DNA from: Octopus sinensis
Taxonomy: Eukaryota
Reading direction: 5' to 3'
Assembly (NCBI RefSeq): GCF_006345805.1
Contig: NC_043021.1
Span: forward strand, 15,934,001 to 15,998,000
DNA length: 64,000 nt
Part shown: piece after piece, positions 1 through 64,000 of the stretch
Position numbering within the stretch: the stretch's first letter is position 1
Layout of the letters: each line of letters opens with the position of its first letter
The notes under the pieces: generated by a model
Seen by the model: the letters and a program-made list of their open reading frames with translations, nothing else
Told to the model about the DNA's origin: nothing
Databases searched by the model: none
Translations under genes and position numbers: made by a program

Positions 1-8
1 CCTCTCCC

Positions 9-238
9 TTGACCCTTTAGCACTTAAACCGGCCATATCCGGCCAAAAGTATTCTGCCTGTTTTATGTTCAAGCTGGCCAGATCTGGTCTCTCACACCAA
101 CCCTACAATATCATTTTAAAAATTAACAGCTACCTCATCAAAATCTCATAGCTACAAGATAATGCATGATTAGTTCAAAACAAAGTGGATGAAAAAAGCA
201 TTAATTTTGGTAGAATAATGCGAACACTAAAGGGTTAA
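9..238. mobile_element. piggyBac-like MITE, family A (CCCTTTAGCA...TAAAGGG)
   Basis: CCC/GGG termini with TTAA-like flanks. Related copies at ~7860-8456, 8457-9300, 34453-34895 and 53541-53745. Confidence 0.6.
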
Positions 239-459
239 TTAACCACGATGATGATGATGATTCTAAGTGGGCTTCAAAATCCCTTTAATTTAATATAGTA
301 ACCACCCTACTAGTCTCTTTTTATTATTATTATTATTATTTTAATTATTCCTCTCTAAATTCGATAAAGTTAATCAATCATATTCTGGGGTTTTCATCAC
401 TCCAAAATTTTTTATTTCAATCAATCATGTTTTTTTTTTTCTGCCAACATTTATAACCA

Positions 460-978
460 AACTATCAGCATAGCCTGGCATTGCCCAGGTATGTAAGAGC
501 CCCTGGAGCAGACATGATGCTCGCTGTGAATTTTTAAAAAATTCCTGCCAATTTGAGAAAGATATTGTCGAAAATATGTCATCTTGAATTTGAACACGAT
601 TTCCCAAAATGGCATGATTTTATCGATTTTTTCTGATGGTAAGGTATTGCATGGAAAACTAACATCAGAATTAAGTTTCTTAGGGTGACATTAAGCTTCA
701 CCATGAGTTTGGTGAAAATCGATTGCAAGTTGCGAAAACTACAACAGAAAATGTGTTGCAAATAAAAAGCTTAGATTCTCGACCCCATGTCGAATTTATC
801 GATTTTTTTCAGAACTGGGGGAACTTTTCAAAATTTTCGCTGCGTTAGTTTTGAATTACGACATTGGGCTATGTGTGTGTCAAGTTTCATCAAAATCGGT
901 TGAAAGCCGTGGTCAGGGTAAGGGTACAACCTGACAGACACACAGACAGACAACTTGCCTTTTTATATATATAGAGAT
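460..978 (-). mobile_element. Non-autonomous Helitron-like element, copy 1
   Basis: Near-identical to 7213-7724. The minus strand starts ATCTCTATATAT and ends near a GC-rich hairpin remnant with a degenerate CTAGT. Confidence 0.5.
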
Positions 979-1734
979 ACCAAAGATATTGGAAATGTTC
1001 TTCCCAGTGTGGTGAGAAGTTTGCTTCCTAACCGTATGGTTCTGGGTTCAGTCCTAATGCGTGGCACTTTGGGCGAGTGTTTTCTACGATAACCTTGGGC
1101 TGACCAAAGCCTTGTGCGTGGATTTGGTTGATGGAAACTGAAAGAAGCCTGTCGTGTGTTTGTGTGTCTTTGTGCCTATGTCTGTCCCCCACAACAGGTG
1201 TTGGTGTATTTACATCCCCATAGCTTAGTAGTTCAACAAAAGCTACTGATAAAATAAGCACCGGGGTTGATTTGTTCGACTAAAAATTCTTCGAAGCAGT
1301 GCCCCAGAATGGCCATGGTCTACTGACTGAAACAAATAAAAGATAAAAGATATAATCCTAATCATTGTTAACTCCATCATCATCACCACCACCACCATCA
1401 TCATATTCTATCCAGTTTTTCCATGCTGGCATGGATTGGACAGGTCTGTTCCAGCACAGTGTATCAACATTTGTTGCTGTCCTCATCATCTGATAAGCAT
1501 AATACACACACACACCCTCTCCTTGAAGAAAACCCCAACAAACTTTTTCTTTTTTTTTTGTTGGGGTTATGGCTTAGACAGAAGGACAGCTTTCATGACC
1601 CTTTTATGGAACCTCTGACTGGCAGAAAGGAAGAAATGAAGTCCTTCTCTGACCAATCTAGTCCAAATGTTTGCAACAATATTTAATTAATCCATACTAC
1701 ACCGTAAGGAGCATAAAGCCTCAACCATTTCATG

Positions 1735-1990
1735 CTAAGAGAGAGATTAATTACTCTCACTTCATCTTCCATGCATCCTTTCCTGGTCTTCTTAGGTCAT
1801 CCAACTTCCCTCTTTCCTTCAGGTTTCCATCCTAACTCCTGTCTTGCAATACTGATTGGAGGTCTCCTTAGAATGTGACTAATCCAACCTCATTTTCTTT
1901 TCAGAATTTTTTTATTGATGTGAGTTTGGTTCATCTCATCCCACAGACATCTGTTTGCAGTTGTATCTGGACACCAGATCTTGAGAATAG
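1735..1990 (-). mobile_element. Decayed RTE-like LINE C-terminal fragment
   Basis: Minus strand reads IARQELGWKPEGKREVG*PKKT, resembling the RTE ORF2 end motif W.P.G.R.RGRP..TW. Confidence 0.45.
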
Positions 1991-2335
1991 CAGTCTCCAC
2001 TAAAGACTCTCAAGAGCCTCCTCTCAGATCTCACACATATCTAATCCAAATGTTTGCAACATAGTAACCCCCTCTTAAGGCACTCAGGGTCCAGATAATG
2101 ATGCTAAACTAGATGATAAAATCTATCTTCCACCTAAGGTTGTCTATGCCATTCATCATCATCATCATCGTTGTTTAACGTCCGCTTTCCATGCTGGCAT
2201 GGGTTGGACAATTTGACTGAGGACTGGCGAACCAGATGACTGCACCAGACTCCAATCTGATCTGGCAGAGTTTCTACAGCTGGATGCCCTTCCTAAAGCC
2301 AACCACTCCGAGAGTGTAGTGGGTGCTTTTATGTG

Positions 2336-2714
2336 GAGGCGCAATGGCCCAGTGGTTAGGGCAGCGGACTCGCGGTCGTAGGATCGCAGTTTCGATTCCC
2401 AGACCGGGCATTGTGAGTGTTTATTGAGCAAAAACACCTAAAGCTTCACGAGGCTCCTGCAGGGGGTGGTGGTGAACCCTGCTGTACTCTTTCACCACAA
2501 CTTTCTCTCACTCTTTCTTCCTGTTTCTGTTGTACCTGTATTTCAAAGGGTCAGCCTTGTCACACTCGGTGTCACGCTGAATCTCCTCGAGAACTACGTT
2601 AAGGGTACACGTGTCTGTGGAGTGCTCAGCCACTTACACGTTACTTCCACGAGCAAGCTGTTCCGTTGATCGTATCAGCTGGGACCCTCATCGTCATAAC
2701 TGACAGAGTGCTCC
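2336..2714 (+). mobile_element. tRNA-derived SINE with 8-bp TSD
   Basis: A box TGGCCCAGTGG and B box GTTTCGATTCC. TSD TTTATGTG at 2328-2335 and 2715-2722. Inserted inside an (ATG)n-tailed repeat. A related 3' end lies at 35050-35375 on the minus strand. Confidence 0.8.
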
Positions 2715-3323
2715 TTTATGTGCCACTGGCATTAGGGCCAGTCAGGTGGTTTGGATGTTCTTACTATCACCAACCAATTTATAGTAAGGAATGGATACAT
2801 TTCATTGTGCAGCTTGCAGCACTAGGTGGGATGCTTGTGACAGGACAAAAGAACCCTTTCTATCCAGTATCAATAATTTAGGGGGTTTTCTTCCAGAGTT
2901 ACTGTTATCCTAAAAAAAATGTTGCCTTCACTATGGCTTGCAAGATCCATATCTTTTCCATTTCTTCCTCCTATATTTTCCTAAAACTGATAGAATAACT
3001 TCTCTACTGAAATGATTTGCATAATGCAAAGCTTCATAAAGAATGTATAGCAGATTATCACAGCAAGATTTCAACTGGCTATTCCGGAATTATAAGTCTG
3101 ATCACTGAAAATCATCTCCAGTTGCTTAGAAACACCAGACATCCCCAAATCACAGACATGGCTGTGTATTGTTGAGAAGTACTATGGTCTCAAGCGAAGT
3201 ACCACTGCATGGTACCTTGAACAATTATCTTCTATTATGGCCCTGGGCCAACCAAAGCCTTGTACATGGATTTAGTAGATGGAAACTGAAAGAAAGCTGT
3301 CATGTGTGAGTGTGTCTCTCTCT

Positions 3324-3395
<72 letters not shown>

Positions 3396-3429
3396 CACAC
3401 ACACACATATATATATATACACAGACACA

Positions 3430-3712
3430 CATATATATATGCCAGCGCCGCCTTGGCTGGCTCCCTTGCCGGTGGCACATTAAAAGCTCCAACCGATTTG
3501 GACGATGCCGATCCCCCCTGGCACCTGTGCAGGTGGCACGTAAAAAGCACCCACTACACTCGCTGAGTGATTGGCGTTAGGAAGGGCATCCAGCTGTAGA
3601 AACTCTGCCAGATCAGACTGGAGCCTGGTGCAGCCCCTGGCTTCCTAGACCCCGGTCGAACCATCCAACCCGTGCTAGCGCGGAAAACGTACGTTAAACG
3701 ATGATGATGATA
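3430..3712 (+). mobile_element. (ATG)n-tailed RTE 3'-end repeat
   Basis: Contains cccactacactc...gaagggcatccagctgtagaaac...gttaaacgatgatg, shared with the RTE 3' UTR at 46379-46915. Further copies at 2165, 5085, 39110, 54940, 59065, 62765 and 63020. Confidence 0.75.
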
Positions 3713-3724
3713 CATATCTATCTA

Positions 3725-3777
<53 letters not shown>

Positions 3778-3796
3778 GCACACACATACATACATG

Positions 3797-4013
3797 TGCA
3801 AGGAGGTGCTGAAAAGTTCCTGGCCTTAAGGGTATCACAAAAGACCTGACTGGAGGCCCAAACTTCCAAGTTCTTTTACAGTGCTTAGAAAAACTGAAGG
3901 ACTTCTGCAATAAGGGTGTGAATCTGAGAGAGGAATATGTTGAATAAAATCATAATTAACCGATCCTCCTGTATTTTCTTTAATCTAAAGCCACTTTTCA
4001 ACACGCCTTCATA
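3797..4013. mobile_element. Mariner-derived MITE
   Basis: Imperfect TIRs caaggaggtgctgaaaagt / acttttcaacacgccttca. Interior encodes a transposase C-terminal remnant (...NLRGEYVE*, with one indel). Confidence 0.6.
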
Positions 4014-4037
4014 TGTGTATATGTGTGTGTGTGTGTA

Positions 4038-4080
<43 letters not shown>

Positions 4081-4083
<3 letters not shown>

Positions 4084-4476
4084 TGCAGGAGTGGCTGTGT
4101 GGTAAGTAACTTGCTAACCAACCACATGGTTCCGGGTTCAGTTCCACTGTGTGGCATCTTGGGCAAGTGTCTTCTGCTATAGCCCTGGGCCGACCAAAGC
4201 CTTGTGAGTGGATTTGGTAGACGGAAACTGAAAGAAGCCTGTCGTATATATATATATGTGTGTGTTTGTGTGTCTGTGTTTGTCCCCCTAGCATTGCTTG
4301 ACAACCGATGCTGGTGTGTTTACATCCCCGTCATTTAGCGGTTCGGCAAAGGAGACCGATAGAATAAGTACTGGGCTTACAAAGAATAAGTCCTGGGGTC
4401 AATTTGCTTGACTAAAGGCGGTGCTCCAGCATGGCCACAGTCACATGACTGAAACATATAAAAGAGTATAAGAGTA
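4081..4476 (+). mobile_element. tRNA-derived SINE (aggtgcaggagtggctgtgtggtaag head, (AAGAGT)n-like tail)
   Basis: A/B-box-like head, internal (TA)(TG) microsatellite and tandem tail. At least 15 full or partial copies in the window (for example 1000, 5987/6508, 12676, 18790, 21895, 23555, 31785, 60848). Confidence 0.8.
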
Positions 4477-4605
4477 TATATATATATAGTTTACAGTTCT
4501 GTTATATATAGGTTCAACATAAAAAAGTATTCCTCATTCTTTTATTAAATCTGACATCAAACCACTGCTTCCTAAATGTTTTTTTTTTTCTTTCTTCCCT
4601 GCTAG

Positions 4606-4792
4606 GTTCAGTTGAAGGAATTCGGTTTGACAGCAACTCTAAATATTTTGTCTCTATTGGAGACAGACATGTTCTTATATTCAACAACATCACTGGCTAC
4701 AGGGCTGCAATTGAAGAACTCAATGATAAACTCAACCAAACAAACTCTAACGCAGTTACAGAACGGATTAAAGAACAGATTCAAGAAGCTAA
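4606..4792 (+). CDS. TBL2: Transducin beta-like protein 2, penultimate coding exon (last WD40 blade plus C-terminal helix)
   Basis: Polypyrimidine acceptor ...ttcttccctgctag|4606 and donor 4792|gtatgt. The frame from 4608 reads SVEGIRFDSNSKYFVSIGDRHVLIFNNITGYRAAIEELNDKLNQTNSNAVTERIKEQIQEA, colinear with the human TBL2 C-terminus as I recall it (SFDITGRFLASCGDRAVRLFHNTPGHRAMVEEMQGHLKRASNESTRQRLQQQLTQA). Confidence 0.87.
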
Positions 4793-6021
4793 GTATGTAT
4801 TCCAGCCATTCTTTATATCTGGTTAAACACCACCTTCTGAGTGGTTTTTCTTCTAGTTTACATAATGGCATGTTTATCATCATTGTTTTTACATATGTTT
4901 TCCATGCTGGCATGGGTTAGAGAGAACTTTTTGAGGCAGTGTTTCACAGCCATATATCTTACCCGGTACCCATCCTTTTTGCAGAGGCATAACTAGAGTG
5001 TGTGCCACCCACAGTAGTCCTTGCATTTGCCACCATCCTCCCAGGGCCTATTCAGGTTTACCTGTAGCGCCGCCCCGACTGGCCTCGTGCCGGTGGCACG
5101 TAAAAAGCACCATCCGTTCGTGACCGTTGCCAGCCTCACCTGGCCCTTGTGCCGGTGGCACATAAAAAGCACCATCTGATCGTGGCCGTTTGCCAGACTC
5201 GTCTGGCACCTGTGCCGGTGGCACGTAAAAAGCACCCACTACACTCATGGAGTGGTTGGCATTAGGAAGGGCATCCAGCTGTAGAAACACTGCCAGATCA
5301 GACTGGGCCTGGCGCAGCCTTCTGGCTTCCCAGACCCCAGTTGAACTGTTCAGCCCATGCCAGCATGGAAAGCGGACGCTAAACGATGATGATGATGATG
5401 ATGAGAGTAGACCAAAAAGTATTGCCCTCCTCCCCATCCCATAAAAGCATTACCAAGACAGGAATGCTTTTGATCATAGTTCTGCTCAATCAGGCCTCAC
5501 TTGGATTTAAATAACAGCATTTCAGCTGTGACCATTCTCTCAGAAACTTCATTGTCTAATGCAGTAGTTCTCCACCGGAATCTATAAGAACCTTTGGGGA
5601 ATCCATATAAGATTCTGTTGTTAAAATTTATCTGCAATGAATTTGTTAATCTTCTACAATTCACAAAATATTTTAACCATTTTTTTTTTATTACAACTCC
5701 TAATAACATTTAATAATAAAAATATTATTATATGATTTTTTTTTAAACATCAAATGGCTTGGAGTTCTCCATCCAAGTAAATTAGGAATTAAAGGGCTCC
5801 ATAGATAAAATCATTTGAGAAAACATTGGTCTGATGTGTCCTTTGGCAGCTATTTCTAGCAGAATGAGTGATCATGTCGAGACTCCACTTAAATGTCTGT
5901 CGCTTTCCCTCCCCGCTTTTGTTTGCTTTGTTGTAATCTCTCATTTGTTGATCAAATAGTTGTATGATGTCTTACAAGGTGCAGGAGTGGCTGTGTGGTA
6001 AGTAGCTTGTTTACCAACCAC

Positions 6022-6507
6022 AACAAATCAAAATAGATGAACATCAATGGAATTTGTATCTTTGTGGTACCAGTGCCGGTGGCACACAAGAAAACCATCC
6101 GAACGTGGCCGTAGCCAGTACCGCATCGACTGGCCTCCGTACTGTGGGCACGTAACAAACACCATCCGATCGTGGCCGTTCGCCAGCCTCATCTGGCACC
6201 TGTGTCGGTGGCACGTAAAAACACCATCCGAGCGTGGCCGTCGGCCAGCCTCGTCTGGCACCTGTGTCGGTGGCACATTAAAAACACCATCCGAGCGTGG
6301 CCGTTCGCCAGCCTCGTCTGGCACCTGCGTCGGTGGCACATAAAATCACCCACTACACTCTCGGAGTGGTTGGCGTTAGGAAGGGCATCCAGCTGTAGAA
6401 ACACTGCCAGATCTGACTGGCCTGGTGCAGCCTTCGGGCTCCCCAGACCCCAGTTGAACCGTCCAACCCATGCTAGCATGGAAAACGGACGCTAAATGAT
6501 GATGATG
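6022..6507 (+). mobile_element. 5'-truncated RTE 3' UTR inserted into a SINE head
   Basis: Colinear with 46379-46885 (reverse strand), including the aaatcaaaatagatgaac junction. Splits the SINE consensus caaccac|atggttcc. Confidence 0.8.
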
Positions 6508-7212
6508 GTTCCAGGTTCAGTCCCACTGCGTAGCACCTTGGGCAAGTGTCTTCTGCTATAGCCCCGGGCCGACCAATGCCTTGTGAGTGGATTTGGTAGA
6601 CGGAAACTGAAAAGAAGCCCGTCGTATATATGTATATATATATATGTATGTGTGTGTGTCTGTGTTTGTCCCCCTAGCATTGCTTGACAACCAATGCTGG
6701 TGTGTTTATGTCGCCGTCACTTAGCGGTTCGGCAAAAGAGACCGATAGAATAAGTACTGGGCTTACAAAAGAATAAGTCCCGGTGTCGAATTGCTCGATT
6801 AAAAGCGGTGCTCCAGCATGGCCGCAGTCAAATGACTGAAACAAGTAAAAGAGTAAAGTGTAAGCATCAGACTTTACACTTGGTATTTTAAATCCTGCCA
6901 CAGTCAACTTGGTTTTTCCATCTTTCTCTGAAATTAATAAAACGTGTGTGTGTGTGTGTGTGTGTTGATATTGGTAGTAAATCAATATCATATACATGTT
7001 AGAAATCAATATTTGTAGAACAATAACCATGAAGTTACGGTATTGAACTATCGATTGTTGTCTCTTTTATTCTTTTAAGTCATTTAATATTATACCACGA
7101 AGCAAATACGGCCATAAATAATAGCTTGTAATATACTAGATTATAAAAAAAAACACTTGGATGGATAAGAAAGCCAAAGGCTACCTACAGTTCTTTGAGC
7201 CACATATCTTAA

Positions 7213-7724
7213 ACTAGCAGCGTTGCCCGGGTATGTAAGAGCCCCTAGTAGGTAACGACTAATACCAATCTAGTCCTTTCCCTCTAATTTCCTGCCAATT
7301 TGTGAAAGATATTGTCGAAAATATGTCATCTTGAATTTGAACACAATTTCCCAAAATGACATGATTTTATCGATTTTTTCTGATGGTAAGGTATTGCATG
7401 GAAAACTAACATCAGAATTAAGTTTCTTAGGGTAACGTTAGGTTTCACCATGAGTTTGGTGAAAATCGATTGCAAGTTGCGAAAACTACAACAGAAAATG
7501 TGTTGCATATAAAAAGCTTAGATTCTCGACCCCATGTCGAACTTATCGATTGTTTTCAGAACTGGGGGAACTTTTCAAAATTTTCGCTGTGTTAGTTTTG
7601 TATTATGACATTGGGCTATGTGTGTGTCAAGTTTCATCAGAATCGGTTGAAAGCTGTGGTCAGGGTGAGGGTACAACCTGACAGACACACAGACAGACAA
7701 ACTGCCGTTTATATAGAGAGAGAT
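7213..7724 (-). mobile_element. Non-autonomous Helitron-like element, copy 2
   Basis: Minus strand has 5' TC and 3' ...cccgggcaacgctgCTAG|t, the Helitron terminal signature. No TIRs or TSD. Confidence 0.55.
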
Positions 7725-8073
7725 GACTATAAATTTCTCAATGATTGTGGTGAAGCACAACGTTCGAACGTTGGGCCTCACGGAAGCGATGACAATTGAC
7801 CGAGACCTTTGGAGATATGCTGTGCTTGAGAAGACCCAGCAAGCCAAGTGAGACCATAATGATGGCCTATGCCAAGTGCAGCATATCTGGTCCAAATACT
7901 CTATCTGTTTTATGTCCAAACTGAGCAGATTTGGCCTCTCACACCAACCCTGCAATGTCATTCTAAAAATAAGTAATCACCTCACAATAATCTCAAAGCT
8001 ATGAGATAATGCATGATTAATTCAAAACTATGTGAATCAATAAGCATTATATTTGACAAAGTAACCTGAATGC

Positions 8074-8415
8074 CGCCGCCGTGGTGATCTCATTCTCGCT
8101 CACAACATCATAAGCGGAAAGTGTAACCTCTCGAAAGAGCTGTTCTTCACTCCTGCTCCAGAGCGTCGGCTGCGGGGTCATTCCGAAAAGCTCTACCTGT
8201 GATGATTTCATCTCAATCGAAGGAGAGGAGCTTTCTCCGTCCGGGTTGCGGATCCGTGGAACAAGCTGCCAGACGAGATGGTGAAGATGCCGACGACCGC
8301 TTTGTTCAAAGTCTCCCTTGACCTCAAGTGGCCTGAACTCTTTACATGAACACCACCCTGTACTTAACTCCATGTCCCCCTACATGGCCTTGCTATTTGC
8401 TTTTGAGCCAAAAAT

Positions 8416-8446
<31 letters not shown>
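8074..8446 (+). mobile_element. CR1-type LINE 3' end with (AACT)n tail
   Basis: Reads RRRGDLILAHNIISGKCNLSKELFFTPAPERRLRGHSEKLYL**FHLNRRRGAFSVRVADPWNKLP..., containing the CR1 motifs RRRGDLI, RGH..KL and F..RV...WN.LP. Interrupts a MITE end (gaatgc|taaagggttaa). Confidence 0.85.
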
Positions 8447-8639
8447 AGGGTTAAAACTAGTCATGTCTGGCCCAAATATTCTGTTTTATGTTCAAACCAA
8501 AAAGATCCAGCCTATCACACCTACAATGTCATTCTCAAAATAAACCATCACATCACTGAAATCTTGGAGCTACAACATAATGTATGATTATGTATGATAC
8601 ATAATGTATGTGAATAAATAAGCATTACATTTGACAGTG

Positions 8640-9264
8640 GTGAAGGCACATGGCTCAGTGGTTAGAGCGTCGAGCTTACGATCGTGAGGTTGTGAGTTTG
8701 AATCCCAGCTGGGTTGCGTGTTGTGTCCTTGAGCAAGATACTTTATTTCATGTTGCTTTCAGTTCACTCAGCTGTAGAAATGAGTTGCGACGTCACAGGT
8801 GCCAAACTGTATCAGCTCCTTTGCCTTTCCCTTGGATAACACTGGTGGTGTGGAGAGAGGAGGTTGGTATGCATGGGCGACTGCTGGTCTCCCATAAACA
8901 ACCTTGCCTGAACTTGTGCCTCGGAAGGTAACTTCCTAGGTGTAATCTCATGGTCATTCTCAATGAAAGGGGGTCTTTGTGAGTTTGATTCCCAGGCTGG
9001 GCTGTGTGATGTGTTCTTGAGCAAGACACTTTATTTCACATTGCCCCAGTTCACTCAGCTGTAGAAATGAGCTGCAACGTCTCAGGTGCCAAGCTGTATT
9101 GGCCTTTGCCTTTCCCTTGGATAACATCAGTGGTGTGGAGAGAGGAGGCTGGTATGCATGGGTGACTGCTGGTCTTCCATAAACAACCTTTCCCAGACTT
9201 GTGCCTCGGAGGGTAACTCTCTAGGTGCACTCCCACGGTCAGTCATGACCAAAGGGGGCCTCAA
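8640..9264 (+). mobile_element. Tandem dimer of a tRNA-derived SINE with one 13-bp TSD
   Basis: A full monomer followed by an A-box-less second monomer from ~8977. TSD ACATTTGACAGTG at 8627-8639 and 9265-9277. Confidence 0.8.
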
Positions 9265-9415
9265 ACATTTGACAGTGTAATCTGCATGTTAAAGGGTTTT
9301 AAAAGGGCTGAAAGTTGTAATTCACTCCAACATAAACCATTTAAAATGATTTTACTTATACCTTATTTATTGTTTGTTTTATCTTGTCTTTTAATGTCTC
9401 TGCGTCTTCTTTCAG

Positions 9416-9452
9416 TGATGCATTGCAAGAAATTCTTCCGAAATCATCGTGA
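9416..9452 (+). CDS. TBL2: TBL2 terminal coding exon
   Basis: Strong acceptor ...gtctctgcgtcttctttcag|9416. Phase matches the upstream exon (AA|T = Asn), giving EA-N-DALQEILPKSS-stop (TGA 9450-9452), the expected remaining length for TBL2. Confidence 0.7.
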
Positions 9453-9860
9453 ATATGGAGATAGTTTGAGACTGAGTACAATGAAACATTGCTGATAAAA
9501 AAGACAAATAAAAATCAAATCAACCATTCTGTCTCAGGGAGCTGCTGATAGATCCATGTTCAACACCATTCAAATTATTTTATAACCCAACCACCCACCC
9601 ACCCTCACCACCTTGCAATTGTATTCAACTACACATTGCTGTGCAATTTTTCCAATAAAAAATAATTGATTTTCAATGTTTTTGCTTAATTCTTTTTATC
9701 TTTGTAAAAATTATGCATGTACACACACTCAATTACAAACAGTTCTCTTTAAGTTTATATTGACTGATATTTGTGTGTGTGTGTGTGTGATGACAGCAAG
9801 CAAGCTGAAACATCAAGTTTGCTGTCAACGTTCTCCTTGTAAAATTTTAATAAACATATA
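9453..9860 (+). other. TBL2 3' UTR with candidate polyadenylation signals
   Basis: AT-rich sequence after the stop codon with AATAAA at 9507, 9654 and 9849. Which signal is used is unknown. Confidence 0.45.
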
Positions 9861-9959
9861 CTCAAGTACAAAGTATTGAGGAACCCTTTAGTTTACATTA
9901 TTTTTATATATAACTTGGCATAAAAACAACAATATATATATATATATATATATAGGAAT

Positions 9960-10225
9960 AAAATTTATATATAAAGAAACAAGAACGTGAAATACACAAA
10001 GGGACGAACACAGAAAACAGACTGCTCATTCGAAACCTTTAATCTTCAGTCAGAAACCGGATCATCATAGCAAATTTCGGCTGATTAATTCTGATATTTG
10101 CTCCAACGCGGCCAGCCCCAAGAAAAAACTAAGCTATGAGCATTAGATTTCTTGGAAAAAGGAACGAATGAAAACGCAACAGGGATGAATATAAATACAA
10201 AAAACGAAAACAAAAATAAAAACAA

Positions 10226-10230
<5 letters not shown>
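9960..10230. mobile_element. Unclassified (TA)n-embedded dispersed repeat
   Basis: Homologous in reverse orientation to 13990-14230. Both copies are flanked by (TA)n. Confidence 0.55.
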
Positions 10231-10256
<26 letters not shown>

Positions 10257-10548
10257 CTAGCAGCTAAGCCCAGTTTCACCCGGTCTATTTGGATGATGTG
10301 GCTGTGATCGTTTTCGGTTAGGCATAATCTATAACAGCATTTCTCAACCTTATTATTTTGGGTCCCCTGTTTCGATTGGAGCCTCCAGCTGTATAAAAAT
10401 TTTCTGGCCCCACCTCATCAGAAAACAGCTTTTAAGCAACTGGTTGTTTTAATGGCCGAAGAAAGAGGGGAATTCCATTAGAAAAAGTTTTAATCAATTT
10501 TCTCAGTAAGTATGAGGGCTAGGCAAAAAATACAAACTGCATTCCAAT

Positions 10549-10614
10549 CTATGCACCCATCTCCACATGTGTGCCATTTTTCACAGGAATCCACCCAGCC
10601 GTTTGGCTGTGAAC
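10549..10614 (-). CDS. Candidate terminal exon of an unidentified minus-strand gene
   Basis: Minus-strand acceptor ttgtattctttcttgtcttcag, then VHSQTAGWIPVKNGTHVEMGA-stop in phase 0. No homologue recognised. Confidence 0.4.
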   Translation of the reverse strand, partial: VHSQTAGWIPVKNGTHVEMGA

Positions 10615-10887
10615 CTGAAGACAAGAAAGAATACAACAATCGCCCATGTCCAATTTATATTATATATATATATATATATATAATAGAAATATGTTACAAA
10701 AAGAAAATAGAAACTACACATGGAAAATAAGAAGAAAAATAAGCGAAAATGCACATTGGAAATCAAAAAAAGTAAAGGCTTTTTATAAAAAGTAACGATA
10801 GATGTATATACAATTAGATGAACTGAGGTAGGAATAAAAGTAATAAAAGTCATTACTGTGAATTGCTAAAGAGATTTAAAAGCATAC

Positions 10888-10959
10888 CGGTTTCGTAAAT
10901 TTACTAATCATTTCTTTGAATGCACACCGATTAATGAACAGTGTCAGGTCTACTAGTCC
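10888..10959 (-). CDS. Candidate internal exon (72 nt) of the unidentified minus-strand gene
   Basis: Acceptor aatctttttactcag and donor CCG|gtatgc. The only open frame is GLVDLTLFINRCAFKEMISKFTKP, phase 0/0, compatible with the exon at 10549-10614. Confidence 0.4.
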
Positions 10960-11208
10960 CTGAGTAAAAAGATTATATATATGGAATGTGGCAGAAGTTG
11001 TTCTCTGCACATTTTCAGTGTTTATTGCTCCTGTCTTCTTTTTATTTTCTCCTTAACCCATTTGTTACCAACCAGCCCGAGACTGCTCCTGGTTCAAGGA
11101 CACAAACATCCTGTTTCAAAGTGATTTAAATCAAAATCTTCCTTCAAAATTTCACGTTAATTTAAGTTTCAAGCAGCAACTTAATAATGACAAAATTATT
11201 TTACAACT

Positions 11209-11492
11209 ACAATTGCAGCGTGGAAGGTGTTTGTAAGCCATTTAAGAAACACACAAAAGCCGTTCGATTCACTTCAACATTTAAGTTTAATTTGTCAAAA
11301 TATTTTCGTCACTAAAATCAGTGAACATTAGCGACGAAAATACTTTGACAAATTAAACTTAAATGTTGAAGTGAATCGAACGGTTTTTGTGTGTTTCTTA
11401 AATGGCTTACAAACACCTTCCATGCTGCAATTGTTTCCGTTTCAGCACACGATCTCAGATCAAATCACTTGCTATGCAAGTACATCTCTGTA
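11209..11492. mobile_element. Foldback/MITE element (226-bp near-perfect palindrome 11209-11434)
   Basis: Long inverted arms. Terminus ...gcaagtacatctctg-TA matches the end of the related copy at 36175-36470. Confidence 0.75.
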
Positions 11493-11900
11493 ATATTTTA
11501 CAACTTCCATCAAAATTTCACGTTAATTTAAGTTTCAAGCAGCAACTTAATAACGACAAAATTATTTTACAAAATTCTTAATTATTCTAAAAATAACTGA
11601 AAGTAAGGAAGAGTATTTCTGCAGAAATACAGTAATAAAACGGTTAAGAAGGACTGTTTGAAGATATGTTGACTATTCCACTCCCCACAGCAATTTCATT
11701 GTACACTTTCTATCACTTACTCTTTCTCTCTCTCTCTCTCTCCCTCTTTCTCATTCAGTTCTGCTCTAATAACCTGTTTGCAACATGATATATTGAAACC
11801 TTGAGATGATCAGTCATTACCTCTGACACAATTGTTGTTTGTGTAAGAGATAGGACACAAACTGATGGGTCTTCTGTTTAGAAGGTTCATACCACGTTAC

Positions 11901-11923
11901 CTCAACTAACTGCAGTGATATTC
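11901..11923 (-). CDS. Candidate 23-nt exon of the unidentified minus-strand gene
   Basis: Acceptor gtaagtttgtttttag and donor GAG|gtaacg. Reads (x)ISLQLVE and ends in phase 0. Confidence 0.3.
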
Positions 11924-12466
11924 CTAAAAACAAACTTACATCACCACCAATACTGCTAATGCCATTGTCACCACCACCACCACTACTAAACAACCAGCAA
12001 TAACAATAACAAACTGCTTCATTGTTTGCTCTGCCTGACCTTCTGAATAGTGGCTATTGACTGAAAAGTGTGGAAAAAGTCGAAGGTTTTGGCCTAAGCA
12101 CCCAATAACCAGAGTGATTATGAGGCCTTAACATCTATTATCTTGAGTTTGGATTGTAGGTATAGCAGTGACATTGTTAAGAGACCAATCTTAATTGGAG
12201 CATTGTGGTTAGAAGAGGAAGGAAGAGTAGGCTATAAACTTGATAGATGATAGATAGATAGAATGACACTAAGTAATTACATATAGGCAAGCTCATGGAC
12301 AAAAAAGCAGGCATACAGAATACAGCTTGATGGGTGGATAGTTAGATTGACAAACTGAGAAATAAACAGACAGACAGATGGATAAATACTCTTTTACTTG
12401 TTTCAGTCATTTGACTGCGGCCATGCTGGAGCACCGCCTTTAATCGAGCAACTTGACCCTGGGACT

Positions 12467-12675
12467 TATGGCAGGTGGGCATTGTTTCCCATTCAAACTG
12501 CTCCAGTCTTCGGAATGTGACCCTTGCTGTATGTGGCCGAGCATTATCTTGATGGAAGAACACCTTTCTTCTTGAAAGCAAAGATGGTCATTTTTCTTCT
12601 AACACTGACTTTAGCCACTCTAGCTATTCACAGTAGATCATTGTTATCATTTGGTTTTGGGCTTAAAAGTTCAAA
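12467..12675 (-). mobile_element. Mariner transposase fragment (duplicated with the adjacent SINE junction)
   Basis: Reads ...LLSRRKVFFHQDNARPHTARVT... and has the same SINE junction as 21685-21894. Confidence 0.85.
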
Positions 12676-14239
12676 CTCTCTCTCTTTTACTCTTTTACTT
12701 GTTTCAGTCATTTGACTGCGGCCATGCTGGAGCACCGCCTTTAATCGAGCAACTCGACCCCGGGACTTATTCTTTTGCAAGCCCAGTACTTATTCTATCG
12801 GTCTCTTTTGCCGAACCGCTAAGTAACGGGGACATAAATACACCAGCATCGGTTGTCAAGCAATGCTAGGGGGACAAACACACACACGCATATATATATA
12901 TATATATATATACATATATACGACGGGCTTCTTTCAGTTTCCGTCTACCGAATCCACTCACAAGGCTTTGGTCGGCCCGAGGCTATAGTAGAAGACACTT
13001 GCCCAAGGTGCCATGCAGTGGGACTGAACCATGTGGTTGGTAAACAAGCTACTTACCACACAGCCACTCCTGCGCCTATATGGATGAATAATTTTAGATG
13101 AATAATTTTAATTATAGAGTTAATAATAGCATGTAAGATGGTTTCATCTGAATAGAGGTAAAAGAGAAACCACCTCCAGAATTCTCAGATTATCGATTAT
13201 AATGACAGACAGACAGGTACAAAGATAGAGTAACTGAACTGATTGACAGGTAAACTGTCAGCCAAATAAATTGAACAATTGATTTAATAGCATGTGTGTG
13301 TGCATATATATAATATATATGCATACATATATATGGCGGTGCCCCAGCATGGCCACAGCTTGTGAGGTGAAACTAGATAAAAAATATATATATAATATAT
13401 GCATAGATATATATATATATATATTGGTAAAAACGGTAAGATAACAAAAGAAAGAAAGAGACCTCAATATTATGTAAATAGAGGAAATTTATCTGAGTTT
13501 TATCTTGACTATTGAATAATTGTCACATATTATTTTACAGATATATATATATATATATATACATGTGCTGGTGTGTTTACATCCCCGTAACATAGAGGTT
13601 CAGCAAAAGAAACTGATAGAATAAATACTAGGCTTACAAAGAATAAGACCTAGGGGCGATCTGTGCAACTAAAGACAGTGCTCCAGCATGGCCGCAGTCA
13701 AATGACTGAAATAAATTAAAAATAAAAGAATTCTGAGAATATATATTCTTTTATTCTTTTATTTGTTTCAGTCATTTGACTACAGCCATGCTGGAGCACT
13801 GCCTTTAGTCAAACAAATCAACCTCATGACTTACTCTTTGTAAGTCTAGTATTTATTCTATCAGTCTCTTTTGCTGAACCACTAAGTTATGGGGACATAA
13901 ACACACCAACATCAGTTATCAAGCAATGGTGGGGAGGACAAACACAAACACACAATCATATACATATATATATATATATATATATTTGTATTTATATTCG
14001 TGTAACATCGTCCGTTTTTCTGTCCTTGTTTCGTATACATTCAAAGTTTTTTTACCAAGGAATCTAATGCTCTTAGCTTAGTTTTTCTTGGGGGCTGGCC
14101 AGATTGGAGCAATCTCAAGATTAATCAGCTGAAATAGTGAGGATGATCGAGTTCTTGACTGAAGATTAAAGGCTTCGAATGACCCGTCCATGTTTTTTGT
14201 ATTGTCTATCTGGATGTTTTGCATTCTTATCCCATTTTG

Positions 14240-14280
<41 letters not shown>

Positions 14281-15207
14281 GGCTTCTTTCAGTTTCCATC
14301 AATCAAGTCCACTTGCAAGGCTTTGGTCTGCCCAAGGCTATAGTAGAAGACACTTGCTCAAGATACCATACAGTGGGACTGAACCCAGATCTATGTGGTT
14401 GGGCAGCAAGCTTCTTGCCACACAGCCACGTCTATAAGTATATATATTTTTCTATTATAGGCACAAGGCCTGAAATTTTGGGGGCGAATATAGTCAATTA
14501 CATTGATCCCAGTGCTCAACTGGTACTTATTTCATCAACCCCAAAGGGAAATAAAGGCTAAGTTGACCTCAGCAGTATTTGAACTCAGAATATAAAGCTT
14601 GGAGGAAATGCTGCTAATATATCAGATGTGCAGATTAACAGAACAATGAGATTAATAATTAGGTTTTATATATTATTACCATTGTCGTTAATTCCTTTTA
14701 CAGATCTCTGTGATATTCCAGATCAGTGTTTTATCTTCAGTTTCTATAGTTTCAGCAAATTAGGTGGGAGAAAAATGGAAAAAATCTTGATCTAGATCAA
14801 ATATGTATCCATCTCTCCATCTATCATTGCTAAATCTTTCTGCAGCCATAATTGAAATCAGAACTAGAAATCAATAGTAAATTGGCAGAATTATTAGAAC
14901 TTAGAACCAAATGCATTGTAGTGTATTTTTTTCTTTTATGCTCTGTGCTCTGAATTCAATCATCTCTGCTTTTTGTCCTCTTAGGGTTGATAAAATAATG
15001 TACAAGTTTGGGGAGGTAAATTTGCTGAATAGGTACAGGTGTGGCTGTGTGGTTAAACAGCAAGCTTTACAACCATGTGGTTTCAGTTTCAATCCCATCA
15101 CACAGCACATCAGGCAAGTGCCTTCTACTATAGCCTTGGGACATTCATTGTCTGTGAGTGGATTTGGTAAGTGGAGATTGTGTAGAAGCATGTTGTATAT
15201 GTATATA

Positions 15208-15690
15208 TACCGGGTGCAGTGGATAAATTGTCACCATTTTATATTTTCAATTTCATGCATGTGCATTGTTTTTGATTTTGTCCACTACATAGTATAGTAG
15301 GGTCAGTTGGGCACCATCTGTGAGAAAAACAGCACCGTGACGCAATTCACTCTGCCAGAAATTTGGAAACGACATGCTGTACTGCTTGGCATTTGCACTA
15401 GAAGCTCCAGTACAAACATTTCAGAGTGTTTGAGTGTCAGTCTGAAGACATGTACCAAGAGTGATAAAAATCAAACATCCTGTCACCATCATGGTGTTTG
15501 GAGTGATCACTAGTGATGGCAACGTGATGCCTCCATTCATCTTCCCACACAGCCTCATACTCAACACAGAGGCCTATATCAAGTACCTGGAGGAGGTAGT
15601 GCTGGCCTGGGTCAGGAAGATGGCTTCTGGAAGACCCTATGTCTGGCAACAGGACTCTGCACCACACAAACAGGAGAACCCACTCAACTG
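15208..15690 (+). mobile_element. Internally deleted Tc1/mariner-superfamily element (maT/Bmmar1-like catalytic region)
   Basis: Starts TA-CCGGGTG. Encodes HPVTIMVFGVITSDGNVMPPFIFP...YVWQQDSAPH, the second catalytic Asp motif. Confidence 0.7.
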
Positions 15691-15789
15691 TAAATGAGCA
15701 ACTTTGCAACAGACTGGCATCTTGTTCAGGGGTGGATGTTGTGATCTCAGTCACTTATGCACCATGGAAAAAGGGTAACTGGCCCTGTG

Positions 15790-17130
15790 AGGGCTTAAGG
15801 CAGTACTTTCTTTTCTACAAAGGAAGTCCTTTGAAGTATTTGTTCTGCACTGGGTTACAGACACTTCCTTATGAGTCCTTGGGCTTGAGGCAGTACTTTC
15901 TTTTCTACAAACGAAGTCCTTTGAAGTATTTGTTCTGCACTGGGTTACAGGCACTTCCTTATGAGTCCTAGGGCTCGAGGCAGTACTTTCTTTTCTACAA
16001 ACGAAGTCCTTTGAAGCATTTGTTCTGCACTGGGTTACAGACACTTCCTTATGAGTCCTAGGACTCGAGGCAGTACTTTCTTTTCTACAAACGAAATCCT
16101 TTGAAGTATTTGTTCTGCACTGGGTTACAGACACTTCCTTATGAGTCCTAGGACTTGAGGCAGTACTTCTTTTCTACAAAGGAAGTCCTTTGAAGTATTT
16201 GTTCTGCACTGGGTTACAGACACTTCCTTATGAGTCCTTGGGCTTGAGGCAGTACTTTCTTTTCTACAAACGAAGTCCTTTGAAGTATTTGTTCTGCACT
16301 GGGTTACAGGCACTTCCTTATGAGTCCTAGGGCTCGAGGCAGTACTTTCTTTTCTACAAACGAAGTCCTTTGAAGTATTTGTTCTGCACTGGGTTACAGG
16401 CACTTCCTTATGAGTCCTAGGGCTCGAGGCAGTACTTTCTTTTCTACAAACGAAGTCCTTTGAAGCATTTGTTCTGCACTGGGTTACAGACACTTCCTTA
16501 TGAGTCCTAGGACTCGAGGCAGTACTTTCTTTTCTACAAACGAAATCCTTTGAAGTATTTGTTCTGCACTGGGTTACAGACACTTCCTTATGAGTCCTAG
16601 GACTTGAGGCAGTACTTTCTTTTCTACAACGAAGTCCTTTGAAGTATTTGTTCTGCACTGGGTTACAGGCACTTCCTTATGAGTCCTAGGGCTCGAGGCA
16701 GTACTTTCTTTTCTACAAACGAAGTCCTTTGAAGTATTTGTTCTGCACTGGGTTACAGGCACTTCCTTATGAGTCCTAGGGCTCGAGGCAGTACTTCTTT
16801 TCTACAAACGAAGTCCTTTGAAGCATTTGTTCTGCACTGGGTTACAGACACTTCCTTATGAGTCCTAGGACTCGAGGCAGTACTTTCTTTTCTACAAACG
16901 AAATCCTTTGAAGTATTTGTTCTGCACTGGGTTACAGACACTTCCTTATGAGTCCTAGGACTTGAGGCAGTACTTTCTTTTCTACAAACGAAGTCCTTTG
17001 AAGTATTTGTTCTGCACTGGATTACAGACACTTCCTTATGAGTCCTTGGGCTTGAGGCAGTACTTTCTTTTCTACAAACGAAGTCCTTTGAAATATTTGT
17101 TCTGCACTGGGCTATGGACACTTCCTTATG
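15790..17130. repeat. 90-bp minisatellite, 15 copies
   Basis: The cagtac anchor recurs at 15801, 15891, 15981, 16071, 16161, 16250 ... 17058. Units are near-identical with no unique spacers. Confidence 0.95.
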
Positions 17131-17454
17131 ATTCTCTCCATCAGAAATGTAGTGAAATAATGATTGGCCCACTGGAAACCTGTAACCCATGATATAATAA
17201 TCCATGATTTGTGATATAAAAGAAAAAGCAATAAGCTGAGGACAGCTGTACTAAGAAGATGAAACAGGTATAATCAGTTCTGATAAGGTCTAATCTAATC
17301 TCATCTGGTTGGCCAGAATTTATTTAAATTTTAAAACATATCAACATTATAACAATACTGAGCTAAATTGAATCTTGAAGAGAGCTCTGATGAGGTCTCT
17401 CAATACTGTACTTATAAAAAGAGGAAGGATAAACTGGATGATGTAGTCCTATAC

Positions 17455-18448
17455 ACAATACCACTACCACCATCACCACTACCACCATCACCACTACCAC
17501 CATCACTACTACCACCATCACCACTACCACCATCACCACTACCACCATCACCACTACCACCATCACCACTACCACCATCACCACTACCACCATCACCACT
17601 ACCACCATCACTACTACCACCATCACCACTACCACCATCACCACTACCACCATCATCACTACCACCATCACCACTACCATCATCACCACTACCACCATCA
17701 CCACTACCACCATCACCACTACCACCATCACTACTACCACCATCACCACTACCACCATCACCACCACCACCATCACCACTACCACCACCATCACCACCAC
17801 CACCATCACCACCACCACCATCACCACCACCACCATCACCACCACCACCATCACCACCACCACCACCACCACCACCACCACCACCACCACCACCACCACC
17901 ACCACCACCACCACCACCACCACCACCACCACCACCACCACCACCACCACCACCACCACCACCACCACCACCACCACCACCACCACCACCACCACCACCA
18001 CCACCACCACCACCACCACCACCACCACCACCACCACCACCACCACCACCACCACCACCACCACCACCACCACCACCACCACCACCACCACCACCACCAC
18101 CACCACCACCACCACCACCACCACCACCACCACCACCACCACCACCACCACCACCACCACCACCACCACCACCACCACCACCACCACCACCACCACCACC
18201 ACCACCACCACCACCACCACCACCACCACCACCACCACCACCACCACCACCACCACCACCACCACCACCACCACCACCACCACCACCACCACCACCACCA
18301 CCACCACCACCACCACCACCACCACCACCACCACCACCACCACTCACTACTACCACCATCACCACTACCACCATCACCACTACCACCATCACCACTACCA
18401 CCATCATCATCATTACTACAACTATCATCATCGTCATCATCATCATCA
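17455..18448. repeat. Compound CCA/CAT/CTA simple repeat, including a 15-bp unit array and a pure (CCA)n tract
   Basis: About 20 units of ccactaccaccatca at 17461-17760 and uninterrupted (CAC)n at 17852-18343. Confidence 0.97.
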
Positions 18449-18449
18449 T

Positions 18450-18787
18450 AAGGCTCCTTATGCGAGCTCAAAAATCTCTCATGGAAGTGTCATCCAACCA
18501 AAGTACAAATATATGGGAAACTACCACCTGCATCATCTCTTGTGAAAGGTAGGAGGGTCCAGTTTGCTGGACATTGTTGTGGAGCTGAAAACGAGGTAAT
18601 TTCTACTCTTCTCTTCTGGAAGCCATCTGCTCGCGATACCAGAGGGCGCACACTCTCCTACCCTCATGTAATCTCCAGGGATACAGGCATCCAGCAACAG
18701 GACCTCCGTAATGCTATGATGGACCATGAAGTCTGGCGTAACATAGTAAATTCCATTGTCTCGACCACGGTCGAACAATCATGATGA
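18450..18787 (+). mobile_element. RTE LINE 3'-end fragment
   Basis: Reads ...RRVQFAGHCCGAENEVISTLLFWKP...RGRTLSYPHVISRDTG...AMMDHEVWR, the RTE ORF2 C-terminus. Confidence 0.75.
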
Positions 18788-18911
18788 GTACTTATTCTAT
18801 CGGTCTCTTTTGCTGAACCACTAAGTTACGGGGATGTAAACACACCAGCATCGGTTGTCAAGCGATGTTGGGGACACACACACACACACACAAACATATA
18901 CACACACATGC

Positions 18912-18942
<31 letters not shown>

Positions 18943-20688
18943 ATATATATACGATGGGCTTCTTTCAGTTTCCGTCTACCAAATCCACTCACAAGGCTTG
19001 GTCGGCCCGAGGCTATACTAGAAGACACTTGCCCAAGGTGCCACGCAGTGGGACTGAACCCAGAACCATGTGGTTGGTAATCAAGCTACTTACCACACAG
19101 CCACTCACTCCTGCGCCTATAAAGTTTTCACCTACCCTAGATTTTACTAGATGTGACTGTATGGTTAAGATGCTTGCTTAGTTCCAGTGCATGGCACTTT
19201 GGCCAAGTGTCTTCTACAAAAGCTTGCAAGTGAAGTTGATAGATGAAATGGAAAGAAGCCAATTATGCACGTGTGTGCGCACGAACATGTGTGTGTGTAT
19301 GCTTGTGTCTCCTTGTCTTCACATCACATGACTGTTGCAAATGAGTGCCAAACAATCTATTCAATTTCAATATTTCGCAGAAACCTTGCTTGGAAACAGA
19401 CGAGGGTTGGTGACGGGAACAGCATCCAGCTGTAGAAAATCTGCCTCAATAAACCTCCATAAGCTCTTTATAGTTCATGCAAGTATGGAAAAGTGAATAT
19501 TAGAACGGAGATGATAAGCATGACTGCATTTAAAAAATTTTTCATAAGGATTAGATTAAAAGAAGGACATTATGTTATCAGCAGGCAGCTACATAATTGA
19601 AGATACATAACTGATAATAAGCCAAGCGTTAAATTTATCTCTGTTTAATTAATATGAATGGCTTTGGGCAGTGATGGGAGAGTATGAGGAGAGGGCATAA
19701 ATTAACATTTGGCGAAAAAGGAAGCTGGGCTTCAAGAGGTGAAAACCCCTGCACTGTGTAGTTACAACACTTCTAGAAATAGCAGCCAAATCATCCTCAA
19801 AACCCATCTTACTATCTTTAAAAAAATGAAAGGACAGGTGGACACATTATATAATGTAGGCTTTGTTATAATATATGTTGAATGGCACCAAAAATAAAAG
19901 AAGGGATGGTCATAGCTGGAACATCTTTGATCATGAGTCTGCTCTTACAGGACCACCCTGAAGCTAAACAATAACATAAATACTACATACTACAATGACA
20001 CAGGATGAACAATCCTGAAAGCCAGATGGGATGGTCCTGGCTGGATTGACTTTGATCAGAGCTGACCTGAGACTAAGCAACAACACATAACATCTAAAAC
20101 AATAGCAAGAGCGTAAACATGATTAATGATTACACAATCACATGCAAAATTGATTAAGGATTTTAATTAATTATGTATGCATCCAATCAGGGTTGTCAGC
20201 TTATTATATCCTCATTATGTAACATCATTTATAAAGCTTTCACAAAGTTCTGATACAAAAACAATAACAAAATGTCATTGTTGGTGACCCAGTTAGTGAC
20301 CTTTTATCAGTTTCTGTGGAGTATTAACACTTTCATGTTGAATATCACAGCAAGGTAGAAAGTCTCAGGTAAACTTAGGTAAGATGGATTTGGTCCCTAA
20401 ACAGGGCCACTTCATTTTTGTCATTTATAACTTTTCAGAAAAGCATGAATGCCACCTTCCTTCCCATCCACACACTAAAGTATCTGTTGTAATTTTTGCT
20501 TATAAAAGAAAATTTAAAATATAAAAGTGCTCAGGAATCGCTGTATAGTTAAGAAGCCTGCTTTGCAAACCATGGTTCCAGGTTCAATCTTGCTACATGG
20601 TACATTATGACAGAATCTTATATTATAGCCTTGAGTTGACTAATGCCCTTGTGAGTAAAATTTTGAAGACAGAAACTGCATGGAAGCC

Positions 20689-20731
<43 letters not shown>

Positions 20732-20894
20732 TTTATATATATATATACACACACATTGCATATATATATTCATATATGTATATATATGTGTGTGTATATA
20801 TATATCATCATCATCATTTAAAGTCTGCTTTCCATGCTGGCATGGGTTGGACGATTTGACTGAGGACTAGCGATATATATATTATATATATATA

Positions 20895-20935
<41 letters not shown>

Positions 20936-21022
20936 TAAATTTTAGGGTAGCAAAAAATTCTAGAAAAATTCTCCGCTACCAGCGGTCAAGTGAGAAAGAG
21001 AAAATAGTCAATAGACTATATA

Positions 21023-21172
21023 ATATACATTCAAACATATAAGGGATGGCCATAATAGGACATCCGACTCACTAGAAAGAGCAGCCAAACTCCAAACCAC
21101 TAATAGTTGTAATTCTGGCTGCTCTTTCTAGTGAGTCGGATGTCCTATTATGGCTATCCCTTATATGTTTGA

Positions 21173-21180
<8 letters not shown>
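21023..21180. mobile_element. Foldback element, 65-bp arms with 1 mismatch and a 28-nt loop
   Basis: 21023-21087 is the reverse complement of 21116-21180. Flanked by TA repeats. Confidence 0.8.
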
Positions 21181-21205
<25 letters not shown>

Positions 21206-21393
21206 TGAGAGACAGATATTCTCCATATCGAGTACACTTCATAGTGCTCAAGAGGTTTAAACTTGAGCAGATAGAAACAGCTGTTGGACTTGTAAATCTT
21301 TTATTCCACCTCATTAACTCCTGATATCATTTCTATTCTGTATAAGTTGAACCATTTTATATGTAAACATATGTACATTTTTCGTATTAAATG

Positions 21394-22901
21394 TATTGGG
21401 TCATCCCATAAATAATGCAGTTTTTTTATACTTCTTTTATTTTTCAAAATTAAGATAAACAAATTATTTTTTAATCTAAAATATACTCTCCTTCATTTTC
21501 TACAATGCTCTTCCATCTGTCTGACAGACTCGCAAGGCCCCTCTTCCAAAATTCACTTGTCTGTGATGAAAAATACTCTTCCAGTACTGTTCTGACCTCA
21601 TCTACAATATTCATTGTTTTTCTATCCAAATGATTTTGAAGACTGTGGAATAAATGATAATCTGATGGGGCAATGTTCAGCAAATATGGCAGGTGGGCAT
21701 TGTTTCCCATTCAAATTGCTCCAGCCTTCAGAATGTGATCCTTGCTGTATGTGGCTGAGCATTATCCTGATGGAAGAACACCTTTCATCTTGAAACCAAA
21801 GACAGTCGTTTTTCTTCTAACACTGACTTTAGCCACTCTAAGCTATTCACAGTAGATCATTGTTATCATTTGGTTTTGGGCTTAAAAGTTCAAACTCTCT
21901 CTCTTTTACTCTTTTACTTGTTTCAGTCATTTGACTGCAGCCATGCTGGAGTACTGCCTTTAATCGAGCAACTCGACCCCGGGACTTATTCTTTTTGTAA
22001 GCCCAGTACTTATTCTATCGGCCTCTTTTGCCGAACCGCTAAGTAACAGAGACATAAACATACCAGCATTGGTTGTCAAGCAATGCTAGGGGGACAAACA
22101 CATACACACAAACACACACACGCATATATATATATATATATACATATATACGACGGGCTTCCTTCAGTTTTCGTCTACCAAATCCACTCACAAGGCTTTG
22201 GTCGGCCCGAGGCTATAGTAGAAGACACTTGCCCAAGATGCCACGCAGTGGGACTGAACCCGGAACCATGTGGTTGGTAAACAAGCTACTTACCACCAAC
22301 ACCTTATGTGAGTGAAGACCTTCTTTAGCCTGGGGTGCCGGTGTGTCTCCTTTTCCTACCCACTGTCTTAGCACTTGACATTTCTAGAGAGAATTCATTT
22401 TTCATCACCAGTCACTATTCAATCCAAAAATAGTTCATTCATGAGATGTGACAGTAAAGAAGAACACACATTCACTCTCTGTGCATGATTAGACTCAGAA
22501 AGTTTGTGAGGAACCCAGTGACCCAGTTTGCTGACTTTTCCAGTGTCGATGAATGGTTGAATGACCAAATCCAAGCTTCTCTGCTAGTTCCTCTATGGTT
22601 ATGATGGGATTTTGTTCCACCAGGGTTTGCAGGATGTCCTCGTTAAGCTCTACAGATCTTCCAGGATGAGGCTCGTCTTCTAGGCTGTAATTTCTGACTC
22701 AGAATTTCTGGAACCACCGTTGACACTTGCTTACACTTATTGTCCGATCCCCATATACTGCATTAATATTCCTAGCACTTTCTGTTGCAGTGTTGCCTTT
22801 ACTGAACTCTTCCAACTGTGGAAAATCTGCATCAATGAACTCCATCAAACCCAAGCTTGCTTAGCAAAGCGGATGTCAAAATGAAGATGACTGACCCAGT
22901 A
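21394..22901 (-). mobile_element. Near full-length decayed mariner interrupted by a SINE (21895-22296)
   Basis: The minus strand gives the N-terminal HTH (...SKCQRWFQKF...LEDEPHPGRSVEL), WVPHKL, IVTGDEK, then HQDNA and APSDYHLFHSL...EGEYILD*. TA-TTGGGTCA terminus at 21394 and a truncated match at 22893-22901. Confidence 0.85.
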
Positions 22902-23841
22902 TCTGATCCAAGAATAACTTCTTCCCTTCATTCACCAGTCTTGTGGACCCTGAAATAGGTCATAGGTACAGCCCTTCTCTCTGTAACTGAACCATGAATG
23001 AAAACAAACAATTGTTTTTGACTTTTTCACTTGACTTGAGACAGCATTCACCCAGGGTGGGTTGAGCTGGCTTCATTCATCCTCAATGCTGCATCTCTCA
23101 CAAATGTCAACCAAACCTGGCGATTTGAAGCTAACAGCCCTGTGATCTCCAACCACTCCCTTATTCCAGCGGTGAACGCTGTAGATATGGGGGCCTAGGT
23201 TGGGTTCCAGATCAGCCTTGACTGTCATCAGCCAGGTTTTTCATTGTCCACCACATCGCTTTCGCCAACCCTGTAGGGGAGCTGGGGCAATTGCTTCATA
23301 GATGAATTCTCCTGGCTGACAACAATTGTTTTCAGTTCAGTTTACTTAGATAACAACAGACCATTGCCTCTCTTTTAATTGTTGAATGGTTTAATACTGG
23401 GAAAAAACAGCTGCAGAATATTTGTCCCAAAACATGCCAGCGATTCAAATTTATCAAAATATCTCAACTGTGCTTGAATAGGGATGATTAAAAAAAGAAA
23501 CAAACATGCAAGAAAAAAAAGATGGGAAACTGTTGAAAAATCCCTAACAAAAATGGCTGTGTGGTAAGAAGCTTGCTTCCCAACCATTTGGTTCTGGGTT
23601 CAGTCTCACTGTATGGCACCTTGGGCAAATGTCTTCTACTATAGCCTCAGACTGACCAAAGCCTTGTCAATGGATTTGGTAGATGGAAACTGAAAGAAGC
23701 CCATCATATATTTGTGTATGTGAGTGAGTGTGCATCCATGAGTGTATGTGTGCATGTGTGTTTGTGTGCATGTGTGTGTGCAAGTGTTTATGTATGTGTT
23801 TTTGCGTATGCGTGTGTGTTTGTGAATGCATGTGTGTGTGT

Positions 23842-23884
<43 letters not shown>

Positions 23885-24799
23885 TGTGTGTGTTGTGTGT
23901 GTGTGAGTTTCCTGTCACTTAGTGTTTCAGCAGAAAAAAAAAACCCAATAGAATAAGCAACAGGCTTTAAAAAAAGTCCTCGAGTTGATTCATTTGACTA
24001 AAAATTCTTCAAGGTGGTGCCCCAGCATGGCCACAGTCTAATGATTGAAACAAGTAAAAGGTGAAAATGACCATTCCATAGAAAATTGTTGACCTTTGCA
24101 AGGGGATGAAGAAGTTATTGGCATGACTTTCTAAGAGTCCAACATGGAGGCTGTTCATAAGAATATGCATGTCTAGATTAAAGTAAAAAATGGAAAAGCA
24201 AAATGTTTGATATCACTTGGAAAGGATATTTAATTGGGATAGAGAATGTAAACACACACAGTCTCTTAGAAATGTTTCTAGGACAGCCAAGCATGTGGAT
24301 CATCATATTGAGGAAGGATTCTATAAGTTGAGTATTCCATCATCAGAGAGGGAAATGTCAGAGAGATGTAAAAAAGAGGGAAGATCATCAGTTGAGGATG
24401 TTAGTGTATTCCAGTTTGTTAAAAAAGGGGGGGAAAGGATTTTCATATATATATGTATTTCTTTACTACCCACAAGGGGCTAAACACAGAGGGGACAAAC
24501 GGGGACAGACAAATGGATTAAGTCGATTATATCGACCCCAGTACGTAACTGGTACTTAATTTATCGACCCCGAAAGGATGAAAGGCAAAGTCGAACTCGG
24601 CGGAATTTGAACTCAGAATGTAACGGCAGACGAAATACGGCTACGCATTTCGCCTGGTGTGCTAATGTTTCTACCAGCTTACCGCCTATTTTCATATATA
24701 TATATGTATATGTGTGTGCACGTGTGCATGCACGCACACACACACATACACATATAGACATATCATGGCACTGTTGTTTATGACGATGAGGGTTCTAAT

Positions 24800-24980
24800 T
24801 GATGTGTTAAAACACTTTTCTTATCAGGAATAATTTTAGATATCATTGTCCGTCTTAAACTTTACACACATGCTATCACAACCATCATTTCTCCTTTTTC
24901 ATAGCATCTTCCACAGAAAGAGCAAGGCACTTAGGACCACCGGGACTAGATTTAGCAGTAGGACCTTTGTTGGGGGACAT
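24800..24980 (-). mobile_element. Tigger/pogo-like transposase N-terminal remnant
   Basis: Reads MSPNKGPTAKSSPGGPK...LSVE...(frameshift)...SLRRTMISKIIPDKKSVL, resembling the CENP-B-type N-terminal HTH. Confidence 0.45.
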
Positions 24981-25817
24981 GGTATATGAGAAAGCATAAA
25001 TTTATATACAGTAACTGCAAACATGTATTTTGAATTTTCTGGTATGAACTACAATGTTATTTTGCTGTGGAATGCTGGAAAACTGCTTATGAAAGCTATG
25101 TAAATAAGTGTAAACATTGTAACTATTTATATCTTAAAAAATTTATTAGCTTTTATCTGTTTCAATAAATGACTTGTAAATATTTTCACATGCATTTTAT
25201 TTAACTTTCCTTCTTCAGTATTGGTGTGTAGGAATTAAAAAAAATTTGGATGCTTTTGAATATCTTTGTTGAGACTGACATAAAGTCTGCAAAATCAACT
25301 CATGTTGAAGTTTATAATTTTCTTCCTTTTATTTCTTAAAAAATAAAACAAATGAAAAAAATGATGTGAAGTTGAAAAAGGTCTAACCTACAAAACCATG
25401 TAGGTTGTGGTATGCTTGGTTTTATAATTATGTATGTGTGTGTGTTTGACCCTGTCAGTGCTGGTGCCATGTGAAAGGCAATGGTGCTGATGCCATGTGA
25501 AAGGCATGGATGCTGGTGTCAGGGGAAAAGCACTGATGCTGGTGCTATGTGAAAAGCACCCAATACACTCTGTAGAGCGGACAGTTTGACAGGTGTTGGC
25601 AAAGGCCAGGAACCACACAAGGTTCCATTGTCTGCTTTGGTAAAGTCTTTACAGGGCATCCAGCTGAAAAGACTATACCAAAGCAGACAATGGAACCCTC
25701 TGTGGTTCCTAGCTTTTCCAACACCTGTCAAACTGTCCAACTCATACCAGCATGGAAAACAGACGTTAAATGATGATGATAATGACGATGACAATGATGA
25801 TGATGATGATGATAATA

Positions 25818-26344
25818 TATCGTAAATCTTCAAGTATAATCCACATTTTTTCCCCAAAATTTAATGGTCAAAATCCCTAGTGCGTACTATAAACGAGGTT
25901 AAAAATGAAAAATATTTTCTAAGCAATGTCCGAGTCTCTATTTGCTGTCTGGCAATGTTTATTCAGATGCATTTTATGATGTTGGGCGCGAAAATACCTA
26001 AGCTAAGCCTGAAAGCAATGAAGTCATAAAAGAATCATCCATAACTTGCAGTAAGCAACATTTATTAAAATAAAAGTATTCAGAACACAGAATAACATGT
26101 AACAAAAACAATTTGCAAACATATATTCACATTCCCATATAACAGTTAAGAACATCACCATTATTATATTACGCATGTGTGGAAGTGTTTGTTCAACAAG
26201 GTGCTGCTGGCTTAATTACACATGACTCAATTTAGAGAAGGCATGCGTATTATACACAGGGTTTAGGTTTTTCAGAGGTACATCCCCCTAAAAATCTCCT
26301 GCATATTATACTGAAGGGTGGACTATACTCGAGGATTTATTGTA
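25818..26344. mobile_element. Tc2/pogo-type MITE
   Basis: Imperfect TIRs tatcgtaaatcttcaagtataatccac / gtggactatactcgaggatttattgta, with TA ends. Confidence 0.6.
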
Positions 26345-26423
26345 TTTGTTCCTACATATCTTTCACTATAGTACTTACTGATGCTTTTTAGGTCCAACTT
26401 TTCTCTCAAGGTACTTACACTCT

Positions 26424-26583
26424 AAGGCTACCATTTGTTTCATGTTAAGAAGAGTAGGAAAATATCTGAGTATCTTAACACCTCCAGGAGGCGACCAGCT
26501 TTCTCCATGTGATTGGCTTGAAAAATTTTTAAGATACTTGGATATTTTCCTACTCTTCTTAACATGAAACCAATGGTAGCCTT
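26424..26583. repeat. Inverted repeat, 55-bp arms with 3 mismatches and a 50-nt loop
   Basis: 26424-26478 pairs with 26529-26583. Confidence 0.8.
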
Positions 26584-28130
26584 GATTCACAAATAAAGAA
26601 ATTATTTATCCACCAATTCGGTGTTGAACACTCATTCCAACGTTCTACATTTACGTATATATATATATGCACACATATATACACATACACACACATATAT
26701 ATATATACATTTATATATACATATATAAACACACATATATATATATGTATATACATGTATGTATCTATGCATATATATATGTCTATATATGTACCTTGCA
26801 AGTTTACTTTGTCTCTCTCTCTCTCTCTATATATATATATACACACACACATATATGTCTAAATATATATATACACATATGTATGATGTAATAAATGGGC
26901 ATGTACACATATATACACACAATGAATATACACATGTACACACAAATACAGTATGCTTAGAAACACCGAAATATTTGTGTATAACATTTTCCGAATATGT
27001 AGTAGTACATAATAGCAATATTCCATACGTAAGTTTTAATTAAGAACAAGTAAACAATTAACAGCGAATACATGTATAGCAATTAAAATTTGCCTCTTAT
27101 CTCGTTATATTTATTGTGTATGTGTATAAATACTTATTATCTGTATAAATTATTAACTCGTACGGATAAACTGCTGTGACAACACATACGTGCATGATCA
27201 CACACAGATATTACGCACATGTGTGTTGCAATCGTCCTGGAAATATATATTAACAAATTTCATAAGAAAGCGGTAAACGTTACCAGTAAAGAGGGCGACA
27301 GAGAGAGAGGGGGTGAGAAAGAAAGAGAGAGGCAGAGAGAGAACTGTAGTTTAATATTTTTGTCAAGTTAAAGTGTTTGGGTCTTTTCTAGTCTATCCTT
27401 CTGGTTTAAGTGTTTAGATTTAGATTTTTCTTTCACCACAAAAAGTTCTCTGTCAGTCAGCAACATCTCAATTAATATAGCCATTAAAACGGACAGCTAA
27501 TTATCCCTCTTCTTCCCCGCCCCGCATATACTTATGTATATGACACGCATATATGCATACATAAATACAAAAAACACATATACGTTATGTGTATATTCAT
27601 GTATGTATAGATGCTCTTTTAACGCAGAAATAGTTTGTATTCTTTCTTCTATTTTCTCTCGCTCTCTCTCTTATTTATTTATTTATATGCCGTTGTCTAC
27701 CCGGCTGTCTATCTCATTCCCTCACTAACTTTTGTTTTCCTTCTCCGTCTCTTCTCACACATGACTTACCCTTTCTGAGTCACTCTCTGTCTCTCTTTCC
27801 CTTTCTTTCTCTATAATGTAGTTGTCCACACCTCTCTATCTCGCTTCCTTACTTTTATTTTACATATCTCCTCCATTATCGACACCCTCCCCTAATATCC
27901 TTTCACTTCTATCTATTTCTCTGTCTCTCACCCCCCCTTTTTTACTAAATTTTCTATCGTTCTCACTCTCCTTTTCATTTCACTCCGTCACTTTCGTTTT
28001 TCTCTTCCTCTTCCTCTCACACACAACTTACTATTTTTTTTTGAGGCACCCTCATTCCCTCTCACTTACATCTCTCCTATTTCTTTCTTTCTTTCTCTTT
28101 CCATCCATTACATCTATCTGTCTCGTCTCT

Positions 28131-28240
28131 CTCCCTCACATTTATCTATCTGTCTCTCCCTGTTCCCTCCCTCCCTCACATTTATCTATCTGTCTCTCCC
28201 GATCCCCTCTCTCCCTCACATCTATCTATCTGTCTCTCCC
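28131..28240. repeat. 40-bp period tandem repeat (3 copies) within a polypyrimidine tract
   Basis: Core ctccctcacat(t/c)tatctatctgtctctccc at 28131, 28171 and 28211. Confidence 0.85.
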
Positions 28241-28267
28241 TATCGCCTCCCTCCCTCTCTCTCTCAC

Positions 28268-28312
28268 TACTGGCTTCCGGCGCCTCGACTCCATCTAACA
28301 TGATGGCGGAGC
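28268..28312 (+). promoter_or_regulatory. Candidate promoter/TSS region of Mondo (ETS-like and YY1-like motifs)
   Basis: CTTCCGG at 28274-28280 and ATGGCGG at 28303-28309 in a locally CpG-containing patch, immediately after a ~480-bp polypyrimidine tract and ~390 bp before the Mondo ATG. Confidence 0.4.
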
Positions 28313-28561
28313 ACTCTCTACTCGATCCTCTCTATGACTACAAAACATTCACCGTTGAATTACAACTTTGTGCATTTTTTATAACATTGCTCGCGTGTAC
28401 CTGCCCAACCTCAATGAAATCAAGTGACATTCTAGCCAAGAATTTTGGCCGAATCTTCGCTAAATACCAATCCGTGAAGCACTTTTCATGCGTCTTTTTC
28501 ACGCTATCTTTGCTACACTGAAATATTTTGCGAAAAGGTTGTTAAACACCGAATGACTTCT

Positions 28562-28611
28562 TTCTCTTTTAACTTCTTCTCTTGCCTTTTTTTTTTTTCT
28601 TTGTTTTACAG
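28562..28611 (+). promoter_or_regulatory. Strong 3' splice site in the Mondo 5' UTR
   Basis: Branch-like ttaac, a long pyrimidine tract and ttttacag ending at 28611, 80 nt before the ATG. This implies an upstream non-coding exon. Confidence 0.55.
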
Positions 28612-28691
28612 ATGAATTATTTTGACTTAGTTTAAAACAAAGGCGGGGTGAAAATTTATTTTTTATCTTGAAGTTACGATTTTGTTATGTG

Positions 28692-29320
28692 ATGGCCATT
28701 GATGATATATTGCCGACAAAATCGAGACAGAAAATGTTAGATACTCGCCGTTTGTTCAACGCGAATATGGATACGACAGCTACGACTAGTGCTATTGGAA
28801 GTTCAGCAAGTCTTGATACTGGCAACATCAATGATAATCAAAATGCAATAGAAACCCTCTTGAAAAACAGCACCAATTTTGAATTAATCATGCCTTCAAC
28901 TTCGTCGGTGTCTGGTGCTAGAAGTGGCCATATTGCTCTTGACGCGAATGTCAACAACAATAACGACGGCACTCACAACAACAACATGATTTTCTCTGGA
29001 AACTTAAACCTAAGTAATAACTTTAACATTGATAACATGAACTTTACCTACGAGGAAACAATTCACAGTGGTCACTTTATGCTAAGTCAGGTCCACGATG
29101 ACAAAACTGCAGACGATTATGATGATGAAAATACTGTCAAAGAGGAGAAAGACGCTCAGTCCTCTTCGACGGGCCTCAATTTTCTCAGTTCTTCGACCTC
29201 CCACGAAAATGTTGGTGCTACAAATTTGGATTTTAGGGACTATAGTGCTACACAGTCAACACTTTTCTCCATTGACGGTTCTCTTACCAAACTATTCGAG
29301 TGTATGACCTTAGCTTACAG
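28692..29320 (+). CDS. MLXIP: Mondo / MLX-interacting protein (MondoA-ChREBP family), first coding exon
   Basis: First in-frame ATG (gtgATGg) after an in-frame TGA at 28623. 209 codons include EETIHSGHFMLS (Mondo conserved region I) and IDGSLTKLFECMTLAY (MCR II, nuclear export signal region). Canonical donor TACAG|gtgagt is phase 2 in the Ser codon preceding the conserved GKLxSPKW. Confidence 0.92.
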
Positions 29321-29778
29321 GTGAGTCTCGAAATTGAAACTAGTACTTTATTAAACTAAAATTAATTATGTATATTTTTGATAATTGCCCTGTTTCTACG
29401 AAGTTTCATTTTTCTAAAAAAAACCCCTTTCTTTTTACTTTTTTCACTCCATTCTAGTCCATTTCATTCCCTTAAAAGCCTGAACTCTGTACGCAGAGGG
29501 TTAACACAGACGATCTCAATATCAAACCAGCTGATTTTTTACTCTGGCAGCGGTTTGACCTCTCCTCTTCCTCAGCTTCTACCATTCTCGCTAGTTTATT
29601 ATATAATATATCTACACACCCTGCTGTATGTATTCCTATACGCACACACTCAAATGTATACCCTTATATATAACATAAATAATATATAAACATATGCATA
29701 TATACATACATATATGCACATACCTACACCTATATGTATATATACATGCATATATGGGTACAGGACACACACACACAT

Positions 29779-29814
<36 letters not shown>

Positions 29815-30456
29815 CGCACATACACACAGATGTTTGTATATACATCCATATATTTACACACTGTTTATCTAATTACTTTTCCACACGTTACCCTATTTTT
29901 TTTTTCAAATCGTCTGCATTAAAACAAAAAGAAAAGAAAACAGTTAAAGCATTAAAAAATGCGCTTTTAATGCAAAACAGGCAAAGTGCGCTCGAGGTGT
30001 TGGGGAAGTGAGGCCAGGGGTTGCTCTGTGTCTGCTGAAATCACTTGTTGCAAATGCTGAGTTACAGAAAAAAAAAAAAATGCAAAGTGTTTAATCTCGT
30101 AAAAGCTTCCATAGTGAAATTTAAGACAATTTAGTTGCTCGTATTTGTTGTTTTGGCCCAATAATAGTAGTTTTGTTATTAGACATTCACACACATAACG
30201 TTGCCCCGATTGCTTTCTGTAAGGGCTGATGTTTTTAACAGCAGTCGATGTAAACATGGTGTGTGTGTGTGTGTTATAAACGCGCACGCGCGCTCACATT
30301 ATCTACCCTCCCCCCCCACACATTAGTGTACATGTATACACGTATACTTCAAATTGTATGTATTGAATGTGTAAGCGCGCACGAGTGTATATAATATATA
30401 TATTTACATATATATTATATAGGCGACGGAAAAATATACTAGAACCGTAAGATTGC

Positions 30457-30487
<31 letters not shown>

Positions 30488-30492
30488 ATATA

Positions 30493-30746
30493 GGTACTAC
30501 TTAAGAAGAGTGGTCCCGGTGCGCGCACTTGTGTACTCGCGCATCCGCTCTAGCTAGTCGTGACTAGTCGATCCTACAACGACTACCCAGCAAAGTAAAT
30601 AAAACACAAAAACAAAATAATTTTTTTAAACAAAGTAAATAATAAAAGCAAAAACACAAAGTAAGGATCGACTAGTCACGACTAGCTTGCGCGGATGCGC
30701 GAGTACGCGAGTGCGCGCACCGGGACCACTCTTCTGAAGTAGTACC
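30493..30746. mobile_element. CpG-rich MITE with 83-bp TIRs in Mondo intron 1
   Basis: 30493-30575 versus 30664-30746 show 5 mismatches. A-rich spacer, ATA on both flanks, embedded in (TA)n. Confidence 0.85.
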
Positions 30747-30779
<33 letters not shown>

Positions 30780-30837
30780 TACCCACACACACACACACCC
30801 ACAAATATAATTAGTCGTCTAAGAATCCACGAGCTAG

Positions 30838-30881
<44 letters not shown>

Positions 30882-31061
30882 GCATGGGCAATCTTTCGGC
30901 TGTAAAGATTGCGGCATGCATGTATGTATAAATGTATGCTTGCGCGTGTGTACATGTGTAAACGTGTGCTTATAATTATGAATATTGAATGTGTGAGTGT
31001 ATTCGACTAAACGCATGCTAAAGCGTGTATAAATGTATACGTATAAATGTATGTCAAATGC

Positions 31062-31095
<34 letters not shown>

Positions 31096-31240
31096 TAAAT
31101 GTTTTGGTAATTCTGTGTGTATAAATGAATGCCTAATTGCGAGTGTACATTCAATGTTCATGTGTCGTTTTCGGCGTAACCCCAACCCCGAACACCGGGT
31201 GTACATATTCTATACTTTCGCTAACATCTATGTGTAAACG

Positions 31241-31297
<57 letters not shown>

Positions 31298-32868
31298 ACA
31301 GTATATGCAATAGGTGTCTGTGTGTGAATATGTATAAAAATAATGTATACAGATGTACGTGTATGTAATGTTAGCGGCTGTTTGCAATGTGTATATATAT
31401 AACGAGCGGGTGTGGTGGGTGCTTGACGAGCGAGTATATATATCTACGTAAGTGTGTGCGAGGGATATTATTATACTTGTACTTCTAAACACTGACATAC
31501 ATACAAATGTTTATGTATTTATGCATTTATGCGCGCGCAGGCTTCACGTTGGGGGCTCTAAACAGGTTATTTGCCTCGGTTCACCTTGTTTTTTTTTACC
31601 TGCCGTAAACTTTGTTACTATATCTCCTACCCACTACTGCTTACACAAAAAAGGTGAGGAGGACGAAACCGTGTGTTCCCTTTTCATCCTCCCACAACAG
31701 TTTCGAAATCTGGGAGTCAATCTCCGACCGAGCTTCTGGATCCTAACCTTTTTTTTTTTTTGATAGTGGTACAATTTTGGGCTTATACTCTTTACTCTTT
31801 TACTTGTTTCAGCTATTTGACTGCGGCCATGCTGGAGCACCGCCTTTAGTCGAGTAAATCGACCCCGGGACTTATTCTTTGTAAGCCCAGTACTTATTTT
31901 ATCGATCTCTTTTGCCGAACCGCTAAGTGACGGGGACGTAAACACACCAGCATCGGTTGTCAAGCAATGCTAGGGGGACAAACACAGACACACAAACACA
32001 CACACATATCTATATATATATACACATATATACGACAGGCTTCTTTCAGTTTCCGTCTACCAAATCCACTCACAAGGCATTGGTCGGCCCGGGGCTATAG
32101 CAGAAGACCACACACACACACAGTCATGATAGTTTAACACGCCTGCTTTTACACACACACACTCACATTCTTACACTCATACTCGCACACCCTCATACGT
32201 GCTCACATTCACTCACGCACAAAGTTCTATCTCTTACCTCTGCCCTTGTTTCTTGTGAGTTCTTTTGAAAAATAAAGCAATAACGATAATGAAAGCCGAT
32301 GTCAGTTTCTAAGGTTCATAGTTCGAATTCATTCTCTTGGCACTTATAACCGTGTCATCGTCATATCTCGGTCAAAGAGTTGCAACCCGCTGAACAAAAA
32401 AAATACTTGGGTGATTATTCGCAGTTGGTGTTTATTCCCCACTTTATTCAATCCTGATCGAACAGACCCTGTGATTATAAAACATTTCAACCGTGACCCC
32501 TCCTCCGTCTCTCGAGAATATTAAGGACATTTTTCTCTGTATTTTCCTTTTTGTTTTTAAGGCAGTATGGTGTGACTTGAGAATTTTGGCTGTTATCTCT
32601 AGCAGATTGAACAACCTCGTAGTTGTCCTTGCTGGTTTGGTGTTTATTGTTATTAACGTGGCCAGATGGCAGAATCGTTAGCACACCGGACGAAATGCTT
32701 AGCGGCATCTCGTCCATTTTTACGTTTTGAATTCAAATTACGCCAAGGCCGACCTTGCCTTTCGTCCTTTAGGGGTCGAAATAAAGTATGAGTTGAGCAC
32801 TGGGGTCGATGTAATCGACTACCTTCCCCCAAACTAGTTGGCCTTGTGCTAAAATCTGAAATTAATAC

Positions 32869-33889
32869 TATGAAGTTGAGTAAAAAGTAAGCAACGTTTT
32901 GAACCATGAAGAATTTGTACTGGATTTTTGATGAGTTTTGAAAATGGTTTAAACGATTTTGCAGTGGAGATCTGAGCCTTGAAGATTGAGCATAATGGAC
33001 ATCCATTTGTCATTGATGACGGTCAATTAAAGACCATCATTGAGAAAGATCCACATAAAATCACTCAAACTGGCAAAAGAACTTCAAATTAGCCAGAAAA
33101 CTGCCTGCAACCATTTGCATGTAATCAGAAAATCAAGAAAGCTTGACAAATGGGTAACACGATTTGAATGGAAATCAGAAAATGCACAGATGAGAAATTT
33201 GCTTGCTGCTTCTTCTCCATCACCAGACTGATCCATTTCTAGACTGTATTGTAATTTGTGATGAAAAGTGGATTGTGTACAATAATAAAAAACGTTCTTC
33301 ACAGTGGTTGGACCAAAATGGAACACAGCAAACCTTCCCTAAACCTGAGCTCTTCAAAAAGGTTATGGTGACTGGTAGTGTACTGCTGGACTCATCCACT
33401 ATAACTTCTTAAAACCTGGAAAAATCATTACTGCAGAAACATATTGCCGAAATGAATGAAAAACTGCTACTCCACCATCCCAACCTGGTCAATAGAAGTG
33501 GGCCAATCATTCTTCATGACAATTCTCGACCATATTTCACTTATAATGCTCCAGAAGTTGATGGAACTTGGCTACGAAGTTCTTCTCCACTCAGCTTATT
33601 CCCCAGACCTTTCTCCTACCGACTACCATTTCTTCAAACACCTTGATGGTTTCCTGCGAAGAGAAGGAGTTCAAAAATCAAATCGAAACTGAAAGCACAT
33701 TCAAAGAGTCCATCAGCTCCAAAACTCCAGATTTTTATGTTACCAGAATAAACAAACTTGTAACTCATTGACAAAAATCTGTTGATTGTAATGGTATTTA
33801 CTTTAATGAATAAAATTTCCGCATTGTTGAAATATATTGTGATGAATTTCATGCTTCAAAACATTGCTTACATTTTACTCAGCCTGATA
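32869..33889 (+). mobile_element. Mariner element (Hsmar-like D,D34D family), decayed and internally deleted
   Basis: ~45-bp imperfect TIRs with TA ends. Reads KWFKRFCSGDLSLED, FLDCIVICDEKWIVYNN, IILHDNSRP and YSPDLSPTDYHFFKHL. Confidence 0.9.
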
Positions 33890-34601
33890 TTAAGGTGGTG
33901 AGCTAGCGGATTTGTTAGTACTTCGGACAAAATCCTTAATTGCATCTCTTCCACCTCTATACTGAGTTCAAATATGGCCAAGGTCATCTTTGCCTTTCAT
34001 TTTTTCTTTAAAATAAAGTAACTGTCATGTACTGGGCCAGTGTAATTGACTATTCCCCTTCTTAGATTCCTGGCTTTGTACCAAAATTTGAAACCATGGT
34101 GAGTAAACAGTCTACTCCTCATGGATTTAATAAAGTTTGATTTCATGCACTTGTTGGAGGTACCCATTGCTTTTAGTAGAAGGTGCTGGACAGAAAGATA
34201 TTCCTAAAGCACAGGAGCAAAAAGCATAGCTGTCTGAAGTTCAATAACATTCAAACTGAGTAAGATTCTAACATCAACTTAGAATTTTGATAAAATAAGA
34301 AAGTTCTAGTTGTTGAAAAGTTGGCTACTTTTGGAAACATTTGGATGTCCTTTCATTTGATGAATTTAAAACCAAAGCATCTCAGAATCTATCTGACCCC
34401 AAAAGAAGTTGGACCCCATATCTACTGCTCTCAGAAGTATCTCCACCAGTAATTAACCCATTAGCATTTAAGCCAGTCATATCAGGCTTAAATATTCTAC
34501 ATGTATTATGACCAAATTCAGCTTTAAACACCTAGTGTATAATCATTATAAGAATATATCATCACATCATTAAAATCTAGAAACGGTGAGATAATGCATG
34601 A

Positions 34602-34831
34602 TTAACCTTTTCGTTACTGTATTTATTTTGAGATGCTCTGTATTTCTTTCAATTGATTTTAAATATAACAAAGAATTTAGTAAAATAACTTGGTTATCAT
34701 TCAGCTAGTGTTAGGAACATAAATTGTGACTAAGGTTTGGTGGAAGGTTTTAATTCAGAACTTTTGAAAACTAAACATTTGTACTACAGAGCCAGAGCTG
34801 GTTTCAACCAGGTTGGTAACGAAATGGTTAA
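34602..34831. mobile_element. piggyBac-like MITE, family B, nested in a family A MITE
   Basis: TTAA on both sides and CCCTTTCGTTAC-type TIRs. Other copies at 40370-40578, 40583-40810, 56678-56907 and 60896-61124. Confidence 0.75.
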
Positions 34832-35474
34832 TTGAAACCAATTTGAATAAATAAGCATTATGCTGGGCAGAATAATCTGAATGCTTAAGGGTTAAGCTTA
34901 GTACTTTGAAGAATGATTCAGGTGGCTCATTGTGCCTCCCCATTCACAGATTGGCTCACCAAAGGCTCTGTGGAATGATCATTATCAAGCATTCTTCTGT
35001 GTTGTCCAGCCTTCTCTTTGCTTTTCTGCTGTGAGTTTTTCTTTGGCTCACCTTTGGCACTCTGTCAGTTATGATGACAAGGTTTCCAGTTGATCTGATC
35101 AAGGGAACAACCTGCTCATGAAGTTAATGTCAATGTGGCCTGAGCACTCCACAGACATGTATACCCTTAATGTAGTTCTCAGGACAATTCAGCCTGACAC
35201 ACTGTGTGACGAGGCCGGCCCTTTGAAATACAGGTACTACTCATTTTTGCCAGCTGAGTGGACTGGAGCAGTGTGAAATAAAGTGTCTTGCTCAAGGATA
35301 CAGCACATCGCCAGGAATTGAACTCATGACGTTGCAATTGTGAGCCAAATACCCTGACCAGTAAACCACGTACTTTCACTGGCTTACCTTTACATAGAAT
35401 AAAACTAGATATATTGTACATCTATCCTTGTTTATCATAGGAGTTTAATTAAAAAAAAATAATAAACTGATAAC

Positions 35475-35609
35475 TTAATCATCTCTATGCACTTTGTAAA
35501 CAGAACGAATGGTAGATTCATTGACATCTAACCTATGGCCAACAGCAGCGAAGCTTCTACTATCATATATTTTCTTGATCATCTCTACCTTTTCCTGTAG
35601 GGAATCCAT
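35475..35609 (-). mobile_element. Tigger/pogo transposase N-terminal HTH remnant
   Basis: Reads MDSLQEKVEMIKKIYDSRSFAAVGHRLDVNESTIRSVYKVHRDD*, matching the CENP-B/Tigger pattern TLxEKxxII...AxIARxxxVxESTIRxI. Confidence 0.65.
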
Positions 35610-36174
35610 TTATCTGTGTTATCTTTTAGGATCAGGCACCTTCACGTTTTCTCTCTTGATGGGCACAAGTACTGTAAATCCAAAGAAAAACTATTGCAGC
35701 CTCACAGCTTAGTTATGTAAACACAAGTGATTATCAGTATGTTCTGGGTAGCTGAGCATTGTAAGTGGCTGCTGCAGTGTGTTTTTGCAGCACAAGCAGT
35801 CTTCGATCGATCACCAACCTATGTTATCAGAGATCAATTCACAATAACTGTAACGCTGTTCGCAATTGAGCTTGCGTTACCTCACAGATCAGTGCTGACT
35901 GAATCGGTGACAAATGAGGCTACATGTGCTACAATTTAAATTCTTCAATCCAAATCCTCTGCAGGTATTCCATTGTACATTTGAGCAGTGCACCTATTTC
36001 TAAACGCCTCGTTTTTATCTGGCTGTTCGGAATAAATGCCAGATTATTTACAGATATTGGACATGATGGACCAGTGTTTGCTTTAGGAGGAGAGCTTCAC
36101 CAGAGATATTCACTTTATGCCACAAAACCAGAACCTTTCAGAGGCACTTTAGAGCATTAAATTATTAATTATAT

Positions 36175-36470
36175 TATGGAGATATACTTGCATAGCAAGT
36201 GACTTGATCTGAGATCGTGTGCTGGAACGAAAACAATTGCAGCATGGACGGTGTTTATAAGCCATTTAAGAAACACAAAAACTGTTAGATTCACTTCAAC
36301 ATTTAAATTTAATTTGTCAAAATATTTTCGTCACTTTGAAACCATGACCTGTTCACTGACAAAGCTTCGTGCAGCATGAATCTTTGTCAGTGAACAAGTC
36401 ACGGTTTCAAAGTGATGAAAATATTTTGACACAAATTAAATTTAAATGTTGAAGTGAATCTAACGGTTTC
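36175..36470. mobile_element. Foldback MITE, same family as 11209-11492 (one arm truncated)
   Basis: Shares gcaagt...gatctgagatcgtgtgctg and the ttcacttcaacatttaa arms. Internally palindromic. Confidence 0.7.
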
Positions 36471-38066
36471 ATTATTTATAGTTACTGTTATACCAAGCAG
36501 ACTCCACTATCAACTCATGACCCTTTTTTTTTATTCACATATAAGTGCAGCCATGGTTGTGTAGTAATGAGTTTGCTTCTCAACCCCACATGGTTCCAGG
36601 CTCACTGTTACTGCATGATACCTTGAGTAAATGTCTTCTACAATAGCCACAGGTTGACCAATGCCTTGTGAGGGAATTTGGTAGACAAACTGAATGTTTG
36701 TGTTGGTCACTTCACCACTGCTTGACAACTGATGTTAGTTTCTTTGCATCCCTGTAAATTACCAGTTTGGCAAAAGAGACCGATATAAGTAACAGGCTTA
36801 AAAGAAAAAAATGTACGAATGATTAAGAAGTTTGCTTGGCAACCACATAGTTTCAGGTTCAGTCCCACTGTGCAGCACCTTTGGTGAGTATCTCCTAATT
36901 TCCTGAGTTGCCCAGAGACTTGTGAATAAATTTGGTAGGCAGAAACTGAAATGAAGCCTACCATGTGTATATGTATACTCCCTCCATATGCAACAAGCTT
37001 CCCCGAAGTTTGTCTACTAATTCCATTCACCAAGCTTGCTGCTATAGTTGAAGGCGCTTGCCCAGGAAGCCATGCTGTGGGATTGAACTTGAAACCACAT
37101 GGTTGTGAAGTGAACTTCATGACATCACACCCATTGCTTGCTCCTGTAATAGTTGCACTAAATAAGGGTGCTGGGCTGGCAGCAGAATCATTATCATACT
37201 AGAAAAAAAGCTTAGGGGAATTTCTTCCAATTTTGCATTTTGAGTTCAAATGTCGCAGGGGCCAACTTTGCCTTTCATCCTTTTGGTGGTGGTGGTGGTG
37301 GTAGTGGGGCAGGGTCGATAAAATAAGTACCAGTTAAGCACTGGGATCAATATAATTGTCTAGCCCCCTCACTCAAAATTTGAACCAATATTTGTTCTAA
37401 ATACTGCCATAAAAGATTATCTCCTGCTCCATAATTAATCACCTTATTTAGCATGCTTAGGTCTGTTCATATTTTCTTAATACAGAGTATATTCTAACTG
37501 ATCAGCCGATAGATTTAATCGCATGTTCGATATGGCAAAACTAAAATGAAAAACGAAAATATTGTTCCAAAATGTTGTACTTTTACTGAATGAATTCATC
37601 TGACAACAGCTGTTGTTTGTTCAGGTCGACTTGATAGAGATGACATATAAACAAAAGCAGGTCAGCTGTGACCACCTCCATTTTTTTTTTATAGATGCAT
37701 CCAGGACCAGATTATGTAACAAACCCCTTTTCTAATTTAAATTAGCAAGGTGTGATTTGATAGAGATTTTGGTTGCTATTTTTAAGCAAGCTGGGTGCCC
37801 ATATTTGGAGGCTTTATTGTTGGTTTGTGAAAAGGTTAGGCAAAGGAGCATTGAAGAGTAAGTCCTGGAACCAATACGTGATCCTGATCACGTTTCCCCT
37901 GAACCGGACTCGGGTTCATTGCAGGGTTGTTCAAGGGGAAGGGACACATTGAATGCATTAAACCCAGTACTTGACTGCTACTTTATTTTATCAATTGTGA
38001 AGGGACGAAAGGCAAAGTTGACCTAGGCAGGATTTGAACTCAAAATGTTAAGAACTGGAAGAAATA

Positions 38067-38291
38067 CCTATTTCTATTTCTTTACTACCCACAAGGGGCT
38101 AAGCACAGAGGGGACAGACAAAGGGATTAAGTCGATTACATCGACCCCAGTGCGTAACTGGTACTTAATTTATCGACCCCGAAAGGATGAAAGGCAAAGT
38201 CGACCTCGGCGGAATTTGAACTCAGAACGTAACGGCAGATGAAATACGGCTATGCCTTTCGCCCGGCGTGCTAAGGATTCTTCCAGCTTGC
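38067..38291 (-). mobile_element. Young tRNA-derived SINE (ggcgagctggcagaa head)
   Basis: Near-identical to copies at 24440-24690, 38589-38821 and 55785-56015. B-box-like gagttcaaattcc. Confidence 0.8.
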
Positions 38292-38588
38292 TTGTAATAA
38301 TAATTTTTTCTACTGTGGGCACAAGGCCTGAATTTTTGAGGGCTGGAGGCTTGTTGGTTACATCAATCCTCAGTGCTCAACAGGTACTTAATTTTCATCT
38401 ACCCAAAGAGAATGAAAGGCAAAGTTGATCTTGGTAAAATTTGAACTCAGAATAAAGACGGATGAAATGCTTGGTGGCATTTCATCTGGTGTGCTGACAA
38501 TACTGGGGGCGCACCACCTTAACAAACAGCAACATCAGTGATAATGTTTCATTTGACTGAGCACATCAACAAATGGTTACTATTGTTT

Positions 38589-38821
38589 GGCGGCGAGCTG
38601 GCAGAATCGTTAGCACGTCGGGTGAAATGCTTAGCGGTATTTCGGCTGCCGTTACGTTGTGAGTTCAAATTCCGCCGAGGTCGACTTTGCCTTTCATCCT
38701 TTCGGGGTCGATAAATTAAGTACCAGTTAAGCACTGGGGTCGATATAATCGACTTAATACCTATGTCTGTCCATGTTTGTCCCCTCTATGTTTAGCCCCT
38801 TGTGGGTAATAAAGAAATAGG
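38589..38821 (+). mobile_element. Same SINE family, inverted relative to 38067-38291
   Basis: Full head-to-tail match in the opposite orientation. Confidence 0.8.
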
Positions 38822-41800
38822 TTACTATTGTTAGTATATCAAGCAGTGGAGCTAGCTGAGACAGTAAGAATCTTTTACATTTGGTGGGGGGCTGGTTGAT
38901 TACATTGACCCGAAGAGGATGAAAGGTAAGTTGATCTTGACAGAATTTGAACTCAGAACATAAAGATGGACAAAATACTCAGTGGCATTTCATCTGGTAT
39001 ATTAATGATTCTGTCAGCTTGCTACCGTAACAACAATAACAACAGTAGCAATAATAATAATGCTTCATTTGATTGATCAAATCATCAAACAATAATTATT
39101 AATTGCCTTACTGGCACTTGAGCCCCGTGCTAGTAGGGTGCTAAGAGAACCATCCGAGCGTAATCGTTGCCAGAGTGGCTAACTGGCTTCCATGCCGGTG
39201 GCACGTAAAAGGCACCATTCGAGCGTGATTGTTACCAGCATCACTTTACTGTCACCTGTGCTGGTGGCATGTGTAAAAGGATTTGAGCGAGGTTGTTGCT
39301 CGTAACCACCTGACTGGCCCCTCTACCGGTGGCATGTAAAAGCACCCACTACACTCTCGGAGTGGTTGGTGTTAGGAAGGGCATCCAGCTGTAGAAACTC
39401 TGCCAGATCAAGATTGGAGCCTGGTGCAGCCATCTGGTTCGCCAGCCCTCAGTCAAATCGTCCAACCCATGCTGGCATGGAAAGCGGACGTTAAACGATG
39501 AACAAGCAGTGAAGCTAGCTGAGACAGTAAGACTGCTTTACATTCTGTTTCATCCCACAGGGATTTGAGTTCAAATCGCAGCAGCAGACTCACTGAGCTA
39601 AGCATTTTGTCCAATATGTTAATGATTCTGCCAGCTCTCTGCCTTGTTTTGAAAATAGCTATATCCAAATATATTTTGTTTCCCATACTTACCTTCCTGT
39701 TTTGTTGTAAGAATTCATTGTTTTCAATAGTTCAGCTGCTATTATAATTGCGGCAAGCAGCTGTCAATTTGAAAAAGATAGCTAGGAGTGTATTTAAGCA
39801 TCTCTTCTGCTTGCATTAGTCTTTGTGTGTGTGTGTGTGTAGTCATGTGATGGTGCATATCTGTTTCTTGGTATATTTCGTTTTTGGATTTGGTTTGCAA
39901 GATTCTTTATATGAGTTTGTGTGTTGAAGCATATTCTGTTGTGTCTGGGGAGAGTCATTCTCTTTTAGTGCCTTATTATTTAACACACTCAAGACTATTG
40001 AAAAGGTTGCAAGATGCAATGAAAATTTTAGAAAATAATAAGAAAAAATAAGAAATAAGTGGAAATTTTACCGGTGAGTGTGTTAAATAATAAGGCACTA
40101 AAGGAGTATGACTCTCCCCAGACACAACAGAATATTTCTTGGTATGTTTTAGTGAAAATATTTGGCCAATGAGGCACAAATGCACAGATGATGTGTGAGT
40201 GTCTTGAAGCTACAGTTATGTCAAAATAATACTTAAATTAGTGTTAGGGGTTTCTGTTGCTCAAGGCTGATCATGCCCTGACATACATATGTATGTAGAA
40301 CTGGCTGTGTGATTGAGAAGCTTGCTTCCTAACCATGTGGTCTCTGGTCCAATCCCACTGTGTGGCATCTTAACCCTTTCATTACCAACCCGGCTGGAAC
40401 CGGCTCTGGCTTTCAAAAAGTTTTGAATTAAAATTTTCCACCAAACCTTAGTCACAATTTATGTTCCTAACACTAGCTTAATGATAACTAAGTTATTTTA
40501 CTAAATTCTTTGTTATATTTAAAGTAATTGAAAGAAACACAGAGCATCTCAACAGAAATATGGTAACAAAAGGGTCAAGGCATTAACCCTTTCATTACCG
40601 ACCCAGCTGAAACTGGTTCTGGCTCTGAGTACAAATGTCTTGTTTTCAAAAGTTTTGAATTAAAATCTTCCACCAAACCTTAGTCACAATTTATGTTCCT
40701 AACACTAGCTGAATGATAACTAAGTTATTTTACAAAATTCTTTGTTATATTTAAAGTAATTGAAAGAAACACAGAGCATCTCAACAGAAATACAGTAACG
40801 TAAGGGTTAAGCAAATGTCTTCCATCATAGCCCCAGGCTGACCAAGCCTTGAGAATGGGTTTGGTAGATGGAAACTGGAAGACACTTGTCGTGTGTGTGT
40901 GTATTGGTGTTAGGAAGGGCATCCAGCTGTAAGAACTGCCAAAACAGATACAAAAGTCTGGTGCAGGTTCCTGTCTGGCCAGCTCCTGTCAAACTGTCCA
41001 ACCCAAGCCATCATGGAAGGTGGACATTAAACGATGATATATATATATACATGGCTGCCCCCTCGTTATCGAGTATGGCCATTGCACAAAGCTTAATCAA
41101 TGTTGTTATCGTGCAATGCCTGTGCAAGAAGATTTTTTTTAAAGTGAGGAAAAGGCTGTGCACTGAGTCAATCTCACTCACTAAGCAACAGCAGCCATAA
41201 TCCGAAAAGAAGACCAAGTCGACATCATCGGTAACCACTGAGCCGCAGGTTTTATTTCGGATGTCCTAACAAAGGCTAGGAGTCCTTCACTCCCAATGGT
41301 TTAACCGCGCGATCGGGTATTCAGTCTGATTATTTCTATGTCCCTGCGCATGATACAGCCTTAAGACATTTATTGGATGGCCTTTGACGGGTTTTATTTT
41401 TCATCCCGTAGGGTGTCCAATAAACACCCTCCTCACCAAGCAAGCTTGGTGGGGTTGCCGGTTTAGTCGCCGACGACCCGACCATGCAACAGGTTGTACT
41501 GGGTTACATGTTACCAGTAGCACTCGAAAGTGACCTGACATAATATACATACGTGCATACATACCAATGTCAACATGGAATAAGTACATTAAATGATGAT
41601 GTGTGTTTGCGTGTATCCTTGTCCTGACATCACATGATGGTTGAAAATGAGCATCACTATCATACAAGCAGTGTTGTTTGTTTCCAAGCTTCTGTGGAAA
41701 ACCTGTCTGGCCATGGGGGAAATATTACCTTATATGGAAACAGGTAAGTATTGATAACAAGGACATCCATATGAAGAAAATCTGTCTCAACAAATTCTGC

Positions 41801-43520
41801 CTGACCCATGCATGCATGGAATAGTTGATGTCAAATGATGATGGTGATGAAGCCTGGTAGTTGTTCCTGCATGCGAGTCCTCCTCTTCCTCCTCCATGCC
41901 ACCAATGTTACTAAACTAAACTAGTGTTAGGAATATAATTTAAAAAGGTTCTTGCATAAAATTATGATGATGGTAAGTTTAACTTATCAATATAAAAATA
42001 CTTTAAAACAAGAGGTTTTATATCATAGGACCAAGAAGGATCTTAGACAGGCTGGTGTAAAAAAGGGGGCAAGTTCTAAGTCTTAGAGAATTAGCATGTC
42101 CACTAAATAAAGACTAGATCCCTGTAATCTTGAACATGAACAGTTTTTAAATTCAGTTGTTGGCCATGTATAGGTCTCGTCATGTAGAACTGACCATGGT
42201 TAATCATAATGGTTGTCATCAGTGGCGACTCTGGCACGTGGGCTGTTCGGGCTTAGCCTGTGTATAAATTTAATAAAGTGAACGTGTATTTGCAAGCTGG
42301 TTTAATTTCTGCCAACACTAACTTCAAGTATGTAATTTCAGCCAATAACTTGGCTCCTTTTACTGAGCCTGGTTGCAGTACATTATTTTCGTTCATTGTT
42401 TGGCGGTCATCTTAGAGGTGCCCTATGTCAAGAAATATTATTTGTAGCAGACTTCCTCTCAATATCATTCACATGTGCCTCACTCAGGCTCAGAAGTTAC
42501 AGTCCGAGTTATTTATAATTGTAAAAATTAAAAGCAATTCAAATTCAATGTTTTCTTGAAACAAATTTCTATAGAGATTAGGATTTAAATTCCAGTCTAT
42601 GAAAAGTTTCCGTTCTACAATATTCTTAAAAGGATGGATTTATCCAGCACCTCGGGCTAATACAAACAAGCCTGGTAGGTGTAAAAAAAAAATAGCTGGC
42701 ATCTCTTGTCAAGAGTACAGGCGACAGTCAGATCGCTGATGTTGTGCACTCTATTGTTGTTATTTGATTACTGTTATTCTGTGTGTCTGTGCGTGAAGAT
42801 CAGTTGTGTTTTGCAGGGTTGCTTTATTTTAACCCTTAACTTAGAAATGGAGAAAGACATAATGCTAGGATATAAAAAAATAAGCCATTTGGGGCTAGAA
42901 ATATTGCGGTAAAACACGAAGTTCTTTGAGCAGGCACGAGTCTTATGCGAAATCTGTAATGAGCCCAAGTGACGCTGATGACTTGGAGTTGCCTCTCATT
43001 GTCATCATTTAATCACTGGTATCATTGTCATCATTTAATCGCTGGTATCATTGTCTTCATTGCTGTCATTAACATTATCATCACTATTGTCATCGTCATT
43101 TATTGTCATATTGTGACAGGTTAGTGTCATTTCAATGGGTGAAATCGCATTGTGCAGAACCAGTTTTCTATTCAAGTAATAAGTTCAATGACATTACAAA
43201 CTCAGTGTTTCTTTTATTCAAATTTGTAAAGTGTTGCATTTTATTATTTAGCTTCAGTAGTAAACAGTTGAAGTTCTGAAAATACCCATTGACAAAAAGA
43301 TAAAAGGCAGAAAAAGATATTGGCTCTTAGATAAACTATTTAAAAATACTCCAGATGAGTTCATTGTGTAACACTTACATAATGAGCAACAGTTAATTAA
43401 GAAACATATGTAGTTTACATTTTACCTGTTCCACACCCTTTATTTGGATTTTTATTCACATTTTTTGTAGCATTAGTTGCTAACAGTGAGCTTATCTATA
43501 TGTGTGTATCTGTCTCTTTT

Positions 43521-43592
<72 letters not shown>

Positions 43593-43672
43593 CAAAATGT
43601 GAGCGTGTGTATACCGTTGGCGATTTTTTTTTTTCCTCCACCTTCCCTTCTTTGGATCTTTCCTTTTCCTAT

Positions 43673-43707
43673 GTTTCTGACAAAGAGCTCCGCTCGAAAC
43701 GTTAAGT
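43673..43707 (+). ncRNA. Degenerate minimal type I hammerhead-ribozyme-like motif
   Basis: gttt-CTGAC[A]A-a-GAGC-tcc-GCTC-GAA-ACGT-T-aagt: core boxes, a 4-bp stem II and a palindromic helix III. The conserved G8 is A here. Confidence 0.45.
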
Positions 43708-43783
43708 CCTCCTTCTTTCCTGAGCATCCAATAATACTATACTTGTTCCACGTCCTCGCGTTGTTGTGTTTTCATGTTTGGAT

Positions 43784-43830
<47 letters not shown>

Positions 43831-45801
43831 GTATCTAACTATGCGTCTTTGTGTCTGTGTTTGTCCCCCACCACACACACACATGAAATTTTAATAGGAA
43901 GTTTTAATTTAGATCAAAACCTAGAATTTGTAACAAAGCAAGGGCAGTCTTGGGCAGTTTGGCCTCAAAAGGGTTTAGAATAATTTTACTCTTGTTTTGG
44001 GAATATTTTCTGATACATTTTTTTTCCCTTGTATTTTAAATCGTTTCTTTGGAATTAAAGACAGGCTTTTGTTGCTCATGCTGAACTCAATTCTCATAGT
44101 GAGTGTGTAGTATGTTGACACCACCACCTCCACCACCTGACATAGTACCAATTAGCATGAAATTGGAACAGTTTATAAAATCAGACTCAGCAATTATGTG
44201 GCAAGTCAGATTATATTACAGCTTAGAAACTTACGTCAAAAGTAGGGAACCGACTGTGTGCATTTCCTGTGGCCTGGTTGCTTTGCTATGAAGTGGATTT
44301 AATTTTTTTTGTTTTATCTATCTAACAATACATTCACCATTTTTTTCTGTTGTTGAATATTCTTGCTATTAATAACGATGAATAACACTAATTATTACTA
44401 TTTATAATTCAGTATTTTAGTATTATTATTACTATTACTGTTGTTATCAAGATGGCATGGTAACAGAATCATAAGTGCGCTGGGCAAAATACTTGGTATC
44501 ATTTCTTCCAGCTCTTTATATTCTGAGTTCAAGTACTACTGGGGTCAGTTTTACCTTTCATTCCTCCAGGGTTGATAAAATACAGTGCCAACCATGTACT
44601 GCAGTTAATGTAATTGAACACGCTCCCTTACAAAATTTCTGGCCTTGTGCCTCTACCAGAAATTATTATTATTATTATTATTATAGGGTGGGAAGCTGGC
44701 AGAATTGTTTGTGTGCCTGGTGAAATGCTTAGTAGTATTTTGTCTGTCTTCATGTTGCGAGTTCCAATTCTGTACCAGTTTCGTGCTGGGGGTTGATATA
44801 ATCAATTACCCCCTGTCCCCCCCAAATTTCAGGCTTTGTGCCTGTAGTAGGAAGGATTGTTAAGTCAGCAAGCTGGCAGAATCATTAGCACACTAGGCAA
44901 AATGCTTTGCAGTGTTCATCTGTCTTCACATTCTGAGTTCAAATTCCACCGAGGTCGACTTTACCTTTCATCCTTTCAGGCTCGATTAAATAAGTACCTG
45001 TCACGCACTGGGGTCAGTGTAATCGACCCAATCCCTTCCCCCAAATTTCAGCTCTTGTGCCTATAGTAGAAAGGATTATTATTATTATTATTATCTCGAG
45101 AATGTAATGGCATGACTAGACTGGCATCCACCAGGCTACAATACAGAGCTTAAACTCAGGGCTTGCCATTTTTTGCTTTATGATACTCATAAACACAGTA
45201 TACGGTATTTTTTGTCTTCCTAGTTTCAATCACTGAATCATGGCCATGCTGGGGCACCACCTTCAAGGATAGTGATGGGGGGAAACCCTTTGACAGGTGT
45301 GTTTGCATTGATACACGGCTAGTTTTTTTGCAGGTGACACATGGACTGAAAAAAAAAAGAAAAAGCATCTCCCTACAATGTCATGTTATAAAAAGCTTAT
45401 CTGTAAGCATTTGTCTAAACAAACAGATATGTGTACATATCAATGGACACTCTGATAAGAGGATTATTAAAAGAAATTAAAATTTCGATCCATCGGATTA
45501 ATATGGTTTTGCCATCGTTGTTCTAGATTATATCTGATTACATTGATCTCTTCCATCTGTCTCATCACCTTAGTACTTTTATTGATTGGAATGTATTTTT
45601 TTCATTGATCTTGGAAGGATGAAAGGTAAAGTGAATGTGGGTGGGATTTGGTTACAGGATGGCATGGAATGTAACCAAATACCACATGGTATTTTACTTA
45701 ATGCTCTGTTGATTCTGTCATTCACCTGCCATATAATAACAATAATCCTTTCTAATATAGGTACAAGGGCTGAGATTTTTGTGGGGAGGGGACTGGGCAA
45801 T

Positions 45802-46148
45802 TGTTGGGTTGGCAACTAAGTTCCGGCCGTTTTTTTTAAATTAAAATTTTTTAAAAGGTTTAATAAAAAGTAACAACTAATTAATCAATAATGTATTCAC
45901 CCTTGTTGTTTACAACTTCTTCCCAACGTTCAACAAGATTTTCAATACCTTGTTGGTAGAAATCACCCGATTTTGACTCGTAAAATTGATCCAACCAAGC
46001 TCTCAATTCTGCATCAGTATTGAACGAAACTCCGCGCATAGCATTTGAAAGTGATCGAAAGAGTGGAAATCCATTGGTGCTAAATCAGGAGAGTATGGTG
46101 GGTGTGGCAGCACTTCCCAGCCATGCATTTGAATGGCTTCCTTGGTCA
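45802..46148 (-). mobile_element. Mariner 3' fragment with TIR
   Basis: Reads HGWEVLPHPPYSPDLAPMDFH...QQGIENLVERWEEVVNNKGEYIID*. Terminus gttgggttggcaactaag. Confidence 0.85.
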
Positions 46149-46378
46149 TATTGGCACCAGTGGTCATTCTACGATAGGCACATGGCCTGAAATTTTGTGG
46201 ATGGGGCTAGTTGATTACATTGACCCCCAGTGCTTGACTGGTACGTATTTTATTGAACCTGAACAGCTGAAAGGCAAAGTTCGCCTTGGTGGAATTTGAA
46301 CTCAAAATGTAAAGACTAATGAAATGCCACTACATATTTTACCTGACATTCTAACGATTCTGCCAGCTCACTGCGTTA

Positions 46379-48880
46379 ATCATCATCATCATCATCATCA
46401 TCATCGTTTAACGTCCGCTTTCCATGCTAGCATGGGTTGGACGGTTCAACTGGGGTCTGGCAAGCCCGAAGGCTGCACCAGGCCAGTCAGATCTGGCAGT
46501 GTTTCTACAGCTGGATGCCCTTCCTAACGCCAACCACTCCGAGAGTGTAGTGGGTGATTTTATGTGCCACCGACACAGGTGCCAGACGAGGCTGGCAGAC
46601 GGCCATGCTCGGATGGTGTTTTTTATGTGCCACCGACAAGGTGCCAGACGAGGCTGGCTGACGGCCATGCTCGGATGGTGTTTTCTTATGTGTCACCGAC
46701 ACAGGTGCCAGACGGGCTGGCGGACGGCCACGCTCGGATGGTGTTTGTTATGTGCCCTCAGCACGGAGGCCAGTCGTTGCGGTACTGGCTACGATCACGT
46801 TCGGATGGTTTTCTTATGTGCCACCGGCACTGGTACCACAAGGATACAAATTCCATTGATGTTCATCTATTTTGATTTGGTTCGATTTGATTTGATTTGA
46901 TTTGATTCGATTCTCACTTGCCTCAACAGGTCTTCACAAGTGTCACAAGAAGGAAGGTATGCACAGGTGGACTGACTACGTCCCAGGTAGGGGCCACGGA
47001 TTATGGCTTCACTAGTCTTGCCGGGTCTTCTCACGCACAGCATACTTCCATAGGTCTCGGTCTCTAGTCATTTCCATGGTGAGACCTAACGTCCGAAGGT
47101 CGTGCTTCACCACTTCGTCCCAGGTTTTCCTGGGTCTACCTCTTCCACGGGTTCCCTCAACTGCTAGGGATTGGTACTTTCTCACACACCTATCTTCATC
47201 CATTCTCGCCACATGACCATACCAGCGCAATCGTCTCTCTTGCACACAACAACTGATGCTTCTTAGGTACACATTTCTCTCAAGGTACTAACGCTCTGTC
47301 GAGTAAGTACACTGACATTACACATCCATCGGAGCATACTGGCTTCGTTCCTCACAAGCTTACGCATGTCCTCAGCAGTCACGGCCCATGTTTCACTGCC
47401 ATGTAGCATAGCTGTTCGTACACATGCATCATACAGTCTGCCTTTTACTCTGAGCGAGAGGCCTTTAGTCACCAGCAGAGGTAAGAGCTCCCTAAACTTT
47501 GCCCAGGCTATTCTTATTCTAGCAGTTACACTTTCAGCGCACCCGCCCCCACTACTGACTTGGTCACCTAGATAGCGGAAGCTATCAACTACTTCTAGTT
47601 TTTTCCCCCGGAAAGTGACGGAAGTTGTTTTCTGCAGATTTTCGGAGGTCAATGCTCCAGAGCATCTGCCACATACAAAAAAACTATCTTCCCAGTTAGC
47701 CTACCTTTGACATTGCTGCACCTCTTATGTGTCCATAGCTTACACTGGGTACATCTTATAGAGTTTCTACCTACACCTTTTCTACAGATCGAGCAGGGCC
47801 ATCTTCCTGAGGATATTTGTGGATTTTCTAACTTTCTACTTATTAGTACTTTGGTTTTAGCTAGGTTGACTCTAAGGCCCCTCGATTCTAAACCCTCATT
47901 CCACACCTGGAACTTCTCCTCCAGTTCTGATAGTGACTCAGCGATTAGAGCGAGGTCGTCAGCATAGAGGAGCTCCCAGGGGCAACCTGTCTTGAATTCC
48001 TCCACAATTGCCTGGAGGACTATGATAAATAGGAGGGGGCTGAGTACTGAACCCTGGTGGACCCCAACCTCTACCTTGAATTCTTCTGTGTACATGCTGC
48101 CAACTCTAACCTTACTTACGGCATCTCTGTACATGGCTTGCACAGCCCTCACCAGCCATTCATCTATCCCTAGTTTCCTCATTGACCACCAGATGAGGGA
48201 TCGGGGGACCCTATCAAAGGCTTTCTCCATGTCAACGAAAGCCAGGTACAGGGTCTTATCTTTGGCTAGGTATTTCTCCTGCAGCTGCCTTACCAGGAAT
48301 ATAGCATCAGTGGTGCTTTTCCCTGGGACAAACCCAAACTGCATCTCATCTAAACTAACTCTCTCTCTAATTAGTTGGGCTATGACCCTCTCTGTAACCT
48401 TCATTACCTGATCCAACAGCTTGATACCTCTGTAATTATTTGTATCCAGGGCATCACCTTTACCTTTGTAGCAGTTGACTAGTATGCTGCTACACCAGTC
48501 ATTGGGTATGACTCCTTCGTGTATCACCTGGTTGACTATACGGGTGACTAGGTTATAGCCAACACTGCCAGATATTTTGAGCATCTCTGCAGTAATTCCT
48601 GATGGGCCTGGGGCTTTCCCTGTCTTCATGCTTCTAATTGCCTTAGCTACCACGGAACTATCAACTCGGATAGCTGGTCCCTCTGTTGGGTCAACATTTG
48701 GCAGACTCTCTTTATCCCATTCATTTTCTTTATTCAGCAACCTTTCATAGTGGCATCTCCAAACCTCTCTCTTTGCATCCTCATTTAGCGCAAGTGAACC
48801 ATCATCCATGCGAACACACTTCTCTCCTACCACATCACGATTCTCTCTCACACACTGGCTCAGAACATTGGCAAATTTTT
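46379..48880 (-). mobile_element. 5'-truncated RTE-clade LINE: RT domain, C-terminus and ~600-bp 3' UTR with (ATG)n tail
   Basis: ORF pieces 47649-48851, 47263-47652 and 47012-47272 (two frameshifts) contain FVDMEKAFDRV, GVHQGSVLSPLLF, LLYADDL, a CxxC..CxxC..H..C insert, FRYLG and GRGRPRKTW. Confidence 0.93.
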
Positions 48881-51800
48881 TCTTAATGATAATAATAATG
48901 CTTCATTTGATTGAGCACAAAATAAAAACTTATTTTATTAATATTTCAATAAGATAGCAAGCTGGCAGAATCATTAGCATGCCAAGCAAAATGCTTAATG
49001 GCATTTTGCTGGTGTCTACATCCTGAGTTCAAATTACGCTGAGGTTGACTTTGCCTTTCATCCTTTCAGGGCTGATAAATTAAGTACCAGTGGGGTCGAT
49101 GTAATTAACTAATCTCATCCACTAAAATTTCAGGCTTTGTGCCCTCAGTAGAAAGGGTTATTAGTATCTCAGGCATTGGTACTGGCTGGGACAGTAGAAT
49201 ACTTCGTATTCAGATTCATCCCACAGGGGTTTGAGTTCAAATTGCAGCAGACTGAAATTTACCTTTTGTTCCTCTGGGACTCTTCATTATCATCATTTTA
49301 ACATCCACTTTCCCATGCCTGCATGGGTCAGATAAAATTCAGTGAGACAGATTTTGTATGGCTGGATGCTCTTCCTGTTGCCAACCCTTACCTGTTTCTA
49401 AGCAAGCTAATATTTCATTGAGGCTTTCAGACTTCAGTAGCACAGTGACTGGAGGTGCTTTCACAAGATTGCAAACAAATAATGCCATTTGTTTGACAAT
49501 GTTTATGATCAGGGTGTGATATTAGGACGGATACACACACACACCAGGGATGTGCCACCTAGGTAGGCAAAGTAGGCACTGCCTACCTTGAATAAAATAG
49601 ACTGATAGCAGCATTTTACTTTTATGGCAAAATATGCACCTAATTCAATAAAATTATAAGGTTTAGTCTGATTACTATACATAAAATGCAAAATATTTTA
49701 CATTTTTGTAGATTAGGTAGGCATAATTTGTGCCTGCTTTTTAATCTCTGTATTTAAGCTGTGCATAGTACTGTTGTAATACACGTGCTGCGTACACTCC
49801 TACAACACTGTTTTCTTTACGTGCTGTAAAGGCAGAAATAAATCTGCCTTCAACTCAGTCGTATGCCTGTGTTTTGCTTATTTTTTATGTGTTTTTACTA
49901 CATAAAAATCACCAACTGTCTACCCTGAGTAAATAATGATGGCACATGCCTGACATACACACACACTTGTGCATATACAATAGGCTTTTTACAGTTTCTG
50001 CCTACCAGATCCACTCAGAAGGCTTTCATCAGCCTGAATTTCTTGTTGAAGATTCCACATGGTGGAACTGAACCGAAAACTATTTAGTTATGAAGTGAGT
50101 TTCTTAATCACACAGATACATCCGTGGCTATGGCCGTACCAGCACCTATGGAAATCATTGGTAATATTGCTTTAAATATTGTTTACTCCCAGGACAGTCC
50201 TGATTGAGCAGATATCCTCATGATCATCATTTAACATCCATGTCTGATGCTTGTATGGATTGGACAGCTTGACGGGATCCAAGGAGCCGAAGAACTGCAG
50301 TGTGATCCAGTATCTGCTTTGGCATGTTTTCTACTGCTGGATACCCTTCCTGACCCCAACTACTTTATAGTGTAGTGGGTGCCTTTTTTGTGACACCAGC
50401 ACAAACGAGGTCACCAGGCAGGTGGCACATCAGACAAATTCCAACCTTGACCTTTCCTATCTTTTTAACACCGAACATACTCTGCCCCTCAGTGACAAAT
50501 GATGATAATGGCTATAGTGTCTGCATGCCTTGACTGAGACTGATCGTTAGAGGTGGTCAGCATTTGTGAGGGGTGTGGTTGTTGTTGTTGAGCAACAAGG
50601 TAGGTAAGGGTGATTAGGTGATGGTCTAGGGCTTAGGGGCAGGAGACCCCAGACCTTGGAAAAAACAAAAAAAAACCTTGGTTGTCTTGTTGTAGTTGAG
50701 GGCTCTTCGTTGACGCCCGACACCACTGGGAGGTGGCCCTTGAAGTCGCTGGAAATGGAGATCTCCAGGTCCAAATTCTTGAACGGCTGAGGGGTGTGGT
50801 GAACTCGTTGGTCAGAGCTGGCTCAACCCATCCCAGGTGAATGCTGTCGCTAGTATGTGTCTTTTTATTCAAGCAAAGTGCATCTAGGATTACAGAGAGC
50901 TTAGATCTGAGCAAGATCGAGCTGTTTTTTGTAGATCAAATGCCCAGTAAGAAGTTCTCTCTTTAGCTTCATTCATGCTATTAATATCCATTAGAAAATA
51001 TGTATGTATATTTAAAAGATAGTTTGTTTTTATCTGTTTCTGCTGTTCATGCAAACTCTTTCCTACATCAGCTCTGTCTATTGAAAAGTAGAACACAACA
51101 TTGTAATATTTAGGTCGAAAGGAAGTAACTTCTTTTGTACTTTTTGCAGGCAATTTTTTTTTCCTTTTTAAATAATTCCTTTAAAGAATATAAACCAAGC
51201 ATAATTCTTGAGTCACTTATGGAACCTCTATGTAATCACTCGACTTACTAGAAATAACAACCTTATCTTCCTCAATTCACTTTAGGCACTATTAACAAAA
51301 AAATAAAAGAAACCACTAAGGATAGTGTAGTCTTAGGTATACAACAACATTGGAATAGTCATGCTTGGAATATCTTTGATTATAATCTATAACCAATAAA
51401 GTATCAGATAGAATATCTTGGGTAATTTGCTCTAACTTCAAGTTGTGCCTGGGTCAATTTTGATTTTCATTCTTCTAGGGTCAATCAAAAAATTACCAAT
51501 CGAAGGAGATTAGAGTAACTGTAGGATACCTTGTGGTATTTGTTTCAACTTTGTATTTTGAGTTCAAATTCCTCCTGGCACCATGGGTACTTTTAGTGAA
51601 ATATACTTTTTTTCTTCTCCAAGCATTCAGGTTAGATTTTTGGTTTGTGGATACCTTCCTTTGTTCATTCTTTCCTTCCCCTTTCTCACTAGTCTTGGTG
51701 GCTCTGTTAGGGGGTCATGGGCACTGCTTTCCTCTCCCCTTAACTAAAAGATAAAAGACAAAAAAAAAAAAAACCCAAACCCTCTCTTAAGTCAGTTTAA

Positions 51801-54800
51801 TTAAGGCTGACCTGGCAACAACAATTTCATCCTCTCCCCTACACCAAACCTATATTTGATCTTTCCTTCATAATTTCAACATTTATCCCACAATGCACAG
51901 AACATTCCACACATAGAAGGTAATCAGAAAATGTTGACATTTTATTACAGACAACAATAAAAATACATCTAAAGAATGTTGTTGCTTAGAACCAGGTCAG
52001 CTGTCATTGAATAGGTTTGCAGTTTATGACCAAAAGCATTCCAACCTTGACCATCACGTCTTTTTACATATCAGGGACTATGGTGAGTCTTATGTACCCC
52101 ACTTCTTTATTTCAGGCAACAGGGTGTGATTTGAAGGAGATTGGCTGCTATTTCTATTGGATTGGTCAACAAGATTTAGAGCAGCAGCTCTCTATCATTT
52201 TTTGCCTATGGACCCCATTTGATTTTTGTTTTAATCTCATGAATCCTTATAGCTACTTGAAGGTTTAAAAAATCCCATTATATTTTTATAATTAAATATT
52301 ATTTGGAACTGTATAAATAAAATTAAAATATTTTGTGTATTGAACAAGCATAACCAATTTTTTACACTTCAGCAACAAAATCCTACATGGGCCCTCAAGG
52401 GTCATGTGGACCCCCAAGGATCATGCGAGCTCTGGTTGAGAATCACTTATATAGAGGATTACTTGTTTGATTTGTCTAAAGAATGTGATTGGAATAGCTG
52501 TCATTTTGACTGTATGGAAGTTCTGTTGTGAACAGACTTGTTGTTTAGCTGTATGTTAGTCCTCTTTGAATAGATCCACCGATTAACCTTTTAGCATTCA
52601 CATTATTCTGTCAGAAGTAAACAGGTGAGGGTTGTTGACATGAGGTCCATCTGGTTGTAGAAAATCTGCCTCAATAAATTCTGTGTCTTTGGCAGCAACA
52701 TCCTTAAGGGAATGTTAACAAGTTTTGCACATCACGCAATTGATGAACTGTGGGGATAAAATCTTCAATATATCGATGGGCAGAAATATGGGCTCTGCTA
52801 ACACAGTTACCTCTGCTGTTTGATGGGGTTTGATGGTGAGGCCCTTATCTTGGTTGGGTTCAAGGTTAAGGTGAGTATCGTCCACTACAATCGCAACTCT
52901 CTCTCTCTCCCCAGTATAGTTCTATCAGAGATCAAGGCACAGGAGTGTAACAAAAATTTGAACACTTCAAGTATTAATTGAAGAATGAACTGTAAACTTT
53001 TTGTATCCATAAGTATTTAAAATAACTCTTGTAGGAAGTAACTACTGTATGTTTATGTATGAATACATTTGTGTATGCATGGTACATATGGCATGTATGT
53101 ATAATAAATTTATATTATGGATTAATAGCTTTCCCCCCCCCCACCACTCCTTAGCATAATAAAGAGTCAATTGTTTGACCATTTATGGTCCGCAGTATCA
53201 ATCAATGAGTAGACACTCCTATTGATTTCAAGGAGTGTGTGTGTGTGTGTGTGTTGGGGTGGCAAAGAGGTGCAGGTTATGGTATTTGTCTTTTCCAAGG
53301 TCGTTAGTGACGTAGGTGAAGTAACCATAACTGATTTTGCACTGAAGAATTAATTCGCAAGAAGCTTATGTTCTGCTCTACCGGCCTTGTCTAAACATAA
53401 ACAATATTGAATTATGTGTATGTGGTGTGACTGTTGTCAACTCTGGTCTGTTCTGAACAAGTAGACCTCTGATTGGAAGTGCTCCAGCTGGGACCACCTT
53501 GTCCTTTTTAGCGCCATCTCTGGCTACATTATTTGGCCCTTTAACATTTAGATTACCCTGTCAAAAATATTGCTTATAATTCACATTGTCTTCAATTAAT
53601 AATGCATAAGCTCACACTTTTGAGATTTCAGTGATGTGTTCATTTTTAAAGGCATTGCAGGATATGTGTGAGAGGCAAGACCTGGTCAGTTTGAACATAA
53701 AATAGATTTGAGCTGTGTATGGCCTATTAAATGTTGAAGGCCTAATGCATCCTTTGTTTTTATAAGACATAAGGGTTTGAGTTGAGAAAATTTAGCTGCT
53801 GTTGCAAACAGGTCAAGCAATCACATTAAGATCTCTCACATTGACTTGGGTGTCTATGATGTATATGATGTTGTTGTTTAACCCCCAGATCAACCTTGAT
53901 TCAACGGTTCAGTGGCATTCTGTCTTGTCAGATTCTCAGGTGTTATGTGTCTCAGACCATGTTACCCATATTTTCTTTTTAAGATGGTAGGATGTAATTC
54001 GAACATTGGCTGTTATTTCTAGCAGATCAACTGGCCACATTGACAACTGTATGGTGTTGTTATTAACCCTCGGTTGTCTCTTTTTGAACAGACCTCTGAT
54101 CAGAAGTACTCTACTTATGATCATTCCATCTAATTTTGTGACATCTTGCATCTTGGATTACCCTAACATCTTCTAATATAACCTTTCTGTTTTTTTCAAT
54201 AGTTAAGATTTAGCTGCTACTTCTAACAGATCAAGTAACTTTAGAGACCACTGTTTGTGTGTTGTTTAGCCCAGACTAATTATGATGATCCCAACTATTT
54301 TTCAACCATAGTGTATCTTGGACAACCCTCTCTAATATGCTCGAATATGTTGTTCTGCCCCTCCCCTGCTAATAACAGAGATATAGCTGTAAATATTGAG
54401 TAGGTCAAGGCTACCATGAAGATACATCCCTGTGAGTTTTGAATAAATGGTTTTGGCAATGTGTGTAGGCTCTGGAAGTTTCTCCAAACTTAGCAAGTAT
54501 CTTGAGGATTATTCGAGCAAATTACTTGTAGGAGTCGGTTTCTTAGTTGCAGGCTGGAAGAAGTTTGAGCTTTTATGCATTATTGAAAACCTTGTGGATA
54601 GTGCTCATTAAAACGGTACCAGAAAATGGCAATAAGAATAATGATAGTGAAGAGATTTGTGCAGTTACAAATCAGCCTTGTTACCTCGTTAGCATATTGG
54701 CATACAAGTGACAGCATGAGATTTCTTTTTGTCAGCTGTGAGTGTACTGAGGTCCGTCTATGATTGTGTGGTTAAGAAATTTGCTTTTCAATCATATGGT

Positions 54801-57800
54801 TTCAGGTTCTGTCTCCCTAGGTGGCACCTTTGGGCAAGCATCTTCTACTGTAGCTCGAAGCCAACCAAAGTCTTGTGAGTGGAGTTGGAAGATGGAAACT
54901 GAAAGAAACCCATTGTGTGTGTGTGTGTGTGTGTGTGTATATCATCATCATCATCATCATCATCATTTAGCGTCCGTTTTCCATGCTAGCATGGGTTGGA
55001 CGGTTCTACTGGGGTCTGTGAAGCCAGAAGGCTTCATCAGGCCCAGTCAAATCTGGCAGTGTTTCTACGGCTGGATGCCCTTCCTAACGCCAACCACTCC
55101 GTGAGTGTAGTGGGTGCTTTTTACGTGCCACCCGCACTGGTGCCAGACAGAGCTGGCAAACGGCCACGAACGGATGGTGCTTTTTATGTGCCATGTATGT
55201 ATGTATGTGTGTGTATGTATATATATATATATGTATATAAGCAAAAATTTAGATTCAGATGAATTAGGTACTTAAGTTGAGGCACCAGAATTTAGTATGG
55301 TATTATCCATACAGTTTCAAAATAAAGTGATTAAAATATATATATATATATATATAAAAGCTTAGTTAATGATTAAAATTATTTTTCTTGTGGCAACTAT
55401 GAGAAACAATTTTAAACATGTTTCTGCATTATTTTGACTCTTCAGGGAAGCATAGCAAACATCATAATTGTTGAAGTATAGCTGAGTTAACTATACAAAT
55501 TAGTTTATTTTTGAAGCTTTATCTAGTACATTACATCATTGTTGTTTGCAGAGGATGAAAGGTGAAAGTGGAGAATTTGTATGATTAATTGATGGAATGT
55601 TTTTATATTAGCTTGCAGTGTTAAGATCACCTCCTTAGTACGTTTTATTTATTATTTTGCACATTACTTAATCATCGTTATACGTTTTATCTTATATTTA
55701 ATCTTTCTATAATAGGTAATTTTTCATTATTGAATAGATAAAAGGTGTTTTTTTTCTAATTTATATATATATATATATATATATATTTCTTTATTACCCA
55801 CAAGAGGCTAAATATAGAGGGGACAAACAAGGACAGACAAACGGATTAAGTCGATTACATTGACCCCAGTGCGTAACTGGTACTTAATTTATTGACCCCG
55901 GAAGGATGAAAGGCAAAGTCGACCTCGGCGGAATTTGAACTCAGAACGTAACGGCAGACGAAATACGGCTACGCATTTTGCCCGGCGTGCTAACGGTTCT
56001 GCCAGCTCGCCGCCTTTTATATATATATATATATATTGCATGTATGTACACACTTGTGATTACTTATTGCTGAAAAAAATATGGTTGGCTCTACTACACC
56101 ATAGTTTCACACAGAAAAACAAGCTTTTTAAACACACACACACACAAATCCTATGCAACAACACACAATAGCATTAAGAGCACCTTTATGGAACTAAAGG
56201 ATGTTATTGCTTGTGACGTTTATGTAACGATAATTCAAGAGACAGGACATAGGACTGTCACCATTCCAAATGATCTTCCGATTAGATTAGATCGGCTGTT
56301 TTGTAGTAATGCACATGTTTTGTGTGTGTGTGAGTGTGTGTCTCTGGTAATATGCATAAAAACTTGTAATCTATAATTAGGTATCACAAATGTCACTTGT
56401 AAACTGTTTAGTAGCTCTTGTCAACTGGGTCACTTAAGTGGATATTAATAATGGCTTTCAATTTTGGTACAAGGCCAGCTGTTTGGAGTGGAACAGTGGG
56501 TGGGGGACTCACTCACTTACAGCGACTCTAGTACTTGACTGGTACTTATTTTACCAGTCCTTAAAGGATGATAGGTAAAGTCGACTTCAACAGAATTTGA
56601 GCTTAGAATGTAAACAGCAGAAAGAAATACCACTAAGCATTTTGTCCAACATTTTGAATTCTGTAAATTCACTGACTTTAACCCTTTTGTTACTGTATTT
56701 ATTTTGAGGTGCTCTGTGTTTCTTTCAATTAATTTTAAATATAACAAAGAATTTAGTAAAATAACTTCGTTATCATTCAGCTAGTGTTAGGAACATAAAT
56801 TGTGATTAAGGTTTGGTGGAAGATTTTAATTCAATACTTATGAAAACAAGACATTTGTACTACAGAGCCAGAGGTGGTTTTGGCCGGGTTGGTATCAAAA
56901 GGGTTAAGTGGAGGATGTTAATGACCCTTTCTACTTTAGGTACAGGGCCCAACAAATTGTAGGAGGTGAGCAGTCAATTCCATCAGTCCTCAGTACTCAA
57001 CTGGTACTGACTGTATTTGATCTCAGAATGTAAAGACACAAAATGCCTCTAATCATTTTGTCCGGCACCCTAATGACTTTGCTAGCTTGCTGGCTCTTAT
57101 TGCTTCTGATCTTAACTGATTGGAAGTGTTATCCTGCCCATGTTTTGTCTTGGTATAAAAGATGGGCTACAGCAAATATTCTGCATAGATTTGCTTGTCA
57201 GTTGTTTGACTTTAACCAGTTGAGCATGTCCCTTTGTAGCTGACGATATGTGCATCTCTGATCACGAGCGGAAGAAGTCTGGGAGCACCATAGCCATGTA
57301 TTGTGAGGAATTCTTTGGGGTTTGAATAATTCACCCTGGAAACATGGGTATTTCATCATCCTTAAACAACCCTTATTCAGGAACCTTTTGAGCGGGATGG
57401 GCTACTCAACCTGAAGAAAATTCTAACTGGGCCCCACCTGCAAGGTCATGCACTGTTTTCTTTGATATGAGATCACCATGTCACATAAATCTGGTTGTGA
57501 TGCATGTACCTAGTGTACCCTTACCAGACAGGTAGTCATGATGAGTACATTGGGCTTCATATATTTGTACCCCAGTGTCACTTTGATGGCATGCATTGCT
57601 CTTTCACTCAATAATAATAATAATAATAATAATAATTTCAAATTTTGGCACAAGGCTAGCGAGTTTGTGGAAGAGTTAATTCGATTACATAGACCCTAGT
57701 GTTTAACTGGTACTCATTTTATCAACCCTGAAAAGATAAAAGGTAAAGTCAACCCCTTGTGAAATTTGAACTCAGAACGTAAAGACGAATGAAAATGTCA

Positions 57801-58317
57801 CTAAGTATTCCACCTGGCATGCTAACAATTCTGCCAGCTTGCCACCTGAATGATGGAGGTGGTGGCAGTGTTGTTGTTTTAGAGAGGTGGATCAGCAGAA
57901 TCTTAAAGGTATTAGTGGGGGAGGGTTGGGGAGAGCGCAAAAAAACCCCCAGAAATCACACATCCTGACATTTGTTCCAGCTCTTTATATTCTGAGTTCA
58001 AATCCTACCATGGTCAGCTTTAACTTTTGTCCTTTTAGGTACAACAAAGTGGTAGCCGGGTGTTGAGAGGTGATTGCCCCACACACGTGCACCGCCAAAA
58101 TTTCTGGGCCTTGTGACCTGAATTAGAAACAATTATTCTTCTGTTTAGAATTATTTTTTTTCATCCACTTTTTCCACTTGAGTTTTTCACAGCTGCTATT
58201 TATAGTTTTCCCTTGTTTGTTTTCGTCACTTGTTTCTTTTTCTATTTTCTTTATTTTAGATTTAATCTTTTGATATATCTGTTACTGTGTGGAAGGGAAG
58301 CATGTATGTATAAACTT

Positions 58318-58667
58318 GTATGTGTGCGTGTTTGTATGTATGTGTATGTGTGTGTATGTGTGCGTGTGTGTATGTGCGCATGCGTGTGTGTATGTGCGTG
58401 TGTGTGTGTGTGTGCGTGTGTGTATGTGCGCATGCGTGTGTGCATGTGTGTATGTGTGTGTATGCGTGCGTGAGTGCATGTGTGTATGTGCGTGTGTGTG
58501 TGGGTGTGTGTGTATATGTGCGTGTGCATGTGTGTGCGCATGCGTGTGCATGTGCGTGCGTGCGTGTGTGTGTGTGTGTATGTGTGCGTGCGTGTGTGTA
58601 TGCATGCGTGTGTGTGTGTATGTGCATGCGTGCATGTGTGTGTGTGTGTGCGTGTGTGTGTGTGTAT
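58318..58667. repeat. Compound alternating purine-pyrimidine repeat (TG/CG/CA/TA)
   Basis: About 350 bp of near-continuous RY alternation. A similar tract lies at 23700-23905. Confidence 0.9.
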
Positions 58668-59322
58668 AAAGTGTAATACTGATATTACAAGAGTCTGAAG
58701 TGGAGGAAGTTAGTGATTTCCTATCACCTTGCAGCCAGAGCTTAGTAAAACTGTGTTGTAAGTATAAGTATATTGAGGTCTAACAATTGGCTATTGGTTC
58801 TATTAGGGCCAAGTGGAATTTACATATATGAACATTTCAAAATTTAATGAAAGCACAACAAACAGAAAATTTATATACGAGAGAGAAAGCACTGTCGCTA
58901 TTGTGTGTGTGTGTACAGGTGTGGCTGTGTGGTAAGAAGGTTGCTTCCCAACCTCATGGTTCCAGGTTCAGTCTCACTATGTGGCAGCTTAGCACTTTAG
59001 TCAAGCCTTGGACCAGCCAAGGCCTTGTTAGTGTATTTGGTTGATGGAAACTGAAAGAAGCCTGTGCCGGTGGCACGTAAAAAGCACCATCCGATTGTGG
59101 CCGTTAGCCAGCCTCGTCTGGCACCTGTGCCGGTGGCGAGTAAAAAGCACCCACTACACTCATGGAGTGGTTGGCGTTAGGAAGGGCATCCAGCCGTAGA
59201 AACACTGCCAGATCAGACTGGGCCTGGTGCAGCCTTTTGGCTTCCCAGACCCCAGTTGAACCGTCCAACCCATGCCAGCATGGAAAGCGGACGCTAAACG
59301 ATGATGATGATATATATATATA

Positions 59323-59571
59323 TAAGGTTGGTGGATAATTATTGCAGCTTTTTTTCAACAAATTTTACTCAACAAAAACAATAACAACATGTAATAAAAA
59401 CATCATTAAATGATTATTCCGGAGCATATTCACCATCTACTTCAATTACTGCTTCCTGTTTGCTTGGTAGGCGGTCAGATTGTCACTTAAAGATGTTTTT
59501 GTTAAATATTATTGTTTTTGTTGAATAAAATTTGTTGAAAAAAGAACTGCAATAATTCTGCACCAACCCAA
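59323..59571. mobile_element. Mariner-derived MITE with ~58-bp TIRs
   Basis: ggttggtggataattattgcagc... pairs with ...ctgcaataattctgcaccaacc, resembling Hsmar-type termini. Confidence 0.75.
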
Positions 59572-59944
59572 CACACACACACACACACGTGCACACACAC
59601 ACGCATAATGACACGTGTGTTTTTGTCTCCACCACTGCTTGACGACTGATGTTGGTTTGTTTATGTCCCCCTACCTTAGTGGTTCGGGAAATAGACTCCA
59701 ATAGACAAAGTACCAGGCTTAAAATGAGTTCTGGAGTGGATTTGCTTCAAGACAGTGCTCCAGCATGGCCACAGTGAAATGAGGGGAAACAAGTAAAATA
59801 TGTATATATGTAAAATAATACATAAACACTCATGTGTGTGACCCCCGGGGGGGGGGGGGCTTCCATTCATTATTGTCAGTGAAAGCAAACTGTAGCGGAA
59901 GGGAATGGAAAGGAAGACATCACTGGATTTGGAACGTGTTCCCT

Positions 59945-60095
59945 TACTGCTGCTGCTGCTACTACTACTACTACACCACCACTACTACCACCACCACTGC
60001 TACCACCACCACTGCTACCACCACCACTGCTACCACCACCACTGCTACCACCACCACTGCTACCACTACTACTACTACCACCACCACCACTACAG
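59945..60095. repeat. Trinucleotide-derived 15-bp repeat (accaccactgctacc)
   Basis: Directly visible tandem array. Confidence 0.9.
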
Positions 60096-60895
60096 TTAAT
60101 GTTGACATGGACTACCACTACAACTGTTACCATCACTGCCTCTACTCTTACTCTCACCACTGTTGCCATTACAACTGTTTAGTCCACCACCACTGCTGCT
60201 GTGACCCCCACTCCTAACCTCAACCCATTCACGACCACCACCTTAGAAAGCACTGTTTTACTTTGTATTTTTTTACTTTTTGTTTGTTCTTTAGCCAGAG
60301 TGGGTAAATTAATAGTTTTTTTTATTTCCCCCTCCTCCTCCTCCGTCTCCTCCTCCTTTTCTTATTTTCTTATTTTCTTCTCTCTTTTTTCCCCTAGGGT
60401 GTGGTTACACATTTGTAGAGCCTGTCTACTTGACGATATATCATGCACGTTTGTCCTAAACATATTTGATACAGTTTACTTTCGAAAATATTGCTGAGAG
60501 CTATGAGAATGTTGTTGTTTTGGGTGGAATGGAGAGGGATTAAACAGGGAAGATGCTTTTGTTTCAGCTACTCTTCACTTTGTCTATGAAGATAGAAGCT
60601 GATAGATACCTGTTGGCCACTTGCTCGGGAACGAAATTTGCTTAAGGGGTCTAAAAAAAAAAACCCCACCCAAATCCTATATGGAAACTCAGGGGCCATA
60701 TAGACTCTGGTTGAAAACTGCTGCTCTAGGCTCTAGGGTCACTTATGTAGCTTCCCAACTAAAAAAAAGAAATAAATGTGCTCTTCTTTGAGTATTGACT
60801 TCTGTTTCTCCTACTAATCTTATCTATCCAGGAGAGTACGTATACGCTTTTACTTGTTTCAGTCATTTGACTGCGGCCATGCTGGAACACTGCCT

Positions 60896-61124
60896 TTAAC
60901 CCTTTCGTTACTGTATTTATTTTGAGATGCTCTGTGTTTCTTCCAATTATTTTAAATATAACAAAGAATTTAGTAAAATAACATCGTTATCATTAAGCTA
61001 GTGTTAAGAACATAAATTGTGACTAAGGTTTGGTGGAAGATTTGAATTCAAAACTTATGAAAACAAGACATTTATACTAAAAAGCCAGAGCCGGTTTCAG
61101 CCAGGTTGGTAACGAAAGGGTTAA
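60896..61124. mobile_element. piggyBac-like MITE family B inserted at the TTAA of a SINE
   Basis: The SINE consensus gcctTTAAtcgagcaac is split with TTAA duplicated. Confidence 0.85.
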
Positions 61125-61583
61125 TCAAGCAACTCGACCCCGGGACTTATTCTTTTGTAAGTCCAGTACTTATTCTATCGGTCTCTTTTGCCGAACCGCT
61201 AAGTAATGGGGACATAAACACACCAGCATCGGTTGTCAAGCAATGCTAGGGGGACAAACACAGACACACAAACACACACACACACATACATATATATACA
61301 TATATACTACGGGTTTCTTTCAGTTTCTGTCTACCAAATCTACTCACAAGGCTTTGGTTGGCCCGAGGCTATAGTAGAAGACACTTGCCCAAGGTGCCAT
61401 GCAGTGGGACTGAACCTGGAACCATGTGGTTGGTAAACAAGCTACTTACTACACAGCCTCTCCTGCACCTAGTGGGACTGAACCCGGAACCATGTAATTG
61501 CATGTATATATGTGTATACATATGTGTGTAGATATAAGAATACTAATGATAATGAATTTTTTGTATACAGTACAATATATTTG

Positions 61584-61758
61584 TACAGGGTGGGTCAGAA
61601 TTCACGACTCATTAATTTTATTTCTTACCTTGCTTACTTTATTGTTATTGTGTTGTTTAAATTTATTTTATTTCTTAATATACACATTATTAATAAATAT
61701 ATCAATATATTATTTAATATAGCTAATAAGTAAGTCCTGAATTCTGGCCCACCCTGTA
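61584..61758. mobile_element. Tc1/mariner-type MITE
   Basis: TA-CAGGGTGGGTCAGAATT ... AATTCTGGCCCACCCTG-TA. Confidence 0.75.
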
Positions 61759-64000
61759 TAATGCAATGCGTGTGTGTGTATAAATACACATTTTTCTATT
61801 TACTCATTAAATTCTGTAATGGAGAGCAAGTGCCTGTAAACACTTAAGGGGCTTTGTGGTGACTGCTGACCTAGAATAGTGAAGTAAGACCCTACTCTTC
61901 TGGAGTCATTGAGTCCCATTAGGGTAACATGGTACATACTATGCTGCCACCACATGACTTGATACTACTTAGCTTTTACTTCATAGTAATTTGAAATCAT
62001 ATACTAGTTATAATTATACACCGTCTCGTTTAATTATTACTCCTCGTGTAATTGGGAGTACAATGCAGCAATAACAATGAATAATAGTTGTTTCTAATTT
62101 AGGCACAAGGCCAGCGATTTTGAGGGGAGCCATGTGGGGTGGGGGCTAGCTGATGCCATTGAAACTGGTACTTAACGGATACTTTATTTTATTGGTTCTT
62201 GGGTGACAAAAGGCAAAGTTGACCTTGCTGGGATTTGAGCTTCTTAAACGTAAAATGGTGGAATAAATACTTGAAGGTATTTTTATCTAATGATTCTGCT
62301 CGTTCAGTACCCTTAATAATGATGATTTCTGCTAAAGGCACAAGGCCTGAAATTTGGGGAGAGGGGACTAATCGATTACAGTGACCCCAGTGTTTCACTG
62401 GTACTTAATTTATCAACCTCAGAAGGATGAAATGCAAAGTCAACCTCGGCAGAATTTGAACTTGGATTGTCAAGACGGACGATATGCCGCTAAGCATTTT
62501 GCCAGTGTGCTAACAGTTCTGCCAGCTTGCTTCCTTAATAATAATTTCAAATTTTGCCACAAGGGCAGCTATTTTGTAGGAGGGGATGTGTCGATTACAC
62601 TGACTCCAGTGTTTAACTGGCATTTAATTTATCGACCCCGAAAGGATGAAAGGCAAAGTTGACCTCAGCAGAATTTGAACTCAGACCAGAAAAACAGACG
62701 AAATGCTACTAAGCATTTTACCTGCTGTGCTAATGATTCTACCAGTGCACCACCTTACACAATCATCATCATCATCATCATCACCATCGTTTAACGTCTG
62801 CTTTTCATGCTAGCATGGGTTGGACGATTTGACTGAGGTCTGGCGGACCAGATGGCTGCACCTGTCTCCAATCTGATCTGACAGAGTTTCTACAGCTGGA
62901 TGCCCTTCCTAACGCCAACCACTCCGAGAGTGTAGTGGGTGCTTTTACGTGCTACTGGCACGAGGGCCAGTCAGTCAGTACTGGCAATGGCTACGCTCAA
63001 ATGGTGCTTATATATATCATCATCATCATCGTTTAACGTCCGTTCTCCATGCTAGCATGGGTTGGACGGTTTGACCGGGGATCTGGGAAGCCAGAAGGCT
63101 GCACCAGGCTCCAGTCTTATCTGGCAATGTTTCTACAGCTGGATGCCCTTCCTAACGCCAACCACTCCGTGAGTGTAGTGGGTGCTTTTACGTGCCACCT
63201 GCACAGGTGCCAGGCGAGGCTGGCAACGGCCACGGTCGGATTGGTGTATTGGTGTATTGGGTTGGCAATGTTTCTACAGCTGGATGCCCTTCCTAACGCC
63301 AACCACTCCGTGAGTGTGGTGGGTGCTTTTACGTGCCACCTGCACAGGTGCCAGGCGAGGCTGGCAACGGCCACGGTCGGATTGGTGTATTTTATGTGCC
63401 ACCGGCACGGAAGCCAGTTGAGGCGGCGCTGGCATTGGCCACGAGTCGGATAGTGCTTTTTACGTACCACCAGACCCGGGATATATATATCAATAACATA
63501 CATACAACTAAACGTATAGATACATAATGAAATACTTATAGTGAATTTGAATTAAAGACGATTGCGGCAAATTGTTTAATGTTTTATACGTTTGACCAAT
63601 TTATTTCATTCTTCTGGGATCACATCAGAGTAATTGTCAAGTATTGAGGAATCAATCAAATTGACTTCACCTTTCACTCAAAGTTTTGCCTTTCTTGGAA
63701 ATCACTACTACCACTACTCCCACCACCACCGCTGTTTTAAATATTTCAGTGTATATGACACAGACATATTGTTATATCTCGCTCTGCTACTTTTAAACAC
63801 TCACACTCACTCACAAACATGAATATACTCGCATGCATAAATGCTTGTGCACACATGCATATGCACACTTACATATGCATGCACTATTTACACATAAACA
63901 CACATCCATATGCATGCACAACACTTACACATACACAATTAAATGCAGATTTATACACACACACACACACACACACACACATATCACTATTATCACTCTT

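What the first reader, a model, noticed from the sequence alone, without database searches (positions are those of the whole stretch)
4606..29320. TBL2 and Mondo are neighbours: the Williams-Beuren-region TBL2-MLXIPL linkage in a probable mollusc, with order swapped
Seen: TBL2 C-terminal exons (in a frame the ORF track missed) end ~19 kb upstream of the Mondo first coding exon, on the same strand. Established: human TBL2 and MLXIPL are adjacent and co-oriented at 7q11.23 with MLXIPL upstream, and the paralogous 12q24 block has BCL7A upstream of MLXIP. Inference: the pair is an ancient bilaterian microsynteny retained in a lineage known for extensive genome reshuffling, here as TBL2 then Mondo.
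Basis: partly seen in the sequence, partly recalled or inferred. Interest (0 to 1): 0.75.

Follow-up and report, generated by a model that had tools for sequence, protein, structure and literature searches.

The report
Octopus TBL2 and Mondo genes adjacent
The window is Octopus sinensis DNA in which the end of the TBL2 gene lies 19 kb upstream of the start of the sugar-sensing Mondo/ChREBP gene, but that side-by-side arrangement was found only in octopods and an amniote, so what is ancient is same-chromosome linkage, not the neighbour pair.

Summary
Window 4606-4792 plus 9416-9452 encode the last 74 residues of Octopus sinensis TBL2 (100% identity, splice 4792>9416 as annotated). Window 28692-29320 is the first coding exon of Mondo/ChREBP-like, with Mondo conserved regions I and II. 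Both are on the + strand, 19.2 kb apart, with only repeats and transposon debris between them. The window is 100% identical over its first 19,452 bases to GCA_006345805.1 CM016883.1.

The same order (TBL2 then Mondo) occurs in Argonauta hians, and adjacent accessions suggest it in O. bimaculoides. Alligator has MLXIPL>TBL2>BCL7, like human. Mondo is not TBL2's neighbour in Lineus, Owenia or Takifugu, nor its downstream neighbour in Ptychodera. No Mondo lies within 10 kb of TBL2 in scallop, oyster or sea urchin. The two genes share a chromosome but sit tens to hundreds of genes apart in Sinanodonta, Patella, Owenia, Antedon and Glandiceps.

Owenia and Ptychodera share a different 3' neighbour of TBL2, a Rabaptin/FYVE gene. 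The best reading is ancient chromosome-scale linkage, with adjacency arising separately in octopods and in the lineage leading to amniotes. The finding is ordinary and of low interest.

The parts
4606..4792 (+). TBL2 penultimate coding exon (residues ~375-437: last WD40 blade fragment plus start of the C-terminal helix)
   Evidence: Sequence, translation. 100% identical to P0001 O. sinensis TBL2. 77% identical to Argonauta TBL2.
9416..9452 (+). TBL2 last coding exon (..NDALQEILPKSS) with stop TGA at 9450-9452
   Evidence: The splice 4792>9416 reproduces the annotated C-terminus exactly.
9507..9659 (+). Candidate TBL2 polyadenylation signals (AATAAA/ATTAAA hexamers starting at 9507 and 9654)
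   Evidence: Motif scan. Inference only; no transcript data.
9453..28691 (.). Gap from the TBL2 stop to the Mondo ATG (19.2 kb), with no recognisable host gene. It holds SINE copies, mariner/Tc1-like transposase remnants, a LINE tail, a minisatellite and a microsatellite.
   Evidence: Six-frame ORFs. Pfam on the longest ORFs found only a weak HTH match. No Rfam family or tRNA. No gene called in the first 10 kb in the NCBI record. Against Argonauta only dispersed repeat copies and one 79-bp stretch overlapping a tandem repeat align.
15790..17131 (.). 90-bp minisatellite, 14.9 copies, 95% matches, with 359/449-bp higher-order periods
17460..18403 (.). Long C/A-only microsatellite, (ACC)n-like with a 15-bp period, GC skew -1
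27001..33000 (.). CpG-non-depleted block (o/e 0.85-1.30 against a window median of 0.39) surrounding the Mondo first coding exon. Probably Mondo's own promoter region.
   Evidence: The promoter function is inferred.
28692..29320 (+). Mondo (MLXIP/MLXIPL, ChREBP-like) first coding exon. It has an octopod-specific Asn/Ser/Thr-rich N-terminal extension, then MCR I (IHSGHFM) and MCR II (SLTKLFECMTLAY). Donor AG|GTGAGT.
   Evidence: A polypyrimidine tract plus 'acag' about 80 bp upstream of the ATG suggests an upstream non-coding exon (inference).
29321..64000 (+). Mondo intron 1, more than 34.7 kb and running off the window. It is full of repeats, including a non-LTR retrotransposon reverse transcriptase ORF at 47649-48851 (-).
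   Evidence: No exon 2 motif (SPKWK.FKG, NNxIWR) and no tblastn hit downstream. RVT_1 E=9e-32.

Best explanation
Two unrelated, independently transcribed genes lie head-to-tail on Octopus sinensis chromosome CM016883.1. The first is the 3' end of TBL2, an ER-associated WD40 protein. The second is the 5' end of the single invertebrate Mondo gene, a glucose-sensing bHLH-Zip partner of Mlx. The adjacency is an octopod-level feature, directly seen in O. sinensis and Argonauta and indicated by accession order in O. bimaculoides. It sits on top of a much older and looser linkage: TBL2 and Mondo belong to the same ancestral bilaterian chromosome and stay on one chromosome in many phyla, usually tens to hundreds of genes apart. 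Rearrangement within that linkage group brought them side by side in the octopod (or coleoid) lineage as TBL2>Mondo. Separately, it brought them together in the lineage leading to amniotes as Mondo>TBL2>BCL7. No shared regulatory mechanism is needed. Mondo appears to have its own CpG-rich promoter region, and the gap between the genes is repeat debris.
For: Shown:
- Gene identities and splice sites.
- The window is CM016883.1 of GCA_006345805.1 (100% over 19,452 bases).
- Argonauta hians has TBL2(+), a 7.6-kb gap, then the 1350-aa HLH Mondo(+).
- O. bimaculoides accessions are 7 apart: XP_014786229 and XP_014786236.
- Alligator has HLH(Mondo C-terminus)>TBL2>BCL_N.
- Non-adjacency: Lineus has EGF|TBL2|AIP-FKBP. 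Owenia has BRCT-Ank|TBL2|Rabaptin-FYVE. Ptychodera has TBL2|Rabaptin-FYVE. Takifugu has POM121|TBL2|MYBBP1A.
- No Mondo sequence lies within 10 kb of TBL2 in scallop, oyster or sea urchin.
- Same chromosome but apart: Sinanodonta locus tags 012925 and 012963. Patella 004117 and 003743. Owenia CAH1801363 and CAH1802620. Antedon XP_071944671 and XP_071944919. Glandiceps XP_077995758 and XP_077995978.
- Owenia (annelid) and Ptychodera (hemichordate) share the same convergent 3' neighbour of TBL2. Its FYVE exon is 62% identical between them. That neighbour is a better candidate for the ancestral one.
- No conserved non-coding element between Octopus and Argonauta in the gap.
- A CpG o/e peak around the Mondo exon.

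Inferred: independent origin of the two adjacencies, argued from parsimony and from the different gene order.
Against: - Losing an adjacency is far easier than gaining a specific one. Two retentions with many losses cannot be excluded.
- Neighbour checks were limited to 10 kb of flank, so scallop, oyster, sea urchin and the upstream side of Ptychodera are uninformative beyond that.
- Distances from locus tags and accession numbers are only proxies for gene order.
- No squid, cuttlefish, Nautilus, amphioxus, brachiopod or cnidarian locus could be examined.
- In Sinanodonta the genes are only 38 locus tags apart, closer than random placement on a 130-Mb chromosome would usually give.
Confidence: 0.68

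Rival explanations
1. TBL2-Mondo was already an adjacent pair in the bilaterian ancestor. It was kept in octopods and amniotes, with a local swap of order, and broken independently in every other lineage sampled.
For: Adjacency with co-orientation occurs in two very distant lineages. The genes lie on the same chromosome in every chromosome-scale genome where both could be placed. They are only 38 locus tags apart in Sinanodonta. For a single pre-specified pair, the chance of adjacency given random order on one chromosome is small, roughly 2/n genes (my estimate).
Against: It needs at least five independent losses: teleost, Ambulacraria, annelid, nemertean and gastropod/bivalve. It also needs an order swap. 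Two gains need neither. Slow-evolving Owenia has them about 1,250 protein accessions apart. Owenia also shares a different TBL2 3' neighbour with Ptychodera. The pair meets the published four-lineage criterion in only two lineages. The pair was noticed post hoc. Among thousands of octopus neighbour pairs drawn from shared linkage groups, on the order of ten chance coincidences with human are expected (my rough estimate, not computed from data).
Confidence: 0.2
2. The adjacency is functionally constrained. It would be either a coleoid-specific regulatory block, with Mondo enhancers inside or next to TBL2, or a convergently favoured pairing of two genes tied to lipid and ER-stress metabolism.
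For: The pair is kept between Octopus and Argonauta despite heavy repeat turnover in the gap. Cephalopods are reported to have many lineage-specific microsyntenies linked to regulation (PMC9023564). In humans both genes sit in one triglyceride-associated locus (PMC3818985).
Against: No conserved non-coding sequence was found between Octopus and Argonauta in the gap or in the last TBL2 intron, only dispersed repeat (SINE-like) copies. Neither gene name appears in the supplementary text held for PMC9023564. Conservation within Octopoda alone is expected from shared ancestry without any selection. Mondo has its own CpG-rich 5' region.
Confidence: 0.1

Closest known systems
Amniote Williams-Beuren-region block MLXIPL-TBL2-BCL7B (human 7q11.23; alligator locus L011)
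   Same: The same two orthologous genes are immediate neighbours, co-oriented, with about 6.5 kb between them in alligator and 19 kb here. The human order is from established knowledge. The 'MLXIPL/TBL2 locus' appears in PMC3818985.
   Different: The order is reversed: TBL2 lies upstream of Mondo here and downstream in amniotes. No BCL7 homologue is present in the window or in the octopod loci fetched. The upstream neighbour in Argonauta is a TYW1-like gene. A teleost lacks the adjacency.
Conserved ancestral microsyntenic pairs (CAMPs; Irimia et al. 2012, PMC3514665)
   Same: A pair of unrelated genes found as neighbours in distant animal phyla.
   Different: [quoted passage not shown] This pair was found adjacent in only two, octopod molluscs and amniotes. 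It was absent in the annelid, nemertean, echinoderm, hemichordate, gastropod and bivalve species sampled.
Bilaterian ancestral linkage groups (chromosome-scale macrosynteny; Simakov et al. 2022, PMC8809688)
   Same: TBL2 and Mondo lie on one chromosome or contig in Owenia, Patella, Sinanodonta, Antedon and Glandiceps, as well as in octopods, alligator and Denticeps. This is the expected pattern for two genes of one linkage group whose order has been scrambled.
   Different: The linkage-group assignment itself could not be looked up, because no supplement is held.
Cephalopod-specific microsyntenies (Schmidbaur et al. 2022, PMC9023564)
   Same: A neighbour pair shared among cephalopods but not with other molluscs, in a lineage with a reorganised genome.
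   Different: It was shown here only for Octopoda. Neither gene name appears in that paper's supplementary text held here. There is no evidence of shared regulation.

Membership tests
TBL2 (transducin beta-like protein 2) orthologue group | Sequence orthology to TBL2 rather than to another WD40 protein | tested here: met
   The window peptide is 100% identical to the C-terminus of O. sinensis TBL2 P0001. Among the 120 best hits of full-length P0001, every protein that carries a descriptive name is called TBL2. These span molluscs, annelids, echinoderms, hemichordates and vertebrates, with E from 1e-230 to 1e-120.
TBL2 (transducin beta-like protein 2) orthologue group | N-terminal hydrophobic anchor plus WD40 beta-propeller | not testable with these tools
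   Those exons lie upstream of the window. They are present in P0001 (VLATIVMMVVFFFFV; WD40 Pfam hits). Pfam on the 61-aa window fragment alone is not significant.
Mondo family (MLXIP/MondoA, MLXIPL/ChREBP) | N-terminal Mondo conserved regions I and II of the glucose-sensing module | tested here: met
   IHSGHFM and SLTKLFECMTLAY are present. They align to Mondo proteins of Argonauta, Bulinus, Patella and Zerene and to two unnamed sequences from Logan assemblies (P0006, P0008).
Mondo family (MLXIP/MondoA, MLXIPL/ChREBP) | MCR III-V, the bHLH-Zip domain and the C-terminal dimerisation/cytoplasmic-localisation domain | not testable with these tools
   These are outside the window. They are present in the 95%-identical O. 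bimaculoides orthologue P0003 (PF00010...NWKFWIF...).
Conserved ancestral microsyntenic pair (Irimia et al. 2012) | [quoted passage not shown] | tested here: not met
   Adjacent only in octopods and alligator. Not adjacent in Lineus, Owenia, Ptychodera (3' side), Takifugu, Sinanodonta, Patella, Antedon and Glandiceps. Scallop, oyster and sea urchin were inconclusive beyond 10 kb.
Chromosome-scale conserved linkage (same ancestral linkage group) | Both orthologues on the same chromosome in several phyla | tested here: met
The genes are on different scaffolds in Bulinus and in the fragmented Limulus assembly.

The most novel reading that the evidence does not exclude
The TBL2-Mondo neighbour pair is a true bilaterian-ancestral microsynteny that survived about 600 million years in octopods and amniotes. 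Alternatively, it is an adjacency that selection has re-created twice because the two genes share regulation in nutrient and ER-stress physiology. Either way, part of the human Williams-Beuren/triglyceride locus architecture would be functionally constrained.
Probability: 0.15. Interest if true: 0.5.

Novelty: new member of a known kind. Interest (0 to 1): 0.2.

Why it matters
If the pair were an ancestral microsynteny, it would suggest a regulatory tie between a glucose-sensing transcription factor and its WD40 neighbour inside a human disease and GWAS locus. The evidence instead fits the usual picture: deep chromosome-scale linkage with scrambled local order, and neighbour pairs that form and break within lineages. 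The practical value is modest. The case also shows that two-lineage adjacency is not enough to call ancient microsynteny. The TBL2/Rabaptin-FYVE pair shared by an annelid and a hemichordate is a better candidate for TBL2's ancestral neighbour.

Tried and rejected
- Pfam scans of the two exon peptides gave nothing significant. The fragments are too short and Pfam returned no Mondo-specific family.
- Homology searches needed X-padding of the query to get past the length filter.
- A search for Mondo exon 2 motifs and a tblastn with five Mondo proteins found no further exon in the window.
- The shark TBL2 locus was uninformative, because one giant syntaxin/SSF gene model covers it.
- Denticeps TBL2 was not on record for a locus look-up.
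- The Octopus-Argonauta blastn for conserved non-coding elements returned, apart from the exons and one short stretch over a tandem repeat, only dispersed repeat (SINE-like) copies.
- No BCL7 homologue was found in the window or the octopod loci.
- Rfam and tRNA scans of the window were empty.
- Literature: no paper links TBL2 or MLXIPL with microsynteny. The vertebrate Mlxip/Mlxipl evolution paper does not discuss neighbours. Supplements of PMC9023564 and PMC8851819 contain neither gene name. Supplements of PMC8809688 and PMC3514665 are not held.
- I considered and rejected a gene hidden between TBL2 and Mondo. The ORFs there are repeat-derived or low-complexity.
Full report
**What is in the window**

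The sequence is AT-rich, repeat-laden animal DNA. The exon at 4606-4792 is preceded by a polypyrimidine tract and AG, and it ends AA|GTATGT. The exon at 9416-9452 follows tttcAG and ends in TGA. Translated and joined, they give SVEGIRFDSNSKYFVSIGDRHVLIFNNITGYRAAIEELNDKLNQTNSNAVTERIKEQIQEA-NDALQEILPKSS.

A database search with this peptide, X-padded to pass the length filter, returned 'transducin beta-like protein 2 [Octopus sinensis]' (P0001, 448 aa) at 100% identity. It also returned the Argonauta hians orthologue at 77%. tblastn finds no other TBL2 exon in the window.

With full-length P0001 as query, every descriptively named protein among the 120 best hits is called TBL2. These come from molluscs, annelids, nemerteans, echinoderms, hemichordates, chelicerates and vertebrates, with E from 1e-230 to 1e-120. 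The worry that 'a different WD40 protein' might be the best hit does not apply.

**Mondo**

The open frame from ATG 28692 to the donor AG|GTGAGT at 29320/29321 is 95% identical to residues 1-210 of O. bimaculoides ChREBP-like XP_014786236.1 (P0003, 1234 aa, HLH domain). It is 54% identical to the Argonauta orthologue. It aligns through IHSGHFM and SLTKLFECMTLAY, the Mondo conserved regions I and II, to Mondo proteins of gastropods and a butterfly.

Octopods carry an extra Asn/Ser/Thr-rich stretch of roughly 50-115 residues ahead of MCR I. The next exon (SGKIVSPKWKPFKG...) is not in the window, so intron 1 is longer than 34.7 kb.

**Origin of the window**

Window bases 1-19452 are 100% identical to GCA_006345805.1 CM016883.1 (O. 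sinensis, a 28.9-Mb chromosome). This places the window at about 15,934,001-15,998,000 of that record.

**The gap between the genes**

From the TBL2 stop to the Mondo ATG is 19,239 bp. The gap holds these features:
- a 90-bp minisatellite (15790-17131);
- a roughly 940-bp C/A-only microsatellite (17460-18403);
- SINE copies, transposase remnants and a LINE tail.

The longest ORFs hit no host gene family in Pfam. There is no Rfam family or tRNA. NCBI calls no gene in the first 10 kb.

CpG observed/expected is 0.85-1.30 from 27 to 33 kb, against a window median of 0.39. I read this as Mondo's own promoter-type region (inference). A pyrimidine tract plus 'acag' about 80 bp upstream of the ATG hints at an upstream non-coding exon (inference).

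**Is the adjacency old? Neighbour-scale evidence**

TBL2 loci were fetched with 10-kb flanks from a range of animals.

| Species | Arrangement around TBL2 |
|---|---|
| Argonauta hians | TYW1-like(-) \| TBL2(+) \| 7.6 kb \| 1350-aa HLH protein(+), which is its Mondo |
| Alligator | Mondo C-terminal exons (HLH, 895 aa)(+) \| TBL2(+) \| BCL7(+) |
| Lineus (nemertean) | EGF protein \| TBL2 \| AIP/FKBP |
| Owenia (annelid) | BRCT-Ank \| TBL2 \| Rabaptin/Rab5-bind/FYVE(-) |
| Ptychodera (hemichordate) | TBL2 \| Rabaptin/Rab5-bind/FYVE(-) |
| Takifugu | POM121 \| TBL2 \| MYBBP1A |
| Scallop | POLD4 upstream, nothing downstream within 10 kb |
| Oyster | TMEM17 upstream, nothing downstream within 10 kb |
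| Sea urchin | nothing within 10 kb on either side |

Argonauta has the same order and orientation as the window. In O. bimaculoides the TBL2 and ChREBP-like accessions are seven apart.

tblastn with five Mondo proteins against all fetched loci hits only the window and Argonauta. The FYVE exons of the Owenia and Ptychodera neighbours are 62% identical. A protostome and a deuterostome therefore share a different convergent 3' neighbour of TBL2.

**Chromosome-scale evidence**

A full phmmer search with Bulinus Mondo, followed by cluster look-ups, was matched to the TBL2 list. Matching used contig length together with locus tags or accessions.

| Species | Shared contig (bp) | TBL2 vs Mondo identifiers |
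|---|---|---|
| Sinanodonta | 130,511,731 | locus tags 012925 / 012963 |
| Patella | 79,713,015 | locus tags 004117 / 003743 |
| Owenia | 36,706,527 | CAH1801363 / CAH1802620 |
| Antedon | 38,962,182 | XP_071944671 / XP_071944919 |
| Glandiceps | 23,477,501 | XP_077995758 / XP_077995978 |
| Denticeps | 25,515,720 | positions not compared |

Bulinus and Limulus place the two genes on different scaffolds. In short, the two genes are syntenic in the old sense almost everywhere, but they are neighbours only in octopods and alligator among the loci examined (human from established knowledge).

**Interpretation**

[quoted passage not shown] This pair qualifies in two.

Ancestral adjacency would need at least five independent losses and an order swap. 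Two independent gains within one linkage group are more parsimonious, and they agree with the shared Owenia/Ptychodera neighbour.

The pair was also noticed after the fact. Among thousands of octopus neighbour pairs whose members share a linkage group, I would expect a handful to coincide with human neighbours by chance. That is a rough estimate, not a computation.

I put about 0.65-0.7 on derived octopod adjacency over ancient loose linkage. I put about 0.2 on true ancestral adjacency and about 0.1 on a functionally constrained or convergent block. No conserved non-coding sequence between Octopus and Argonauta supports the last option.

**Limits**

- Flanks were capped at 10 kb.
- Accession and locus-tag gaps are only proxies for gene order.
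- No squid, Nautilus, amphioxus, brachiopod or cnidarian locus was available.

**Verdict**

Both genes are correctly named and already annotated in RefSeq. The evolutionary inference should be downgraded from 'retained ancient microsynteny' to 'ancient chromosome-scale linkage with lineage-specific adjacency'. Interest is low.

Noticed in passing
L008 21875-25707 (Owenia) and L004 26871-31286 (Ptychodera): In an annelid and a hemichordate, TBL2 has the same tail-to-tail 3' neighbour. It is a Rabaptin/Rab5-bind/FYVE protein, and its FYVE exon is 62% identical between the two. This is a candidate genuinely ancestral TBL2 microsynteny. In Takifugu, TBL2 instead abuts MYBBP1A. From memory, the human MYBBP1A orthologue lies near RABEP1 on 17p13.
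   Followed up: partly
L001 1-3022 (Argonauta hians): The upstream, divergently oriented neighbour of TBL2 is a TYW1-like gene (Flavodoxin_1, Radical_SAM and Wyosine_form domains). From memory, human TYW1 and TYW1B also lie on 7q11.2, which fits one shared linkage group. No gene is called within 10 kb upstream of TBL2 in O. sinensis (L012).
   Followed up: no
window 15790-17131: A 90-bp minisatellite with 14.9 copies at 95% identity and higher-order periods of 359 and 449 bp. One strand gives a long repeat-encoded open frame (16128-16676, -) that is not a gene.
   Followed up: partly
window 17460-18403: About 940 bp of sequence made almost only of C and A ((ACC)n-like, 15-bp period). GC skew is -1.0 and there is a single CpG in the kilobase.
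   Followed up: no
window 47012-48851 (-): A non-LTR retrotransposon in Mondo intron 1. It has a 400-aa open frame with a reverse transcriptase domain (RVT_1, E=9e-32) and a C-terminal zinc-finger-like motif. Two further contiguous open frames follow (47263-47652 and 47012-47272). It is possibly a young element.
   Followed up: partly
window 1058-1152, 4134-4242, 6497-6622, 12923-13017, 18954-19047, 22153-22247, 23610-23704, 32035-32100, 61309-61422 and others: A roughly 95-bp repeat core is scattered through the window. It is 80-90% identical to several copies in the Argonauta TBL2 locus. A second family of roughly 150 bp (for example 2153-2312, 6360-6507, 46379-46543) behaves the same way. 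These are probably old octopod SINE families.
   Followed up: no
window 28692-29090: Octopus Mondo has a low-complexity N-terminal extension (Asn/Ser/Thr-rich) before MCR I. IHSGHFM starts near residue 123, against roughly residue 13-30 in the gastropod and butterfly Mondo proteins compared here. The extension is about 50 residues shorter in Argonauta.
   Followed up: partly
window 27001-33000: A 6-kb block where CpG is not depleted (o/e 0.85-1.30 against a median of 0.39). It spans the Mondo first coding exon and the start of intron 1. Intron 1 is longer than 34.7 kb and could hold alternative promoters, as in mammalian ChREBP alpha/beta (speculation).
   Followed up: partly
window 33031-33768 (+), 12345-12587 (-), 21474-21816 (-), 22498-22698 (-), 15446-15694 (+): Decayed mariner/Tc1-like DNA transposon remnants, with frames such as ...FHQDNARPHTA... 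and ...APSDYHLFHSLQNHL.... These motifs are recognised from memory. Only the 22498-22698 fragment gave weak HTH hits in Pfam.
   Followed up: partly
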